Origin: an uncultured virus (IMG/VR IMGVR_UViG_3300025530_000412)
Taxonomy: Duplodnaviria > Heunggongvirae > Uroviricota > Caudoviricetes
Virus record (IMG/VR): IMGVR_UViG_3300025530_000412
DNA: 64,000 nt
Strand: one strand, 5' to 3'
The first letter of the stretch is position 1. Every line of letters starts with the position of its first letter. A program made the position numbers and the translations under genes. A model generated the notes under the pieces. The model was not told where the DNA came from. It saw only the letters and a program-made list of their open reading frames with translations, and did no database searches. Below, piece after piece: positions 1 through 64,000 of the stretch.

Positions 1-474
1 CAAAAGAAATTTTTCCTAAAATGCATGATGGTATGTTCATAAGACATGGTTATATTGCTGAAGAAATGGCTTATTTAATGAGTCAATGTAATATTATCGA
101 AGAAGCAAGAGAGTTATATAATACATGGAAACATATTACATATAACACACCATGTCATAAATATTAAAAAGTCGATAAAACAAGTCTTTTAATAAGAAAG
201 GGTGGAAAATATGAAACAATATACAATTGATTTTGTGTATTTGGATAATTATGAAATAACGGCATATAATAATGGTAAAATGGAATATTCTGATATTGTT
301 CGATCATATGAACTAGATGGTTATGTATCTGCTTTGGAAACGCAAGGTTATAGGCGAGAGGTTATAGGCGAGCCTATGATGTTAAAAAATATAAAGAAGA
401 ATTTAACGAAGCTAAAGAGAAATATGAAATAGCAAAAAAGAAATACAAAACAGCGTTAAAAAATCCACTAATTA

Positions 475-1107
475 TTGTTAATCAATAAATTCAAACGTTT
501 GGAGGATAAAGCAATGAAAAAACATGTTTTTATCAAAGTTTTTGAAAGAATTGTTGAACTTCTTAAAAACGAACAAGATAAAATTGATATTAATAATACA
601 AATGATCTTGATATAGTAGATGAATATTTTTTATTCGATGATTTGATTTCAAAGTTTTCATTGAAAATTGATACGTTGCAAGGTAAAAGTTTTGCGAACT
701 TTGATTTTTTTCCCGACTGGAAGGAAGAAAATAAGGAAATGAAACAAAATAAATTTTTCCATTACATTAATTTGATTGGAACAGAATTCATCGATGTTGG
801 TGACGTTGCAAAAATGATGGGATGGGATACCTATCAAGTTTATGACAGATTGGAGGAATTGCCGATACCAGTCCATAATGGATTAAAAAAATTGTGGGCA
901 AAACATGATTTTGAACATAAAGAGCAAAGAGCAACACTAAGTCAAGTTTTGACAGTTGCGGAAGCGGCAAAAAAATATAATGTTTCAAACGATACTATTA
1001 TTAAACTGTGTCAAGCAAAAAAGATCGCCGCAAGACAGACAGAAGATGGCGAATGGCTTATTGGGCGCGAAGGTTTGCATAATTATTTTAAAAGTATTAT
1101 TGAATAA
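475..1107 (+). CDS. Helix-turn-helix domain protein (C-terminal excisionase/HTH_17-like)
   Basis: C-terminus LTVAEAAKKYNVSNDTIIKLCQAKKIAARQ..GEWLI; likely start 514. Confidence 0.6.
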   Translation: MLINKFKRLEDKAMKKHVFIKVFERIVELLKNEQDKIDINNTNDLDIVDEYFLFDDLISKFSLKIDTLQGKSFANFDFFPDWKEENKEMKQNKFFHYINLIGTEFIDVGDVAKMMGWDTYQVYDRLEELPIPVHNGLKKLWAKHDFEHKEQRATLSQVLTVAEAAKKYNVSNDTIIKLCQAKKIAARQTEDGEWLIGREGLHNYFKSIIE

Positions 1108-1874
1108 AGAGGGGTGTAATAACAATGACAGTTAAATTTAGACATCCTGATTACTTGTTTTTATTTGATATTGACAAAACGTTAGAACATTTAAAATCAC
1201 TTAAAGATAATATTCAAAAACCTTTCATTATGGATGCTGGCACACTGAATAATAATCTTTTTGACAATTCATATAACAGTTATGATGTTGGATATTATAT
1301 TCACAATTCTGTTTTAGAATTAATGCAATTTTTGACGAAAAAAAATAACATTTGGGAAATATGCGAAGTTGCTTTTAATGAAGACTACGAATGGGGAGAA
1401 AAAAGAAATAAAGATTTATTGTATAAATCATTTTACAAATATTCTCTTAAAGATGAATATGTTAAACCAGCAATCACAATTATTGACAAATGGATCGAAG
1501 AAACGGAAGATATATATAACAAAATGAAAGAAGAACAAGAGGAAGAAAAACAAAGACGTGAAATGTATAAGAACAAATATTCTATTATTGAAGTATATAA
1601 ACTTATTAAACCATCAGGCGGAGAAAATGGACAAGATGGCTATTATGATGGTTTAATTAGGAATAACAGTACTGGACAAACTGTTAGAATGGTCGCGCGA
1701 AATGTGTTTGACTTTGGATTTTATACTTATCCCAAACGACTTGAGGGGACAAACGATGTCTTTAATAGAGAGGTATGGACAGAAGAAGAAAGAAATGTAT
1801 CAAATTGGATTTGTGATTTTCCACCGTTTACAACAAGGACTCGTATGTAATTAATAATTGGAGGGATATTTATT

Positions 1875-2135
1875 ATGCGAAATTTAACAGAGTTGAAACA
1901 AAAAACGTTGGAATACTGTGAAAGAGTAAGGAAAAGCGGAGGTTTAACAGCAGAATACCAATTGGGACAAAAAACGTTACCAGATCATTGAGCCAAAAAA
2001 GGCGTCTATCGCCTTGTCCGTGCGCTTGGCGATTATGATAATTATGATGATGCAGTAAATGATTTGTATGATGTTTGCAATAATATTAAAACGGAAGAAG
2101 AGATTATTGAAAAGCGACTTAAGCCACGATTGTAA
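1875..2135 (+). pseudogene. Small ORF interrupted by in-frame TGA
   Basis: RBS GGAGG + ATG 1875; in-frame TGA 1989-1991; frame continues to TAA 2133-2135. Confidence 0.55.
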
Positions 2136-3144
2136 AAGGAAGTGAAAATATGATTTGCTTATTGACTAAAGGTAAAAAATTAAGAGTGATTTATGACAGC
2201 GAAATTATGGGTGAAATGGATTATGCTACATATAGAGCATGTAGAACGATACTAAAAGATATTATTTCAGGAGAAACGAATGATTTGGGAATTCCGCAAA
2301 ATTATCACTATTTGTTAACAGACTCATTAACAGAATTCAATGTAGAATTTGATGAAAATCAAAGCGCAGGAGTTAAATTAGCGTTACTATTTCGATTACA
2401 AAAAGGAATGCATGACATTAATAAAATTGTTGCTATGACTGAAAGGATTAATAAATTTACTAGAGAAGAAGCTGCATATTGGTTGAGTAAAGTGTTATAT
2501 TCTCCAACGGAAGAGCAAAGAAAATGGGCCGTAAAGGGATTAAGAATTATTCTCGTTGGACCGTAAAAAATTGAGGAGGAGTATTGGATGAAGACGAAAT
2601 TTATATTAAAGAATTTCAATACAGGTGAAGAATATAAAAAAAGATTTGTTAATATTGATAAAGTTTTTGAAATAAAAAATAAATTAGAAAGAAATGATAA
2701 CAGTCAATGGGACGTTTATGCCATGACGCCATTTGGTACAGTTTTAGTATTTGATGATGAGAAATGGAAATGGCGATAAACAAAAATAAAGAAAGGATGA
2801 CTAATATGAAATATGTGGCTGTAGCTGTTAATGGTGGAGTTGTACATATTGAAGAAAATAAAGGAAATGTTAATGTAAAGATTGTTGATTTTGATAATGG
2901 CGATCCAGAAATCAAAAAAGAAGAAGTTAACAAATTCGACGCTATTATTTTTGTTAGGGGAGGAGTAGCAGAAGTTGCATATAATGCAAATGATGTGAGT
3001 GTAACGATTAAAGATTATGACAATGTATGATTTGAATAGGTCATTGATTTTGTTATACTATTTTTTAAGTTAAATAAAATGACAATTTTAATAAAAGGGA
3101 GTGTAAAAAGAATGGGTATAAAAAAATAAAATATAAAAATAATA

Positions 3145-3173
3145 TTGACATAAAATAATATTAAACGTACAAT
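3145..3173 (+). promoter_or_regulatory. sigmaA-type promoter with upstream AAATAAAATAT box
   Basis: TTGACA 3145-3150, 17 bp, TACAAT 3168-3173. Confidence 0.75.
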
Positions 3174-3206
3174 ATAATTGTAAATAATATTAAGGAGTGG
3201 TTTTCA

Positions 3207-4268
3207 TTGAAGAAAATCGATCTTGGAGAAAAATTTAAAAAGGTACTGGAAGAAATTGAAGCACTTGAACAAAAGAAAGTCGATGTTATGAAAAAGCCGA
3301 AAGACATTTCAATTCGTGATAACAGCCTACATATTGATGGTTTGGGGATCGTTGACTTTACTAAAACGGGATTGCAAACATTTTGTGCTAAATTGGATTT
3401 GCCGTCATCTTATATGGCTAAATTGATGGACAAGCAGGGGAAAAGCACATACGAAATTGAACGAGATCAAGAAGTGTTTAAAATGAATATTCAAAGAGGA
3501 CTTGAAACTTTAAAAAATGATACAGACATTTTTATTAGAACATATAATGAAGGCGACAGACATTTGATTCGCGGAGCATTTAGCGACAGATATAATGTTT
3601 TGGATAATTTGCCGATCCTAAAAGAAATTGAAAAATACGACTTCAGCGAATTACAAGCGGAACATTTTAACGTAACAAGCGACTATATGGATGTTCGGTT
3701 TACAATGCCTCACTTGAAAAAAACAATTGGAAAATTACCAGAACATGAAGTTAGATTTGGCGTAACAGATGACATTGTATTTCCTGCAATTCATTTGCGA
3801 AACAGCGAAGTTGGTAAAAGTAAAATATCAATCCAATTTATCATTTATCGTTTGGTTTGCACCAATGGTTTGATTAATCAACGCGATCAATACAGAATTG
3901 TAAATAAAAGACATATTGGCGATTTTGATTTGTCTGATGTAAATAACAGGATCGCCGATATTGCACAAAAGACTCCAGCAATGTTTGAGGCGTATATTGA
4001 AGCTATGATAAATGCAAAAAATGAAAAAGTAGATGATGCCGAAGAAATTCTCCATTCTCTTAATAAACGTACTGGAGTAACTAAACGAATGACGGAAACA
4101 GTCATTAACAATTGGAGAACAGAACAACGCATGGATCGTACCAGACATGGTATAATTAATGCAATAACAGCGGGCGCAAGAGATTGGGAAAGACAAAGGA
4201 ACGATTTCAGCGGAAGATTGATTCTTGAAGAAATCGCAGGAGAAATGTTGTTCGCAAAAAGTCTGTAA
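3207..4268 (+). CDS. DUF932-family protein
   Basis: RGAFSDRYNVLDN, LRNSEVG and YRLVCTNGLI motifs. Confidence 0.75.
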   Translation: MKKIDLGEKFKKVLEEIEALEQKKVDVMKKPKDISIRDNSLHIDGLGIVDFTKTGLQTFCAKLDLPSSYMAKLMDKQGKSTYEIERDQEVFKMNIQRGLETLKNDTDIFIRTYNEGDRHLIRGAFSDRYNVLDNLPILKEIEKYDFSELQAEHFNVTSDYMDVRFTMPHLKKTIGKLPEHEVRFGVTDDIVFPAIHLRNSEVGKSKISIQFIIYRLVCTNGLINQRDQYRIVNKRHIGDFDLSDVNNRIADIAQKTPAMFEAYIEAMINAKNEKVDDAEEILHSLNKRTGVTKRMTETVINNWRTEQRMDRTRHGIINAITAGARDWERQRNDFSGRLILEEIAGEMLFAKSL

Positions 4269-5016
4269 ATGTTATAATTGGGGAAGGGGAGAGATCCCCT
4301 TCCCATACATTCAGTTAAAAGGGTTATTTGATTCCAATAATAATTTGAAAGAATTTAAGGAGTGGAGAGATTTGTATAAATTAACATATCAAGACTTTGA
4401 ATATGCAGGGAAAATCAAAGAAAAAGAATATCAAACATTACGCGAAGCAATGTTTGACGCAAAATATATTCAATCTTCAATAAAGGGACAAGTTATAAAA
4501 ATTGAGAGTGGAGAGACAACATATAATTTTCAACAGATAACAGATTATTGGCGAAAACATTTTTAAGGAGTGTTTTTGTTGATTAAAGTTCCCAAATGGA
4601 AAGATGAAAACAGGGAAACATATATAAAATATTTACAATCATTTATCAATCGATTGGAACGCAAACAATACAGAAGTGAATATGAAGAAAAGCGACTTGA
4701 ATCATTAAAAAACAAACTTAAAACAATAGAAAAAAGGGATTGAAAATAAAGGTAAAATATTGTAATATAAAAATCAAATATATTGTATGGAGTGATGATA
4801 AATATGGTTGTTGCGGTACTAGAGAGGTGGAAAGGCAAAATTCATCTAAACAAATATGAATTTACAGATCGACAACAAATGCAAAATTTTATTCGTATGT
4901 GTAAAGAATCAAATTGTTTAATCTTTGGCAGTGTGACAAAGAATAATAACAGAACAGGGAAAGTAAGTTGATTAAAAATAAAATATTATTACATAAAACA
5001 AATGGAGGAATGAAAA

Positions 5017-6018
5017 ATGAATAGAAAATCTTTATCTTGGAATGTGAAGCAAGTTTGTACTATGATTGATAAAGGTACTATTACCTTTGATAATCCAGTA
5101 CAAAGACCTTCTAGACAATGGAAAAAAGAAGATCAATCATTATTGATAGATTCTATTTTGCGAATGTTTGTGCCAGATATCTACGCTGTCCAAGTTACAA
5201 AAGAAATTGAAGGAAAAATGGTCAACACATATGATATTATTGACGGAAAGCAAAGATTGACTACTATTAACAGTTTCCGAAAAGATGAATGGGCATTAAC
5301 ACAACTTGATCCTGTTACACTTGAGTCAACAGGGGAAACGTATGATATTTCTGGTAAAAAGTTTTCGGAGTTACCGGAAGAAGTACAACAAGAAATTTTA
5401 GGTTATACATTAACGTTTAAAGTGATTGAAATCGAAGATGATGAAGATGAAGAAGCAATCGTAGATGCAATATTTTATAGGTTGAATAATGGCAAACCAA
5501 TGTCAAGGGGCCATCTCGCCTTTGTATCAGCGCATAAAGATGTGCAAAAATACGTTCATGATAAGATTAACAATCATTCTTTGTTCACTATAACCGCACA
5601 TTATCCTGCAAGTTCAATTAAAAATTCTGATCGGGAGTTGACCATTCTTCAATCAATCTTGTTAGCGGGAGGATACGAATATAAATCATTTGCTAACAAG
5701 GACATTGAAGAAGTCTTCAAGGATAAAGAAATTGAAACCGATGTATTCAACAAAGTAACAGCAGCATTTGATATGATCGTTAATGCTTTCCCTGATTATA
5801 ACAAGTTTGTAACCAAAACAAGTATTCCGCCTATGGTTGCGCTTTGTATTAATAATAATTTTGATGGAAAAGTGATCTCATTCCTTCAGAATTACGCTGA
5901 AACAACAGAAAAAGGCGATGCATATAGAAGGTATTGTGGAGCAAGCGGAACCAAGAAAAGTATGGTTGAGGGGCGCATAAAAGGGTTGCAAATTCTCTAT
6001 GAGCAATATCAGGATTAA
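5017..6018 (+). CDS. DUF262 (ParB/GmrS-like) domain protein
   Basis: QR..W....LIDSIL, IIDGKQRLTTI, IFYRLNNG motifs. Confidence 0.85.
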   Translation: MNRKSLSWNVKQVCTMIDKGTITFDNPVQRPSRQWKKEDQSLLIDSILRMFVPDIYAVQVTKEIEGKMVNTYDIIDGKQRLTTINSFRKDEWALTQLDPVTLESTGETYDISGKKFSELPEEVQQEILGYTLTFKVIEIEDDEDEEAIVDAIFYRLNNGKPMSRGHLAFVSAHKDVQKYVHDKINNHSLFTITAHYPASSIKNSDRELTILQSILLAGGYEYKSFANKDIEEVFKDKEIETDVFNKVTAAFDMIVNAFPDYNKFVTKTSIPPMVALCINNNFDGKVISFLQNYAETTEKGDAYRRYCGASGTKKSMVEGRIKGLQILYEQYQD

Positions 6019-8012
6019 CACAATGGGCTAGGTTGATCCTAGCCCTATACATAACACTTCAAGAATAATAGGGTTAAAACTATATTTTTATCCAAAATTA
6101 AGGAGGTATGAAAATGACAAAATGGAGGGTTTTAGCACGACATAAATGGGTTGCTGGCGCAACGATTACAGAAAGCATTAATGAAGAAAATCAAGACATT
6201 AGACGGTATACTGCAACGGTTCATGGTTGGAAAAATTTTAAGATTTATGAAGGTGATCCAAAAGACATTGATGTAAATAAAATAGTTGAAAAGGTTAGGG
6301 AAATTCGTGATCGTATTGAATCAGGAGATGTAACTATATTTACTGAAAATACTATAATTGCGACAAGCTAAAATGCCATGAAATGATCCTTTTATGAGGG
6401 AGGGATAAAAAATGGCGAGAAAAGCAGTTTGCAAGGTGTGTAATCGAGAAATTAATACACAAAAACAGTCGCACTACAAATTTGGTAAGGATATTGTTTG
6501 CTACGTTGAAGGAACAGAAGATTGTGTTATAACATATGTTGGGTGGCATTTAATAGAAAAGGGTGATGGATTGGGAAGATATAACGGTGGTTATGAAATG
6601 ATTGGTATGTACGGAAATGATTAATGATAAAATGAATATTTTATGAGGTGATGAATTGTATGTTGAGAAATTATGAAGGCAATGATAATTACGGTAAACC
6701 AAAAAGCGAATATCTAAAAAAAATTGCAAGTATGAGTAGAGATGAATTACTCAAAGAAACAGAATCAAAAATTTGGTTATCTGCATATGCAGCCAATAAT
6801 CCAAGATCAGATTATCATTGGCAATGTGATGCTTGTTATGACGAATGGAGCAAACGGGACGATGTAGAAGGTTATGAGATAGCTTGGAAGCGTGCATCAG
6901 GAATGGGATAAGTTAATAAAAGGATTTTTTTATTTCAATAAAAGGAGAGAAATACAATGATTGAGTTGTTTGAAAGAGTGGAAATTATTGAAGGGTACAG
7001 AGAAGGAGATTTGGGAATTGTAATTGAACTTAATGAAGATATATGCAAAATTGAATTTGATGACTATGAAGTTCATTCTTATGATATAAATGACGTAATG
7101 AGTGTTTATGAATAATACTATAAAAGAAGTATTTTATAGCAAAGAGGGTGGTTGGTATTAAAATAAATGATTTAAAGATAATTATAAATCAACATAAAAG
7201 AGATAAAGAATATTATAAAAGTTATATACAATATTGTAGTTTAGTTTATAAATTAGATTTTGATGAAGCATATGAATTGACTTTAACTGATTTGAGTAGG
7301 TGTGATTATGCACTTAAAGATGTTGATATAGTTTTTAGTGCATATCAAGAGTTAATTCAAAATATAGGAGATGATAATATAAATGTTCAAACCGAATGAT
7401 GAAGTAATAAGTAAAATAACAGGAGAAAGAGCAATTGTCAGTTACATAAATGATGAGGAATTAATGACAGTGCGTTTTAAAACAAAAAAATTTAATAAAG
7501 GAAATCTTGAAGTACATGGAACGCAGGTTTTAATTAAGAATTTTGAATTGGCTATAAAATAAGTCTTTTTGAGGATGTGAATGAGTTTGATTAAAAAAAT
7601 TTTACGATACTTTGGATATTATAAGATTAGTGATCTTGATACTGGTGGTTGGTGCGGTATTTGTGGGAAATGGATGGAAAAGGAAATTTTCCCCAAAGAT
7701 GAAGACAAATTTTGGAGAATATCAATATGTGAAGAATGTAAATAAAAAATTTTAAGGGGTTTGGTGAATAACTCAAAAGAAATGATAATAAATACAATTT
7801 TTGATTATGAGTATTGCAAATTGCGATAAAAAAGCAATTGTATCGGCTGAAGGGAGGGTTTAGTATATGAAAATACTTTTCTATAAGTACCTATGTTGGA
7901 AGCGTGATAAGTTCTTTTATAAATGGATTAGAACAAAGAAAGAAGAACATTTATGGAAGTATCAAGTTTATGCGGAAAAAGCTTATAAAGCACGATAAAA
8001 AGCAGAATTTAT

Positions 8013-8159
8013 ATGAAGTCACCGTAAAACCCATGCGTTTACGCATGGGGATATAAGGAAGCAAATAACCGTGGGACACACGGGGATAGCTTGGTCAATT
8101 TCACTTCAAAAGAAGTGATCACCCAAGAATCCCCTAGCTTTAACTATGGGGAGTGTCAA
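8013..8159 (+). mobile_element. Non-autonomous IS200/IS605 miniature element (left end + omegaRNA/right end, no ORF)
   Basis: Follows TTTAT; left hairpin and right end (ACCGTGGGACACACGGGGATAG...CCCAAGAATCCCCT..ATGGGGAGTGTCAA) match the ends of 18491-19782. Confidence 0.9.
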
Positions 8160-8532
8160 ATCACTTTAAAACCCGTAAATTCATTTGTTGCAGCAAATAG
8201 AATATAGAAAGGAGATTTTAAAAATGAGATATTACTATAAAATTGATGACAATAAATATTGTGTTAAGATTAAGGAATATGGTTACGAGATGTTTAAATG
8301 TTTAGTTTTTAAAAAGTTTTTATTTCGTTACAAAAAAGTATATGAGAAAATATATATGAGGCAGTTAACTGGAAATGATGCAAAACAAATGGCTATTAAT
8401 TCAATAATTGAGTATGAACATAGTAAATTAATTGTTTAAAGAGCGCATTGATAAAAACATTGAGTTTTATTATTAAGGAGAATAGAATAAAAAAGAAATG
8501 TTTTTTTGAAAAAGACAAAGGGGATGAAGACA

Positions 8533-8877
8533 ATGAAAATTGTATGGTTTAGTCGCCATGAACCAATCCCAAAACAGATTGATGAATTGAAACGAATTTT
8601 TGGTGATGATGTACAAGTAGAAATTGATCCGAATCCATTTTCAAGTGCAGATGATGTAATTGAGCGGTTCAATAAATCAGGAGCAAAAGAAATGGTTATT
8701 GTTGCACCGCTTAGTGTGATTGATGCAATTACAAAACGTGGAATTAGGCCATTATACGCTGAGATGCGTGTAGTACAATCAAAAGAATACGATGTTGAAT
8801 CAAATGGCAGAAAATTTGTTTTTGAGAAATTTGTAAGGATTAACAAGGTGACAATCGAAAAAGAGAACTTAAAGTAG
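8533..8877 (+). CDS. Small Rossmann-like protein resembling Csx15/Csx16/Csx20 families
   Basis: N-terminal WFSRHEP..Q..EL and VIVAPLSVI patterns; resemblance judged by eye. Confidence 0.4.
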   Translation: MKIVWFSRHEPIPKQIDELKRIFGDDVQVEIDPNPFSSADDVIERFNKSGAKEMVIVAPLSVIDAITKRGIRPLYAEMRVVQSKEYDVESNGRKFVFEKFVRINKVTIEKENLK

Positions 8878-9027
8878 AAAAACCGCCATGAATGGCGGCT
8901 TCCTACATCAAAATAACTGAGTGAGACAGTGAATAATAAAGTTTGCGTTAATTCCTTATAGGTACGCTAAAATAACTTCTTAAACAAATAATCACTCAGT
9001 TACAAGTCCTTAAAAGGTATCGAAACT
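8877..9027 (-). ncRNA. Candidate ~150-nt structured sRNA
   Basis: Minus-strand TTGACA(9062-9057)-17-TATACT(9039-9034); 11-bp inverted repeat TAACTGAGTGA/TCACTCAGTTA; terminator GCCGCCATTCATGGCGGTTTTT; no ORF found. Confidence 0.55.
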
Positions 9028-9108
9028 ATACTTAGTATATATTGGTATCAATTTTTTGTCAAGGGAGGGTACAAAAAAATGAAAAAGAAAGAAATACAAG
9101 CATGTTAC

Positions 9109-9155
9109 ACTGCAACCGTCAGAAAGCCTCTGCCTTTAGGCATGGGGAGTGTCAA
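9109..9155 (+). mobile_element. Single-hairpin IS605-type mini element / right-end remnant
   Basis: CTGCCTTTAGGCATGGGGAGTGTCAA identical to the right end of 18491-19782; left boundary approximate. Confidence 0.7.
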
Positions 9156-9523
9156 CGCGTGATTTAGTCGGAGAAAGTTTGGATTTCTATGTTAGAAAGA
9201 GAATAGAATTGATAAAAACTATAATAACAAAAATAGCATAAGGGGATAAGAATTATGTATATTTCAAAAGGAGTAACAGCTTGTCTTTATGGTGGAATAA
9301 CTGATAAAATCACATATGTTGAAAATCAGATTAAATATTATAAATTGCATAATAATGATGAATTCATAAAATCAATAATTAAAGAAAGTTATAATGATAT
9401 TAAAGAAGCAATTGAATTCTATACGGAATATTGTGTTTTGTCTGCAAAATTCCTTCAAGATGAATTTGAAAAATTGACAGCTAAATATAATGAGATCATG
9501 AATTTCGAGTGAGAGGTAATCAT

Positions 9524-9799
9524 ATGGAACAACATATAAAAAAATGTAAAGCCATTGATTGTGACAACTATTTCTATGTAGAGAAAAAACCGGGAAGAAC
9601 AAAAGAATATTGTAGTTCACGTTGCAAGGATCGAGAAAAAGCAAGATTGTATCGAAAACTACGGAAAAACAAAAATCTCTGCCCTCAATGTGGAGGACAG
9701 ATGGACAGTAATAAATCATATTGTTCAAAATGCAAAATGTATTTTGCCGAAAGATATAGAATGAGAAAAATGAAGAAAATGAACAGTTTGGTAAAATAA
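9524..9799 (+). CDS. Cys-rich zinc-finger protein
   Basis: CKAIDC, YCSSRC, CPQCG, YCSKC. Confidence 0.55.
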   Translation: MEQHIKKCKAIDCDNYFYVEKKPGRTKEYCSSRCKDREKARLYRKLRKNKNLCPQCGGQMDSNKSYCSKCKMYFAERYRMRKMKKMNSLVK

Positions 9800-9804
9800 A
9801 ATAA

Positions 9805-10377
9805 TTATTTTCGAAAAATATACTTATATTGACTTTTTTTGATGAAATCGGCTGTTGTGTTTTGAGATAACAGCCGATCTATTTCTTTTTCAACCTCAGT
9901 ATAATTGTTGTAATATTTGAGTTGATCTGCACATGCCTGTTTTATGGCATTCATTCCTTCATGGTACATACCTATTGTTCGTATGACATATAAGATATTG
10001 GTTTTGGCGTCAACTAAAAATAAATTAATAGCATTACCCTCTTGCAAAAATAACTCTCTTATATTTTCTGGTTCTTTTAAGAAATTAATATTTAAATCAA
10101 AAGACCAATTTGAAGAAGAGTAATAAATAGATATAATTGGTATGTTTAGTTCTATATAAATATTGAAATATAAGTCGTTAGAGCGAAAGGTTTTAATATC
10201 TTTTGGAGTAGGTGAATTAATAAAATAATGAACATCAAAACTTTTTCCAACTAATACTGGTCGTACATTTTCAGTATTTGGAGAAGGATTAGGAATAGGG
10301 AAAGGTTTGTTAACTTCAAGATGGTAAAGCATAATACCATCTCCCTTTTTTAATTTTTTAATAGCATTATAACACAA
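9805..10377 (-). CDS. Hypothetical protein on the minus strand
   Basis: 190-aa ORF; RBS AGGGAG before internal ATG (~10332). Confidence 0.6.
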   Translation of the reverse strand: MCYNAIKKLKKGDGIMLYHLEVNKPFPIPNPSPNTENVRPVLVGKSFDVHYFINSPTPKDIKTFRSNDLYFNIYIELNIPIISIYYSSSNWSFDLNINFLKEPENIRELFLQEGNAINLFLVDAKTNILYVIRTIGMYHEGMNAIKQACADQLKYYNNYTEVEKEIDRLLSQNTTADFIKKSQYKYIFRK

Positions 10378-10413
10378 AAAAATGACATAAAAAAACCCAA
10401 TCGTATGATTGGG

Positions 10414-10641
10414 TCATCCAGTCATTTCATCCAGTTTATCAAACGCGCCAAGTTCTCTTGCACGTTGTAGAATTTTGATTAGCTGTTGGAAATCGTGGTT
10501 GGTTAAGTCAGGTTTGTTGTTAAGATCGTATCGCAATTGATCGTTTTCGGCTTTTAAATTTTCAATTTCTTTTTCAAGTTTTTCTATGGTTTGTTTTAAT
10601 TCTACAATCAATGATTGAGATTTGTCTTCGTTATTACCCAT
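10414..10641 (-). CDS. Small coiled-coil protein divergent from mazF
   Basis: Strong RBS GGAGGGAG; heptad pattern; downstream terminator 10392-10414. Confidence 0.6.
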   Translation of the reverse strand: MGNNEDKSQSLIVELKQTIEKLEKEIENLKAENDQLRYDLNNKPDLTNHDFQQLIKILQRARELGAFDKLDEMTG

Positions 10642-10722
10642 TTTTCTCCCTCCAGTATCAATCAGTTGTTTTTATAAAGTATGTCCAAAAAAATAAGAAA
10701 AAATACATAAAAATTGTAATAT

Positions 10723-10736
10723 AGAACATTTGTTCG
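10723..10736. promoter_or_regulatory. LexA (Cheo) SOS box abutting the mazF promoter
   Basis: AGAACATTTGTTCG matches GAAC-N4-GTTC; TTGAAT-17-TAAAAT directly downstream. Confidence 0.75.
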
Positions 10737-10807
10737 CTTGAATTTTAAAACTAAAATATGTAAAATATAGACAATAGGGAGAGGATAGGAGTGGAGGGGC
10801 AAAAGAG

Positions 10808-11218
10808 ATGCTAGTAGTAGATAAGTCAATTAAAAGTAAAAAATATAGAGGAGCAAGGGGTAACGAAGTTAAAAAATATGATATTTGGATGGCAGAGATG
10901 CGTGAAGGCAAAGGTGTCGAACAAGTTGGTACTCGACCTGTTGTTATTATTCAAAATGATGTTGGAAATGCCTTTTCCCCGGCTGTCATTGTTGCGCCCC
11001 TTACTTCGTCTATGAGTAAAACAAAAATACCTACACATGTTGCCGTAAAAGCAGAATTAAATGGACTGTCGAAAGACAGTACTATTTTAACAGAACAAAT
11101 TGTAACGTTGGACAAGTCGAGATTAAAATATAAAATCTCCAGACTTGATCTAGCGACTAGGCGGAATTTGGATGTAGCTTTGATGGTTAGTCTAGGGTTA
11201 GCAGATACAATAGCTTAG
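10808..11218 (+). CDS. mazF: PemK/MazF-family endoribonuclease toxin
   Basis: G.EQ.G.RPVVIIQNDVGN.FSP..IVAPLT...K..IPTHV...DSTILTEQI.TLDK.RL, colinear with Bacillus EndoA. Confidence 0.92.
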   Translation: MLVVDKSIKSKKYRGARGNEVKKYDIWMAEMREGKGVEQVGTRPVVIIQNDVGNAFSPAVIVAPLTSSMSKTKIPTHVAVKAELNGLSKDSTILTEQIVTLDKSRLKYKISRLDLATRRNLDVALMVSLGLADTIA

Positions 11219-11251
11219 GATGTGCATTTTTATGAATAAACAAAAATAAAC

Positions 11252-11284
11252 AAATCCCGCATAAAAATTTATATGCGGGATTTA
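11252..11284. terminator. Bidirectional rho-independent terminator
   Basis: AAATCCCGCATA...TATGCGGGATTT between convergent genes. Confidence 0.75.
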
Positions 11285-11293
11285 TTAATTCAA

Positions 11294-11563
11294 TCAATCG
11301 ATAAATTCATATTCTTCTGTTTCATCTGACCATTTACAATGGCCTTCAAAAATTGTTATAATACCGTTGAAAACAATACCCGTTGCGGCTGCCCAATGAT
11401 ACAGATCATCAAGGGTAGCTAGTCCGTAACTTTGGCCGGTTCGACTAGCTTCCTGTTCATCTGAGGTGAGTAGCCAGTGACGGGTATTTGTTTTTGGATC
11501 GGTATATACGCAATAGTAAATATGCTGATAGCTATTCACTATGTATGTCACCTCCTTGTCCAA
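11294..11563 (-). CDS. Hypothetical protein
   Basis: ORF with RBS and own minus-strand promoter TTGACA(11609-11604)-17-TATTAT. Confidence 0.6.
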   Translation of the reverse strand: MDKEVTYIVNSYQHIYYCVYTDPKTNTRHWLLTSDEQEASRTGQSYGLATLDDLYHWAAATGIVFNGIITIFEGHCKWSDETEEYEFID

Positions 11564-11683
11564 GGGAATTTCTTACCAACATAATACTTTATGTGTGTCA
11601 TGGTGTCAATATGTTAATTAAAAATTTGATTGTGTTATGACACAAACTATATTATAATTGGTATAGAAAGGAGGACACAGGGA

Positions 11684-12469
11684 GTGGAAATTAATCAACA
11701 TACAAAACTTAAAGATATTTTTTATAATTTTCGCACTAAAAATGATTGGACTTTAAGAGAATTTGCGAATAAAGTTGGTTTTTTGACTTACTCTTATTTA
11801 GGTAAGATCGAAAGGGGAGAGGTTTTACCCTCTAGAGACACGTTAAAAAAAATTGCAGATCGGTTTGATCTATCTTACTATCGTTTATTATTATCCGCTG
11901 GATATAAAGTAGATTTGGAAAAAGATATAAAAACAGTAGATTTGGGAATTCGGGGTAAAGAATTGCAAAAATTTATATTAACGAACAGTCTTTCAATTTA
12001 TGCTTTGCCTGATTTGGGAAATTTAATAACAGAAAGTAAAATAAATCCATATACCTTTTGTGATATAATTGGCATACAATATTCGGAATTAAAAGATTTA
12101 GTGAATTTAGATAGATCTGTTTCTTTAGAGGAAGCATTAAGAATATGCAAATTTCTTGCGATTAAATTTTATGAAGGGTTTCAAATTGTAAGAAAAGGGG
12201 TTTATCATTCATTTGTAATAGACGATGAAGATGTTGCCATGACTATTCATAAATATATCGAAGAAGAATCAAATGTTTTTTATCGTATAAGAGATGATGA
12301 AATATTGTATGTGAAAGACAAACAATATAATTATATTGCTTCAAATAATAAACTTATATTTGATGATTGTTTTGAAGAAAAATTAACTCAAGATGAAATA
12401 GAATATTTGAAAGAATGTCTTATTGTTTATAGAAAATTAAATTTAAAGCCATTAAAACCAATTCCATAA
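11684..12469 (+). CDS. XRE-family HTH transcriptional regulator (possibly tandem HTH)
   Basis: R.KNDWTLREFANKVG..TYSYLGKIERGEVLPS..TLKKIA; RBS GGAGG + GTG. Confidence 0.8.
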   Translation: MEINQHTKLKDIFYNFRTKNDWTLREFANKVGFLTYSYLGKIERGEVLPSRDTLKKIADRFDLSYYRLLLSAGYKVDLEKDIKTVDLGIRGKELQKFILTNSLSIYALPDLGNLITESKINPYTFCDIIGIQYSELKDLVNLDRSVSLEEALRICKFLAIKFYEGFQIVRKGVYHSFVIDDEDVAMTIHKYIEEESNVFYRIRDDEILYVKDKQYNYIASNNKLIFDDCFEEKLTQDEIEYLKECLIVYRKLNLKPLKPIP

Positions 12470-15400
12470 TCAGGATTGGTTATATTTTATAAAATTAATA
12501 TTTAATTTTTTGTATTAAAACGTTGAAAAAGATGGTATAATAAAAATAAATAGTAATAGTGTTAAAGGGTGTATTTAATGAATATAATCAAAATTGCAGT
12601 TAAAATGTTGGAGAACCGCTTAAAATAGTAGAAGTAGAGGATTCAATTGAAGTGTTTGAGAGATATTTATATATTGATGGGAAATTACACGTTTTGAAAC
12701 ATTATATCAAGGAGATTGAAAAAGGAAGGTTTGATTAAAAATTTTAGTAAGTGTAAATTGAGGTGATAATTAATATGAGAAAATTTTACAGTATAAGCTC
12801 TACTCCATATTGTTCGTTTTTAGATCAATATGTCAAAGTTGTTTATGCAGAGAAATTAGAAGAAGCACATGTTTATTTGGTTAAATATGAAGATGAAGAA
12901 GATATATATCACGAAAAAATAGTCGAGCATCATAAATATGGAAAACCAGTATTATTTGATAGTAAAGAAGAATACGAACAATTTAAGGCCAAGATTATAG
13001 AAAATAGAAAAAATCATCTTCTGGTAGATGATAATTGGATTGAATTTTTGTATTCTGAATATTGTTCTAATTATTCTGAGCAAACATATGAAATCGACAG
13101 AGAAGCTATTAGACAAATAATTAAAGAAAAACTTGGGATTGATGTTTAAAAATTTGAGGTCCCACACTTATTCAAGATTTATAATAAAAGAATGATTTTA
13201 TCGCCCAATAAAAGGAGGAGATTTACATAAATGTCCGAAATTTTTGAAAGGAAAAGCGGAATGATTGAATTGGTATCTAAACATGATAACATGACTAGGA
13301 TTATATTTTATCCATCTGATTATGATTCGGAATCTGCTCATTCACTATCTGGAAAATTATATGAAGCCGTTTCGTGGGGAGTGTATGACGGTTCAGATGT
13401 CCATGAAATGAATTTTATTGCGGATGTTAGTATAAAATGGGATGGATGTTCTCACTATTGGTTTTATGGTGAAGATTATATTGATGAAGGTGAAAAAGAT
13501 AGTTATTACCACCTGTGCGGTGTTCATTCATATCTTACTTTTATGAGATCGTTAGTTTTTGCTTATGAGATTATGATTGATAAAGTTGGTGAGGATGCAA
13601 TTGGGGAAACAGAAGAAATCGCACAACTAAGAAAACTTGGTTTGTTAGATGGATATGAAATCAGAAAAATCCAATAAAAGAGTTGTTTTAAACAAAAATG
13701 TTAGAGGGTGAACATTAATGAAATATACTTGCAAAAAATGTGGTGAAAATAGATTTTTTTATATTGAAATATCGGTAAAAGCAAAACAAAGGATAGATTT
13801 GAAGCAAGGGTCACGACATAAAAAAGTGTATGATATTGATCCTAATATTATTGATGGGATTTATGAAGATATTATTTACTGTGGAAAGTGCAATGAACAA
13901 GTAGATACGAAACAATGGATCGAATATTTTGAAAAAGATTATTAATAATTGGTGATGACAATGAAATAAAAAAAAAGAAAATGGTATGTTCGGTTCGGTT
14001 TATAAAAGCAAGAAAAAAAGTGTTTAGCTATAGTGGTGTTTTTGTTGTAGAAAAACCTGATAAATCGCGCTATAGTTTCTTGGGCAATAAATTATTGTTA
14101 AACAAACTTTGGAAAGCACAAAGGGCCACTGAAAATTGGATTGATGAAATGATTTGATAGAATAAAACACTGATTTTAAGGGGTTAAATACAAATGCACA
14201 ACTTTGAAGAAATATTAAATATGACTGATGAAGAATTAATAAAATCTCACAACAAAATGTCAAATTACACTTATAGTGGAGATTTTTTTATTAAAGAATA
14301 TTACAGACGACAACATAGTAAATCAGCTGAAACAGTTGAAAAAATGACAAGGCAAATGTTGACTTTTACAGTTATAATGACTATCCTGACTTTTGTAAAT
14401 GTTGCAATGGTAGGAATATCTTTACTGAGATGATTAAGTATTTTATTCAGATAAGCGGATAAATGAAAAGAAGTGGAAAATAAAAAAACTGATTTCATCC
14501 AAAATTGAAGAGAGGAGGAAGTATGAAGGGGTACAAATATGTTGCATGGGATATTGATGAACATAATTCAAGTATTAACTTAAGCAAGGCAGCGAGGCAT
14601 GAAATAGTTCATTTTAGCGAACTAAAGACAGCAAAAGGGTATTATGACAAAGAATTTGTAAATGGTATCCATTTTTGTAGAACGCAACATGATTTAATAC
14701 AATGGGTCAAAGATTGTTTTGAGTGGGAAGATCCATCTTGTATAGAAATTCTAGAAGTAATTCCCGTTGCAAAAGTAAGGCAAAGGAAATATGGAGATGG
14801 ACGCACAGCATTTATTACAGAGTCTTGTTATGTGAGAGTCTTAGAAGACGATGAGATTGATTCAGAGCTTTTACAAATAATACATTCTCATTTTGGATAA
14901 AAAAATATTAATTTAGATCGGATAAAAAATACTGGAGGGCTGAGATGCAGAACAATACTACACATGAATATAAAGTTAAAGGTATTGTAGTAAGAGAAGG
15001 AGAAAATTGGTACATTAAAAATGAAGATAAATATTATTTGGCTTCTGACTTGCTTACAGGAATTGATTTAATTAGTATCGATTGCGATAATTATACAACT
15101 CGTGAAGGTGATGAAATTGAAATTTATATTGGCGTTAAAAGTAAATAAAAAGATATTAAAGTAAAGATTGAACAAACTTTTTATGAGATGTTCGACAGAA
15201 ATCATACTTTTTGTCTTGATGAAGTAATAAAAAATAAAAGAAAGGTTGGGTGAATAATGAATAAGCTTGTCATGTGTTTTCTCAACACAGGAGTAGGAAA
15301 TGAAGAATTTGAGTATGAAGAAACAGATACAATACCGAATTGTATGAATTGCCGATTTAGATATAATTTATCTGTAGTTGCACCTTGTTTTGATTGTAAT

Positions 15401-15545
15401 GGGTATTATGATACAGGAAGATCCTATTTTACGGAAAAGCAGAATATTTTTAATGAATGGACAAAGGATAAAGAAGGGGAAAATTGAACATATTAAATTG
15501 ATAATTTAATTAAAGGAGAGAAAAGAGTTATAAAGAAAGTATAGT

Positions 15546-15852
15546 GGCATACGATGTCAAGACAGTTTTTTAATGAATTAGCTGTGTTTTGGTTCATTGT
15601 TGAAAAATTGCATTATACGAACGAATGTTCTATACTGATAATAAGAACATTTATTCGTAGAGGTGTGCTATGGACTTCAGCGGATCACGGGTGACTCGCC
15701 AGCGATACCTGTGCAAGCATTGCGGGAAAACGTTCAACGACCTCACCGGCACGCCCAGCACGTTTGAGACCGAAACCAGTCTGCGACAAGCACGGTTTGC
15801 CTCCTAACACCAAGAAACAAGAAAAAAAACAACAGCAAACCTAAACACAGCT
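15546..15852 (+). mobile_element. Internally deleted IS1595-family remnant
   Basis: GC-rich ORF 15670-15807 encodes RQRYLCKHCGKTFNDLTGTP (IS1595 transposase Zn ribbon); GGCATACGATG-type end at 15546; ends approximate. Confidence 0.6.
15608..15657 (+). promoter_or_regulatory. SOS-regulated promoter with two LexA boxes
   Basis: TTGCAT-17-TATACT; CGAACGAATGTTC 15618-15630 in the spacer; GAACATTTATTC 15645-15656. Confidence 0.7.
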
Positions 15853-17093
15853 AAAAATTTATCAATGGATTAGATATGATTGCTTGAAATATATTCGAAA
15901 GAAAAAATCCAATAAAAACTGACTTTCATAAGGAAAAGGAGAATGAAGGAAATGAATTATAAGGCAGATATTCGTTACATGACAGTTGAAAACAATGAAT
16001 TCGTATTTAAGGACGGAATTGGATTTTTCAGTGAAGAAGCCGAACATCAGGCACGAAACAATTTTAACGTTATTAGGCAAGAATGCAAAGAAGTTAAACA
16101 CAGCGATCACTTGTTTGATTTATATATTGACGGGGATCTTATCGACACTTATGGTGTATCCAAAGAAGACGCTCAAAAAATTATTGATAAGTACTTTGTA
16201 AATACACTATGAAAGTTACACTTTTATAGAAAGGGGGATTAATAAAATTGCAGATCAAAGATGAGAAAAAATTAGCAGAATTTATTGCCGATCATTTACC
16301 TATTAGTTATGAATATGCATGGCACTTTGTAGATGGTGCATTAAAAGGCGGAATGTTTATTGAACAAATTAACTTCATAATAGCATTAAGTACCAGAGAT
16401 AAAATAATCGAAGATCTTCAACGGGAAAACTATGAATTGAAAAGAAAATTGTATGAAAATAAATAAGAGGTCAATTACATAAGAAAGGGAGAAGAGGAAA
16501 TGTCAAATAAAGTCTGTAAAAATTGTTGGCATTGGGAAGCCCCGGATTACTCTCAAATGTCCGGAGTATGTGCTTTAGATATATATGATAAACCATATGG
16601 CGAAACTGATGCTTGTGATAAGTTTGAAGACAGATATGAAGATGAAGAAGAGTAAACAAAACGTCAATTTTATAAGGAGTGGTATTTAGTGATTGATAAA
16701 AATTGCAAACATGAAGACAAAAGGGAAATCGGGATTAATAGAGGATTTGAATTTGCACTAATAACAGTTTGTAATTATTGTGGTTTAGTTTTAGATGAAA
16801 AAGTAATTGAAGATATCCAATAAATAAGTAAAATTTTATAAGAAAGGGTGTTTAGATGTATTTAAATAGAAATGATTGGGATATTATTTATGACATTGAG
16901 AATAGAGCAAACGAAGGAAAAGCAACAAACGATGATGCGATAGTATTATTAAAATTAATAAGAAAAATGAATGGTAATATTATTGAACCAAAAACACATG
17001 ATGCCATACAAAAATTAATTGACTCTCTTTATTGATCTGAATAAAAAATCCATTTTAATTGAAGAAGAAATTAACAGAATGGGTAGAGTAAAT

Positions 17094-17396
17094 ATGAAAA
17101 AATTTATTTGTTTTTCGTTAATATTTGTTTTCATCTTATTGTATGCAACAAATCCAAATAATAATGAATTCAAAAGTTTTTTTATGATGAATGAAATTAA
17201 GCCTGATACATGGAACAAAGATAGTGTTGATTATTTTAATAAAATAACAGATTTGTTTAGCAGAAGACAAAATTATATCATTTTTTCAATATATGATTTT
17301 AAACAGAATAGTAATTCTGGTTATGTGCATAAAAAGTATGTTGCAGTATTTAATCAATTTATTCGGTTTAAAAGTGAAGTTTCAAGTAAGGATTGA
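17094..17396 (+). CDS. DUF4359-like membrane-anchored protein
   Basis: TM/signal followed by ATNP; RQNYIIFSIY motif. Confidence 0.55.
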   Translation: MKKFICFSLIFVFILLYATNPNNNEFKSFFMMNEIKPDTWNKDSVDYFNKITDLFSRRQNYIIFSIYDFKQNSNSGYVHKKYVAVFNQFIRFKSEVSSKD

Positions 17397-18490
17397 ATGA
17401 AAAGACTATTTTATTGGGAATGGGGTAAATTGAACATTGGAATGTAAATTTTTTAAAGATGTGCCCGTTTATGAATGGGATGATTTAGATGGGAAAAGTC
17501 TAATAATTCGAGTTTCGGAAGATAAAGGGAACAAAATTTTATATGGTTATGATCCAATTGATAATGTTTTATATGTTCTCGCTGAACAAATCAGTGAATA
17601 AAATAACGGTTTTACAGGAATTGAAAAGGGGAGGTTCGAATTATTTGTTAAAAGAAAATGATAAAGTATATTTTGTTGATTTGGATAGTGGCGAAATGAT
17701 TGAAGGTTTTTTGATTCATAATGACAATGGGCATTTCAAAAAATTGTTAATTAAATTTAATGATAATAACATGTTTAAATTATTTGTCAAAAGATGAGAA
17801 ACGGGAATGGAGAAAGAAGAAAAGTTAAAGGGAGAATGTGCGATGAATAAAGAAAAATATTTGAAGCTAGAAATTTTAATTGCAAATAAACTATACAAAA
17901 GTGAGACAGATCAGATAAAGAAATTAATGTATAAGGGTTGGTTAGAAAAATTAGTGGCTGATTATCAGTCAAAGTTATGACATGCGAGTGAGATGTATGT
18001 CTTTTGATCACGAAATGGCTAAACTTATACAACGTTATCTAAAGGATAATGGACAGGATTATACAATTAATGAAATATTGCTTAGACCAAGATGGAAAAG
18101 AGTTTGGTACTGGTGGCTTGCTCTTGAAAAATATGAAGGCAAACCAATGCCAAAGGATATATCGATTGATGAGTGCAGAAAAATTTATGGAGATGATTAA
18201 GTAAGGTGCTTGAGTACATTGAAAAATTAGAAGGAGTTATTGGTGCTTTATTGGGTGTAATTGCAACATTGGTTACAACAAAATTGTTGAAATATATTGG
18301 AGGTATAAGGTTTTATTTAGTTGGTGATGATTTTAAATTTAATAAGTTTGAAGAAACTGACTATGGAGAAACAGTATTAGTTCCTTCCAATAAATTAGAG
18401 TCTGATCATTGCAATGTTGATTTCGTTGTTGAAATATATAATAATTCTGAAATGATGATGGCATTAAGGGATTTAAAGATATGCTTTTAT

Positions 18491-19782
18491 ATGTAATCGC
18501 CGTAAAACCCCTAGCTTTAGCTATGGGGATATAAGGCGACAAAACAACTTCATTAATTAAAAATATTTTGCTATAATAGAAACAAGGAGGTGTAATAAAA
18601 TGGCAACATTTCATAAAGCCTATAAATTCCGCATCTACCCTAACAAACAACAACAAGAGTTAATCCATAAAACTTTCGGATGTTGCCGTTTTATTTATAA
18701 TCACTTCCTTACTAGACGAAAAGAAGTATTTGAAAAAGAAAATAAAACATTAAACTATAATGTGTGTTCTTCTGAATTAACCAAACTCAAAAAAGAATTG
18801 GTTTGGCTTAAAGAAGTAGATTCAACAGCATTGCAAACATCGTTAAAAGATTTGGATAGTGCGTTTCAAAAGTTTTTTAAGGAGAAATTGGGATATCCAA
18901 AATACAAATCAAAAAAGAATCCAGTTCAATCATATACATCCAAGATGAATATAAAAGTTTTTGACAAACATATTCAGCTTCCTAAACTTGGACTTGTAAA
19001 ATACGCTAAATCAAGAGAAGTTGAAGGAAAGATTATTAAAGCAACAATAAGAAAAAATCTATCAGACAAATACTTTGTATCTATTGTATGTGAAGTTGAT
19101 GTTCAACAATTGCCACAAGTCGAAAATAGAATTGGTATTGATCTTGGTATTAGCCATTTTGCTACATTGTCTAATGGAGAAAAGATTGATAATCCAAAGT
19201 TTTTGGTAAAATATCAAAAACAATTAGTATATTGGCAACGCAAATTGTCTCGTAGAACGAAAGGCGGCAAAAATCGGGAAAAAGCTAAACTAAAAGTAGC
19301 TAAAATCCATGAAAAAATAGTCAATTGTCGTAAAGACTTTTTGCATAAGTTATCTTCAAAGCTGATTAACGAAAATCAAGTGATCGCTATTGAAGATTTA
19401 AATGTAAAAGGTATGATGCAAAATCATAAGTTAGCAAGACATATTGGTGATGTTTCATGGAGTGAGTTTAGACGGCAATTGGAATATAAAGCACAATGGT
19501 ATGGACGTGAGATTAAAGTTATTGGAAGATTTGAAGCAAGTAGTCAGATTTGTTCTGAATGTGGATATAAAAATGAACAAGTTAAAGATTTAAGTATTAG
19601 AAATTGGATATGTTCTGAATGTGGAGTGGAGCATGATAGAGATGTAAATGCAGCGAAAAATATATTGAAAATGGCTGTTTAATAAATTGAACTGTGGGAC
19701 ACACAGGGATAGCTTGGTCAATATCCTGTCGATGGACGGGAATTCCCAAGAATCCCCTGCCTTTAGGCATGGGGAGTGTCAA
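18491..19782 (+). mobile_element. IS200/IS605 family, IS1341-type (tnpB only)
   Basis: TAM TTTAT 18486-18490; subterminal hairpins at both ends; ends in TCAA; no tnpA in window. Confidence 0.92.
18600..19682 (+). CDS. tnpB: RNA-guided endonuclease TnpB
   Basis: [13 protein letters not shown] (RuvC-I D), IAIEDL (E), CSECG..CSECG Zn finger, DRDVNAA (D); triad intact. Confidence 0.96.
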
Positions 19783-19798
19783 TGAATTTCATTAAGTA
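19690..19798 (+). ncRNA. TnpB omegaRNA scaffold (3' part) plus flanking guide
   Basis: Conserved right-end scaffold ending TCAA at 19782; predicted guide TGAATTTCATTAAGTA; 5' end unknown. Confidence 0.7.
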
Positions 19799-19969
19799 AA
19801 TAGGTGTAATCGGAAGTATGAAATTTTTGTAGTGAAAAGTATAAATAAAAAATAAAATCAAGACAGTTGACAAAAAGAATAAAATATCTTATTATTAACT
19901 CAAATCAATGATTGTAATTTTTTACAATATTCGCCCCATTCTATACATATACATGCAAAAATAAATTTT

Positions 19970-21364
19970 TTGTGTGTATATCTTTCGTATTTTTATGATA
20001 TAATGCTAACGAGTAAATTATATGGGATGGGGATGATGAGAATTATGACAGTCATGCAAGCTAATGAAGAACTGTTGCATGGATTGAATGTGTTGTTTCA
20101 GGAGATTCGTGAAGATAAAAAATTGCAAATTGAAATCGACAATCAACTTGTCGAACACAATTTTAGACGTGGAACTTTAAACGAAGTCATGCTTAATCCT
20201 GAACGTATCTTTAGTTTTGAAACCGTTGAGGCTGCGGCGTTTATAAATTCGATTTATAAAGTAACAAAAAGACATGAAATTAATCCGCAAAAATATTTTT
20301 CGGCTAAGGATATCAAAAAAGCCGAAAAATATACAAGAAATAAAGTGGAATTTGAATATCCGTATACCCTTCATCGTGTAATTAAAGCATCCGACACTGA
20401 GTATGCTACCGTTATGTCTGCTAAAGAAATTGCTGCTTGGTGGAATAACGAAGCATTGACATATAACTTTCAAACTCAAAGATTGTCAAAAAAGAAAATC
20501 AATAAAGAGGGTAAAGTAATTGAAAAGCCTGATGTAAGGATAAAAAGTGTCAAAAGAATAACTGAATTGATGCTTAGTGGTCGTTATAAATCCAATGCGC
20601 TTTTGTTTAACATTTTAGTGGATGGAAATGACAACATCGAATATGATGATGGCGAGTTAACCATTTATGAAGGTACAACAGTTAATCTCATTGATGGTAT
20701 GCATCGTGTACAAGCTATGTTAAATGCCTTGGAAGAAAATCCTGATTTTGATCGAAACTTTATTGTGGCAATCACTCATTTACCGATTTCAGAAGCACAA
20801 GATTTGTTGAGCCAAGTTAATACCACAAACCGTTTCGATGCAACACTGGCAAAATATTATGGTGCCAATAAATTAGGCGAACAAATTGCTAAAGATTTGA
20901 TGAATATTCCTGAGTTGATTGGACGTGTATCGATTAAGACAACATTAGATAAAAAATTGAGTTATTTAACTAACTTTGCTGTATTATCTGAGGCGATTGA
21001 AGATGTATTTAAACCTCAAACGACCAAAGATCGGTATGACATTTTGGAAGTATTGAAAAAGTTTTTTGGATATTTAATCAACGCTTATGAATTTGAATTT
21101 GTAAAAAATGTAGATGAGGTCAGAAAGATTTCTTGGATCAATCATCATAATACTTTTGTTGGCTATGTTGCTTTGGCAAAAAAATTGTATGAAAAGTATG
21201 GATTTGATTTTCCTGTAAATAAAATTACTGATGCTGTTAACAGCATTGATTTTAGAAAGCAAGAAGGTTTGCCGTTTAACAATATTATGGCTCCACAAGG
21301 AAAAGTTAATTCCAATGTTATTAAGCGCAACATCAAAGAGTTTTTTGAGAAAATTGACGTTTAA
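19970..21364 (+). CDS. DndB/DGQHR-like ParB-superfamily protein, SPbeta YopQ (SroE)-like
   Basis: YNFQTQR and LIDGMHR motifs; directly upstream of YopR-like gene; likely start ~20045; promoter TTGACA 19867-17-TATTAT. Confidence 0.7.
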   Translation: MCVYLSYFYDIMLTSKLYGMGMMRIMTVMQANEELLHGLNVLFQEIREDKKLQIEIDNQLVEHNFRRGTLNEVMLNPERIFSFETVEAAAFINSIYKVTKRHEINPQKYFSAKDIKKAEKYTRNKVEFEYPYTLHRVIKASDTEYATVMSAKEIAAWWNNEALTYNFQTQRLSKKKINKEGKVIEKPDVRIKSVKRITELMLSGRYKSNALLFNILVDGNDNIEYDDGELTIYEGTTVNLIDGMHRVQAMLNALEENPDFDRNFIVAITHLPISEAQDLLSQVNTTNRFDATLAKYYGANKLGEQIAKDLMNIPELIGRVSIKTTLDKKLSYLTNFAVLSEAIEDVFKPQTTKDRYDILEVLKKFFGYLINAYEFEFVKNVDEVRKISWINHHNTFVGYVALAKKLYEKYGFDFPVNKITDAVNSIDFRKQEGLPFNNIMAPQGKVNSNVIKRNIKEFFEKIDV

Positions 21365-21380
21365 GGAGTTGTGATCATCA

Positions 21381-22367
21381 ATGAAAAACACAATATACAG
21401 TGGTGAATTATACAATCCAGAAATAAAAGAACGATTCTTAAGTAAGTATAAAGAAAACACACAAAAAACCCTTAAACGTATATTTAAAGCATCGTATTAT
21501 TCAGAGAAGGATTTAGATAAAGATTTGTACGCTTTTTCGCGTGATGAATTAAGAAGTTTCTTTTACTTTTTGAAACCTTTAAAATTCAATTCCAGTAAAC
21601 AAAATGGACATTTAGTAAAACATTATATTGATTGGGCAATTGAGCAAGGGATCAAAAAGGGCGTAAATCCTTTAGATGGACTTTCCCCAGAATGGTATAA
21701 GCAATTTGTAGATGCCGAATCCAAGCAATACTTTACGGAAGATGAATTGAATTACGTTGTAGATCATTGTCACAACGCTCAAGATGCGGTCATTGTCCAA
21801 TTAATTATGGAAGGCGTCTTGGGAGAATCATGTGAAGAGCTTTTGAATTTGCGAAAAGATGATATTGATTTTCAAAATAATGTACTTTCGCTTACCGATG
21901 ATATTAATAAGAAGTCGAGAAAAATAAAAGTAAGCGATAAATGTATTAGGCTGTGTAAACAAGCATTGAATGAAACCGAGTACGAAAAACTTAATGGAGA
22001 AGCAAGTCCGGATGTGCGAAGTCCAGTGGTCAAATTAGTGGATAATGATTATGTTATAAAGTCAGCACTGACCAATACTAAGAGTTTTGGAAAGGCCACA
22101 AAAAATATTATTCATCGCAGACTGGATGTTCTTTCAAACTATTTTAAATTGCCCAATTTTACACCCAAAAACATTCATTATTCGGGTATGTTGATAATGG
22201 CTAAAAATCTTTATCTACAGAGAGGAAATTTAGACAAAAATGAATATGACATGATCTTGGATACGTTTGGAATTAAAAATCTGGTTACAAACGAATCACA
22301 AGTATTTAATGCAATGAGACAGGAGTTTTTGAATATAGAGAAGATAAAAGAACTGTACAAAATTTAA
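21381..22367 (+). CDS. Tyrosine-recombinase-fold repressor, SPbeta YopR/MrpR (SroF)-like; catalytic residues degenerate
   Basis: YNPEIKERFL, NAQDAVIVQL.MEG, EELLNLRKDDI, TPKNIHYSG; lacks catalytic R and HxxR. Confidence 0.75.
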   Translation: MKNTIYSGELYNPEIKERFLSKYKENTQKTLKRIFKASYYSEKDLDKDLYAFSRDELRSFFYFLKPLKFNSSKQNGHLVKHYIDWAIEQGIKKGVNPLDGLSPEWYKQFVDAESKQYFTEDELNYVVDHCHNAQDAVIVQLIMEGVLGESCEELLNLRKDDIDFQNNVLSLTDDINKKSRKIKVSDKCIRLCKQALNETEYEKLNGEASPDVRSPVVKLVDNDYVIKSALTNTKSFGKATKNIIHRRLDVLSNYFKLPNFTPKNIHYSGMLIMAKNLYLQRGNLDKNEYDMILDTFGIKNLVTNESQVFNAMRQEFLNIEKIKELYKI

Positions 22368-22421
22368 TTTGAATATTAATGTGTCGTGCAAAAATACATG
22401 GCACATTAATATTCAAATTAA
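22364..22421. terminator. Long inverted repeat (20-bp perfect arms) after the repressor gene
   Basis: TTAATTTGAATATTAATGTG 22364-22383 / CACATTAATATTCAAATTAA 22402-22421. Confidence 0.6.
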
Positions 22422-22536
22422 CAAATTAAAATATAAAATTAATAATAAATCATTGTAATTGGAACTTACTTCCTTTGTAATGCTTATTTTAAAGTATTAA
22501 TATTGATGTTGACATCTTCAAATAGGTGACAACATC

Positions 22537-22893
22537 ATGAGTGGCTTTATTGTTCAAAATTTAAATAACAATAAAGAATATAGATTTGTTTCAATGAAAG
22601 ATGTTTTAATGATAACAATGACCAATGGGAGGATTCCAACATTTTATTGCAATGAAGGACAATTTCTTTTGATAAACAAATTTGAACAATACAAAGATAT
22701 GGTCAAGATATTGGGGTATAATTTTAAAGAGAGTGACCGGGGGATATTAATAAATTGTGATCATGCAAAAGAATTTAATGAAAAAAGACGGATAATAATT
22801 TTAAACAAAGAGAAGAACATATTTGCAACTGTATCAGAAAGTCGTAAACCTGAATTTGTTTCAATAAATCCACGGAAAAATGCGCTTGATTAA
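22537..22893 (+). CDS. LytTR-like DNA-binding domain protein
   Basis: F..SDRGILIN and ATVSE..K patterns; 118 aa. Confidence 0.55.
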   Translation: MSGFIVQNLNNNKEYRFVSMKDVLMITMTNGRIPTFYCNEGQFLLINKFEQYKDMVKILGYNFKESDRGILINCDHAKEFNEKRRIIILNKEKNIFATVSESRKPEFVSINPRKNALD

Positions 22894-22931
22894 TCATAAA
22901 ACTGGTTATATAATACTTATACATCAAAATG

Positions 22932-22945
22932 CGAACATATGTTCT
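22932..22945. promoter_or_regulatory. LexA SOS box
   Basis: CGAACATATGTTCT just downstream of TATAAT. Confidence 0.7.
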
Positions 22946-23529
22946 GTCAACAAAAATTCATGTGCATCAGTTGGTGTTGAAATAGGTAAAATGTCCCATT
23001 ACTATAGACATAAAAATGAATATAATTGTTATAAGAAAGGAGTGGTTCTTATGAATAAAACAAAAACCATCAGACAGTGTTGATTCCCAACATATCTGAT
23101 GGCAAATAAAATACCCCACAATAGATTTTATTATGAGTATTGTTAGTTGTCTTGTGTAGATTTTGTGAACGAAAGAGGTGCAGATTTAATGCCTTATGCT
23201 TCATTGCTTGTATACTCCTACGGTAGTTTGACTTATTGTTACGGTGATGCTTTTTTGGTAAATAAAAAATATGAACAAATCAGTAAAAATATTAAGGATG
23301 ATTTGAACGAACGCGCAAACATTTGGTTGTTTGCAAATAAAGAAGATATGCTTTTATACATAAAAGAGAAAAGAGCATATCATCAAAATGATCAATCCGT
23401 GGAATTCATTCCAATGGTGATTTCCCAAGTTGTATAAATTTCGAGAGGGTGATTCACACCCTCTTTTTAAAATAAAATATTAATATTGACATTAGTAAAT
23501 TTTAACGTTAAACTAATTACAAAAGATAA

Positions 23530-24252
23530 ATGGAGGCAAACATGAAGCAGCAACAAGAAATTAAATTATTAATTGTAATTTGGATAGTAGTGGCTCTTAT
23601 ATTGCTGTCATTTTTATTTTTGGTGCCGAGAGAAAAGAAACAAACGGAAAAAATGGATTTTGAAACATTAAAACAAAAATATAATTTATTACAAAATGCA
23701 TATGTTATCCGAAATTTAGAACAAAGAAATAGTTTAGTTGATATTGTTGTTGAAAGTAGTCAAGAACACAGTCAGGAAGAAGTTGAATATAAACGTCCTT
23801 ATATAAAGGATGTGCCATTATCAGATGAACTTTTAGATTATACATATCAATTATCTATAGATTATGATATTCCTTATACATTAATTTTGGCAATTATTAA
23901 TGTTGAAAGTAATTTTGACAAGGATGTAGTGTCTAAAACAAATGACTATGGATTGGCGCAAATAAATCAAAGGTACATAAGCTGGATGGCTAATGAAGCT
24001 GGCATTGAAAATGTAGATCCACTTAATCCAGAACACAATGTATTGATGGCAGTTTGGTATTTGGATTATTTAAGAAATTATTGGAGTACATATAATGTAT
24101 CTGAAGAAGATAAGTTTTATTTGGTTGTATTAAGCTATAATAAAGGAATTGAGGGAGCAAAAGATTGGATTAAATCAAAAGGTTGGAGTAACAATTACGT
24201 TGCTAAGGTTTTAGAAACTAAAATATATTATGAAGAAAATATGGAGGTTTGA
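23530..24252 (+). CDS. Membrane-anchored SLT lytic transglycosylase
   Basis: N-terminal TM; AIINVESNF, YGLAQIN, SYNKG motifs. Confidence 0.88.
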   Translation: MEANMKQQQEIKLLIVIWIVVALILLSFLFLVPREKKQTEKMDFETLKQKYNLLQNAYVIRNLEQRNSLVDIVVESSQEHSQEEVEYKRPYIKDVPLSDELLDYTYQLSIDYDIPYTLILAIINVESNFDKDVVSKTNDYGLAQINQRYISWMANEAGIENVDPLNPEHNVLMAVWYLDYLRNYWSTYNVSEEDKFYLVVLSYNKGIEGAKDWIKSKGWSNNYVAKVLETKIYYEENMEV

Positions 24253-24256
24253 AATA

Positions 24257-24808
24257 ATGCTTATCGCATTTACTGGATGGGCAGGTAGCGGAAAAACTGA
24301 AGCGGCAAAATATTTAAAGAGTAAGTATGGTGGAGAAATTTTTTCATTTGCTTCAGAGATTAAAATTATTGGTAGACGATTGTTTGGTCTTAAAACGAAA
24401 GACAGAAAAATTTATCAGTTAATTGGAGAAAAGATGAGGGAGATTGATCCAAATGTATGGGTCAATGTTGTAAAAAACGATATTGAACTTGAATTGGAAT
24501 ATGGAGATGTTGATCATTTTTATATTGACGATCTAAGACGAATGAACGAGTATGAAATGTTAAAAGAAAAAGGATTTACTTTTGTACGTATTGTTGCTGA
24601 CGAGGATCTTAGAATTAAAAGACTGATTGAACGAGATGGACATTGTGATATTTCATTGTTATATAATGAAAGTGAAAGTGGATGTGCCCATTTGAAGATG
24701 TTGGAAATTGAGAATAATGGGACGTGGGACGATTTTTATAAGAAGTTAGATGAACTTGTTAGTACATATTCTGAAAATAAAAAAATAAAAATTGACAACA
24801 AGAAATAA
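24257..24808 (+). CDS. Deoxynucleoside monophosphate kinase
   Basis: P-loop GWAGSGKT, SFASEIK, IDDLRRMNE, ESE. Confidence 0.8.
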   Translation: MLIAFTGWAGSGKTEAAKYLKSKYGGEIFSFASEIKIIGRRLFGLKTKDRKIYQLIGEKMREIDPNVWVNVVKNDIELELEYGDVDHFYIDDLRRMNEYEMLKEKGFTFVRIVADEDLRIKRLIERDGHCDISLLYNESESGCAHLKMLEIENNGTWDDFYKKLDELVSTYSENKKIKIDNKK

Positions 24809-25084
24809 TGCTGTTAATCTAAATATTGTATACGAAATAATTTATGTTTAACGGGAAAGGTGCTAATGGCAATTTTGGGGGCACCAGAGCAAGGGATATG
24901 TGGTGAAGACCTTGTAATAGTAATTGAAAGGGGTGAAGATATCTGATTGATGATAAATTAGAAATATGAAAAGATGTAGCTGGATTAGAAAGGTTTGTTG
25001 AAGTTTCTAACTATTGACGTATTCGTATAAAGCCTAGATATGTAAATGACAATGGTACGCTTGTATTTATGCGTGAAAGATTAT

Positions 25085-25229
25085 ATCCTGTCACCGTAAA
25101 ACACCAAGCTTTAACTATGGGGATATAAGCCAACTTAACCGTGGGACACACGGGGATAGATCGGTTAATAAGTGGCCGTTAGACCACTGTTCCCAAGAAT
25201 CCCCTGCCTTTAGGCATGGGGAGTGTCAA
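25085..25229 (+). mobile_element. Non-autonomous IS200/IS605 miniature element (left end + omegaRNA/right end)
   Basis: Follows ATTAT; same ends as 8013-8159 and 18491-19782. Confidence 0.9.
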
Positions 25230-25300
25230 AAAAGAAGTGAACTAAAAGCTGTAAGAAAAAATAAAAGTTAAATATTAAATACAATTTTTTTCAAAAACTT

Positions 25301-25375
25301 GGAGCCGTAGTTCAGAGGAAGAACGCTCTGCTCATAACAGAGAAGTCGGGATATCGTAATTCCCCGGCTCCACCA
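25301..25375 (+). tRNA. tRNA with CAT anticodon (Met or Ile2), CCA encoded
   Basis: Acceptor GGAGCCG/CGGCTCC-A-CCA; anticodon arm CTCTG-CTCATAA-CAGAG; atypical T-loop ATCGTAA. Confidence 0.85.
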
Positions 25376-25376
25376 T

Positions 25377-25459
25377 GCGGCTGTGGCGGAATGGCAGACG
25401 CAACGGACTTAAAATCCGTTGTCCGTAAGGACGTGGGGGTTCGAGTCCCTTCAGCCGCA
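25377..25459 (+). tRNA. tRNA-Leu(TAA)
   Basis: Acceptor GCGGCTG/CAGCCGC-A; ACGGA-CTTAAAA-TCCGT; long variable arm; GGTTCGAGTCC. Confidence 0.93.
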
Positions 25460-25490
25460 TTTAAATATTAACAGGGGAGCAGTTATATAT

Positions 25491-26057
25491 ATGGCACAAC
25501 TATATTTTCGATATTCCACAATGAACGCTGGAAAATCACTTGAAATATTAAAAAATGCAAATAATTATCGTGAACAAGGTAAAAATGTCATGATCTTTAC
25601 TCCAGCAATTGATAATCGTTATGGTGTAGGAAAAGTAACTTCAAGAATTGGAATCAGTGAAGATGCATACATAGTTGGCGAAGATACGAATATATATGAA
25701 GTTGTTTTAAAAAATAAAAATGTAAATTGTGTACTTGTTGATGAAGCACAATTTTTAACCAAGGAACATGTTATTGATTTAACATTGATAGTGGACAAAC
25801 TAAACATTCCAGTTATTTGTTATGGATTGAAAAATGATTTTCGGAATGAGTTGTTTGAGGGCAGTAAATGGCTTCTTGTATATGCTGACAAGATCGAAGA
25901 AGTAAAAACAGTGTGTTGGTATTGTGATCGAAAAGCAACTATGATTTTGAAATTTAAGGACGACAAACCAGTGTATGAAGGAGAACAAATTGAAATTGGT
26001 GGAAATGATACATATAAAAGTGTATGCAGGAAGCACTATTATAGTGGAGGTAAGTGA
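25491..26057 (+). CDS. tdk: Thymidine kinase
   Basis: [31 protein letters not shown]; start corrected to 25491. Confidence 0.95.
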
Positions 26058-26941
26058 TGAATCCGTTTAAAAAGCTTCTCAAATCAGCTAAATGTAAAGA
26101 AGAAGAAGTTGGTTTTGCGAAGATGATTTCAATGATGTTATGTTTAAGGAAACATGACAAAGTAAAAAAGTAGAGAGAAAAATGCAGGAATATTATGAGA
26201 ATGTCGATAGAGAAAAACTAATTGAAGATTTGCGGGAAGCCGGATTTAATGTAATAAAAAAAGAAGATAAAAAATAAATATTATTAGGAGGGATATTTAT
26301 TGGATCAATTGGTACGTGATTGTATTGTATTAGGATTGGTAGGTGAATATATCCCATTAGATGAATTAATTGAAGAATATGAAGGAAAGAATGTTAAAGT
26401 GATTGCGAGTGAATTAATCAAAACAGATGAACAATTAAAATCTTTATTAAAAGAACTTGCTAATGATTGTTACAATCGAATCAAAGAAACATTTCCCAAG
26501 GAATAATATTAATCTTGTCATTCCAACTTCACCTGACAAGGAGTGTCGAACAATGAAATTGTATCAACTTGGAAAAGGTGTATGCAAGTATTACAGAGAA
26601 AGAGTCAAAGGGAATGATGGATTGTCACAACAAATGATTCAAAGGAAATTGACCAGAAATATTGCTTTAGCGATTAAGGTTCCAGTTAGAGATGATCAAT
26701 GCATTTATCTTTATGGCAATCTACATATTCATACAAAAGGAAATGTAATTACTAAAATTAGAAATTATCATCATCCTAATGATTGGTTTTATTTAGATCG
26801 ACAAAAGAAATGTGTATTGAATAAAATTTTGGGAATTGATAATCAAAAAAGTCAATGGAATGAAGTTGGTAATTTAGATTACATTGACGAATACGCAAAA
26901 GGATTCGTTCATTAAAAATAAAATATAATGGAGATGATGAA

Positions 26942-27214
26942 ATGGAAACAACCAAAGGAATGAGAATTAATCAAAAAATTAGGCAACGTGTATTAGATAT
27001 TGCAAATTATATTCTCCAATCAAAATCGACAGTACGTGAAGCAGCAAAAGAATTTAGAGTGTCAAAGAGTACAGTACATAAGGATATGACGGAAAGATTG
27101 CCTATTATCAATCCAGAATTGTTTGAAGAGGTAAGAAAACATCTTGATTATCACTTGGTTGTTAGACATTTGCGTGGTGGAGAAGCAACTAAAATGCTGT
27201 ATAAAGCAAGTTAA
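26942..27214 (+). CDS. spoIIID: Sporulation transcription regulator SpoIIID
   Basis: TVREAAKEFRVSKSTVHKDMTERLP.INP.L...V...L.YH..VRHLRGGEATK. Confidence 0.92.
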   Translation: METTKGMRINQKIRQRVLDIANYILQSKSTVREAAKEFRVSKSTVHKDMTERLPIINPELFEEVRKHLDYHLVVRHLRGGEATKMLYKAS

Positions 27215-27239
27215 AATTCTCAAAAAGGAGAAGGTATTT

Positions 27240-27800
27240 GTGACACTCCTTAATGAAATGAAACATAAATTTCCAAAGAATTTAACTAATAATGATGTGT
27301 TCTTTGTTTGTATCGGTACAGACAGAAGTACAGGTGACAGTTTGGGACCATTTGTGGGCACATTTCTTAAAGAGCGCGGATACAAAAATGTTGTAGGAAC
27401 AATAGATGATCCTGTACATGCAATGAATTTAAAAATGGTAAGTTCCTTGTTGCCGAAGGATAAAGTAATTATTGCTATTGATGCTTGTTTAAGTTGTACA
27501 ACTAATATTGGTCAGATTCAATTTGGAAAAGGAGGACTAAAACCCGGCGCTGCGTTAAATAAGAATTTGCCTGAAGTAGGAGATTATTATATAAAAGGTG
27601 TTGTAAATATGAGTGGTTTTATGGAATATGAAGTAATAAGATGCACAAGATTAAGTTTGGTTATTAAAATGGCAAAAGATATTACAAATGCTATTTGTAA
27701 AAAATTTCCTTTGGATAATGATAAGAATAAACGTAATGTTATAAAAAGAACTCATAAAAAAAGAAACAATAAAAATAAACTATCAAATTATTTATGTTAA
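27240..27800 (+). CDS. yyaC: Spore protease YyaC family
   Basis: CIGTDRSTGDSLGP, PVHAMNL, IAIDACL, LKPGAALNKNLPEVGD. Confidence 0.9.
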   Translation: MTLLNEMKHKFPKNLTNNDVFFVCIGTDRSTGDSLGPFVGTFLKERGYKNVVGTIDDPVHAMNLKMVSSLLPKDKVIIAIDACLSCTTNIGQIQFGKGGLKPGAALNKNLPEVGDYYIKGVVNMSGFMEYEVIRCTRLSLVIKMAKDITNAICKKFPLDNDKNKRNVIKRTHKKRNNKNKLSNYLC

Positions 27801-27833
27801 AATGTTTGTTTTAACAAAAGGAGGAGTGATTAT

Positions 27834-28403
27834 TTGTTAGGATTAAAAGAAATATACCTAGCTGGCTCAAGTGAAAAAGAGCGAGATCCACAAGATTTTT
27901 ATCGAACACCTACATACGCAACCGAGAAATTACTTGAATTAGAACAATTTGAAGGAACTATATGGGAACCGGCTTGTGGTGATGGAGCAATTAGTAAAGT
28001 ATTAATTGAAAACGGATATAGTAGATTCAATATTTATTCAACTGATTTATTCGATCATGGATATGGTCATTCTGGAATAGATTTTTTAAAAGTAAAAAAT
28101 AATAGTACATATGATAATGTAATTACAAATCCTCCCTATAAATATGCGCAAGAATTTATTGAAAAGGGATTAGAGGTTGCAAATAAAAAAGTTGTCATGT
28201 TACTTAAATTAAATTTTTTGGAAGGACAAAAACGATATGAATTCTTTAAAAGAACTCCACTGAAGAATATTTATGTATTTTCAAAAAGATTAAGTTTTGA
28301 TAAGGGAAAAGAGAAAAGTAAGGGTAACGGTTTATTGGCTTATGCGTGGTATGTATGGGAAAAAGAATACAGTGGAAAACCGATGATTGATTGGATATTG
28401 TAA
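27834..28403 (+). CDS. Small amino (N6-adenine type) DNA methyltransferase
   Basis: DFYRTP, WEPACGDG, ITNPPY. Confidence 0.85.
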   Translation: MLGLKEIYLAGSSEKERDPQDFYRTPTYATEKLLELEQFEGTIWEPACGDGAISKVLIENGYSRFNIYSTDLFDHGYGHSGIDFLKVKNNSTYDNVITNPPYKYAQEFIEKGLEVANKKVVMLLKLNFLEGQKRYEFFKRTPLKNIYVFSKRLSFDKGKEKSKGNGLLAYAWYVWEKEYSGKPMIDWIL

Positions 28404-28455
28404 AAAGGTGATATAAATAAAAAATCTATTTTATGAGGAAAAGGAGGATGATACT

Positions 28456-28581
28456 ATCGAGGTAAATAAAATCTATAACGAAGATTGCATTGAAGGTATG
28501 AAAACAAAAATATTAGATTCATCAATTGACATTGTATTGTCTGATATCCCTTATAGCCTGAGCAGTATATTAACACTATAA
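28456..28581 (+). pseudogene. N-terminal remnant of a beta-class DNA methyltransferase
   Basis: IEVNKIYNEDCIEGMK.KILDSSIDIVLSDIPY then stop. Confidence 0.7.
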
Positions 28582-28722
28582 ATAGAAGATTAAAATTAAG
28601 TTAAAATGAATTGATTTTTGATAATAGCAAATGCTAGTTAGTTAAAATAAAAAATTAAGGAGGTATTAAATATATATAAACATAGTATTCAAAGAGTAAC
28701 TAAAACAAAAGATAGAATAATA

Positions 28723-29325
28723 ATGAGAGAATTTATCAATACATATCACTCTTATATTAAATACTCAGACAGACCATCAAGAAAATTATATTGGTTATTG
28801 TATGAAAATGATAAAATTGTTGGTGTTTTTGGATTAGGTTCAGCATTTTCAAGACCTAAGCCAATAAAAGATTTTATGATTCAACATAATATTAAATTTA
28901 ACGAAATGGCTAATAACATTGTATTTTGTATGGCAAATAATAATGATAGAAATGCAGGAACTAAATTATTATCGTTAGTTAGAAGAGATGCAATCTTATG
29001 GTGGTATGAGAGATATCAAGATAGATTAAAATGTTTTCAAACGTTCGTACTTCCACCAAGAAAAGGAACGATATATAAAGCAGATAACTGGATTCAATTG
29101 GGAAGTACAACAGGTGGTATGACACAATCAGTTAAAACAATTCCTAAGAAAAAATATGAGGAAAATAAGGAGTATTATGATAAATTAAATATTGAAATAA
29201 GACAATTTAACAATGGTCAAATCAGGTATTTAATTAGAGAATTTCAAAAAACAGAACCAAAACTCATATTTGTAAAAATAAATAATAAAAAATACATAGA
29301 TAGAGTATTAAAGGGAATTAATTAA
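28723..29325 (+). CDS. Mom-like / DUF4338-like GNAT-fold DNA modification protein
   Basis: FINTYHSY, GVFGLG, GTIYKADNWIQLGST; frame open upstream to ATA 28672 after GGAGG. Confidence 0.6.
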   Translation: MREFINTYHSYIKYSDRPSRKLYWLLYENDKIVGVFGLGSAFSRPKPIKDFMIQHNIKFNEMANNIVFCMANNNDRNAGTKLLSLVRRDAILWWYERYQDRLKCFQTFVLPPRKGTIYKADNWIQLGSTTGGMTQSVKTIPKKKYEENKEYYDKLNIEIRQFNNGQIRYLIREFQKTEPKLIFVKINNKKYIDRVLKGIN

Positions 29326-29590
29326 GAATAAAAAATACATACAGGGAGTTAAAAAGTAGTTAAAATGTAAATTTTATATGGAGTGATTTTATGAATGTGA
29401 AATATATTATTATGGAATGTCCAAATTGTGGAGAAGAAATGAGAAATGAAATATCATGCATTGGAACACCAACAAATGAATTTGACGTGTTTGAATTAGA
29501 ACAATCTACTTTTTATTGTGAGGAATGCGAGAAGACATATTATATCGGTGATATTGATTATTTTGAAGATGAATGAAAGGAGTATGTAAA

Positions 29591-29932
29591 ATGAATATTG
29601 AACAAATTGCTGAATTGTGTCATGAAGTTAACCGAGCATATTGCGAAAGTGTTGGTGATTTTTCACAATTACCTTGGAAGGATGCTCCTGACTGGCAAAA
29701 ACAGAGTGCAATCAATGGAGTACGGTTTCATTTAGAGAATGATGTTACACCAGAAGATAGTCATAATAACTGGATGAAAGATAAAATTGCAGAAGGGTGG
29801 GTTTATGGAGAAATAAAAGATCCTGTAAAAAAGACACATCCTTGTTTAATTCCTTATAGACAATTACCACGAGATCAAAGGGTTAAAGATTATTTATTTA
29901 AGGTTATTTGTGATTATTTCAAAAATAAATAA
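29591..29932 (+). CDS. RyR-domain phage protein
   Basis: SHNNWMKDKIAEGWVYGEIKDPVKKTHPCLIPYRQLP..QRVKD. Confidence 0.8.
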   Translation: MNIEQIAELCHEVNRAYCESVGDFSQLPWKDAPDWQKQSAINGVRFHLENDVTPEDSHNNWMKDKIAEGWVYGEIKDPVKKTHPCLIPYRQLPRDQRVKDYLFKVICDYFKNK

Positions 29933-30358
29933 TATAAGGATGTGATATTTATTAAAGTGTTTGAATTATTTACAGATTTAATAAACATAATTTTAATTTA
30001 TATTATTATTGCAATTTTATGGATGGCTGCGGAGAAAATTATTTATGGAGTAATTACACCGGAAATTATTGATGATATCGTGGCGTTTATATTAGCTATA
30101 TCAATTTATTTAAATATAAATAATATAAAATAGAATGTTTAACTGAAAGGGAATGCTGAAAATGGTAAATCATTTTTTACTTGATAATGAGAAGTTAATT
30201 GATCGGTTAGTTTCAGTTGTTGAAGAGTCAATATCGATCAATACAAATGAAAATAATGAATACGTAGATCATGAGTTTACATATTCAAAACATCGAGAAT
30301 TTCATGAAATTAAAAATGAATTATTAAATAGAATGAAACTAATGAGAGGATGTATAAA

Positions 30359-30870
30359 ATGCCAACTTTATATCAACTAACTGAAAATTATATTAAATTT
30401 AATGAATATGCTAATTCACTTATTGAATCTGACGATATTACTGAAGAAGATTTGCAAATGTTGGTGGACACATTAGATTCAATTAATGACTCTATTGAAT
30501 ATAAAGTAGAAAATATCGTTAAGTTTATGAAAAATCTTGAAGGAGATATTGCTGCTTATAAAGCCGAAGAAGAACGTTTGAAAAACGAAGACAAGTACAA
30601 CAAAATACATATGATCGATTGAAAAATTATGCTCAAACAATGCTTGAAACTTCTGGTATTCAAAAAGTTGATGCAGGATTATTTAAAGTGCGTATTCAAA
30701 AGAATCCACCTAGCGTTGAGATTATTGATGAAAAGAAAATTCCTGATGAATATAAGATTCCACAAGATCCCAAAATTGATTCAAAGAAGTTACTCAATGA
30801 TTTAAAATCAGGAAAAGAGATTGAAGGCGCAAAGATTGCAGATGAGAAGTATCATTTGAGGATTTCGTAA
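30359..30870 (+). pseudogene. Siphovirus Gp157-family protein, frameshifted
   Basis: Two halves colinear with paralog 32562-33074; A5 at 30581-30585 needs A6 to stay in frame. Confidence 0.8.
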
Positions 30871-30920
30871 AAAAAAGAAAAGTAAATAAAAGATGGATTT
30901 TAAAGGGGTCTGATTAACAA

Positions 30921-31088
30921 ATGAAGATTGAAAAAAGAAAAGTGTATGATATTGAAATGGATGAAAAAGAGTTAAATCTTATTTGTATGATTTTGAAGGA
31001 TTGAACACATAAAAACCAACAAGAAGCAGAATTGTGTAATGATATTGGAGTTCTTCTAAGACAAATTGAATATGTAAAAAACAAATAA
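30921..31088 (+). pseudogene. Small ORF with in-frame TGA, lying between two palindromes
   Basis: ATG 30921, TGA 31002-31004, frame ends at the TAA of the palindrome at 31086. Confidence 0.5.
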
Positions 31089-32561
31089 AATTAGGGTTTT
31101 AATGGAAATAAAATAAATTAAAGGAGTATATTATACATATGAAAACACTTGAAGAAATCCTTAATCAAGAACCAGTTTATCTAAATGATTGGTCAAGTAA
31201 ATATGATGTAATTGCAGATTTTGAAGGAATTTATATTTCAAAAGAGGAATATGAATCTAATGTTTGTCCTTATCCCAATGAAGATTATTGGATTGAAATG
31301 GAAGAACGAATGAAACAAATATTAGAAAAATATAAGGATGTAAATATTTTATTTGCATCATATAGTTATGCAAATTATTCAGGTCATGCTTGGGTATTAT
31401 TTGAAAAAGAAGGTAAATTGTACGAAGTTAATGGCTCTCACTGTTCTTGTTATGGTTTAGAAGAACAGTGGCAACCAGAAGAAGTTTTGCTAGAAGAATT
31501 GGAGCATAGGCTATTAAATGGAACATTTGGTGAAGATGATTATGCTGAGAATAATTTTAAAGAAGAGTTGTGCAAATTTTTAGGTGTAAAGTTTGTGAGA
31601 AATAGTAGTTATTATTGATCCGATAATATCAATGTTTTAACTGAAAATATCAAATTAACGATTATTGGATAAAACATTAGTGTGCACTATTAACATATTG
31701 TCGTAATGAAAGGAAGAGTGTAATGCTTGAAGAAAGATTAGACGAAATCAAAAATAGTTACCTAAACGGAGAATTGAGTGGTGAAATGATTGAAGAGTTG
31801 ATAGCGGAAGTTCAATATTTACGGGATGGATTTAAATGGATTAAGAGTATGGAAAATTTATTTTATAACCAAGTGACTTTCTTGGAAGGTGGAGGAGAGA
31901 TTAGACGAATCGACCCTAGTTTGGATAAATGGGCAAATTTGTTTCGTTCACTATTTGGGACTGTAAGTGAAGCGTTAGATCCAAAATATAAATAAACCAT
32001 TAAAAAGAAGAAGACGATGAATAATGGGCAAATGAATTAATTGAAGAATGTGAAATGCTATACGATGAGGAATTTGAGGTGCATCCAAAATGGTTAAGAG
32101 TGAATAAAAAAGATCGAGAAGACGAAACAAAAATAGAATTATTAATGGATATAATTGGATATAACTTTCATTTTAAAGGGGAGATAAAAATGTCAAAATG
32201 GACAAATCAAGAAATTGCAGAAAAAGCTAAAATTGAAGGTTTGGAATATTTGATAAAACATTATTTATCTTATAAAAGTATTGAGGATGAACAGTTAGCA
32301 TTTAAATGGAAGAAGTGTCAAGAATTATTAGATGAAATTGAAGAGTATTTAAGTCCTTATTTTAGTGATGAATATTATAGTTAAATTGGAGCGTTAACAA
32401 ATGGGGGCGAAATATAAATTCATGAAATACAAATTTATTCTCATATGTAGAATCTTTGGTTGGTAAATAATACATATTCAAGGATGGGGAACTATCCCCA
32501 TACTTGAAAAATTGGTGTGTAGTATTAAAACATGAATACAATGATTCTGGAGGATGAAGAT

Positions 32562-33074
32562 ATGCCAACACTATATGAACTAACCCATAATTATATCAAC
32601 TTTCTTTATTCTTATGAAAAAATGTTAGAGTCAGAAAATGTCACTGAAGACGATCTTCAATTATTAGTTGATACTTTAGAAGCAATTAATGATTCAATTG
32701 AAGTTAAAACAGAAAATATTGTAAAATTTTTAAAGAATCTTGAAGGCGACATTGAAATCTTTAAAATTGAAGAAAAACGATTACAAAAGAAAAGGAAAGC
32801 AAAAGAAAATACATATAATCGATTGAAAAAATATCTTCAAGATATGCTTGAATTGGCAGATATTAAAAGTGTTGATACAGGATTGTTTAAAGTTCGCATT
32901 CAAAAAAGTGTACCTAGTGTTGAAGTTATTGACAAAAATCTAATCCCAGAAACTTATAAAATTGCTCAAGAGCCAAAAATTGACTTAAGAGGCTTATTGG
33001 AGGATTTAAAATTAGGTAAACAGATTGAGGGAGCAAGGCTTGTAGATCAAAATTATCATTTGAGAATTTTATAA
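32562..33074 (+). CDS. Siphovirus Gp157-family protein
   Basis: MPTLYELT..DTLEAI..K.ENIVK..EEKRL..FKVRIQK..PSVEV..PKID..GARL...LRI. Confidence 0.85.
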   Translation: MPTLYELTHNYINFLYSYEKMLESENVTEDDLQLLVDTLEAINDSIEVKTENIVKFLKNLEGDIEIFKIEEKRLQKKRKAKENTYNRLKKYLQDMLELADIKSVDTGLFKVRIQKSVPSVEVIDKNLIPETYKIAQEPKIDLRGLLEDLKLGKQIEGARLVDQNYHLRIL

Positions 33075-34045
33075 TCATATAAAATGTTGCATTTATTGGA
33101 GGTTAAATATAAATTGATTAAACAATGTCAAAATGAATATGGTTTATATCAATTATCCACCGTTTTTCTAAAATTTTCCGATCATATGTTAGAGAAAAAT
33201 GGAGGTTATTATTCAGAAAAAGATGGATGTGAAATTGATTTATGTTTGGTGAACGAGATTCTTAACTTGTGGGACAATAAAGTACATACAATGGGATGTT
33301 GTTGTGGACATGGAAAAGATTCTGGATACATACAGGTGTTAAGAGATAGTGATAAACAAAAAATGTTGGAGTTAGGTTATGAATTTGTAGACGAAAAATA
33401 CCAAACTGCCAATAAAGATTGTTTTAAACCAAAATCAAAACATTCTAATAAAACGCCTATTTTAAAGGAAAGGATGATTTCGTATGTTCGAATATAGTAT
33501 AGATGTTAATGGAGTGATGTTACGGGGAAAGATTATAAAAGATGAAAATAGGACATATGTTTTTAAATGCTTAGATATTAAATATGCAGGGTACGCAAGT
33601 GAATTAAGGGCATTGGCAATAGAAATAGAACAAGTTGCAGCAGAATTGGATAAGTTAAATGGAAGATCAAAAAATATAAGGTAAAAATTAATTTAGATAA
33701 AACTAAACTTTTAACGGAAATTTAATAATAAAATAATGGAGGATAAGTATGCCTAGGATTGAAGAATGGTCAATTATTAGAGATGATAGTGATCCTTATT
33801 TAGCTCCAGAATTGAGAAAATTAAGGTTGCAAGGCAAAGTATATGATCGCACAGGATTTGAAGATGGAACTTTTGTAACTACATCAAGCATTAAACATTT
33901 AGATTTAAAAAGTAATTTAGCACAAACAAGAAATACAGAATACATATTAGGCAAACCTTCGGATGAGTATTTGAAGTGGTTGAAGAATAATGATAAGAAA
34001 TTAGAAGATTATTACAAATAAAAAATAAAAAGCATCCGAAGATGC

Positions 34046-34453
34046 TTAAAAGGTAATTATACTTCCGATTTCTGAATGTGCCCACACTCTATTTCCATCA
34101 TTAAATGAATAGCCTGATGGAACTTTACCTAAAAAATCAAGCAAATCATGTATTTCATTGTCATTTAAATAACCATTAAATGCTTTGTTTGATAACAAAT
34201 GATGTAAAAATTTCCAGAAAGCAACATATCGAAACTTTCCAGTTGCTTTAAATTGTATTGCAACACTAATGGCATTAGACATTAATAATGAAATATGGAC
34301 ATTATCACCCGTGTCCCTTAGTTTGGTTAGAATAGTTTTTAGTACAGAATCGGGAATCTTTATTGCTGTCCCTTTTGATTCATTAATCAAATACTTATAG
34401 GTTTCACCTTCTGGTATTTTGTTCAAGTCAATTTCTTTTATCATTTTACTCAT
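34046..34453 (-). CDS. Hypothetical protein, inverted relative to its array
   Basis: RBS AGGAG + ATG ~34453; hairpin 34031-34046 at convergence. Confidence 0.55.
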   Translation of the reverse strand: MSKMIKEIDLNKIPEGETYKYLINESKGTAIKIPDSVLKTILTKLRDTGDNVHISLLMSNAISVAIQFKATGKFRYVAFWKFLHHLLSNKAFNGYLNDNEIHDLLDFLGKVPSGYSFNDGNRVWAHSEIGSIITF

Positions 34454-34551
34454 CTCCTTAATTTGGAAGATGGGAATATTGTATATGGTAAGTATAAAAA
34501 ACACAATATGTTAAAACCAAAATTTTATAGAAAAAATGATATAATGGTGGG

Positions 34552-35346
34552 GTGTTTAATATTTCAATTGAACCTATTTTAGAGAGTGATGATTATGAAT
34601 TATACAATGAAGATTGTTTGACAATATTTAGTTATCTTCCTGATGAATCATTTAATATGGTTCTTGCCGATCCACCATATTATAAAATAACAAAGAAAAG
34701 ATGGTCTTCGTCAACACCAAAAGACATAAAATATGAATGGGATCATCAGTGGAAAACCAAAGAAGAATATTTGAATTGGTGTAAAAAATGGATATCGGAA
34801 AGTATTCGTATACTTAAAGAGGGTGGTTCTTTATACATATGGTCTGGTGTTGGTGAGAAAGAAATAATGGCAGCAAGAATTGCTTGTATGATTGAAGATG
34901 AATTTCCTAAGTTAAAAAGAAAAAATTGGATTACAATGAAAAATCAACGTGGATTCGGAACACAAAAAAATTGGATGTCTACAAGACAAGAATTACTTTT
35001 CTATATTAAAGGAAATGAAAAAACACAATATTATTTTAAGCCACTTTATGTTCTTGACGGAAGTGTTAATAGACTTAAACAACCAAAAAGAGTGACAAAT
35101 GTTTGGACAGATATTAATGAGGTTGCCCTTTACAATAATTATATTCACCCTTCTGAAAAACCAATGGATGCTTGTGACAGAATAATTTTAGCTTCAACAC
35201 AAGAAGGAGACAATATTTTTGTTCCATTTGCAGGAAGTGGTAACGAAATGACATCAGCAATAAAAAATAAAAGAAAAGTTATTGGTTGTGAAATAGATGA
35301 GGAATATTGTTTAAAAATAAAAGATAAAATATTGAAATTAATATAA
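34552..35346 (+). CDS. Beta-class N4/N6 DNA methyltransferase
   Basis: EDCL, ADPPY, HPSEKP, PFAGSG, GCEID; palindromes at 34512 and 35344 flank it. Confidence 0.9.
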   Translation: MFNISIEPILESDDYELYNEDCLTIFSYLPDESFNMVLADPPYYKITKKRWSSSTPKDIKYEWDHQWKTKEEYLNWCKKWISESIRILKEGGSLYIWSGVGEKEIMAARIACMIEDEFPKLKRKNWITMKNQRGFGTQKNWMSTRQELLFYIKGNEKTQYYFKPLYVLDGSVNRLKQPKRVTNVWTDINEVALYNNYIHPSEKPMDACDRIILASTQEGDNIFVPFAGSGNEMTSAIKNKRKVIGCEIDEEYCLKIKDKILKLI

Positions 35347-37165
35347 AATCAAATTTTTATCGCGGTTTTGAAAGGAGATCTGTATGCCAAATTTATTGGA
35401 ACATTACATTATAGAAATCATTTCTGAAGAGCCATATACTGCTGACTGGACTAAACAATTTGAAGATAATTTCATAAAATATGTTGTTATTGCAGATTGT
35501 TATGGGAATGTAGAAAAGTATGAGTCTGTTGTAAGCGAAAAAGAATGGACAAAAATTAAAGAGCAAGGTTATTTTTGGGGATAAATCATTGTTATAAAAA
35601 TAATAAGATTATATATTAAGGGGGAAGAAAAATGGAAAAATATATTTGTAAAATCGATGGATCGGAATTTACTACTCAGGAAGATTTAATAAATTATATT
35701 AAAGACGAATATATTGATATTGTAACTACAGAAGAAAATAAAGATGGACTTAGTATTGAGAAAATTTATAAAGCATTTAAAAAAGAATTACCAGACTATG
35801 TAGATATTAAGGTAAAAACAGACCATGATAACGGTGGTTTTCTAGTAAATATGAATTCTCCAATTCATAACTTTACATGTTTAATTGGAGAAGGTGATTG
35901 GGATTATTATTACTATCGATTTATAGATTTAAATGAAGCTATTGAGCATTATAAGAATTTCTTTTCTGTTGCCCAAGAGATTGTTGGAAGAATATTTGAT
36001 CAATATGGTTTGCAATTAGAAGTGTGTGGATTGAAGGAATCGGCAGGAGAAGATGAAGCAGAAATAATTTTTAAGTTTGATTTTAATGGTGAGGAAGAAA
36101 TTGTAACATATGAATTTAATGGAGTAGATGAATTTGTACATAGTTTTAAGCAATACACAAGTAATGTATTGGAGGGTGAATTAGAAATAGTCAAAAGGCA
36201 ATATTATAATGAATATAAAATTGGTGGAATACCTATTGACGCATTTGCAAAAAGGAGTAAAAGAGTTAGATTAGAGATTTTAGAGTGATAGTAGTCAAAT
36301 TTATTTCTGTTTTTCTCCCTCTATCTCTATTTTTCTCTGTTTTACTAATTATTAAAATCCGATAAAAGAAGAGTTTTATAAAGTTTGGAGGTGATAAAAT
36401 GAATATTAAGAAAGTAATTATTAACCAAATTCCTACTGATGAAAACGGATTTCCTTTGCTTCCAATGGAGACGATTGAACATATACATAATAGTATGAAA
36501 GAAACATTAAAAGAGGGTGGTATATTGGTTGTATCTACTCCATTTAAGTACGAAATTATTGATTTATAAAATTACACTTTTTAATGTAAGGGAAGTGATG
36601 ATTTTGAATTTTATCATTAAACAAGATTTTGAACCAATGAGTATTTATGCTCCAGAAGGAACAAAGGTTAAATTTATGAATGAAAATGGTTTTGATCGAG
36701 AAAAGGAATATGCAAATAAAATTCTTGATAAGAATCAAATTTACACGGTAGATCGTGTGGAAGTTGGAGGATGGGTATCATACGTTTATCTAAAAGAATT
36801 TCCCAATGAAGCATTTAACACTGTCATGTTCAAGGAAGTGTGAATATGATTCCTAGAGAGAAAAATCTGTTGTTAGGTTTAATAATTATTTTTTTGATTT
36901 GTGTTCCTTGGTGGATAGGAATTGTGCAAATCATTTCATGGTTGTATCAATTATTTAAACATTAAACATAAAATATAAATATCTTGACATTGTAAATATA
37001 ATATAGTAGTATTATTCATGAAACCCTTAAGCAACCTCATTTAATGAGTTGATATAGATATACTTTAAATAAAGGAGTGATATTGTGGTACGATCACCAC
37101 CTATAAAAAATAAATGAAGTAGACATCTTATAAAATAAAATATAAAAAGGAGAGATAGTAAATTT

Positions 37166-38086
37166 ATGACAGAAGAAAATAAAACTACTTTACGACAAGC
37201 AGAAAATTTTGTATTAATTGAAGGTACACTTTTGGAAAATCGCCTAGAAGAAAAAGAAGTAAATGGAAAAGAAGCTATTACTGGCGAAATGGATATTGAA
37301 GTAAGAGAAAATGAAGTACATACAGTATCATTCTTTACATATAAATACAAAAATGATGGAACGGAAAACAGCATTTATAAAGGTTTAAAAACTGCCATGA
37401 ACGAGTATAAATCTGTGGCTTCTAATGGTAGAGAAGAAGCTGATAGGGTTCGTGTTACTGGTGGCAGCATTCGACTAAATGAATATTATGGTCAAGACGA
37501 TCAATTGCGTTCAATTCCACAAATTCAATCCAATTTTATTACTCGAATTCGCGCAGATGAGGAATTTAATCCAAGGGCAGAATTTGATGTTGAAATTGTT
37601 GTAAAAAGTGTTAGTCCAGAATATAAAAATGATGAAGAAACTGGTCGCGCAATTGTAAAAGCTTATATTGTTCTTTATGAGGGTAAAGTTATTCCCTTTG
37701 ACTTTGTTGTAGATAAAGATGGAGCAGATTTTGTAAGTGAAAATTATGAACCCGGAGTAACGGCAAGGGTATATGGCGATATCATCAATTATAAAGAGGT
37801 AAAAGAAGAAGAAAAACCCGTAGCATTTGGTAAGCCTCAAAAGAAAGTTACGACAAAAACTGTTAGAGAATATTTGATTACAGGTGGATCTGAACCTTAC
37901 GATGAAGATGATCCTAAAGCATATGATAAAGAAGTAATCAAAAAAGCCTTGACTGAAAGAGAAGTTTGGTTGGAGCAATTAAAAAATAAAAAGAATGAAG
38001 ATAAGAAAAAGGATAATAAACCGAAAAAAGGATTTGATACTAAAAAGGATAAGAAAAGGATTTCTGATGAAGAGTTGCCGTTTTGA
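37166..38086 (+). CDS. Single-stranded DNA-binding protein (SPbeta YorF-like)
   Basis: LRQAENFVLIEG; acidic C-terminus DEELPF; heads the replication block. Confidence 0.75.
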   Translation: MTEENKTTLRQAENFVLIEGTLLENRLEEKEVNGKEAITGEMDIEVRENEVHTVSFFTYKYKNDGTENSIYKGLKTAMNEYKSVASNGREEADRVRVTGGSIRLNEYYGQDDQLRSIPQIQSNFITRIRADEEFNPRAEFDVEIVVKSVSPEYKNDEETGRAIVKAYIVLYEGKVIPFDFVVDKDGADFVSENYEPGVTARVYGDIINYKEVKEEEKPVAFGKPQKKVTTKTVREYLITGGSEPYDEDDPKAYDKEVIKKALTEREVWLEQLKNKKNEDKKKDNKPKKGFDTKKDKKRISDEELPF

Positions 38087-38171
38087 AATATGTATGCTTG
38101 GTTTTAATTAAAATTATATGGATGGGAGATGTAAAATCTCTCATCCAATTTAATAATAGGGAGGTAAAACT

Positions 38172-39167
38172 TTGGAAACATTCGATATTTTTTCGCCGCA
38201 AATTTCTCAAATTGCTGAAGGTCTTGAAGGAAAAATGATTTTGGTTTATGGAAATAACTCCACCGGAAAAACAAAACAAGGCACCAGAATGAAAAAACCT
38301 TTTTATCTCGGATTTGAACAAGGAATTCGTGCCATTTCTGGCGTTCCGTTTTTACCAATCAACAATTGGCGTGATTTTAAAAAGATTAATAAACAATTGA
38401 CCGATCCAAAAACATTAGCTAAAGCTAAAGAATTATATCAAACAATTATTTTTGATGAAGTTTATACAGCATCTCAATATTGTCAGGATTATATTTGTAA
38501 AAAATATGGTGTAGAAACTATTGGTGAAGGTAACAATGGTTACGGTTTATGGAAAGAGTACGAAAAAGAATTTTGGACTGAATTAGACCGTTTAATGAAA
38601 GCTGGATATACACTATACTTTATCGGTCATGCCGAATATTCAAAAGAAGAAGGAAAAATTGTTCCTAAAGGCGACGTTCGCAGTATGAAGGTTGTTCGCA
38701 ATAACGCTGATATTGTGGTATATCTAACATCTAATGGCGTGGATGAAAATGGTAAAGTAATTTTGTCTTCTGCTTGGTTTGCTGAAACAGATAAATTTTT
38801 TGCAAGGTCAAGATTTGATTATATTGATACATATCTTGAAACTTTTACTGCTGAAAATCTTGAAAAAGTTGTAATTGAAGCAATTCGTAAACAAGAAGAG
38901 GCAGAAGGTATTAAAGCTGTATCATTTGAGGAGCAGAAAAAATTATTTGAATCAGAAGAATTAGATTATGATGAATTAATGAACGAAATTAAAGAAGTGG
39001 GAGCAAAACTAACTGAACTTGATAAACTTGAAGAATTGACAGAAATTGTTGAAAAGCATTTAGGTATTGGAGCGAAAGTTACACAATGTACAAAAAATCA
39101 AGTTCAAGTTATGGCTGTTATTTTGGATGAAATAAAGGAATTACTCGAAGAAGCAGAACAAGAATAA
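38172..39167 (+). CDS. AAA ATPase (YorG/Sak4-like)
   Basis: YGNNSTGKT, IIFDE, FIGH, FARSRF. Confidence 0.8.
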   Translation: METFDIFSPQISQIAEGLEGKMILVYGNNSTGKTKQGTRMKKPFYLGFEQGIRAISGVPFLPINNWRDFKKINKQLTDPKTLAKAKELYQTIIFDEVYTASQYCQDYICKKYGVETIGEGNNGYGLWKEYEKEFWTELDRLMKAGYTLYFIGHAEYSKEEGKIVPKGDVRSMKVVRNNADIVVYLTSNGVDENGKVILSSAWFAETDKFFARSRFDYIDTYLETFTAENLEKVVIEAIRKQEEAEGIKAVSFEEQKKLFESEELDYDELMNEIKEVGAKLTELDKLEELTEIVEKHLGIGAKVTQCTKNQVQVMAVILDEIKELLEEAEQE

Positions 39168-39225
39168 AATATTTATATATGGGAGAGTTATTAACTCTCC
39201 CTTTTCACAAAGCAGGTGAATATTA

Positions 39226-39726
39226 TTGAAAGTATCAAACAAAATTGTCACATGTCCATATTGCAAAGAACAATTAAATAAAGAAGATGCAGTTATACAT
39301 AAAAGAAGATATTATCACTCTGAATGTTTAGAACAAAAAGAAAAAGAAGAAGAAGAGAAAAGGCGTGAATCTGAAGATTATAAAGAATTAATTAATTATA
39401 TTTGTCAGTTATATAATTTAGACGCTCCAACTGGCATGATCTTGAAACAAATAAAAGAGTTTCGTGAAGAATATGGATACAAATTACAAGGAATAAAGCT
39501 ATCATTACAATATTTTTATGAAATTCAAGGCAACCCTGTATTGGATGATGTGGGTATTGGAATCGTGCCTTTTGTGTATGAAGAAGCGAAAAGGCATTAT
39601 ATAACCAGATTGAATGTGGAAAGAAGTTTAGAAAATTACAAGAAGAATGATATTCAGCATGTCTATGTTGATTTAAATAGAAAAAAGACTAAACACAAAA
39701 ATTTAATTGATATTTCGTCACTATAA
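39226..39726 (+). CDS. Zn-binding replication protein (YorH-like)
   Basis: CPYC..YYHSEC, GIGIVPFVYEEA; position upstream of the helicase. Confidence 0.6.
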   Translation: MKVSNKIVTCPYCKEQLNKEDAVIHKRRYYHSECLEQKEKEEEEKRRESEDYKELINYICQLYNLDAPTGMILKQIKEFREEYGYKLQGIKLSLQYFYEIQGNPVLDDVGIGIVPFVYEEAKRHYITRLNVERSLENYKKNDIQHVYVDLNRKKTKHKNLIDISSL

Positions 39727-39736
39727 GGGATGTGAT

Positions 39737-41251
39737 ATGTTGATTCAGGATAAAAATTCGATCATTCAAGTGTTGGGGTGTTTATTGCAAAAGCCATCCT
39801 TATTAGGTCAAGCATTTAATTATAATTTAACGAAAGACGATTTTCCAGAAACCTTTCATAAAATTATATTTGCAGCAATTAATAATTTGTATCAAAATGG
39901 TACGGAAAAAATAGATGCTGCGGAGATTGACGGATTTCTTTCTAATTATGAAATTCAATATAAAATATTTAATGATAATAATGGCATAGAATATTTGTAC
40001 CAAATTCAAGAATTAAGCCAACTTGAAAATTTTGATTATTATTATAATCGATTGAAAAAATACAGTTTTCTTAGAGCGTGCAAACAAAAAGGGATTGATA
40101 TTAGTGATATTTATAAAGAAGATTTAATTGATCCTAGAGAAGAAGAAAAAATGCAGGAGCAATTTGATCAATACAGTTTAGATGAACTAATAAAAATCAT
40201 TGAAACAAAAATTATTGATTTAAAAGAACAATTTAAAACAAATAAAAACTCTAATGGAATTCAGGGGGCAGATGGTATTGAAGAATTAATTGAGGAATTA
40301 AGAAAAAATCCTGATTTTGGTGCTCCTTTGTGTAGTAAGTATTTAAACACAATTACAAGAGGAGCAAGGAAAAGTAAATATTATTTACGATCAAGTATTA
40401 CTGGTGGAGGAAAAACAAGATTGGCATTAGCTGATTTATTAAATATTTGCATTGATGAAATTTATGACGTAGAAAAAGGGCAATGGGTTTATAATGGAGC
40501 GAAGCAGAGAGGATTATTTATTACAACTGAATTAAATTTTGATGAGATTCAGACACCAAGCATTGCTTTTATTAGCAGTATTCCAGAGGATGTAATTCTC
40601 AGCGGTAAATTAACTGAAGACGAACATAAAAGAGTAAAGAGAGCAATTGATATATTTAAAAATTCTTATGTATGGATTGAATACTTACCCGATTTTGATT
40701 TAGAAGATATAGAAAATGTAATTGAAAAGCATGTTTTAATTAATGGTGTAGAATACGTTGTATTCGACTACATTCATAGTTCAGTAAAATTATTGTCATC
40801 ATTGACTTCAAAAAGCAAAATTAATAATATGCGAGAAGATCAAATTTTATTATTAATGTCAAGCAGACTTAAGGATATTTGTAATCGACACAACATTTGG
40901 TTGTTGAGTGGAACTCAGTTAAACGCAGATTGGAAAAATAGTCAAGATTCAAATGCTATTAGAGGTGCTAAAAGTATTATTGATAAAGCAGATGTAGCTA
41001 TGATCACACTTCCAGTAACTAAAAAGGATCTTGATGCTCTTGAACCAATTATTCGTAATGGTTTTTCTAGAAAACCAAATATGGTAACGACAATATATAA
41101 AATGAGAAGAGGTAAATACAATAATGTGAAACTATGGCAATTTGTTAACTTGGGAACCCTTAGAAGTGAAGATTGTTTTGTTACATATGAAGATTATACT
41201 TTAGTTGATATTAAACCAACAGAAATAAAAACTAGAAAATTTGACTTTTAG
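39737..41251 (+). CDS. DnaB-like replicative helicase (YorI-like)
   Basis: TGGGKTR, FITTE, VFDYIH, TQLN, IDKAD. Confidence 0.88.
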   Translation: MLIQDKNSIIQVLGCLLQKPSLLGQAFNYNLTKDDFPETFHKIIFAAINNLYQNGTEKIDAAEIDGFLSNYEIQYKIFNDNNGIEYLYQIQELSQLENFDYYYNRLKKYSFLRACKQKGIDISDIYKEDLIDPREEEKMQEQFDQYSLDELIKIIETKIIDLKEQFKTNKNSNGIQGADGIEELIEELRKNPDFGAPLCSKYLNTITRGARKSKYYLRSSITGGGKTRLALADLLNICIDEIYDVEKGQWVYNGAKQRGLFITTELNFDEIQTPSIAFISSIPEDVILSGKLTEDEHKRVKRAIDIFKNSYVWIEYLPDFDLEDIENVIEKHVLINGVEYVVFDYIHSSVKLLSSLTSKSKINNMREDQILLLMSSRLKDICNRHNIWLLSGTQLNADWKNSQDSNAIRGAKSIIDKADVAMITLPVTKKDLDALEPIIRNGFSRKPNMVTTIYKMRRGKYNNVKLWQFVNLGTLRSEDCFVTYEDYTLVDIKPTEIKTRKFDF

Positions 41252-41254
41252 GGG

Positions 41255-42370
41255 GTGGAACCCCATTTGATAATTGATAAAGACCAGATCAAAAATGAAT
41301 TGACACTTGAAAATATTAAAAACATATTGTTGGATTTAGGTGGTGGAGAACCTAAAGAAGACAGAGAAGGTAATTTGATTTTTATAACTTGTTGTCATGG
41401 CGGAAGTAAACATAAACTGTATTACTACAAAGACAGTAAGATGTTTCGTTGTTACACAGATTGCTCAGAATCATTTGATATATACGAACTGGTTATTAGA
41501 TCCAAGCATCAACAAGGATATAATTACAATTTTTTTGATGCAATAAGATACATATCGGAATTAACAGGATTAAATCTTGTCTATGATAGATCAAGAAGAT
41601 ATCGATTCGGTGAAGATAATTATAAAATTGATGATTGGCAATGGCTGAATAGATTTAAGAGAAAAGAAAAAATTAAGATTGATTTGCCAGTTTACGATGA
41701 AAAAGTGTTGAATGTGTTTTTGCCGTATGCTTATGAACCATGGGAAGAAGAAGGAATTAGCCTAAAAACTCAAAGAGACTTTGGTATAAGATATTATGTT
41801 AAAAACGATAGCGTTATTATTCCTCATTATGATATAAATAATAATCTTATTGGAATTAGGCAACGAAACACAAGACAAGAAGAATTGAAAGAAGGGCGAA
41901 AATATACACCAGTCATTGTTGAAGGGAAACAATACAATCATCCACTTGGAATGAATTTGTATGGTTTAAATATTACAAAAAAAACTATAAGAAAGATTAA
42001 AAAGATATTATTGTTTGAAGGCGAAAAAAGTTGCATGAAAGCATCTGATTTATATGGTGATATGAATTTTACTGTTGCAGTATGTTCAAACAATATTACA
42101 AATTTTCAAAGAGACATAATATTATCGTTGAATGTAGAAGAAGTATTTATTGCTTTTGATAAATATGGAGAAGATGATGATGAAGAAAAAATATTAATGT
42201 ATAAAGAAAGATTATTGAAGTTTGCAAAGATGTTTACACCATATTGTAAAACATATATTATTTGGGATGATGAAGGATTGCTTGATTTTAAAGATTCACC
42301 GATTGATAAAGGGAAAAAAGTGTTAGAAAAATTGATGAAAAATAAATATGAGATTGGGACAGTGGGATAA
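41255..42370 (+). CDS. DNA primase (YorJ-like)
   Basis: TCCHGG..KLYYY..FRCYTDC Zn domain; TOPRIM FEGEKS, IAFD. Confidence 0.85.
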   Translation: MEPHLIIDKDQIKNELTLENIKNILLDLGGGEPKEDREGNLIFITCCHGGSKHKLYYYKDSKMFRCYTDCSESFDIYELVIRSKHQQGYNYNFFDAIRYISELTGLNLVYDRSRRYRFGEDNYKIDDWQWLNRFKRKEKIKIDLPVYDEKVLNVFLPYAYEPWEEEGISLKTQRDFGIRYYVKNDSVIIPHYDINNNLIGIRQRNTRQEELKEGRKYTPVIVEGKQYNHPLGMNLYGLNITKKTIRKIKKILLFEGEKSCMKASDLYGDMNFTVAVCSNNITNFQRDIILSLNVEEVFIAFDKYGEDDDEEKILMYKERLLKFAKMFTPYCKTYIIWDDEGLLDFKDSPIDKGKKVLEKLMKNKYEIGTVG

Positions 42371-42387
42371 ATAAGAGGTGAAGTTAA

Positions 42388-44871
42388 ATGTCATATTTTT
42401 CAGTACATAACCATAGCATGTTTTCAAATTTAAGATTGTTGGATTCTATAAATAGACCAGAAGAAATTATTGAATATGCTAATAGTATTGGATTGAAAGG
42501 TATTTGTCTTTCAGATCATGAATGTTTGTCTGGACATGTTAAATTCATAAAAGCTTTTAAAAAATTGATGAAAGAAAATAAATTAAATAATAATTTTAAA
42601 ATAGGATTGGGAAATGAAATTTATCTTGTTAGAGAAGAAACTTTAGATGAATTAAAAGAAAACTACAAAAACAAGAATCCAGACACTAAGTTTTATCATT
42701 TTCTTCTCATTGCAGTAAATAAATCTGGATATGAACAATTAAAAATATTGAGTAGTATGGCATGGGAATCAATGTTCTCAGCTTCACGTATGGAACGTGT
42801 TCCCACATTTAAATCTAATTTAAAGAGGGTTATAAAAAAAGGAGATGTTATTGCTACATCTAGTTGTTTGGGTGGGGAGCTACCCCAAATGATTTTGAGG
42901 TGGTTGGAAGCAGAAAAAGAAAAGAATGAAAAAAATATAAAATATTATAAAACACAAATAAATGATTTTATTAATTTTTGTATTGATACATTTGGTAAGG
43001 ATAATTTCTTTTTAGAAATTCAACCCTCAAGTAACCAAGAACAAAAAATTGTGAACAGAAAACTTGTAGACTTATCAAAAATTTATAACGTTGACTATAT
43101 TGTTGCAACTGATGGTCATTATTTAAAGAAAGAAGATCGTTATGCACATAAAGTTTATTTGCAAAGTCAAGAGGGAGAAAGAGAAGTAGATGATTTTTAT
43201 GATGCAACTTATATTATGAGTGAAAACGAAATGCGAGATTTTTTATCAGATCATCTTACTAATGACGAAATAAATATAGCATTACAAAACACATTAAAAA
43301 TTTATGATAAGATTGAGTTTTTCGATTTAAAACAAAATGTAGTTATTCCACATGCTAAGATTGAAAAATTTGAAGTTAATCATATATTTAAACCTGTATA
43401 TAATAAGTTTGAGTACATTGAAAAATATGCAAACAGTGAATATGAAATAGACAGATATTATTTTTATTTGATAGAAGAAGGTTTTAAGAAAAGAATTGAT
43501 AAATCAAAATTAACCAAAGAATATTTTTATAAAATATTGGATCGAATTAATACTGAACTTAAAGAATTATGGTTAATTTCTGAGAAACTTGGAGATAGAA
43601 TAAGTTCATATTATGTGCTTACTAAACAAGTTGTTGATACAGCATGGGATAAAGGAGATTCTATTATTGGAGTTTCGAGAGGGTCGGCTGCTGGATTTTT
43701 AACTAATTACTTATTAGGTATTATTCAACTTAATCCTCTCGATTATAATTTGCCTCATTTTCGACATTTAACTGCTGAGAGGCCAGAATTGCCAGATATT
43801 GATATTGATTCTCAGCAAAATAGAAGACAACAAATACTACAAGCATTAAAAGAAACATTTGGTGAAAGACAAGTATTAAATATTTGTACATTTGGTACTG
43901 AGGGAAGTCGTAGTGCATTGCTTTCTGCCTGTCGTGGGATGGGGATTGATGTAGATGAAGCTCAATATATGACTTCACTTATCAAATCTGAAAGAGGACA
44001 AAACTGGCCTTTGTCAGATTGTTATTTTGGAAATGAAGAAAAAAATAGAGAACCTATTAAAGAATTAGTTGAAGCAGTTGAAAAATATGATGGGTTAAAA
44101 GAAATATCTCTAAAAATTGAAAATCTAGTGAATAAAAGATCAGTTCATGCATCTGGATTATATATCTATAATGATGATTTCACAAAATATAATGCAATGA
44201 TGAGAGCATCAAGTGGTCAACCGATCACACAGTTTGATATGGAAGATAGTGAATACATGGGTAATCTTAAAATTGACATGCTAACCGTCCAAGCGTTAGA
44301 CCGAATAAGAAAAACAATGGATTTATTAATTGAAGATGGATATATGGAATGGCAAGGAAGTTTGAGAGAAACTTATGATAAATATTTGCATCCCAATGTA
44401 TTAGAATATAATGATAAAGAAATGTGGACGAAAGTAAGTAGAAATGAAATAATTGATTTATTTCAATTTGATACTCCAGTTGGATTAGAATGCGCTAAAA
44501 AAGTAAAACCATCAAGTGTATTGGAATTGGCCGTTGCCAATTCATTAATGAGATTGATGTCAGAAGATGGAGAGCAACCTGTAGATAAATATATTAAACA
44601 TAAAAATAATCCAGAAATTTGGATTGAAGAGATGAAATCATATGGCTTAACTGATGAGGAAATTGCAATACTAAGAGAACATTTAGATGAAGTATATGGA
44701 GTGTCAGAATCACAAGAAGGAATTATGCTTTTGGCTATGGATAAGAGAATTGCAAACTTTTCTATTCAAGATGCCAATAAGCTTAGAAAAGGTATTGCCA
44801 AAAAGAAAGAGGAAGTTATTAAAGAAGTAAAAGAATTATTTTTTGCTAAGGGGTTAAAAAATGGCTCGTAA
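42388..44871 (+). CDS. dnaE: DNA polymerase III alpha, N-terminal part (PHP + polymerase)
   Basis: HNHS, SDH, RGSAAG, PDIDID, HASG, KIDML. Confidence 0.92.
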   Translation: MSYFSVHNHSMFSNLRLLDSINRPEEIIEYANSIGLKGICLSDHECLSGHVKFIKAFKKLMKENKLNNNFKIGLGNEIYLVREETLDELKENYKNKNPDTKFYHFLLIAVNKSGYEQLKILSSMAWESMFSASRMERVPTFKSNLKRVIKKGDVIATSSCLGGELPQMILRWLEAEKEKNEKNIKYYKTQINDFINFCIDTFGKDNFFLEIQPSSNQEQKIVNRKLVDLSKIYNVDYIVATDGHYLKKEDRYAHKVYLQSQEGEREVDDFYDATYIMSENEMRDFLSDHLTNDEINIALQNTLKIYDKIEFFDLKQNVVIPHAKIEKFEVNHIFKPVYNKFEYIEKYANSEYEIDRYYFYLIEEGFKKRIDKSKLTKEYFYKILDRINTELKELWLISEKLGDRISSYYVLTKQVVDTAWDKGDSIIGVSRGSAAGFLTNYLLGIIQLNPLDYNLPHFRHLTAERPELPDIDIDSQQNRRQQILQALKETFGERQVLNICTFGTEGSRSALLSACRGMGIDVDEAQYMTSLIKSERGQNWPLSDCYFGNEEKNREPIKELVEAVEKYDGLKEISLKIENLVNKRSVHASGLYIYNDDFTKYNAMMRASSGQPITQFDMEDSEYMGNLKIDMLTVQALDRIRKTMDLLIEDGYMEWQGSLRETYDKYLHPNVLEYNDKEMWTKVSRNEIIDLFQFDTPVGLECAKKVKPSSVLELAVANSLMRLMSEDGEQPVDKYIKHKNNPEIWIEEMKSYGLTDEEIAILREHLDEVYGVSESQEGIMLLAMDKRIANFSIQDANKLRKGIAKKKEEVIKEVKELFFAKGLKNGS

Positions 44872-46297
44872 GGAATTGCTTGAATATGTTTGGAATACTC
44901 AAATAATACCACAAATAGGTTATTCTTTTAGTCGCTTACACAGTACAGGTTATTCTTTGATTGCATTACAAGAAATGAATTTGGCACATTTATATCCACC
45001 TATATATTGGCAAGCCGCTTGTTTGGCTATTCAAGCAGGAGCAGATGAAGACAATGAAAACAATAAAGGAACTGATTATGGGAAAATTGCAACTGCAATA
45101 GGAAATATGCAACAACGTGGAATTAAAGTAACATTACCAGATATCAATAAAGCTGGATTTGGCTTTACTCCCGATCCACAAAATAATGCAATTATTTTTG
45201 GATTAAAAGGCATTAATGGAATAAATGATGATCTTTGTAAAATCATCATCGAAAATCGTCCTTACACTTCATTCATGGACTTTTACAATCGAATGGTTAA
45301 AACTAAAATAGTTAAACATTCGCAAATGATTCAACTTATTAAAGCTGGATGCTTCGATTCATTGTCACCTGATCGAGTTGAAACAATGCGACAATATTTG
45401 AAACTAACTATTGAACCCAAAACTAAACTTTCACTTGCCAACTTTAAATCAATCATTGAACACGGTATTGTACCAGAAAAGTATAAATTATATGTAAGAT
45501 TCTTTAGATATAAAGATTACATATCAAAAAATGTATATAAAACAATTGATAAACCAAAAGATCGCTTACTGTTGTTAGATGATATTGCTACACAATTTTA
45601 TCATCAACATTTTAGTGAAGAACCAATTGTAGATGTTGTAAATGGAAATTTGGTTATATCAGAAAAGAAATTCAAAAAAGAGTATGACGAAAAAATGGAA
45701 GTAATTAAAGAGTGGTTACAATCTGATGAGTTACTTAAAGAATATAACGATGCAATTTTTCAAGAAGCGTGGGACACTTATGCTTATGGAAGCATTAGTT
45801 CCTGGGAAATGGAATCTGTCTGTTATTATTCTAGTTCTCACGAATTGATCAATGTAAATAATGAGAAATATGGCATTGTCAATTTCTTTGATCTGTCAGA
45901 AGAACCCAAACCAATTAGATTATATGAATGGAAGGGTAGACAAATTCCGGAATATGAATTGTATCGTATTGCAGGAACCGTATTAGATAAGGATAAGATA
46001 AGACACACTGTTTCATTATTAACGGTATATGGAGTTGTGACTGTTAAGTTTAATCCAACTCAATTTGCATTTTATGATCGTTCATTGTCTGAAGTGGAAA
46101 ATGGCAAAAAGAACGTGGTAGAAGGATCATGGTTTAAGCGTGGTAATAAATTGCTAGTAACAGGATTTAGACGAGAAAATCAATTTATTGCAAAAAGATA
46201 TAAAGATTCTGTGTACACTCATACACTTGTTTTGATTGAAGATGTAAAAGAAAATGGTGATTTAGTATTAAAATTGGAACGTGAACAAGTGGGTTAA
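44861..46297 (+). CDS. dnaE: DNA polymerase III alpha, C-terminal part (HhH/OB) in a different frame
   Basis: GYSFSRLHSTGY, LPDIN, FGLKGINGI, LIKAGCFD. Confidence 0.88.
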   Translation: MARKELLEYVWNTQIIPQIGYSFSRLHSTGYSLIALQEMNLAHLYPPIYWQAACLAIQAGADEDNENNKGTDYGKIATAIGNMQQRGIKVTLPDINKAGFGFTPDPQNNAIIFGLKGINGINDDLCKIIIENRPYTSFMDFYNRMVKTKIVKHSQMIQLIKAGCFDSLSPDRVETMRQYLKLTIEPKTKLSLANFKSIIEHGIVPEKYKLYVRFFRYKDYISKNVYKTIDKPKDRLLLLDDIATQFYHQHFSEEPIVDVVNGNLVISEKKFKKEYDEKMEVIKEWLQSDELLKEYNDAIFQEAWDTYAYGSISSWEMESVCYYSSSHELINVNNEKYGIVNFFDLSEEPKPIRLYEWKGRQIPEYELYRIAGTVLDKDKIRHTVSLLTVYGVVTVKFNPTQFAFYDRSLSEVENGKKNVVEGSWFKRGNKLLVTGFRRENQFIAKRYKDSVYTHTLVLIEDVKENGDLVLKLEREQVG

Positions 46298-46400
46298 TTC
46301 ACTCACTTGTTCACATTAAAAATAAAATATAAAAAAACTTGAATTATATAATATGATGTGTTATATTAAAAGAGTAACCAAAAGATTGAGGTGATAGGCA

Positions 46401-48077
46401 ATAAAATGGATACAAAAAACACCTAAAATTCCTTTTGATAAATTAGAACATATACATAATAAACTGGCTAAAATTTATGGGATTGAGAATTTAGAACGAT
46501 TTCTATATCCAACAAAAAATGAAATGTATGACCCATATTTATTACAAAATATTGATTTGGCAAGAGATCGGATTGTATTAGCAATACAAACTGGTGAAGT
46601 AATTTCATTATTTGTTGATCCAGATTGTGACGGTGTTTGTTCATCAGCAATAATGTACAATTACTTAAAAAACTTCACTGACAATGTAAATTATTTTCAT
46701 AATCAAAGGTCTGAAGGACATGGGATTGTAACCTCAATGCATCTCATTCCTGAAAACACACAATTATTGATTATAATTGATAGTTCATCAAGCGACACTG
46801 AACAATGTAAAATATTAAAATCTAAATACATAGATATAATAATTTTAGATCATCATCTTATTGAACGAGAAAATCCATATTGTATTTTAGTGAATCCACA
46901 AACATGCAATTATCCCAATAAATACATATCTGGTTCAGTGGTCGCGTGGAAGATGATTTCTGTTTTAGATAAAGTTTTGAATAGTAATTTAAGTAATGAT
47001 TATATTGATCTTGCCGCAATTGGTTTATTAGGCGATCAAATGAATATGCTTGAATATGAAAATCGTTATATAGTACATCAAGGATTGAATAATATCAGAA
47101 ACAAAGGAATTAAAGCACTATTATCTGAATTTGGAAAAGATAAAAATAAATTATCATCAACAGATATATTATATAGTGTAATTCCTGCGTTGAATGCGGC
47201 TTGTAGATTAGATCAAATTGAAATTGCATTAGCTTTGCTTACAGAAGAAGATCCCAAAAAAGTTAAGCAACTTGCACAGGAAATTATTAAACTAAACAAT
47301 GAAAGAAAAGTTGTTCAAGCAAAGTATTATAATGAATTGGTTGGTTTAGTGAATCCAAATGACAAATGTTCAATCATTATCAATAACTCAATTGGCTCTG
47401 GTTATCGCGGTCTACTAGCAGGAGATTTATCAAATGAGTTTAAGAAACCAGTAATGGTATTATCTGAATCAGATGATGATACATATAAAGGTTCGTATCG
47501 AAGTGGAGATATTAATTTAAAAACTATATTAAATTCGATTCCTCAAGTAATCTATGCTGCTGGTCATCCTTATGCTGGTGGTGTTTGTTTTAAGAAAGAT
47601 GATCTAAATCTCATTCAAGCACAACTCAATGAACTTTTACCACCATTCAATACGCAACAAGATTGTTTAGAGTATGTGCTTGAATTTGATATAGATGAGA
47701 TTAATGAACAATTAATTAAGGATGTGGAGGGGTTTTATCGAATAAGTGGAAATGGATTTAATGTAGGTTTATTCAAAATTAACAATGTCTTTATTTTGGA
47801 TAAGCAATTGTTAGGAAAAGAACAAAACACAATAAAGTTAAATGTATGTTCATCTGATTATGCAAGAAAACATAAAAGTTGGGGATATGATAATATTGAT
47901 CCAACTCATTTTTTAATGAAATTTCGAACAACAAATGATTACATAAGTGATAAATGCATACATAAAGAAATTTCAGTTTTGGGTACATTGAATTTAAACA
48001 TTTTCAAAAATCAAAGAACAGGCAAAATAACTAAATCAAAGCAAATATTTATTGAGGATTATAAATTAGTTTTTTAA
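46401..48077 (+). CDS. RecJ-like DHH ssDNA exonuclease (YorK-like)
   Basis: DPDCDG, DHH, GSYR, GHPYAGG; frame open upstream to ATA 46401 after GAGGTG. Confidence 0.88.
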   Translation: MKWIQKTPKIPFDKLEHIHNKLAKIYGIENLERFLYPTKNEMYDPYLLQNIDLARDRIVLAIQTGEVISLFVDPDCDGVCSSAIMYNYLKNFTDNVNYFHNQRSEGHGIVTSMHLIPENTQLLIIIDSSSSDTEQCKILKSKYIDIIILDHHLIERENPYCILVNPQTCNYPNKYISGSVVAWKMISVLDKVLNSNLSNDYIDLAAIGLLGDQMNMLEYENRYIVHQGLNNIRNKGIKALLSEFGKDKNKLSSTDILYSVIPALNAACRLDQIEIALALLTEEDPKKVKQLAQEIIKLNNERKVVQAKYYNELVGLVNPNDKCSIIINNSIGSGYRGLLAGDLSNEFKKPVMVLSESDDDTYKGSYRSGDINLKTILNSIPQVIYAAGHPYAGGVCFKKDDLNLIQAQLNELLPPFNTQQDCLEYVLEFDIDEINEQLIKDVEGFYRISGNGFNVGLFKINNVFILDKQLLGKEQNTIKLNVCSSDYARKHKSWGYDNIDPTHFLMKFRTTNDYISDKCIHKEISVLGTLNLNIFKNQRTGKITKSKQIFIEDYKLVF

Positions 48078-48967
48078 AATAAAATATTACATAAAGGAGT
48101 ATACATATGAAATATTATGCTATTGCTTTTAATGAAGAAGGTCAAAATTTTGTAATTGATAATCTACCAGAAGAACGTATTCATGCTGTAAATAAAGCAT
48201 TTGATCATTGTAAAAGCAATAATCTTATTCTCCAAGGAGTTTATCCAGTAAAGGGAACAGGTAAACAAAGTGATACGCTAACGAAAATGACTCCTGAAAA
48301 AAGAAGTCGTAAATTGTATTGGGTATTTTAACTTTATCAAGGAGGACACAAGTAAATGAATAAATTTTTTGAAAAACTTGGTTTAGGGACTTTTGTTACT
48401 GGTGGCGTTGGACTGTTTTTATTTCTTGTTCCAATTCTCCGTTTTGTTGGGGGATGGATTGTAGGTTTGATTTTAGGATGGGTTTTTGGGGCTTATGTAA
48501 CTGATGGACTTAATTTGTTACTTGGAACTGATCGATTCGTTAAAGGCGATTTACCAATGATTTGTGCAACGCTTGCAGTTGTTGGTGGATATTTTAGATC
48601 ACATCAAGTAAACAATAATAAATAAAGGTGATGTTATGAAAGAGTATATTTTTCTATTTAATGTTGATGATGATAAAATGATTAATTTTTTGCAATCATT
48701 CCTTGATGATGATGTGTTAGTCGAAAATTATGGGCTATTTCCCGATCGTAAGGATTATTCATTTAAAAGTATTTGGGTGACAAAAGATAAATATAAATAT
48801 GCTTTTGCAATTATGGAATCACCTACATATTCATATGATGAAGACTATGAGCCTCTTACTTCTTCTGTTTGCGAAAAATGGATGCAGAATTGGATTGAAC
48901 AAGGTTATGTACTTAAGAGGTGAAAGAAAGAAAAATTCCGTTAAAAACATAGTTTTATTTGAAGTAG

Positions 48968-49354
48968 GTGTTAAAGTATTTGCTTATAGTATATGATTCA
49001 AAAACTGGTAATACACAAAGATTTATAAATAAGTTAAATTTGAAATCAGTAAAAATTACAGAAGATTTGGTTATAGAAGAACCTTTTGTATTAGTAACTC
49101 ATACTACAGGCATTGGGCAGATACCACAAACAACATTAAAATTTTTAGAGAAAAATTATCAATATCTTAAAGGCGTAGCATGTAGTGGTAACAAAGTTTG
49201 GGGAAAAAATTATGGGGCAGCATGTGACTTAATTTCAAAAAAATATGGTGTACCAATTTTAATGAAATTTGAATTAAGTGGATCTAAGTCTGATGTAGAA
49301 AAATTCCATCAGGAGGTAAACAAACTTGTTAAATCAGATTCCAAAATGGATTAA
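48968..49354 (+). CDS. nrdI: Class Ib RNR flavodoxin NrdI
   Basis: YDSKTGNTQRF, SGNKVWG, KFELSG. Confidence 0.93.
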   Translation: MLKYLLIVYDSKTGNTQRFINKLNLKSVKITEDLVIEEPFVLVTHTTGIGQIPQTTLKFLEKNYQYLKGVACSGNKVWGKNYGAACDLISKKYGVPILMKFELSGSKSDVEKFHQEVNKLVKSDSKMD

Positions 49355-51425
49355 ATTAAACAATGAAATAATGATTCAAAAAGATGGGAATTTTCAATTT
49401 GAAAAAGATAAAGAAGCGGTTAAAAGCTATTTCGTGGATTATATCAATCAAAATACAGTCTTTTTTCATGATTTAAAAGAAAAATTGGATTATTTGGTAG
49501 AGAATGATTATTACGAAAAGGAATTTTTGGATAAATATACTTTTAAACAAATCAAAGATGTTTTTAAGATTGCTTATGATAAGAAGTTTAGATTCCCATC
49601 TTTCATGAGTGCATTTAAATTTTATAATGATTATGCGCTTAAAACCAATGATAAAAAGAAAATTCTTGAGCGATATGAGGACAGAGTTTCAATTGTAGCA
49701 TTATATTTAGCTGATGGAGATTATGAAAAAGCTAAAAAATTAGTAAAAATGCTTATTGAACAAGAATATCAGCCTGCAACCCCCACCTTTTTGAATGCTG
49801 GACGCAAACGCAGGGGTGAATTAGTAAGTTGCTTTTTATTAGAAGTAAATGATTCGTTGAATGATATTGCTAAGGCTGTTGAAACTGCAATGCAATTGTC
49901 TAAATTGGGTGGAGGAGTTGCGTTAAACCTCTCCAAAATTCGTGCAAAAGGTGAACCAATCAAAGGTATTGAAAATGCGACTAAAGGTGTAGTAGGTGTA
50001 ATGAAGCTACTTGATCATGCATTTAGATATGCTGATCAGATGGGTCAAAGGAGTGGATCTGGAGCAGTATATTTAAATGTTTTTCATGCAGATATTAATG
50101 ATTACCTCGAAACCAAAAAAATCAATGCCGATGAAGATGTTCGTGTAAAAACTCTTTCTATTGGAGTTGTAATTCCAGATAAGTTTATTGAACTTGCTAA
50201 AGAAGATCGTGATATGTATGTATTTTATCCATATTCAGTTTATAAAGAATATGGAATTCATCTTGACGAAATGAATATTACAGAAATGTATGATGAATTA
50301 GTCAACAATCCTAATGTTCGTAAAGATAAATTAAATCCAAGAAAATTACTTGAAAAAATGGCTTCACTTCGGTTTGAATCCGGTTATCCATATATTATGT
50401 TTCAAGATAATGTAAATAAAGTTCATACCTTAAATAATGTAAATAAGGTAAAATTTAGTAACCTCTGTAGTGAAGTCCTTCAATGTTCTAAAGTATCAAC
50501 CTATACAGACTATGGCCTTGAAGATGATATTGGACTTGATATTTCATGTAATCTTGGTTCAATCAATATTGTCAATGTAATGAAAAATAAATCCATCAAA
50601 GAAACAGTAAAATTAGCAATGGATGCGTTAACTACTGTTTCAGAAAAAACTTCAATTACAAATGCTCCAGCCGTAAAAAGGGCCAACGAATTGATGCGAT
50701 CTGTAGGTTTGGGTGCAATGAATTTGCATGGATTCTTGACAAAAAATAAAATCATGTACGAAAGTGAAGAAGCAAGAGATTTTGCAAATACATTTTTCAT
50801 GATGGTGAATTATTACTCGCTTGAACGTTCAATGGAAATTGCCAAAGAAAGAAATCAAAAGTTTTATGGATTTGAAGGTTCAACTTATGCTACCGGAGAA
50901 TACTTTGAAAAATATCTTAAACAAGATTTCTTACCTAAATACGAGAAGGTTAAAAAACTATTCGAAGGTATTTACATCCCAATAAAAGAAGATTGGGCAA
51001 ATTTGAAACAACAAGTAATGGAACATGGATTGTATCATGCATATAGACTTGCAATTGCTCCCACTGGCAGTATTTCATATGTGCTATCAGCGACGGCTTC
51101 TGTAATGCCAATTATGGAGCGCATTGAAGAAAGAACATATGGAAATTCTAAAACATATTATCCAATGCCTTATTTGTCAAATGAAACTTGGTTCTATTAT
51201 AAAGAAGCATACGATATGGATATGTTTAAAGTTGTTGATATGATTGCAACAATTCAACAACATGTAGATCAAGGAATTAGTTTTACATTATTTATGAAGG
51301 ATACTCATACAACTAGAGATTTAAATAAAATCGATCTATATGCTCATCATAAAGGGATTAAAACACTTTATTATGCAAGAACCAAAGATACAACAAGAGA
51401 AAATTGTCTATCTTGTGTTGTTTAA
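49326..51425 (+). CDS. nrdE: Class Ib ribonucleotide reductase alpha
   Basis: ATPTFLNAG, SCFLL, SNLCSE, APTGSIS, C-terminal CLSCVV; no intron or intein seen. Confidence 0.96.
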   Translation: MLNQIPKWIKLNNEIMIQKDGNFQFEKDKEAVKSYFVDYINQNTVFFHDLKEKLDYLVENDYYEKEFLDKYTFKQIKDVFKIAYDKKFRFPSFMSAFKFYNDYALKTNDKKKILERYEDRVSIVALYLADGDYEKAKKLVKMLIEQEYQPATPTFLNAGRKRRGELVSCFLLEVNDSLNDIAKAVETAMQLSKLGGGVALNLSKIRAKGEPIKGIENATKGVVGVMKLLDHAFRYADQMGQRSGSGAVYLNVFHADINDYLETKKINADEDVRVKTLSIGVVIPDKFIELAKEDRDMYVFYPYSVYKEYGIHLDEMNITEMYDELVNNPNVRKDKLNPRKLLEKMASLRFESGYPYIMFQDNVNKVHTLNNVNKVKFSNLCSEVLQCSKVSTYTDYGLEDDIGLDISCNLGSINIVNVMKNKSIKETVKLAMDALTTVSEKTSITNAPAVKRANELMRSVGLGAMNLHGFLTKNKIMYESEEARDFANTFFMMVNYYSLERSMEIAKERNQKFYGFEGSTYATGEYFEKYLKQDFLPKYEKVKKLFEGIYIPIKEDWANLKQQVMEHGLYHAYRLAIAPTGSISYVLSATASVMPIMERIEERTYGNSKTYYPMPYLSNETWFYYKEAYDMDMFKVVDMIATIQQHVDQGISFTLFMKDTHTTRDLNKIDLYAHHKGIKTLYYARTKDTTRENCLSCVV

Positions 51426-51441
51426 AGAAAGGGTGTAATGA

Positions 51442-52410
51442 TTGAATAAATTTACTGCTGCCAATTGGTCAAAACCTGAAGATTCATTCACGCAAATGTT
51501 TTATCAACAAAATGTAAGACAATTTTGGCTTCCTGAAGAAATTAGCTTGAATGGTGATTTGTTAACATGGAAATTATTAAATGAAAAAGAGAAAGATACA
51601 TATAAAAAGGTATTAGCAGGATTAACATTGCTAGATACTGAGCAAGGAAATACAGGTATGCCTTTAATTGCAAGTCAAGTAGAAGGACATCAGAGAAAAG
51701 CTGTATTAAATTTTATGGCCATGATGGAAAATGCCGTTCATGCTAAATCTTATTCCAACATTTTTATTACTCTTGCTTCATTAGAAGAAATTGAAGCAGT
51801 ATTTGAATGGGTTGAAAATAATCGATATTTGCAAAAGAAAACTAAAATTATCACCGACATTTACAAAAATATTAAATCAAATGATAAAATCTCTCTTTAT
51901 AAGGCAATGGTTGCGTCAGTGTTTTTAGAAAGTTTTCTGTTTTATTCAGGATTTTATTATCCTTTGTATTTTTATGGTCAAGGAAAATTGATGCAAAGTG
52001 GAGAAATCATTAATCTTATCTTGAGGGACGAAGCTATCCACGGAGTTTATGTCGGATTACTTGCACAAGAAATTTATAATAGCTTATCAGATGATCAGAA
52101 AGAAGAATTATCTTCATTTGCAATTGATTTATTGTTGAACTTGTATGATAATGAATTGCTTTACACTGAAGATATTTATGATCAAGTTGATTTAACTCAC
52201 GATGTTAAAAAATTCATTAGATACAATGCTAATAAAGCACTTCAGAATTTAGGTTTCGAACCTTACTTTAAAGAGGAAGAAATTAATCCTATTGTTTTAA
52301 ATGGATTAAATACTAAGACTAAATCTCATGATTTCTTTTCGATGAAGGGTCAAGGTTATGTTAAAGCCATTGTTGAACCACTAAAGGATGAAGATTTTTA
52401 TTTTGATTAA
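51442..52410 (+). CDS. nrdF: Class Ib ribonucleotide reductase beta
   Basis: [31 protein letters not shown]. Confidence 0.96.
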
Positions 52411-52440
52411 TAAAAAGTATATTAATAAAAGGAGGTGTAA

Positions 52441-52620
52441 ATTATCTTTAATTTATTTCTCGATTGTCTTAAATCGTTATTTGTTGGTCTAATTTGCGGT
52501 TTTGTCTTTGCATTTGTTAGGTTGCCTGTTCCTGCTCCACCAGTATTAGCTGGCGTTTCTGGAATCTTAGGTATCACTTTAGGTTGGATGTTATACGAAA
52601 AATTAATTAATTATCGATAA
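52441..52620 (+). CDS. XapX (DUF1427) small membrane protein, non-canonical start
   Basis: GGAGGTG + ATT; RLPVPAPPVLAGVSGILGITLG; absent from the ORF track. Confidence 0.7.
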   Translation: MIFNLFLDCLKSLFVGLICGFVFAFVRLPVPAPPVLAGVSGILGITLGWMLYEKLINYR

Positions 52621-52667
52621 TTAAAAATAAACCAACAAACAATAAACAGAAGGAGAAATGAATACAT

Positions 52668-53288
52668 ATGAAACTAAAAGTAGAACAAAGAGTTTGGTAC
52701 ACCAAAGCAAAAAAGAAAGCTGTCGTGAAAGAATTACTACCAAGCGGACTAATTCGAATTACATACTTTGATCCTCAAACAGATAAAAGGCAAGTTAAAG
52801 ATGTACTGCAAGAGGAATTGAAACCATTTAGAAAAAAATCAAAAAAGCGATTTAAAAAACAATTTGTTATCAAGGTAAAATATTTTAATGATATTGAAAA
52901 ACTAAAAAAGATTGAACAAGGGGAATGGATTGATCTTCGTGCTGCGGAAGATGTTGAATTGAAGGCAGGAGAATATAAATTAATTCCTCTTGGTATTGCT
53001 ATGAAACTACCATATGGTTATGAGGCAAATATCGTACCAAGATCAAGCACATTTAAGAATTGGGGTATCTTGCAAACAAATTCATATGGTGTAATTGATA
53101 ACTCATATAATGGCGACGATGACCAATGGATGTTTCCTGCATATGCAACAAGAGATACGATCATTAAGAAGAATGACCGAATTTGTCAATTTAGAATTCA
53201 AAGGACGATGCCCAAAGTTAAAATCATTGAAGTATCAAAGCTACATGATAAAAATCGTGGTGGATTTGGAAGTACGGGCAAAAATTGA
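52668..53288 (+). CDS. dut: Trimeric dUTPase with ~65-aa N-terminal extension
   Basis: [30 protein letters not shown]. Confidence 0.92.
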
Positions 53289-53345
53289 TAATAGAGAAGG
53301 CGACACTACTGTCGCCTTCTAATTTATAAATAGAGGAGAATCAAT

Positions 53346-54131
53346 ATGTCAAATTTTGATATCCAATATAAAGAACTTGTAAAAGATATTCTAGAAAACG
53401 GATATTATGCTTCAAATCGAACAAAAGATAAGACTAAAAAGGTATTCGGTAAAATCCTACGTTTCAATCTTCAGGAAGAATTTCCAATTTTAACGATCAA
53501 AAAAACTGGATTCAAAACTTTGACTCAAGAGATGCTATGGATTTATCAAATTGCATCAAATGATGTTAATTGGCTAAATAAAAGAGGAATTCATATTTGG
53601 GATGAATGGAAGTTGGAGGATGGAACGATAGGCAAAGCGTATGGGTTTCAGATCCAAAAATATAATCAAATTGGAAAACTTATCGAAACTCTAAAAACAG
53701 ATCCACAATCAAGACGCATGGTAATTAATTTATGGAACTTGGATGATTTAAACACAATGTCGCTTACACCGTGCATGTATAATCATGTAGCCGATGTTAA
53801 TGATGGTAAATTAAATTGGCACACAACCATTAGATCGTCAGATGTGGGATTGGGCCTACCATTTAATGTAAGTCAAACAGCAGTACTTGTTCATATGCTT
53901 GCACAAGTAACGGGATTACAAGTGGGTGAAATGTTGTTTACATTAGTAAATGCTCACTTATACGAACAACATTTTGAACCCATTCAAGAAATTTTTAATC
54001 GCGAGCCCTATCCGGCACCTAAACTGTGGCTTAATCCTAATATTGCAAACTTTTATGATTTTACAATTGATGATGTTAAACTGATTGATTATAAATATCA
54101 CCCTCATATTCCATTAAGGGTAAGTGTTTGA
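53346..54131 (+). CDS. thyA: Thymidylate synthase
   Basis: IWDEW, PQSRR, LTPC, RSSDVGLGLPFN, HLY. Confidence 0.95.
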   Translation: MSNFDIQYKELVKDILENGYYASNRTKDKTKKVFGKILRFNLQEEFPILTIKKTGFKTLTQEMLWIYQIASNDVNWLNKRGIHIWDEWKLEDGTIGKAYGFQIQKYNQIGKLIETLKTDPQSRRMVINLWNLDDLNTMSLTPCMYNHVADVNDGKLNWHTTIRSSDVGLGLPFNVSQTAVLVHMLAQVTGLQVGEMLFTLVNAHLYEQHFEPIQEIFNREPYPAPKLWLNPNIANFYDFTIDDVKLIDYKYHPHIPLRVSV

Positions 54132-54229
54132 AATAAAAATATAAATAAATATTGACAACATAAGATAAGTATGATATTTTTAGTGTAACCAAGTGAGGTT
54201 ACACTTTTTTATTAAGGAGGTGATAATGA

Positions 54230-54808
54230 ATGTACATTGCCTATTCTGATGCATCCTGTGACAATCAAGTAACCAATAAATCTAGTATAGGATACATAAT
54301 TTATCGTAGGAAAACTCTTGTTTGTAAAGCTTCAAGAATAATTGACTACAAAGTAAATTCAACTGAAGCAGAATATATTGCTCTATGCGAATTAATGAAA
54401 AAAGTTATTGAATTAAGAATACCAAAAGTGCTAATAAAAACCGATTGTAAAACAATCGTAGATCAAGTGATAGGTCAAGTAAATGTAAACGAAAAAATTT
54501 ATCCATATTATCAAATGTTACAAGAGTTAATAAAATTACATAACAATGTTTTGATCGAATGGATTCCAAGAAATGAAAACGCAAAGGCAAATAATCTTTG
54601 TGTAAAATCAAGAAAGAAAAATATAAATAAACTTGATATTTACAAGAGAAACTTTTATTGTACCAAATTAAGAGATACAAAAAATATAAAATTTTATCGG
54701 TGTAAAATCTGCAAAGAACGAAAATTCTTTACCGAATTTATCAAAAGTAAAGATAAAAATAAAATATGTTATTTTTGTGTAAATAAATTAATTGAAATTT
54801 CATACTGA
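54230..54808 (+). CDS. RNase HI-like protein with C-terminal Zn finger
   Basis: YSDAS, EAEYIAL, TDC, WIPRNEN..AN (last Asp replaced by Asn); CKIC..CYFC. Confidence 0.8.
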   Translation: MYIAYSDASCDNQVTNKSSIGYIIYRRKTLVCKASRIIDYKVNSTEAEYIALCELMKKVIELRIPKVLIKTDCKTIVDQVIGQVNVNEKIYPYYQMLQELIKLHNNVLIEWIPRNENAKANNLCVKSRKKNINKLDIYKRNFYCTKLRDTKNIKFYRCKICKERKFFTEFIKSKDKNKICYFCVNKLIEISY

Positions 54809-57352
54809 TACAAAAAGGAGTGTAAAAATGAGAGTTATTGCAAAAGATAATTTGACTTTGTATCCCCATACTTGGACAAAAGGACTTGATTATGAGTTGG
54901 TAAAGCATATTGATTATGTAACAATTGCTTCAAATGAGGGTCAAGTCAATTTCACAGGAGAGGCTATGGAACGATTGCATGAAGTATTTAAGAAACAATC
55001 GATATGCGACAATACAGATTTCACGAAAATCAAAAGGTTAACAAAAATAGGTGAGGGATGAATTGAAATGGCAAATACTTACGGAGAAATAGATCACGAT
55101 TATACAGATGAAATCACATGTCCGTGGTGTGGATATGAGTTTGGGGATAGTTGGGAAATAAAATCAGATAGCGAAGACTTAGGGCTAATAGAGTGCTACA
55201 AATGCGATAAGGAGTTTTATGCAACCAGAAATATAGAGGTCACTTGTTCAACAAGGAAAGCAACTTATGGAGAATGTAGAAAGTGTTATAAAAAGGATGT
55301 TGTCATAGAAAATTATTGGTCGTCTTTAGGGAAATACAAAGGTTTGTGTATTGAATGCGGCAAAAAAGAAAAGGAGCGTTTAACTAGAGAGTACATAGCG
55401 AAGCTTGTGGGTGACAAATAACATGTTGCATTGGGGGAATCGATACATGGGTGAAGCATAACGATGTAAGTAATCAGGATTAAGTACAAGGGAACCAAAA
55501 CGTGAAAAAAAGTTCTTTAAGAAGAACAGTATAGAGTACTTGTTGATGATGAGAATCAGATCAATACGAAACTTCAGAAGCAACTCACACTGTTCTAGGA
55601 GGGAAAAGGGATGATCGGTAAATGCGATAAGTGCAAAGAGGAAAAGAAGATCGTATCCAGGGTCTTCCTCTTCGAGGGGGACGAAGAACCGTTGTTCCAA
55701 TATTGTGCTGACTGCATGAAGATCACCGACGAATCCACCGCCACGGGGAGGGAAAAGGGATGACCGAATATTGCCCACGTTGCGGCGGCGAATTGACGGA
55801 AATGCCAACCAACCACTATACAAAGAAAATCTTGGCATGCGAGCGTTGCAGAAAAGAAGATTTGAAGCGACTGCTGAACATATCCGACGAATCCACCGTC
55901 TACGGCAACGACTGTAGGGACGGGAAATGTGAGATGTGAAAGGAGGTAACACAAGTGAGCAAATTTGACTTTCTGCCACTTTCGGAACAGGAAAAGAAAA
56001 TGAACGATCCCGCAGTAAAACAAGCAATCCGAACGCTTAAAGTGAAAGGCATCACCATCAAACAAATCGAAGAAGCTTTCCGGTATTATGATCGGTTGAA
56101 AAGGAGCGAACCCAAGTGAGCAAATTTGACTTCATGTTTTTCCACGACGGTTGTTATGTGACCGACATCGTTGCGCCGAAATCGAAGTACACGAAAGAGG
56201 AATTTTTGGAAACCGCGCAATTTGAAAGCGATGGGTACGATTTTGCAGATGAAGTTAAACCGGAAAATATCCGCGAGAAATATGTCCGATGGTATCCTGT
56301 TCCGCCTGAAGATTGCGATTATGACGGTGACAAAGGCTGCTACACGTTCGGTAAGCCCGGACGCGGAGCAATTCCGGTGTGGGCGATAAACGTCAGGTGA
56401 AAGGAGAAAACACAAATGACTGAATACCTGAGCAAGAAAGCGGTGTTGGAATGGTTGACAGAGCAGTATTTCCACGGCATGGGAGAGGAAGCGTGGAACA
56501 CGGCTATATCCAAATTGCAAGAAAAGATCGAATCCGGCGCATTCGATGCAGATGAAATGGAACATATCAACGCATATTGGGCGCGTGAAGGGTTGATCAA
56601 GCATCAGCAGGAGGAAATCCAGCGTCTTAGGGCGGCGTTGGTGGAAATCAAGCAACTTCTGAACGAAAATCGAGAAAATGACGGAGCATTTCAAAGTTGG
56701 AACCACATGCAAGCATGGAAGGTTGCGACACAAGCCCTCTCCACCACGACTGAACAAACCAAAGTCAAAACATGCATCATGTGCGGCAAACGCGAAGGTG
56801 TGAATCTTAGCACCGCTGGAAGATGGTACTGCGAAACCTGCACAGATGCTTTGCCGCCTATTGACGCCGAACGTGAAGTGAAGGTGAAACGGGAAATTCG
56901 GCGTTTGCGAGAAGCGGCAACGGCGCTACATCAAACCTTGAACACTTATTGGTTGGGATATTGCGAAAAGGCAGATGTCGTTGCGGCGCAGTCGAATCTC
57001 TGTGATGTTCTCTCCACCGCAACCGAACCAACCGGCCCTTACACCGTCCGCCGCGACGAATACGGTCATGCCGTCGCCATCGAGCGAAACGGATATACGG
57101 TTCTGCATCTCCAGCCCGGAACTGAGCGGAATGAGCAGGAAGTGGATGGAATCGTGGCGTTGCTGAACATGAATGCGGAGAAGGCGGAACGGGTGAGGGA
57201 ATATTATCGCAAACTTGAAGAATTGCGAAATCGAACAAAATATCGTGATGCTGCCATTGAGTATGAGCAACGAATGACTGATATTTGCAATGTATTGGAT
57301 TTTCTCAGCATCAAAATCCCGGGCATCAACGCGCCGGAAGGAGATGGGAACG

Positions 57353-57736
57353 ATGCGTGAGATAAAGTTTCGCGGCAAACGGATTGATAACGGTGAATGG
57401 GTGTATGGTTATCTAATCGGCAATGATGTTATCGTCGGAGATATTGTGGAGTTTAACGACGAATATTTCAACACGGAATATTGGTTGAAAGTAGTACCTG
57501 AAACAGTCGGGCAATACACCGGCCTCAAGGACAAGAACGGGAAGGAGATTTATGAGGGTGACATCATTCAACACATACCATCAAAAGGCAAGGGACGGGT
57601 ATTCTTCGAAAAGGGCATATTCAAGGTGGAATGGCCAGCAATCGTCTCGTATCTTTGCGATGTCCGACATAACTGCAAAGTAATCGGAAATATCCATGAC
57701 AACCCCGAACTGCTGAAAGGAGAGGAAAATGAATGA
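57353..57736 (+). CDS. YopX-family protein
   Basis: MREIKFRG, GQYTGLKDKNGKEIYEGDI, IGNIHDNPELL. Confidence 0.92.
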   Translation: MREIKFRGKRIDNGEWVYGYLIGNDVIVGDIVEFNDEYFNTEYWLKVVPETVGQYTGLKDKNGKEIYEGDIIQHIPSKGKGRVFFEKGIFKVEWPAIVSYLCDVRHNCKVIGNIHDNPELLKGEENE

Positions 57737-58367
57737 ATAAGCAAATGGTTGACGCCTTAAATAGTCTGATTGTGGATGATTGGTCAGCATCCTGCGGAGA
57801 ACTGGAATACGTTCTAGCTGAAAATTCAGAAGAAAACAGAAAAATTCTACTTGAAGCCGGATTCACAGAAGAACAACTTAACAAAGCAACGGACGGTGGA
57901 AGAACCGACATAGATTTAACTTTACTTGCGCGGTATTACACTGATGCAGTTTGGTGGGATGAAAACGAGGGATTTAAAACGGAAGGAGACGGGAACGATG
58001 CGTGATCGATACGACGATTATGAATCGGATGTTGTATTCGACGTATGGATGCGCGGCGGAAATGTCGATTTGATCGATTCAGACAAGGTTAGAGACTGCT
58101 ATGATAGCGGCTATTATCCAGAAGAAGCCGCCGCACTTGAAATGAGGTTTCAGCGAAGGAAAAGAGGCGAGGATGAATGATTTATTCAAGCAACAATTTC
58201 AACATTCACAAACAGTTGCTTATCAATGACTTCATTCGTCGATGGGGAAATGCTCAAGTATGTCGTTCGTGTGGTTATGTATTGCCTTATGGTGTCTATG
58301 ACAAAATTCAAAGATGCTGTGGTCAAGAAATGGAAATAGTCAAAAAATTGGAAGGAGACGAGAACAC

Positions 58368-58637
58368 ATGATACGGTTGACCAAAAGCGGAAATGGCGAA
58401 CCCGTCTATGTTTCTCCTGACCTGATCGTTAGTGCTGAAATTGTTGACGAGGTTACCATGCTCAATGTGAGGAGTGACAGGATATTCGTCACCGAAACCC
58501 CCGAAGAAGTCGTTCGCAAGGTGTTGGAATGGAAGTTGGCGATGGCTGACTATCAGGACTCGAGCGGAGAGTATCGCCAAATGATGCGCGAAACCCTAGA
58601 AGAACTGGCCGGATTGGAGGAACCGAACCATGACTGA
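58368..58637 (+). CDS. FlbD-like protein
   Basis: MIRLT..NGEPVYVSPDLI...V.ETPEEV. Confidence 0.6.
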   Translation: MIRLTKSGNGEPVYVSPDLIVSAEIVDEVTMLNVRSDRIFVTETPEEVVRKVLEWKLAMADYQDSSGEYRQMMRETLEELAGLEEPNHD

Positions 58638-58983
58638 ACAATTGACCCGTGATGAGATTTTGGTGATGAAGCCGGGGCGCGAGTTGGATGCGCTGGTGGC
58701 GGAAAAGACGATGGGACAACGGTTTCGTAGCGAATGGCATAAGTTGCACAATGATACGATAGCTTGCTATTCCACCGACATAGCCGCAGCGTTTGAAGTC
58801 GAAACAAAAGCAATCGAGAATGACCCCTCTATGTATGTTCACGCACTTGCATCTGTGGTTTTCGGATATAACCAAGTACAAGACATATCGGACATTCGAA
58901 AAATGTGCATGTTGATCCACGCCACACCGGAACAACGATGCAAAGCGGCTCTACTGGCGGTGATGGACAATGAAACCAATTGA
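58630..58983 (+). CDS. Phage ABA-sandwich-like domain protein
   Basis: GRELDALVAEK, YSTDIAAAFEV, CKAALLAV. Confidence 0.65.
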   Translation: MTEQLTRDEILVMKPGRELDALVAEKTMGQRFRSEWHKLHNDTIACYSTDIAAAFEVETKAIENDPSMYVHALASVVFGYNQVQDISDIRKMCMLIHATPEQRCKAALLAVMDNETN

Positions 58984-59717
58984 CCAGTATCGCTACAAAT
59001 GGAAATATCGCGACGAGGAAAGACCGGAAGGTTATTGTTATGATTGTCGGATGAAATATAATGAATTTCCTGATTTTATGATTCCAGATGAATTATGGGA
59101 AAAGATTAATCCTACTTATCATGAAGGTGCTGGTTTATTATGTCCAACATGTATTGCCAATCGGTTGAATTTCTTAGGATTGTGGTATGAACCAGAACTA
59201 TTTAACTTGAAGGGTGATGTACGATGACTGACACCGAAAAGAAGATTGCGGAGATACGTCGTAAATCTGTTCAAGGGAAAATTGTGCAGGTGCAAGCAGG
59301 AACGGTACATGAATTACTATCTGATATTCGTTTCCTCCTCTCCGAACTGGAGAGGTTGGAACACGAATACGCCGAAGAACGGGAAAAGATGATTAAGGCA
59401 CTAAAATTTTACGCCAACGAAGACAACTGGCGGAGCACCAGATTTGTCGTTGGACGAGCAGAAGCAGACAGCGGGCAAACAGCGCAGGACGTTTTGAAGA
59501 AAATCGGGGTGACGGTGTATGAACGGATATGAATATGCTAAGTTTGTCTCCCGAGTCTGCCGGGAGCTTGAAGCAGAAATCGGCGTAACCCCCGTGCTTG
59601 GATGTGTACACAGAAATTGGAATGTTCTAAAGGGATGGCATGTTGTATTGTGCCATCCAGAAGATCAGGACAAAACGGATGAAACTCATTTTAAGCATCC
59701 GTACAGGGATATTTGAA

Positions 59718-59732
59718 GGGGGGGGGGGGGGG
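59718..59732. repeat. G15 homopolymer at an RBS position
   Basis: Between TGA 59714-59716 and ATG 59739. Confidence 0.85.
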
Positions 59733-60194
59733 CGACCAATGACCTGCCAATACCCATCCTGCAGCGCACCGAAGGCTGGAGCAGAAGTGTTACTGGTTGA
59801 ACTCGACCGCGAACGCGAGGAAAGCCGTAAACTGCGGGAGGAACTAGCCAAAGAAAAATATGCTAATTCAATCATTGAAATGGATCGTGATAACTGGATT
59901 AGTGATTATAGCGAATTGCTAAAAGAACTCCAATCTGCACAGCAGGAGATCGAGCGGTTGCGGGAGGAACGAGACAAGCTGATCGAGGGGTTGCGGTGGT
60001 ATGGGGATAGGGAAACATACGATGGGAACGTTGAATGGGATGATGATGGAAATATTATTCGTGCAGAATGGCCGCCCATTAACGTTGACAACGGCCAACG
60101 CGCCCGTAACATCCTACGCGAAATCGGTGTTACAGAAGATTATAATACAAAATTATAAAAATAAAATATTGACAATCCGAAAGATTGTGATAGA

Positions 60195-60575
60195 ATGAAT
60201 CGCAAACACATAAGAAGAATCCAGTTATGCTTGCAATATGCTAAAAGAAGTAAAGTACCACATTACAAACACTGTGCAATTCTTGTTAAAGGAAATAAAA
60301 TATTGTCTATTGGCATTAATAAAATGAAAGCTGGTTGTCTTGGTCATCCTTTGTATGAATATAAGGGATGGCATTCTGAATTGGATTGCTTACATAAACT
60401 TTCATTAGAAGAAGTGAAAGGGGCAATTTTATATGTAGCTGGATTATCAAAAGGAGGAAATATAGTAACTTCAAAACCATGTAAATATTGTCAACAATAT
60501 CTTAATCAATTTGATTTGAAAGCAATATACTATTCACTACCAAATGGTGAATATGGAATAATGAAAATATCATAA
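60195..60575 (+). CDS. Cytidine/dCMP deaminase-family protein
   Basis: HCAILV...GIN, HSE, SKPCKYC Zn motif. Confidence 0.8.
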   Translation: MNRKHIRRIQLCLQYAKRSKVPHYKHCAILVKGNKILSIGINKMKAGCLGHPLYEYKGWHSELDCLHKLSLEEVKGAILYVAGLSKGGNIVTSKPCKYCQQYLNQFDLKAIYYSLPNGEYGIMKIS

Positions 60576-60869
60576 CAGGTGATCAACATGACAAAAAAAT
60601 ATGTTTTACATTATTATAATTTAGAAACTGATGATAAAATATGTTTTGAAAGTGAAGATCCAATACAAGTAGAAAATGAAGCAATAAGACGAAGTATGAG
60701 CGATAATGGTAAATATACATATAGAATGGAAACATGGGAAAATGGAAAAATGATTGGTGAATGGAGATTCTTTCAAAATGGTAGAGAGTTTACAATGGAT
60801 ATAATTCGTTCGGTAGTGAATTAAAAATAAAATATAAAGGAAGATATAAAATGAAATTTGTTTATTATG

Positions 60870-60913
60870 ATCCTGTCGCCTAACACCCGTGACTTTAATC
60901 GTGAGAGGTTCAA
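60870..60913 (+). mobile_element. Single-hairpin IS605-type mini element
   Basis: Starts ATCCTGTC like the left end at 25085; one hairpin; ends GAGGTTCAA. Confidence 0.5.
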
Positions 60914-62912
60914 ACTTCCCGAAGGCACATTTCCTTGGGTAAAAATGTGGGATTATGGCGATTTAGGTTTAAGTATTTTTGTTATGCCATGTGTAGAACA
61001 ATTAAAAACATGTTTTAACAGAAATATGTGAAGAGATGTTTAAAATAAAATATATTAGTATTTACAGATAGTGAAGGAATAATTATTAATTTAATTGATG
61101 ACATATTAAACATTTTGAAAAATTTTATAATGAAAAGGTTATTTAAACTAAAGAAACGAGGCATAAAAATGAAAAATAAAAAATACAAAAATTTTGTCTA
61201 TAGGCATCAAACAGTATATGCTCCATATCCATATAATATGAGTTATAATCCATCAAGATATTATCCTGTCAAATTTTCAACCGATTTTATGTCGGATGAA
61301 GAAATTGAAGCAATGTCTGGTGAAGTGAAAATTTATAAATTACATAATGATGAAATAAATAAATAAATAAAGGAGTAAAGTATGAATAATATAAATGAAG
61401 AACTACGGAAATTGATGTTTACATACATTGATTATCAAGAGAAGTTATACGAAGAAATTGAAGAAGCAAAACGTGATGGAGATGTAAATGGTGAATTAAC
61501 AGGAGAAGCTATGTATAAAGCAATGAGTTTTGCTATTGCTAAATTGTTTCAAACTATGAAAACAATTGGCATATTGGATGAGGAAGAAATTGAGTTTGGA
61601 TCTGTAAAATTAATTCAATAAAAAATTTGGATAAAACACATGTTTTAACGGAAAAGAAAGGTAGTGAATATTTGTGTCTGACAAACAATTTTATGTAATA
61701 TCTGGTCGAATGAATTTTGGGCTAAATGATTTTTCAAAACATAAAAACGGAGTATTCATTATTTTTGACTCCAGAGATTATCAATCAGAAGGTGATCCCT
61801 TTCCCGAAAATAATATAATAATTTATAAAATGAAAGATGTAGAATATGAATCATTTCAAAACTATAAAAATATTGTTGGTGAATATGAAGCAAAGAAAAC
61901 TTTTAGTGTAATTCCTTATGTGACAAATGAAATTAAAAAAAGAATTATATATAAATCAAGAAAAAAAGATAAAGTATTCATTGTAATAAAAGGGAGTAAA
62001 AGAAACAATAGCGAAGATACTAAATTATTTCCTGTTTTCGATGCTTTAAGGCAGTTATTTAATAACAAGAAAAAAGTTATGTATTTAACTTTTGATGGAT
62101 GGGATGAGTGTGAAAAATTAAACTTACTGTGGGGATTGAAATTTGAACCAGTTAATAATATTGAGTTACGAGACTATATTAGCAAATGTGTATTTAATAA
62201 ATAAAATACGTTGTTTTTAACGGAGTGATTAATATGGCAAGATTTACTCAATATATTGGTCTTTCTCCTCAAGGGCGTGAAATAGTCAAAGACGCAGAAT
62301 TAGTCACAACTTATGTTGGTGGAACTGGAATAGCTTTTGAACCAGTAGAATTTGGTGTGTACAAAAAAGATAAAACATTATTAATAGAAGTTTTACAAAA
62401 AGAAATTTGGTCATCAGGCCCAATGTATTTTACGTGTTTACTTGATCCAACAAATTACTCTTACCTTTTAGCAGAATGGACAGAAGAAGAAATTGATAAG
62501 TATTTTTAATAATAGTGATGATTAATAAATATTACAATAAAATTCAAATTTTAATTGTTGTTAATGAAAAAGGAAAGGGGAAAAGATATGGATAGATTAA
62601 TGGAGATTTTAAATAAACCTAATGTCAAACTTAAGGATGGAGAAATATTAATTCATATTGCTGATGATGAAATGACTGTTTTTAGTGTAGAGAAAGGAAG
62701 AATTTATAAAACTTCAGGAAGAAGGGACATGGTTATGATGTATCTCAATTATATCGCACACAAATAAATAAAAACTCTATTTTATCGGAGGAGGTATAAA
62801 TGTTTGTAATAGTATATTGCCAAGGTCGTTACATTTATTCGTTCCATGGCAAATGGAAAGTTTATGAGATTTCGGGGATAAAAGATATTAAATAGAAAAA
62901 GGAAGAATAAAC

Positions 62913-63422
62913 ATGATTTTTAAAAATACTAACGAATTATTTACCTATTTGAGTTGGTATTACGAACAAAATGGTGGAAAAGTTGATATCTCCACTTTTA
63001 ACATGTATCTTGGAATTTCAAAAGGAAAAGATTGGAGTTATAGATTTTATAATCCTGTTAGAGAGTTTATTAATAAAGTAAATAAAAATGATTTGAGATT
63101 AATTCTAGGAGTACCAGCATACATCGAATGCAAGCATAATTGCCTAGATTGTAAAATTAAATATAATGAAACAATTCAAAGACATATCGATACTATTAAC
63201 ATATTGAATTTAAACGTAAAAATACATCAAAACCTTCATCTGAAAATGTATAGAATCGGGGAGTTATACATATCTGGTGGAATTAACCTAAGTGCTTCAG
63301 ATTACTTGGATGCTTCTTTTATTATTAAAGATCAGGAACAAAAAGATTATTTAAAAAAAATGTTTGATGATACATGGAATTCTTGTCCAAATATTAATTT
63401 GGATAAACTAAAAATTGGCTAA
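62913..63422 (+). CDS. Phospholipase D-like nuclease domain protein
   Basis: LHLKMY....YISGGINLS (HxK..G.N), F...W. Confidence 0.65.
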   Translation: MIFKNTNELFTYLSWYYEQNGGKVDISTFNMYLGISKGKDWSYRFYNPVREFINKVNKNDLRLILGVPAYIECKHNCLDCKIKYNETIQRHIDTINILNLNVKIHQNLHLKMYRIGELYISGGINLSASDYLDASFIIKDQEQKDYLKKMFDDTWNSCPNINLDKLKIG

Positions 63423-63453
63423 TAAAAATAGTTACTTTAAGGAGGTAATAAAA

Positions 63454-64000
63454 ATGAATCTTGAGCAACAAATTAAAGATGTAATTACTCAAAAACTGCA
63501 AGATGGAACTGTTGAAAAATTAATTGCAGCAGAACTTGAAAAAGGCATAAAAAATGCATTGGAAAATCTATTCCGATCCTACGGTGATGTAACCAAAATC
63601 ATTGAAAATAAAATTAAATCTGTAATGGTTCCTTTCTTAGAGTCATACGATTACTCGGATTACATTATCAAATTGGATGCTGTATTAGTTGAAATCCTAA
63701 AAAATTCTACTTCGGAAAACAAGCTGTTACTACATAATTTTAAAGAATTAATGACGGTAGACGAAAAAGACAAAACGATTAAAGTCACTGAATTGTTTGA
63801 GAAGTGGGAAGAATATGTTGCAAATAATGTCAATACTGATGGTTTAGAAATTGATTATGATGATAAACCTACATACGAAACTGTTGAGGTTGGATTTAAA
63901 GTTGAATACGACTCTGATAGAGATTGGAGTTCGTTTGAGTATGCAACTCTTGTATTTGAATGCGATCAAGATGAAGAAATGAATTTTGCTGTAAGACTAT
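63454..64000 (+). CDS. Hypothetical protein, truncated by window end
   Basis: GGAGG + ATG 63454; open to the end. Confidence 0.6.
   Translation, partial: MNLEQQIKDVITQKLQDGTVEKLIAAELEKGIKNALENLFRSYGDVTKIIENKIKSVMVPFLESYDYSDYIIKLDAVLVEILKNSTSENKLLLHNFKELMTVDEKDKTIKVTELFEKWEEYVANNVNTDGLEIDYDDKPTYETVEVGFKVEYDSDRDWSSFEYATLVFECDQDEEMNFAVRL

What the first reader, a model, noticed from the sequence alone, without database searches (positions are those of the whole stretch)
176..63440. Candidate integron-like gene-cassette system: TAAAA-N6-TTTTA sites separate single accessory genes
Seen: at least 25 exact and about 15 near copies of an inverted repeat, usually (A/G)ATAAAA-N6-TTTTA(T/A), whose 6-bp core differs from copy to copy (caagtc, tgacaa, ctatat, tgaata, ggattt, gaagta, gagttg, cactga, taacgg, cgccta...). 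Nearly all lie just after, or supply, a stop codon and a few bases before the next RBS. The TAA is the stop itself at 13675, 27798, 35344 and 36567. I found none in the SSB-to-RecJ core (37166-48077) or in the GC-rich block. A rough base-composition estimate gives only a few chance hits in 64 kb. Established: short inverted arms around a 6-8 bp overlap are the geometry of tyrosine-recombinase core sites, and Tn916/Tn1549 integrases recombine AT-rich sites with non-identical coupling sequences. Inference: promoterless RBS+ORF cassettes are added, lost or shuffled at these sites and expressed from upstream array promoters.
Basis: partly seen in the sequence, partly recalled or inferred. Interest (0 to 1): 0.9.

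Follow-up and report, generated by a model that had tools for sequence, protein, structure and literature searches.

The report
Gene-junction palindrome of SPbeta-like phages
A strict 16-base palindrome (TAAAA, six free bases, TTTTA) sits between the small accessory genes of this SPbeta-like phage and its relatives, including the model phage SPbeta, and marks where these phages swap genes, but the protein that reads it is unknown.

Summary
TAAAA-N6-TTTTA occurs 25 times in the window against 1.4 expected, only with a 6-base spacer, and 24 of the 25 copies are intergenic. The window is a distant SPbeta-like prophage.

The same palindrome is the most enriched one in every SPbeta-like genome I scanned or counted:
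- seven Bacillus phages, including SPbeta itself (34 copies against 2);
- phages of Geobacillus, Psychrobacillus, Staphylococcus and Mammaliicoccus;
- a Paenibacillus prophage whose host chromosome is not enriched.

It is not the MrpR/SroF operator, a YonO promoter, a stable hairpin or a promoter/terminator.

In seven Bacillus genomes each copy keeps its own six-base centre and its rank (collinear in 21 of 21 pairs), while unrelated genes replace either flank. Homology stops within a few bases of the 16-mer. Metagenome contigs of this phage's own relatives partly agree.

My reading is a fixed joint for gene exchange, read by a phage protein, possibly the conserved Xer-like YomM. This is not integron-like shuffling. 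Strand exchange is unproven, and several tests were neutral or negative. This scan reported the motif before on other SPbeta-like DNA.

The parts
176..191 (.). exact site, centre CAAGTC
   Evidence: 19 nt before start of gene 211-432
3075..3090 (.). exact site, centre TGACAA
   Evidence: 44 nt after stop of 2806-3030, SD-like run 4 nt after
6075..6090 (.). exact site, centre CTATAT
   Evidence: 56 nt after stop, 23 nt before start 6114
6628..6643 (.). exact site, centre TGAATA
   Evidence: 3 nt after stop 6624, 16 nt before start 6660
6917..6932 (.). exact site, centre GGATTT
   Evidence: 5 nt after stop 6911, 24 nt before start 6957
7121..7136 (.). exact site, centre GAAGTA
   Evidence: 5 nt after stop 7115, 11 nt before start 7148
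13185..13200 (.). exact site, centre GAATGA
   Evidence: 35 nt after stop 13149, 30 nt before start 13231
13675..13690 (.). exact site, centre GAGTTG; its TAA is the stop of 13231-13677
   Evidence: 27 nt before start 13718
14163..14178 (.). exact site, centre CACTGA
   Evidence: 5 nt after ORF 13981-14157, 15 nt before start 14194
17042..17057 (.). exact site, centre AATCCA
   Evidence: 6 nt after stop 17035, 21 nt before start 17079
17599..17614 (.). exact site, centre TAACGG; its TAA ends ORF 17437-17601
   Evidence: 30 nt before start 17645
27798..27813 (.). exact site, centre TGTTTG; its TAA is the stop of 27240-27800
   Evidence: 20 nt before start 27834
28418..28433 (.). exact site, centre AATCTA
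   Evidence: 14 nt after stop 28403; the same 16-mer, with unrelated flanks, is in IMG/VR contig locus L015; this may be chance
29361..29376 (.). exact site, centre TGTAAA
   Evidence: 14 nt before start 29391; a compost-metagenome contig (X4) stops matching at 29383 and runs on unlike the window
30887..30902 (.). exact site, centre GATGGA
   Evidence: 16 nt after stop 30870; an X5 contig matches only 30876-31107, with both flanks unlike
31086..31101 (.). exact site, centre TTAGGG
   Evidence: 37 nt before start 31139; X5 match ends at 31107, and an X4 loose end starts at 31110
33449..33464 (.). exact site, centre CGCCTA; the only copy inside an ORF (3' end of 33114-33497)
   Evidence: 19 nt before start 33484
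33698..33713 (.). exact site, centre CTAAAC
   Evidence: 13 nt after stop 33684, 35 nt before start 33749
34512..34527 (.). exact site, centre CCAAAA
   Evidence: 24 nt before start 34552 of the DNA methylase gene
35344..35359 (.). exact site, centre TCAAAT; its TAA is the stop of 34552-35346
   Evidence: 24 nt before start 35384
36363..36378 (.). exact site, centre GAAGAG; last copy before the replication core
   Evidence: 20 nt before start 36399
48942..48957 (.). exact site, centre ACATAG; first copy after the replication core, before nrdI
   Evidence: 18 nt after stop 48923, 22 nt before start 48980
61632..61647 (.). exact site, centre CACATG
   Evidence: 10 nt after stop 61621, 26 nt before start 61674
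62538..62553 (.). exact site, centre TTCAAA
   Evidence: 28 nt after stop 62509, 34 nt before start 62588
62769..62784 (.). exact site, centre ACTCTA
   Evidence: 1 nt after stop 62767, SD-like run 2 nt after
4973..4988 (.). one-mismatch copy (right arm TATTA)
   Evidence: 1 nt after stop 4971, 28 nt before start 5017
6379..6394 (.). one-mismatch copy (left arm TGAAA)
   Evidence: 7 nt after stop 6371, 17 nt before start 6412
7555..7570 (.). one-mismatch copy (right arm TTTTT)
   Evidence: 10 nt before start 7581
7827..7842 (.). one-mismatch copy (right arm TTGTA)
   Evidence: 24 nt before start 7867
15913..15928 (.). one-mismatch copy (right arm TTTCA)
   Evidence: 23 nt before start 15952
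16657..16672 (.). one-mismatch copy (left arm CAAAA)
   Evidence: 1 nt after stop 16655, 16 nt before start 16689
17398..17413 (.). one-mismatch copy (left arm TGAAA)
   Evidence: 1 nt after stop 17396
26268..26283 (.). one-mismatch copy (right arm TATTA)
   Evidence: 16 nt before start 26300
30126..30141 (.). one-mismatch copy (right arm GTTTA)
   Evidence: 20 nt before start 30162; an X4 contig begins to match the window at 30125 after 356 unlike letters
32160..32175 (.). one-mismatch copy (left arm TATAA)
   Evidence: 14 nt before start 32190
33080..33095 (.). one-mismatch copy (right arm ATTTA)
   Evidence: 5 nt after stop 33074, 18 nt before start 33114
36567..36582 (.). one-mismatch copy (right arm TTTTT); its TAA is the stop of 36399-36569
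   Evidence: 15 nt before start 36598; an X4 contig starts at 36584
   Evidence: Pfam MrpR_N_CB 1.2e-26 and MrpR_C_cat 5e-26; published operators are different, non-palindromic boxes

Best explanation
The palindrome is a double-stranded DNA site read by a two-fold symmetric, phage-encoded protein. It serves as a fixed, individually addressed joint of the SPbeta-type genome.

Each joint sits in the spacer between one gene's stop codon and the next gene's ribosome-binding site. It keeps its own six-base centre and its rank in the genome. The accessory genes on either side of it get replaced.

The mechanism I commit to works as follows. When two related phages meet in one cell, equal-centre sites are paired and a crossover inside the 16-mer joins the left part of one genome to the right part of the other, with no need for flanking homology. 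Because no centre occurs twice in a genome, sites within one genome do not recombine, so gene order is kept.

In this phage it is encoded outside the window, at G001 48853-49848.

Shown: the site, its strictness, its placement, its restriction to the phage family, and its coincidence with replacement boundaries.

Inferred: Odds: about 0.55 that crossovers really happen at the sites, by whatever enzyme. The 0.4 given as confidence is for the joint reading with a dedicated phage-encoded reader. YomM specifically as the enzyme is about 0.3.
For: 1. Strict and specific. 25 copies against 1.39 expected, with N6 spacing only.

2. Top palindrome across the family. A de novo scan ranked it first in the window (25 against 2.0 expected), G001 (16/2.0), SPbeta (34/2.3), Geobacillus E3 (30/5.7), Perkons (17/2.5), Staphylococcus SPbeta-like (17/2.9) and Mammaliicoccus phi127 (37/3.4). 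Five more Bacillus phages have 33-43 copies against 0-3 for the reversed control.

3. Phage-specific. In a 5.2-Mb Paenibacillus genome, 17 of 33 copies lie in about 110 kb next to a YomM gene. The remaining roughly 5.09 Mb holds 16, and the reversed control gives 39.

4. Symmetry without pairing. Arms are fixed, but flanking and inner positions are complementary no more often than chance in the window, SPbeta and phi3T. That pattern fits a dimer on duplex DNA rather than a hairpin.

5. Placement. There are 14 exact and 5 near copies in 39 co-directional gaps of 25-99 nt. There are none in the 36 gaps under 25 nt, and none in the replication, RNR or GC-rich blocks.

6. Behaviour in seven Bacillus genomes (252 sites, 70 distinct centres, none repeated within a genome).
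- 56 centres are shared by at least 2 genomes. Of these, 38 have more than one left-flank variant, 37 more than one right-flank variant, and 32 have both.
- Among pairs with only one homologous flank, the centre is kept in 137 of 163. It stays whichever side was replaced: 69 against 9, and 68 against 17.
- Identity beyond the 16-mer ends within 3 nt in 134 of 167 left and 94 of 173 right variant pairs.
- Shared centres are collinear in 21 of 21 genome pairs.

7. Motif junctions are homology steps more often than comparable non-motif junctions. Pooled: 80 of 109 against 137 of 320. SPbeta alone: 10/13 against 21/52. SPR: 13/16 against 11/37. The difference persists within strata of local variability.

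8. This phage's own relatives. Metagenome contigs stop or start matching at 29383, 30125, 30876, 31107 and 31110, each within 11 nt of a site.

9. Candidate reader.
- YomM is 65% identical between this phage and SPbeta, whereas the replication genes are about 65% identical at the DNA level.
- Arg-I, the beta-hairpin Lys, His-I, His-II and the Tyr nucleophile are invariant in 37 of 37 family members.
Against: 1. Where both flanks align, the centre is no better conserved than the flanks (0.927 against about 0.92; arms 0.968; 117 pairs). Centres are shared between genera only at chance level. I therefore see no selection for matching centres.

2. No address shows all four left/right flank combinations (0 of 30; 10 of 30 show three). 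Sequential replacements can explain the data without any crossover at a site.

3. Lab hybrids of phi3Ts and SPbeta switch parents within 1.4-18 kb of identity. One 40-nt switch interval has no site. The authors ascribe 15 of 16 junctions to homology (passages read).

4. Boundaries also occur at 30-49% of junctions that lack the motif. In this phage's relatives, other contig breaks are not at sites: 27012 in three runs, 25486, 28154, 28396, 28580, 30980 and 32026.

5. YomM of the motif-bearing clade has Lys where tyrosine recombinases have Arg-II. SPbeta-like phages are already known to use this fold as a non-catalytic DNA binder.

6. Only 5 bases per arm are fixed, which is short for a recombinase arm. 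The 5-6-5 geometry is equally typical of helix-turn-helix dimer operators (from my own knowledge).

7. The YomM-motif co-occurrence is confined to one clade, so it is not independent evidence.

8. Pair counts are not independent, because they come from only 7 related genomes.
Confidence: 0.4

Rival explanations
1. PeSL-like reading. The site has some other primary job, as a regulatory or architectural protein-binding site. Its 16-30 bp of identity merely serves as short homology for the phage's own Sak4-type annealase, SSB and RecJ-like nuclease, or for host recombination. Module exchange would then be a side effect with no dedicated recombinase.
For: - The window encodes a Sak4-like AAA_24 protein, a DnaB-like helicase and a RecJ-like nuclease.
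- Lab hybrids form by ordinary homologous recombination.
- The conserved island often extends beyond the 16-mer into the ribosome-binding region. On the right side, identity reaches 4-14 nt in 70 of 173 variant pairs (examples).
- Repressor boxes also appear as identity islands in unrelated contexts.
- T4-type PeSLs set a precedent (abstract of PMC2839356).
Against: - Different sites share only 5+5 bases, so unlike PeSLs they do not recombine with each other. Order is collinear in 21 of 21 pairs, and only 3 site-to-site events were found.
- 16 bp is very short for homologous exchange.
- The primary job would still be unknown. Sites do not coincide with promoter-like or terminator-like signals and do not form stable hairpins.
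Confidence: 0.25
2. Purely regulatory or architectural site. Examples are an intra-operon roadblock or late shut-off operator, or a bending site for the phage HU-like protein. Replacement boundaries would coincide with it only because selection keeps the site while random gene turnover happens around it.
For: - The site lies close to the downstream translation start, 11-37 nt upstream in 20 of 25.
- The 5-6-5 two-fold geometry resembles dimer operators (from my own knowledge).
- The phage encodes an HU-like protein (G001 31816-32091) and several HTH proteins.
- The centre evolves like neutral sequence.
- No four-combination address was found.
Against: - If the site belonged to the downstream or the upstream gene, its centre should change when that gene is replaced. 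It stays in 137 of 163 one-sided pairs, whichever side changed.
- Sites are absent from long conserved blocks that are also expressed.
- No promoter lies between the site and the ribosome-binding site, so a classical operator role is unlikely.
Confidence: 0.2
3. RNA-level element: a small AU hairpin or protein-binding signal in the polycistronic mRNA, acting in processing or in translation of the next gene.
For: - It always lies in transcribed intercistronic spacers just 5' of the ribosome-binding site.
- Some copies fold. The hairpin appears in the minimum-energy fold in 5 of 8 tested copies.
- Lazarevic et al. annotated some SPbeta copies as stem-loops, for example 2622-2651 and 116406-116431 in the record.
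Against: - The folds are weak (-0.7 to -5.6 kcal/mol; z-score worse than -1.9 in only 2 of the 5 copies that form the hairpin), and 3 of 8 do not form the hairpin at all.
- There is no covariation or stem extension beyond chance.
- One-mismatch copies mostly carry non-pairing changes rather than G-U-compatible ones.
- There is no Rfam match.
- Reverse-complement symmetry with fixed sequence points to duplex DNA.
Confidence: 0.06
4. One reading: an integron-like system in which cassettes are inserted, excised and shuffled between any two sites by a tyrosine recombinase that tolerates unlike centres.
For: - The arrays consist of single genes with a ribosome-binding site and no evident promoter.
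- One SPbeta segment (yoqH-yoqI) is bounded by two sites where phi3T, L4 and L6 have one.
- Tyrosine-recombinase-fold genes are present in the phage.
Against: - Order is perfectly collinear in 21 of 21 pairs.
- Only 3 site-to-site events were found, all with an unrelated right flank.
- There is no IntI/attI and no attC-like structure.
- No joined form between two sites appeared in contigs of four runs. The one joint near sites (28396 to 30876) lies 22 and 11 nt upstream of them.
Confidence: 0.04
5. The palindrome is this phage family's master-repressor operator, equivalent to SPBRE and bound by MrpR/SroF.
For: - An MrpR homologue lies in the window.
- Repressor boxes often lie next to a palindrome copy. 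Examples are SPbeta yosX, yorE and aimR, and phi3T.
Against: - The 10 ChAP-seq promoters of SPbeta share a different box.
- phi3T SroF binds a 26-bp non-palindromic box as a monomer.
- Those boxes differ between SPbeta and phi3T, whereas the palindrome is identical in both. At one shared site the two box types are swapped exactly at its left edge.
Confidence: 0.02

Closest known systems
PeSLs (promoter-early stem-loops) of T4-type phages (Arbiol et al. 2010, PMC2839356, abstract read; Comeau et al. 2014, PMC4122927, search listing only)
   Same: Both are short conserved intergenic motifs concentrated among small non-essential genes, and both coincide with insertion, deletion and replacement boundaries between related phages.
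   Different: - PeSLs are a promoter plus a terminator stem-loop. They are alike at all positions and recombine with each other, giving shuffling and mini-circles.
- Here there is no promoter or terminator signal and no stable hairpin.
- Only 5+5 bases are shared between copies, and order never changes.
pdif sites and dif modules of Acinetobacter plasmids (search listing and abstract starts only: PMC6449649, PMC13141974)
   Same: Accessory gene modules are bounded by many copies of a short site built as two inverted arms around a 6-bp centre, the tyrosine-recombinase core-site plan.
   Different: - pdif sites are 11-6-11 XerC/XerD sites read by the host enzymes, and the modules move between plasmids and change order.
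- Here the arms are 5 fixed bases and symmetric, the host chromosome lacks the motif, and order is fixed.
Integron attC/attI with IntI
   Same: Arrays of promoterless single genes separated by recombination-type sites whose only conserved letters are short inverted cores.
   Different: - No IntI, attI or Pc is present.
- attC sites are long imperfect palindromes recombined as folded single strands.
- Integron cassettes are excised as circles and reordered. None of this is seen here.
Heterospecific lox/FRT sites used for recombinase-mediated cassette exchange (laboratory practice; from my own knowledge, no call)
   Same: Identical arms with different spacers make sites that pair only with their own kind, so segments are exchanged without deletions or inversions. 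This is the logic the data suggest.
   Different: That system is engineered and uses 13-bp arms and an 8-bp spacer. Here no enzyme is shown, and the centres show no sign of selection.
SPBRE / SroF boxes, the operators of the MrpR (YopR, SroF) repressor of SPbeta-like phages (PMC10516654, passages; bioRxiv 10.1101/2025.11.27.690993, sections 3 and 5)
   Same: Both are repeated intergenic elements of the same phages, are A-tract rich, are read by a tyrosine-recombinase-fold protein, and are often adjacent to a palindrome copy.
   Different: The sequence differs. The operator is about 10 copies at promoters, is non-palindromic, is read by a monomer, and is specific to each phage. The palindrome has 17-43 copies per complete phage genome, mostly inside operons, and is the same in all SPbeta-like phages examined.

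Membership tests
Integron (IntI / attI / attC cassettes) | IntI-type integrase next to attI and a cassette promoter | tested here: not met
   Pfam scan of 117 window ORFs: the only integrase-fold hit is the MrpR homologue. G001 holds Xer-like genes and one arm-type integrase, none beside an array.
Integron (IntI / attI / attC cassettes) | attC sites: long imperfect palindromes (tens of bases) with paired core and inverse-core sites | tested here: not met
   The site is 16 bp with a free 6-bp centre and no extended pairing.
Integron (IntI / attI / attC cassettes) | cassettes excised, inserted and reordered | tested here: not met
   In seven Bacillus relatives, shared sites are collinear in 21 of 21 pairs. 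Three site-to-site events were found, and none is a clean indel. No joined form between two sites appeared in contigs of 4 runs.
Simple tyrosine-recombinase core site (Xer/dif, Cre/lox, Flp/FRT) | two inverted binding arms around a 6-8 bp centre | tested here: met
   5-bp inverted arms with a strictly 6-bp centre.
Simple tyrosine-recombinase core site (Xer/dif, Cre/lox, Flp/FRT) | arms of about 11-13 bp recognised by the enzyme | tested here: inconclusive
   Only 5 bases per arm are fixed, with weak preferences at -1/+1 and at the first and last centre positions. Preferences further out may reflect stop codons and ribosome-binding sites.
Simple tyrosine-recombinase core site (Xer/dif, Cre/lox, Flp/FRT) | a cognate recombinase with the full catalytic set (Arg, Lys, His, Arg, His/Trp, Tyr) | tested here: inconclusive
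   YomM keeps 5 of the 6 residues, all invariant in 37 of 37 sequences. It has Lys at Arg-II, whereas distant homologues keep Arg. No link between YomM and the site is shown beyond co-occurrence in one clade.
Simple tyrosine-recombinase core site (Xer/dif, Cre/lox, Flp/FRT) | strand exchange at the centre | not testable with these tools
   Breakpoints lie within a few bases of the 16-mer, but lab hybrids cannot place their crossovers.
SPBRE / SroF operator of MrpR | matches the repressor's box and lies at repressed promoters | tested here: not met
   The box shared by the 10 ChAP-seq promoters is a different sequence. The phi3T box is 26 bp and non-palindromic. Most palindromes lie inside operons.
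PeSL regulatory cassettes | strong promoter plus terminator stem-loop | tested here: not met
   Promoter-like hits 80 against 77.4 expected and terminator-like hits 3 against 2.6, none at sites. Hairpins are weak.
PeSL regulatory cassettes | lies at boundaries of variable genes between close relatives | tested here: met
   and in part 109.
pdif / dif modules | XerC- and XerD-type 11-bp arms read by the host Xer enzymes | tested here: not met
   The arms are symmetric TAAAA/TTTTA. The host chromosome of a lysogen is not enriched (16 copies in about 5.09 Mb against 17 in about 110 kb of prophage).

The most novel reading that the evidence does not exclude
SPbeta-like phages carry a natural cassette-exchange system. 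About 20-40 sites per genome have identical arms and a unique six-base centre. They are paired only with the equal-centre site of a co-resident relative and are crossed over by the conserved Xer-like YomM protein. This lets diverged phages reassort accessory genes at every joint without homology and without ever scrambling gene order.
Probability: 0.25. Interest if true: 0.9.

Novelty: new variant of a known kind. Interest (0 to 1): 0.75.

Why it matters
SPbeta is a model phage, yet its most over-represented sequence signal appears not to have been described. I found 34 strict copies. My searches turned up no description. The 1999 genome paper is not held here, and its record annotates a few copies only as stem-loops.

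The signal is shared by large temperate phages of Bacillus, Geobacillus, Psychrobacillus, Paenibacillus, Staphylococcus and Mammaliicoccus, and by this uncultured phage.

If it is a recombination joint, it would explain how these 125-140 kb phages keep a fixed scaffold while turning over dozens of small defence, counter-defence and host-takeover genes. It would also be a natural counterpart of engineered heterospecific-site cassette exchange, and would give the orphan recombinase YomM a function.

If it is instead a regulatory or architectural site, it still defines a new family-wide regulon placed inside operons. Either way, it can be tested directly in B. subtilis 168.

Tried and rejected
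1. Close relatives of this phage.
- megablast against phage records found none.
- Viral contigs with a Gp157-like protein found none.
- Viral contigs with the Sak4-like protein gave 5 loci: one identical 4.3-kb contig, and four about 66-70% identical only in the replication core.
- Genome contigs with YomM gave 2 Paenibacillus loci.
- Metagenome contigs with the 37166-38083 protein found none.
- G001 is identical and collinear over window 176-14163, so it gives no breakpoints.

2. Window centre AATCTA (28418) recurs in locus L015 with unrelated flanks. One such coincidence is within chance, so I did not use it.

3. Four-combination test at shared sites: 0 of 30. Seven genomes give too little power.

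4. Lab hybrids. 7 of 8 switch intervals contain a site, often at the interval's edge. The intervals are 1.4-18 kb of identity, so this decides nothing.

5. Unbiased search for short identity islands between unrelated flanks. It found 203 motif islands of at least 16 nt against 3 in a reversed control, but also 1,944 non-motif islands against 382. The non-motif islands are dominated by multi-copy repressor boxes and by my ungapped flank test. The control is not clean, so I did not use it as support.

6. Looser pattern AAAA-N6-TTTT across 10 phages with YomM-like genes. It was too noisy, and I replaced it with the de novo scan.

7. Lactococcus 949 and Enterococcus VPE25 have YomM-like proteins of about 30-34% identity. 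Each has only 7 copies, and other weak palindromes rank first. The motif does not follow the wider recombinase family.

8. Hypotheses dropped. YonO promoter: YonO makes one late transcript. Host regulon. ComK-type A4-N5-T4 box: N5 gives 1 copy (box recalled from my own knowledge).

9. Sequencing runs. No RNA holder was listed, so nothing can be said on expression or RNA ends. Parts of the stretch without contig cover in X3-X5 were not interpreted. Joints with fewer than 30 letters on one side (for example 28174 to 30961) were ignored, as the tool advises.

10. Not attempted: structure prediction, fold search and complex prediction. No DNA partner can be modelled with these tools, and the fold of YomM is not in doubt.

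Full report
**What is there**

TAAAA-N6-TTTTA occurs 25 times in the 64-kb window. Dinucleotide-preserving shuffles give 1.39 on average and at most 5.

The spacing is absolute. Spacers of 0-5 and 7-14 bases give 0-4 copies, and swapped or reversed arms at N6 give 2 and 3.

With my own rough gene calls (83% coding), 24 of the 25 copies are intergenic. The exception, 33449, lies in the last codons of an ORF that overlaps the next gene.

The site sits in the spacer between genes:
- The start codon of the next called + strand gene lies 11-37 nt downstream in 20 of 25 copies.
- An SD-like run follows within 0-24 nt in 24 of 25 copies.
- Where my gene calls look reliable, the upstream stop codon is -3 to 74 nt away.
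- The TAA of the left arm is itself the stop at 13675, 27798 and 35344, and in the one-mismatch copy at 36567.

Among co-directional gaps of 25-99 nt, 14 of 39 hold an exact copy and 5 more hold a one-mismatch copy. None of the 36 gaps shorter than 25 nt does.

One-mismatch copies are near chance over the whole window (40 against 31 in my shuffles). But 23 of them are intergenic or at a gene edge, and about a dozen share the same context of stop codon, site, ribosome-binding site.

No exact copy lies in the replication core, the ribonucleotide-reductase/thymidylate block or the 47% GC block.

**What the window is**

The window is a distant SPbeta-like prophage with about 30% GC.
- The helicase-to-polymerase genes match SPBc2 at about 65% DNA identity.
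- Pfam finds an MrpR/YopR-type repressor (21381-22364), a DndB-like YopQ-position gene, a Sak4-like annealase, DnaB-like, PolIII-alpha-like and RecJ-like proteins, NrdIEF, dUTPase, ThyA, a YopX-domain protein, SpoIIID-like and YyaC-like proteins, and an IS605-type TnpB.
- An IMG/VR provirus record (G001, 77.7 kb) is identical and collinear with window 176-14163 and continues into the structural genes.

**The motif belongs to the whole phage family, and to the phage rather than the host**

| Genome | Copies | Comparison |
|---|---|---|
| SPbeta | 34 | 2 for the reversed control |
| phi3T | 30 | not given |
| Five further Bacillus SPbeta-like phages | 33-43 | 0-3 for the reversed control |

A de novo scan of all 5-bp inverted arms with spacers 2-10 ranked TAAAA-N6-TTTTA first in the window, G001, SPbeta, Geobacillus E3, Psychrobacillus Perkons, Staphylococcus SPbeta-like and Mammaliicoccus phi127. 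Its one-base extension ATAAA-N8-TTTAT usually came second. It did not rank first in Lactococcus 949 or Enterococcus VPE25.

In a 5.2-Mb Paenibacillus genome that carries a related prophage, 17 of the 33 copies lie in about 110 kb next to the prophage's YomM gene. The other roughly 5.09 Mb holds 16, and the reversed control gives 39. A host regulon is therefore unlikely.

**What it is not**

1. It is not the master-repressor operator.
- The ten SPbeta promoters bound by MrpR in ChAP-seq (PMC10516654, passages read) share a different box, which I recovered from their upstream regions.
- phi3T SroF binds a 26-bp non-palindromic box as a monomer (bioRxiv 10.1101/2025.11.27.690993, sections 3 and 5).
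- Those boxes differ between phages. The palindrome does not.

2. It is not a YonO promoter. YonO makes the late genes as one transcript from a single start (PMC5467207, passages).

3. It is not a stable hairpin.
- Positions flanking the arms, and positions inside the centre, are complementary no more often than chance in three genomes.
- Of eight copies folded as RNA, three do not form the hairpin. The others reach only -2 to -5.6 kcal/mol.
- There is no Rfam match.

4. It is not a promoter or terminator. Consensus hits in 26-37.5 kb are at chance and do not sit on the sites.

Fixed arm sequence with reverse-complement symmetry and no covariation is what a two-fold symmetric protein on duplex DNA would leave.

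**How the sites behave in well-sampled relatives**

I took seven complete Bacillus SPbeta-like genomes: SPbeta, phi3T, SPbetaL4, SPbetaL1, BUCT082, SPbetaL6 and SPR. They hold 252 sites with 70 different centres, and no centre occurs twice in one genome.

Flank variation at shared centres:
- 56 centres are shared by two or more genomes.
- 38 of these have more than one unrelated left flank, 37 more than one right flank, and 32 have both.

Counting pairs of sites with the same centre:

| Flank homology | Pairs |
|---|---|
| Both flanks homologous | 127 |
| Left flank only | 69 |
| Right flank only | 68 |
| Neither flank | 121 |

When only one flank is homologous, the centre is the same in 137 of 163 pairs. 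It stays whichever side was replaced, so the site belongs to neither neighbouring gene.

Identity beyond the 16-mer ends quickly:

| Side | Variant pairs | Ends within 3 nt | Ends within 7 nt | Median |
|---|---|---|---|---|
| Left | 167 | 134 | 161 | 1 nt |
| Right | 173 | 94 | 143 | 3 nt |

The longer right-hand runs cover a shared ribosome-binding stretch.

At one site (centre CTAATA), the SPbeta-type and phi3T-type repressor boxes are exchanged exactly at the left edge.

Shared centres are perfectly collinear in all 21 genome pairs.

Junctions with the motif are homology steps more often than co-directional junctions of similar size without it:
- Pooled: 80 of 109 against 137 of 320.
- SPbeta alone: 10 of 13 against 21 of 52.
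- SPbetaL6: 14 of 20 against 15 of 39.
- SPR: 13 of 16 against 11 of 37.
- The difference remains within strata of local variability.

All these counts rest on seven related genomes, crude gene calls and ungapped flank comparisons. They are not independent events.

**This phage's own lineage**

No close relative is in the phage, viral-contig, genome or metagenome collections I could scan. Public runs from bioreactor, soil and compost metagenomes do hold parts of window 27.5-37 kb.

I laid their contigs on window 18-38 kb at 90% likeness or better. Several contigs stop or start matching at sites:
- An X4 contig matches up to 29383 (7 nt after site 29361) and then runs on unlike the window.
- Another X4 contig starts matching at 30125, at the one-mismatch copy 30126, after 356 unlike letters.
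- An X5 contig matches only 30876-31107. That is the stretch from site 30887 to site 31086, with both flanks unlike.
- An X4 loose end starts at 31110.

Other breaks are not at sites: 27012 in three runs (inside the SpoIIID-like gene), 25486, 28154, 28396, 28580, 30980 and 32026. The pattern seen in Bacillus phages therefore recurs here, but it is not exclusive.

**Results that cut against a dedicated recombination system**

- Where both flanks align, the arms are better conserved than their surroundings (0.968 against about 0.92), but the centre is not (0.927; 117 pairs).
- Centres are shared between genera only at chance level. I therefore see no selection for matching centres.
- No site shows all four combinations of two left and two right flanks (0 of 30; 10 of 30 show three).
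- Only three site-to-site events exist, each with an unrelated right flank.
- In four laboratory phi3Ts x SPbeta hybrids, 7 of 8 parent-switch intervals contain a site, often at the very edge. But the intervals are 1.4-18 kb of identity, and one 40-nt interval has no site.
- The authors report 15 of 16 junctions in homologous regions and one 'non-homologous' junction 'following yosA' (bioRxiv 10.1101/2020.05.06.055103, passages). SPbeta and phi3T share a 16-mer with unrelated flanks just there.

**Who might read the site**

The rest of this phage encodes three further tyrosine-recombinase-fold proteins.

1. G001 48853-49848, in the structural module, is the YomM orthologue.
- It is 65% identical in protein sequence to SPbeta YomM, which is strikingly high for genomes whose replication genes are about 65% identical in DNA.
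- The family has 650 members at E <= 1e-20, many in prophages of Bacillus and related genera.
- It occurs in 134 phage records.
- In 37 of 37 aligned members the positions of Arg-I, the beta-hairpin Lys, His-I, His-II and the Tyr nucleophile are invariant. Arg-II is an invariant Lys.
- Distant homologues in Tsamsa, 949, PJN02, VPE25 and Ldl1 keep Arg. The two of these that I scanned lack the motif.

2. A YopP-like protein at G001 28676-29731 is 27% identical to SPbeta YopP.

3. An ordinary arm-type integrase lies at the prophage end.

An HU-like protein is also conserved.

None of these is linked to the site by anything better than co-occurrence within one clade.

**Reading and odds**

The motif is a family-wide, phage-specific, two-fold symmetric DNA site. 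It marks fixed, individually distinguishable joints of the SPbeta-type genome, and accessory genes are replaced at these joints.

- About 0.55: crossovers really take place in or at the 16-mer.
- 0.4: a dedicated phage-encoded reader does this.
- 0.25: the site has another primary role and acts only as short homology, like a PeSL.
- 0.2: the coincidence with boundaries is merely what selection on an essential binding site leaves behind.
- 0.06: an RNA-level role.
- 0.02: identity with the repressor operator.

**Novelty and limits**

- I found no description of this motif in the papers I could search or read.
- The 1999 SPbeta genome paper is not held. Its record annotates a few copies as stem-loops.
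- Earlier notes of this scan reported the same palindrome in other SPbeta-like DNA and gave me two leads, the idea of looking at the centres and the recombinase lead. I re-derived both on my own data. These notes are not independent support.
- Binding, catalysis and any effect on expression remain untested.

Noticed in passing
window 18487-19782; also 8009-8159, 25081-25229, 9124-9155: An IS200/IS605-type element with TnpB (18600-19679). Its end sequences recur without tnpB at three other places, as mini-elements. A soil-metagenome contig joins 18542 to 19760, so a relative lacks the element.
   Followed up: partly
window 10688-10724, 29277-29313, 29320-29356: Three copies of an A-rich box of about 37 nt, two of them in tandem directly upstream of palindrome 29361. 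They may be operator boxes of this phage's MrpR/SroF homologue, by analogy with the box-next-to-palindrome arrangement in SPbeta and phi3T.
   Followed up: no
window about 55900-60200: A 47% GC block of tightly packed, overlapping small ORFs, including a YopX-domain protein (57353-57733). It has no palindrome copies and only 60-125 nt matches to phage records. It looks like a module from a higher-GC phage.
   Followed up: partly
window 30359-30867 and 32562-33071: A Sipho_Gp157-like gene is present whole, and also as two pieces that cover its N- and C-terminal parts. A 300-nt repeat at 73% identity links 30581-30880 to 32785-33084.
   Followed up: no
G001 48853-49848 (outside the window): The YomM-type Xer-like protein sits in the structural gene module and has an invariant Lys at the Arg-II position. 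Homologues with Arg occur in strictly lytic-looking large phages (Lactococcus 949 group, Enterococcus VPE25, Tsamsa-like), where an integrase role is unlikely.
   Followed up: partly
Psychrobacillus phage Perkons (loci L075-L081): A second enriched palindrome, TGAAA-N6-TTTCA (10 against 1.6 expected), occurs beside TAAAA-N6-TTTTA. The arms therefore tolerate a symmetric A-to-G / T-to-C change in some lineages.
   Followed up: no
window 10808-11215, 5017-6015, 26942-27797, 25301-25460: A PemK/MazF-like toxin domain; a GmrSD_N (DUF262)-like protein; SpoIIID-like and YyaC-like (DUF1256) genes, which suggest a spore-forming host; and tRNA-Met plus tRNA-Leu.
   Followed up: no
SPbeta 116415 / phi3T 107932 (loci L008, L011): The two phages share the 16-mer with centre TATTCC between completely unrelated flanks. 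This is near the place where a published evolution experiment reports its single non-homologous phi3Ts-SPbeta junction.
   Followed up: partly

Follow-up and report, generated by a model that had tools for sequence, protein, structure and literature searches.

Protein-less transposon derivatives carrying a guide RNA for a TnpB supplied in trans have been described before. In Geobacillus stearothermophilus, a preprint by Meers et al. (PMC10055086) describes ISGst PATEs that often encode omegaRNAs needing TnpB in trans; the TnpB comes from another element, and TnpA also acts in trans. Standalone omegaRNAs (Altae-Tran et al. 2021), as summarized in PMC10691335, are mobilised guide loci with neither effector nor transposase; a compatible effector resides in the same genome, and they were shown to work in trans, adding target sites. 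For ISDra2, PMC10097598 indicates that a 116-nt scaffold suffices and that stem 3b is dispensable, and for IS608 of Helicobacter pylori, PMC3201880 indicates that TnpA needs only a guide tetranucleotide, a hairpin, and a cleavage site at the right end. A review lists "transposon non-restorative homing" against co-infecting phages (PMC13565253). Phage-encoded, TnpB-derived repressors (TldR) have also been reported. Gene-less omegaRNA minis are a kind already in print (PATEs with omegaRNAs and standalone omegaRNAs) and are also common in phage contigs. The idea put forward for the present locus in a first-pass annotation, that one TnpB is loaded in trans with guides from several dispersed minis, is likewise found in earlier work (PMC10055086 and PMC10691335).

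We analysed 64,000 nt of an uncultured viral genome (IMGVR_UViG_3300025530_000412; the window), which belongs to a large phage or prophage of no less than 126 kb; a further record, G001, is 100% identical to window positions 1-15676 and extends the phage upstream. Two IS200/IS605-family lineages have colonised this phage. Lineage 1, which inserts 3' of TTAT, comprises one tnpB-only element and two PATE-type minis of 147 and 145 nt (Table 1). The coordinates and sequences of these three copies are as first annotated, and both minis are indeed a left end fused to the guide scaffold, with only a few bases between the junction and the 91-nt scaffold of the right end. The copies form a 98-nt right-end repeat family (reference 19685-19782; 8062-8159, 77%; 25132-25229, 81%) and a 59-nt left-end family (8009-8067, 18487-18545, and 25081-25139), and all three match positions 1-100 of 100 in the scaffold covariance model at 105.9 to 119.2 bits. 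A 20-mer around the first hairpin occurs three times with at most 3 mismatches, compared to 0 occurrences in 100 shuffles. The count of one TnpB holds for the window but not for the phage, since a second, unrelated tnpB element (target TTAC) lies about 19 kb upstream of the window in G001. Similarly, the three copies stand, but a fourth right-end copy is also present, as a stub of the second family. The stub consists of the 5' part and hairpin of the second-family left end joined straight to the right-end tail GTGTCAA; over window positions 9105-9148, the sequence matches the left end of that family's tnpB element in G001 at 100% identity. The stub has lost omegaRNA stems 1 to 3, and its agreement with the scaffold model is confined to stem 4 and the tail. 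The right end of the second family scored 42 bits against the lineage-1 model, versus 106-109 bits for the minis.

Table 1. Features of the lineage-1 elements and the second-family stub in the window
Feature	Position	Strand	Remark
TTAT target/TAM of mini 1	8009..8012	+	TTTAT with preceding base
Mini 1, 147-nt protein-less PATE-type element	8013..8159	+	left end about 8013-8066
Mini 1 omegaRNA scaffold	8069-8159	+	four stems and pseudoknot
Mini 1 stems 1 and 2	8069-8073/8079-8083; 8090-8094/8123-8127	+	
Mini 1 stems 3 and 4	8101-8107/8112-8118; 8130-8138/8143-8152	+	
Mini 1 pseudoknot	8075-8077 with 8155-8157	+	
Predicted 16-nt guide of mini 1	8160..8175	+	right flank
TTAC and 47-nt single-hairpin stub	9105..9155	+	TTAC 9105-9108; stub 9109-9155
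TTAT target/TAM of full element	18487..18490	+	TTTAT with preceding base
Full tnpB-only IS200/IS605 element	18491-19782	+	one complete copy within window
Left end of full element	18491..18545	+	imperfect-palindrome hairpin 18508-18532
tnpB gene, 360 aa	18600..19682	+	Pfam OrfB_IS605, Cas12f1-like_TNB, HTH_OrfB_IS605
omegaRNA scaffold of full element	19692..19782	+	element ends TCAA
Full-copy stems 1 and 2	19692-19696/19702-19706; 19713-19717/19746-19750	+	
Full-copy stems 3 and 4	19724-19730/19735-19741; 19753-19761/19766-19775	+	
Full-copy pseudoknot	19698-19700 with 19778-19780	+	
Predicted 16-nt guide of full element	19783..19798	+	
TTAT 5' of mini 2	25081..25084	+	ATTAT with preceding base
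Mini 2, 145-nt protein-less PATE-type element	25085..25229	+	scaffold 25139-25229
Predicted 16-nt guide of mini 2	25230..25245	+	right flank

Like the ISGst PATEs, the minis are protein-less, carry TnpA-type hairpins at both ends, and keep an omegaRNA at the right end. The TTTAT TAM of ISGst2 TnpB2 recurs at the full copy and mini 1. Unlike the ISGst PATEs, the minis sit in a phage genome with no TnpA in the 126 kb seen and are only 145-147 nt long. Standalone omegaRNAs, as summarized in PMC10691335, come from cellular genomes with experimental proof, whereas the phage minis are known from sequence alone.

The ends conform to the family. TTAT immediately precedes the left end in 11 of 11 independent lineage-1 insertions, while TTAC occupies this position at the stub and at 2 lineage-2 left ends; the boundary is pinned by L047 and L053, two insertions of one element whose flanks differ. 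The TTTAT motif initially annotated is present at the full copy and mini 1 but not at mini 2, leaving TTAT as the common motif. Left and right hairpins of the family are near-identical, each with a bulged T, and there are no terminal inverted repeats. No direct repeats of the flanks were found at the three lineage-1 copies, as expected of insertion without target duplication. Both minis are non-coding, with no ORF of at least 80 aa beginning inside them, and combine both cognate ends with the family target motif, as PATEs/MITEs do. According to PMC3201880, the insertion site of IS608 is just 3' of a tetranucleotide, with which the four bases preceding the left hairpin pair, and its right end is cleaved after TCAA, both as here. 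The second family pairs TTAC with AAAG exactly as in IS608, and the first shows a matched change, TTAT with AAAA, the latter being the four bases 5' of the hairpin foot in the full element. Unlike IS608 as described there, the phage has no tnpA in the part examined, and the cleavage sites lie 17 and 7 nt from the hairpin feet rather than 19 and 10 nt. Four GenBank phage records contain sequence with 93-98% identity to about 40 nt of the full-element left end.

No TnpA was found in the 126 kb of phage examined. Of 74 ORFs of 100 aa or more, the 61 scanned included no Y1_Tnp, PF01797 (Y1 transposase) had no match in G001, G002, or G003, and tblastn of the TnpA of a related phage, G004, against the window and G001 gave a best E value of 1.8. 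Thus, the elements are non-autonomous here. An autonomous relative exists in G004, where the single PF01797 match, a Y1 transposase, adjoins tnpB. No excision joints were found in the contigs checked.

The scaffold lies wholly downstream of the tnpB stop codon, with stem 1 beginning 9 nt after it; the minis therefore miss no 5' scaffold and can be extremely short. The concern that an essential 5' scaffold might be encoded in the 3' end of tnpB does not apply, because the scaffold is complete in the minis. Of 19 distinct right ends that were listed together with a lineage-1 tnpB match, 13 span 97-158 nt from stop codon to element end and place a stem-1-type hairpin close behind the stop; in 2 more, the gene runs over this hairpin. 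The order of parts (stem 1, pseudoknot, stem 2, stem 3a, stem 4, and a guide beyond the right end) follows the ISDra2 complex (PDB 8h1j, 8exa, and 8bf8), including the pairing of the stem 1 loop with bases -5 to -3 described in PMC10097598, the GAC:GUC pseudoknot partners, and the UUUA loop of stem 4. Unlike ISDra2 and its 116-nt functional core, the scaffold here is 91 nt, without stem 3b or gene overlap; the TAM is TTAT versus TTGAT, and the right end finishes TCAA.

Pairing was assessed in a MAFFT alignment of 10 family members, in which 97.5% of cells were paired and 12 of 29 pairs had changed on both sides; none of 500 shuffles scored as high, and slid controls were 32-46% paired. Changes on both sides affected 3 of 5 pairs in stem 1 and all 7 in stem 3, while stem 4 was paired in 98.9% of cells. 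The aligned sequences thus support stems 1, 3, and 4 by covariation. Stem 2 was invariant and the pseudoknot compatible in 10 of 10 sequences; stem 2 and the 3' strand of the pseudoknot were fixed by the search pattern, so neither contributes covariation evidence. The internal hairpin reported to vary in sequence yet stay paired is stem 3, and it does so, with 7 pairs in mini 1 (TCACTTC/GAAGTGA), 7 including one U-G in the full copy (TCCTGTC/GACGGGA), and 6 of 7 in mini 2 (AGTGGCC/GACCACT, one C-A mismatch). Minis 1 and 2 are 79% and 81% identical to the resident scaffold. Their differences are concentrated in stem 3 (compensated), the stem 4 tip, and the junctions; relative to the full copy, nothing has changed in loop 1 with the pseudoknot, in the linker, or in the tail, and the sole change in stem 1 is one compensated pair.

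The resident TnpB matches ISDra2 TnpB (8h1j) with E = 2.4e-95. Its D181, E265, and D348 align with D191, E278, and D361 of ISDra2, and a CCCC zinc finger is present, so that both the RuvC D-E-D triad and the zinc-finger TNB domain are in place. The protein had been annotated as intact, and the retained triad indeed predicts a catalytically intact nuclease, which shares family and target motif with the minis; a same-family TnpB is thus present in the phage, as standalone omegaRNAs have a compatible effector in their genome. Unlike ISDra2 TnpB, it is 360 aa and lacks a disordered C-terminal tail. An extended -10-like sequence, TGCTATAAT (18569-18577), and a ribosome-binding site precede tnpB; the minis have neither. 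RNA-library contigs cover tnpB at 18597-19678, as Logan contigs that are blind to RNA ends and levels and may reflect DNA carry-over.

The copies differ in condition. The full-copy scaffold scored 119.2 bits, and its minimum-energy fold consists of the four stems (z = -3.12). Mini 1 scored 109.4 bits with one non-standard pair, at the stem 4 tip; all four stems appear in its minimum-energy fold (z = -3.27), and its left-end and right-end hairpins have one mismatch each. Mini 1 looks competent. Its scaffold is 87% identical to that of an element in another phage, whose TnpB is 79-80% identical to the resident one. Mini 2 retains stems 1 and 4 and the pseudoknot in full, with 2 of 5 stem-2 pairs broken, the one mismatch in stem 3, and a decayed left-end hairpin (3 mismatches, read from the alignment). 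It still scored 105.9 bits, with non-standard pairs marked, but its minimum-energy fold lacks stems 1 to 3, and the whole mini gave z = -0.92. Thus, alignment to a covariance model, the check proposed initially, succeeded for all copies over positions 1-100, while exposing a damaged stem 2 in mini 2. The stem-2 mismatches and decayed hairpin make mini 2 doubtful, and it is probably a decaying copy. A tRNA-Met begins 71 nt downstream of its right end.

The three predicted 16-nt guides all differ, as the initial comparison had it. In the 126 kb of phage, they match their own flanks only: allowing at most 3 mismatches, the mini 1 guide has a single match next to a right end, namely, its own flank, and neither a TTAT-flanked target for this guide nor a promoter-proximal TTAT target was found. 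The accompanying proposal that trans guides favour homing into and cutting of element-free alleles in sibling phages found no counterpart among the relatives and sequencing runs examined, where neither an element-free allele nor a sibling with an empty site was seen; the homing and competition argument thus rests on analogy. The sequence immediately upstream of each mini holds no sigma-70-like promoter. Mini 1 is covered by no RNA-library contig, while mini 2 is bridged without differences by one of 355 nt (24996-25350).

Among viral contigs, we collected 33 right ends with no tnpB and 1 kb or more of sequence upstream. Stems 1 and 2 are kept in 23 of these (16 distinct scaffolds) and in a 24th, the mini 1 copy in G001, which was left out of the model. 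Some of these elements have spread, occupying several sites that differ in their flanks, as in the L037 family. A mini in a sibling record, G002, has a right end 100% identical to that of the resident element, yet there is no matching tnpB in the 148.6 kb of that record; minis and nucleases are thus distributed across co-occurring phages.

We favor, at a probability of roughly 60%, the reading that the minis are PATE-type omegaRNA cassettes usable in trans by the phage's own TnpB. Each mini keeps a TnpA-recognised left hairpin joined near a complete 91-nt scaffold, and trans use is plausible. Because the minis have no promoter of their own, we propose transcription by read-through from co-oriented phage genes. 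TnpB trims its own RNA at the 5' side. Such trimming would mature the read-through RNA of a mini, leaving about 16 nt of its right flank as a guide. Loaded on the resident TnpB, this RNA would cut only a TTAT-flanked copy of the site without the mini, after which recombination with a genome carrying the mini would restore or spread it. Cross-compatibility is assumed here, as the minis are 79-81% identical to the resident scaffold and mini 1 is closer (87%) to that of another phage.

That last similarity is also the starting point for a rather improbable alternative, in which the minis serve another TnpB, namely, that of the G004 tnpA+tnpB element (79-80% identical) or a host copy, while the resident TnpB uses its cis guide only. 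The ends of mini 1 are nearest to the G004/G005 subfamily, with nearly the same stem 3, the G004 element has its own Y1 transposase, and the G002 mini lacks a matching tnpB. However, the parts contacted by TnpB in ISDra2 are unchanged between minis and resident copy (stem 1 bar its compensated pair, the pseudoknot, stem 2 in mini 1, and proximal stem 4), the TAM is the same, and a protein identity of 79% would usually leave RNA partners interchangeable. A larger but still minority share of our confidence goes to the minis being inert relics, deletion derivatives once moved by a host or other-phage TnpA and now neutral, unexpressed as guide RNAs and unused by TnpB, the scaffold surviving through copy youth or micro-homology deletion. 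With no TnpA in 126 kb, the elements would be frozen here; the lack of adjacent promoters, the decay of mini 2 in left-end hairpin and stem 2, and the lack of a polymorphic empty site all agree with this account, as do the junctions, both at an AAC common to the left-end interior and the pre-stem-1 sequence, which fits a mechanistic hot spot. Against it, the differences of the minis cluster in compensated stem 3, the stem 4 tip, and the junctions and spare loop 1/pseudoknot, linker, and tail; most of the tnpB-less viral right ends collected (23/33) keep stems 1 and 2, and some occur at several sites with different flanks. In favor of trans use by the resident TnpB, IS608 TnpA needs nothing beyond the guide tetranucleotide, hairpin, and cleavage site at the right end, and shorter PATEs keeping the hairpin alone exist (L028 and the L029 group), so that transposition fails to explain why stems 1 to 3 are kept.

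A regulatory role for the scaffolds, either as decoys titrating TnpB or as guides for a TldR-like nuclease-dead repressor, draws on the reported phage-encoded TldR. We consider it very improbable, as both TnpBs of the phage keep the RuvC acidic residues and the guides match neither a promoter-proximal TTAT site nor anything beyond their own flanks in 126 kb. TldR itself was rejected as a candidate on the same two grounds.

Returning to trans use by the resident TnpB, a wider extension, which is speculative and which we regard as unlikely, is that this phage and its co-occurring siblings, with one or two TnpBs and dispersed, exchangeable omegaRNA cassettes, form a system of multi-site RNA-guided marker exclusion shared in trans. 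If so, in mixed infections a cassette would drive the inheritance of both itself and the phage genes next to it. The proposed outcome, cutting and conversion of an element-free allele, is that of the free-standing homing endonucleases of T-even phages (marker exclusion); unlike with those enzymes, recognition here is predicted to come from RNA guides encoded by dispersed cassettes. The G002 cassette, identical at its right end and housed apart from a matching tnpB, is an example of such an arrangement.

The three copies described in the first-pass annotation were confirmed in the window, in both coordinates and sequence. A repeat search delimited a right-end family of 98 nt, with 77 to 81% identity to the full copy, and a left-end family of 59 nt, and a 20-mer from the first hairpin was found three times within three mismatches and 0 times in 100 shuffles. 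The middle copy is a full, resident element that holds tnpB between its ends; the two outer copies, here called mini 1 and mini 2, comprise no more than a left end and a right end fused together. Judged from these sequences, both minis are bona fide protein-less IS200/IS605 derivatives (PATEs) that bear an omegaRNA, the guide RNA of TnpB, and that belong to the same family as the resident, apparently active TnpB. The earlier observation is confirmed, with corrections; its interpretation, that one TnpB could be loaded in trans with several guides and favor homing into competing sibling phages, is partly supported.

Features of the window and of related records (window positions unless a record is named)
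Feature	Position	Strand	Remarks
Left-end family, 59 nt	8009-8067; 18487-18545; 25081-25139
Right-end family, 98 nt	8062-8159; 19685-19782; 25132-25229
Mini 1	8013-8159		147 nt
Mini 2	25085-25229		145 nt
Full element	18491-19782
tnpB ORF	18600-19682		360 aa, between ends of middle copy; three TnpB Pfam domains
Stem 1, full copy	19692-19706		Loop GAC opposite GUC at -5 to -3
Stem 2, full copy			CUUGG/CCAAG
Stem 3, full copy			7 bp plus tetraloop, without stem 3b
Stem 4, full copy			UUUA loop; doubles as TnpA hairpin
Lineage-2 tnpB-only IS200/IS605 element	L006:14688-15990 = G001:34688-35990	-	Oriented like other elements of the phage
Lineage-2 right-end match	9124-9155
Lineage-2 stub	9109-9155		47 nt
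Other single-hairpin stubs	L034:824-893; L106:1504-1574
Metatranscriptome contigs over tnpB	18597-19678		One run
Metatranscriptome contig over mini 2	24996-25350		No differences
GmrSD N-terminal domain protein	5017-6018
MazF/PemK-like toxin	10808-11218
DndB-like protein	19970-21364
MrpR-type tyrosine recombinase	21381-22367
96-aa ORF	18206-18496
G+C-rich island	15578-15860
45-aa ORF in island	15670-15807
Direct duplication, ~520 nt	30359-30880; 32562-33084
Two small ORFs in duplication	30350-30622; 30619-30870
Gp157-like gene	32532-33074
Pol III alpha-like ORFs	42388-44871; 44861-46297		PHP, NTPase, and finger domains in first; HHH_6 in second

TTAT lies directly 5' of the start of similarity in all 11 independent insertions of this family, lineage 1 (3 in the window and 8 in other viral contigs). 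Because two fetched loci, L047 and L053, carry the same element in different flanks, the boundary could be set right after TTAT, and 8013 and 25085, already proposed as starts of the minis, are their true first bases. One base further 5', a fifth position completes TTTAT at the full copy and mini 1 and ATTAT at mini 2; across all 11 sites, A occupies this position in six, T in four, and C in one. The target-adjacent motif of ISGst2 TnpB2 is TTTAT. TCAA terminates all right ends here. On the 5' side of the left hairpin foot, lineage 1 has the tetranucleotide AAAA, and lineage 2, a second tnpB family of this phage, has AAAG. For IS608, pairing of the guide AAAG with a TTAC target has been reported, as has cleavage of the right end just past TCAA (PMC3201880). 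With a TTAC target and an AAAG guide, lineage 2 obeys the IS608 pattern exactly; in lineage 1, the target has T for C and the guide has A for G, and the two changes match. A 96-aa ORF upstream of the full element reads through TTAT, and the left end supplies, in its first six bases, the last sense codon and stop of this ORF (ATG TAA).

The window TnpB matches ISDra2 TnpB with an E value of 2.4e-95; the catalytic residues of ISDra2 (D191, E278, and D361) have aligned counterparts in D181, E265, and D348, and four zinc-finger cysteines are present. For ISDra2, it has been reported that only the 116 nt adjoining the guide are required, comprising stem 1, whose loop pairs with -5 to -3 in a pseudoknot, stem 2, stems 3a and 3b, and stem 4, capped by a UUUA loop; stem 3b is described as dispensable, as is the protein's C-terminal tail that overlaps the RNA gene (PMC10097598). 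The right end of the full copy has these parts in the same order within 91 nt. Moreover, stem 1 begins 9 nt past the tnpB stop codon, and the ordered part of ISDra2 TnpB ends where the 360-aa window protein ends. Since the ISDra2-like parts all lie downstream of the stop, the scenario raised earlier, in which the minis would lack an essential 5' scaffold encoded in the tnpB 3' end, is not what the anatomy shows. Nineteen distinct right ends with a lineage-1 tnpB hit were compared from other contigs. The stop codon lies 97 to 158 nt from the element end in 13, with a stem-1-type hairpin close behind it; in two (L056 and L065), the gene extends over the stem-1-type hairpin and leaves 71 nt; in three (L048, L067, and L068), just 38 to 39 nt lie beyond the stop, and stems 1 and 2 are nevertheless recognized by our model in the latter two; and one (L082) is a composite locus.

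Pairing was evaluated in a MAFFT alignment of 10 family members, which are related sequences and include the three from the window. Partners paired in 97.5% of cells, compared to 32 to 46% when the partners were slid, and the observed values were reached by none of 500 shuffles. Twelve of 29 pairs had changed on both sides (3/5 in stem 1, 7/7 in stem 3, and 2/9 in stem 4); stem 2 is invariant, and the search pattern predetermined the 3' strands of stem 2 and of the pseudoknot. The internal hairpin noticed at the outset as differing in sequence and staying paired in every copy is stem 3a. No Rfam family reached its threshold on any copy, the best being RAGATH-32 (17.4 bits, against a cutoff of 41.8).

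The two minis differ in condition. A covariance model gave 119.2 bits for the full copy, 109.4 for mini 1, 105.9 for mini 2, 42.1 for the lineage-2 right end, and 31.2 for a lineage-2 stub in the window, and both minis matched it across all 100 positions. Relative to the full copy, they carry no changes in the pseudoknot loop, linker, or tail; two stem 1 changes form one compensated pair, and the other differences lie in stem 3, at the junctions, and at the stem 4 tip. Mini 1 has a single non-standard pair, at the stem 4 tip, and its minimum-energy fold contains all four stems; its ends are closest to a subfamily in the related virus records G004 and G005 (87% identity, versus 79% to the resident copy). 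In mini 2, two of the five stem 2 pairs are broken, stem 3 has one mismatch, and three mismatches were counted by eye in the aligned left-end hairpin. Its minimum-energy fold lacks stems 1 to 3; folded as the whole mini, it lacks stem 2 (z = -0.92). Because the minis are cognate with the resident TnpB, loading of mini 1 onto this protein in trans would be mechanistically credible, and mini 1 is a plausible trans guide, whereas mini 2 is, in our judgment, a copy in decay. Bases 1 to 11 of the mini 2 guide (25230 to 25240) equal the loop and 3' arm of mini 1 stem 3 (8108 to 8118); 11 of 16 guide bases match there, no TTAT lies beside the mini 1 site, and the likeness is probably due to chance. 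A candidate decayed left end right after mini 1 was dropped (local alignment score of 21, with a shuffle mean of 17.7 and maximum of 31).

Record G001 (77,676 nt, labelled a provirus) is 100% identical, in reverse orientation, to window positions 1 to 15676; the phage was therefore extended 62 kb upstream, and about 126 kb were open to examination. Within these 126 kb, each guide matches its own flank only, which is preceded by the element end, not by TTAT, and no TTAT-flanked match with three or fewer mismatches was found there or in any fetched locus. Thus, the sole predicted target is the element-free allele, in line with the published homing model. The related records G002 to G006 contain no syntenic site, either occupied by a mini or empty. 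Exact scans of viral contigs with the three right flanks returned G001 itself only, two exact right-flank scans of metagenome contigs gave no match, and no joint skipping an element was seen in four runs.

The minis lack the TGCTATAAT and the ribosome-binding site found before tnpB. Promoter scans gave no more sites than in shuffles and no promoter-like site beside the minis. Mini RNA probably arises by read-through, given that all five elements are co-oriented with the genes around them; processing by TnpB of its own transcript, on the 5' side, has been reported (PMC10278001). Metatranscriptome contigs cover tnpB, and one spans mini 2 into tRNA-Met; these are contigs that carry no information on RNA ends, strand, or level and to which DNA carry-over may contribute. 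They break at the repeated right-end hairpin, and the uncovered mini 1 region (7600 to 8200) is uninformative either way.

The annotation had counted one TnpB in the window; G001 holds a second tnpB-only element, of lineage 2, about 19 kb upstream of the point where the window begins. This element encodes a 352-aa TnpB that has TnpB Pfam domains and only 28% identity to the window TnpB, and the right end of the element has the same stem plan with a longer stem 3. A fourth right-end match in the window belongs to this lineage. As window positions 9105 to 9148 are 100% identical to the lineage-2 left end, the feature is a stub, in which the 5' segment of that left end and one hairpin are fused to the right-end tail, with TTAC preceding. 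With two further single-hairpin stubs, the arrangement occurs in three related phage records and in both families, and it looks as if two end hairpins had recombined. The Pfam model for Y1 transposase had no match in G001, G002, or G003 or in the 61 scanned of the 74 window ORFs of at least 100 aa, and a tblastn search with a related TnpA gave a best E value of 1.8 in the window and G001. In G004, tnpA adjoins a tnpB 79% identical to that of the window; thus, an autonomous lineage-1 relative exists in sibling phages.

A scan of IMG/VR with the right-end motif returned 81 loci, 38 with a tnpB match upstream and 43 with none. Ten of the latter were too near a contig end to judge, and among the 33 assessed, stems 1 and 2 are kept in 23 (16 distinct scaffolds), the G001 copy of mini 1 being one more. 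Several tnpB-less loci clearly consist of a left end, a short interior, and a right end, and some recur at multiple sites whose flanks differ. Among the 23 are also internal deletion forms in which part of tnpB is retained. A mini in the sibling phage record G002 and two other contigs (L030, L064, and L079) stems precisely from the window's element: it is made up of a left end, the terminal 21 nt of tnpB, and a right end that is itself 100% identical to the resident one. It occupies a site different from the window's, and no matching tnpB was found in the 148.6 kb of G002 (estimated completeness, 83%). L070, an IMG/VR contig of 118.8 kb, has a tnpB-less scaffold with a perfect TTGACA-17-TATAAT promoter-like site in the 60 nt upstream and no left end in the 420 nt upstream; this scaffold may be a fixed, self-expressed guide-RNA gene. 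Locus L041 has a truncated left end, and about 28 nt of its left flank recur directly past its right end; recombination may have produced this arrangement.

The concept of such elements is already published, and they occur frequently in phage contigs. One report describes what standalone omegaRNAs do biologically as still unknown (PMC10691335), and transposon homing directed at co-infecting phages is tabulated in a 2026 review (PMC13565253). No phage-specific experimental work on such elements was found in the limited literature collection searched. Here, one phage genome pairs a TnpB that is catalytically intact by its residues with cognate guide-only cassettes, which makes the locus a compact natural case for tests of trans-loading and of phage-to-phage homing. 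The system is also unusually small, with a 360-aa TnpB and a 91-nt scaffold that lies wholly outside the gene and naturally lacks stem 3b, and may interest tool builders. Apart from its size and this pairing, it is one further example of a described kind.

The window carries a phage-type gene set for replication and nucleotide metabolism (class I ribonucleotide reductase with NrdI, thymidylate synthase, thymidine kinase, dUTPase, DnaB-like helicase, Pol III alpha, RecJ-like protein, YopX, and Gp157), along with two tRNAs. Its exact TnpB protein is also on record on a 174-kb contig. A genome-collection scan for a host gave best relatives of at most 57% identity. In a protein search, the named neighbors (56 to 66% identity) were mostly Bacillales, many of them thermophiles (Caldalkalibacillus, Brevibacillus, Paenibacillus, Parageobacillus, and Alicyclobacillus), along with Clostridioides difficile and Pectinatus frisingensis; this leaning is a hint only of the host. 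Defense- or addiction-type genes lie around the elements, with the DndB-like gene and then the MrpR-type recombinase gene directly downstream of the full element. A G+C-rich island exceeds the phage about 10-fold in depth in the two DNA runs and is also deeply covered in the two RNA runs; G001 terminates inside it, at window position 15676, and its 45-aa ORF has no significant family. The island is probably a repeat common to more abundant organisms. A diverged direct duplication (70 to 73% identity) spans two small ORFs and the Gp157-like gene, and the Pol III alpha-like polymerase is split across two overlapping ORFs.
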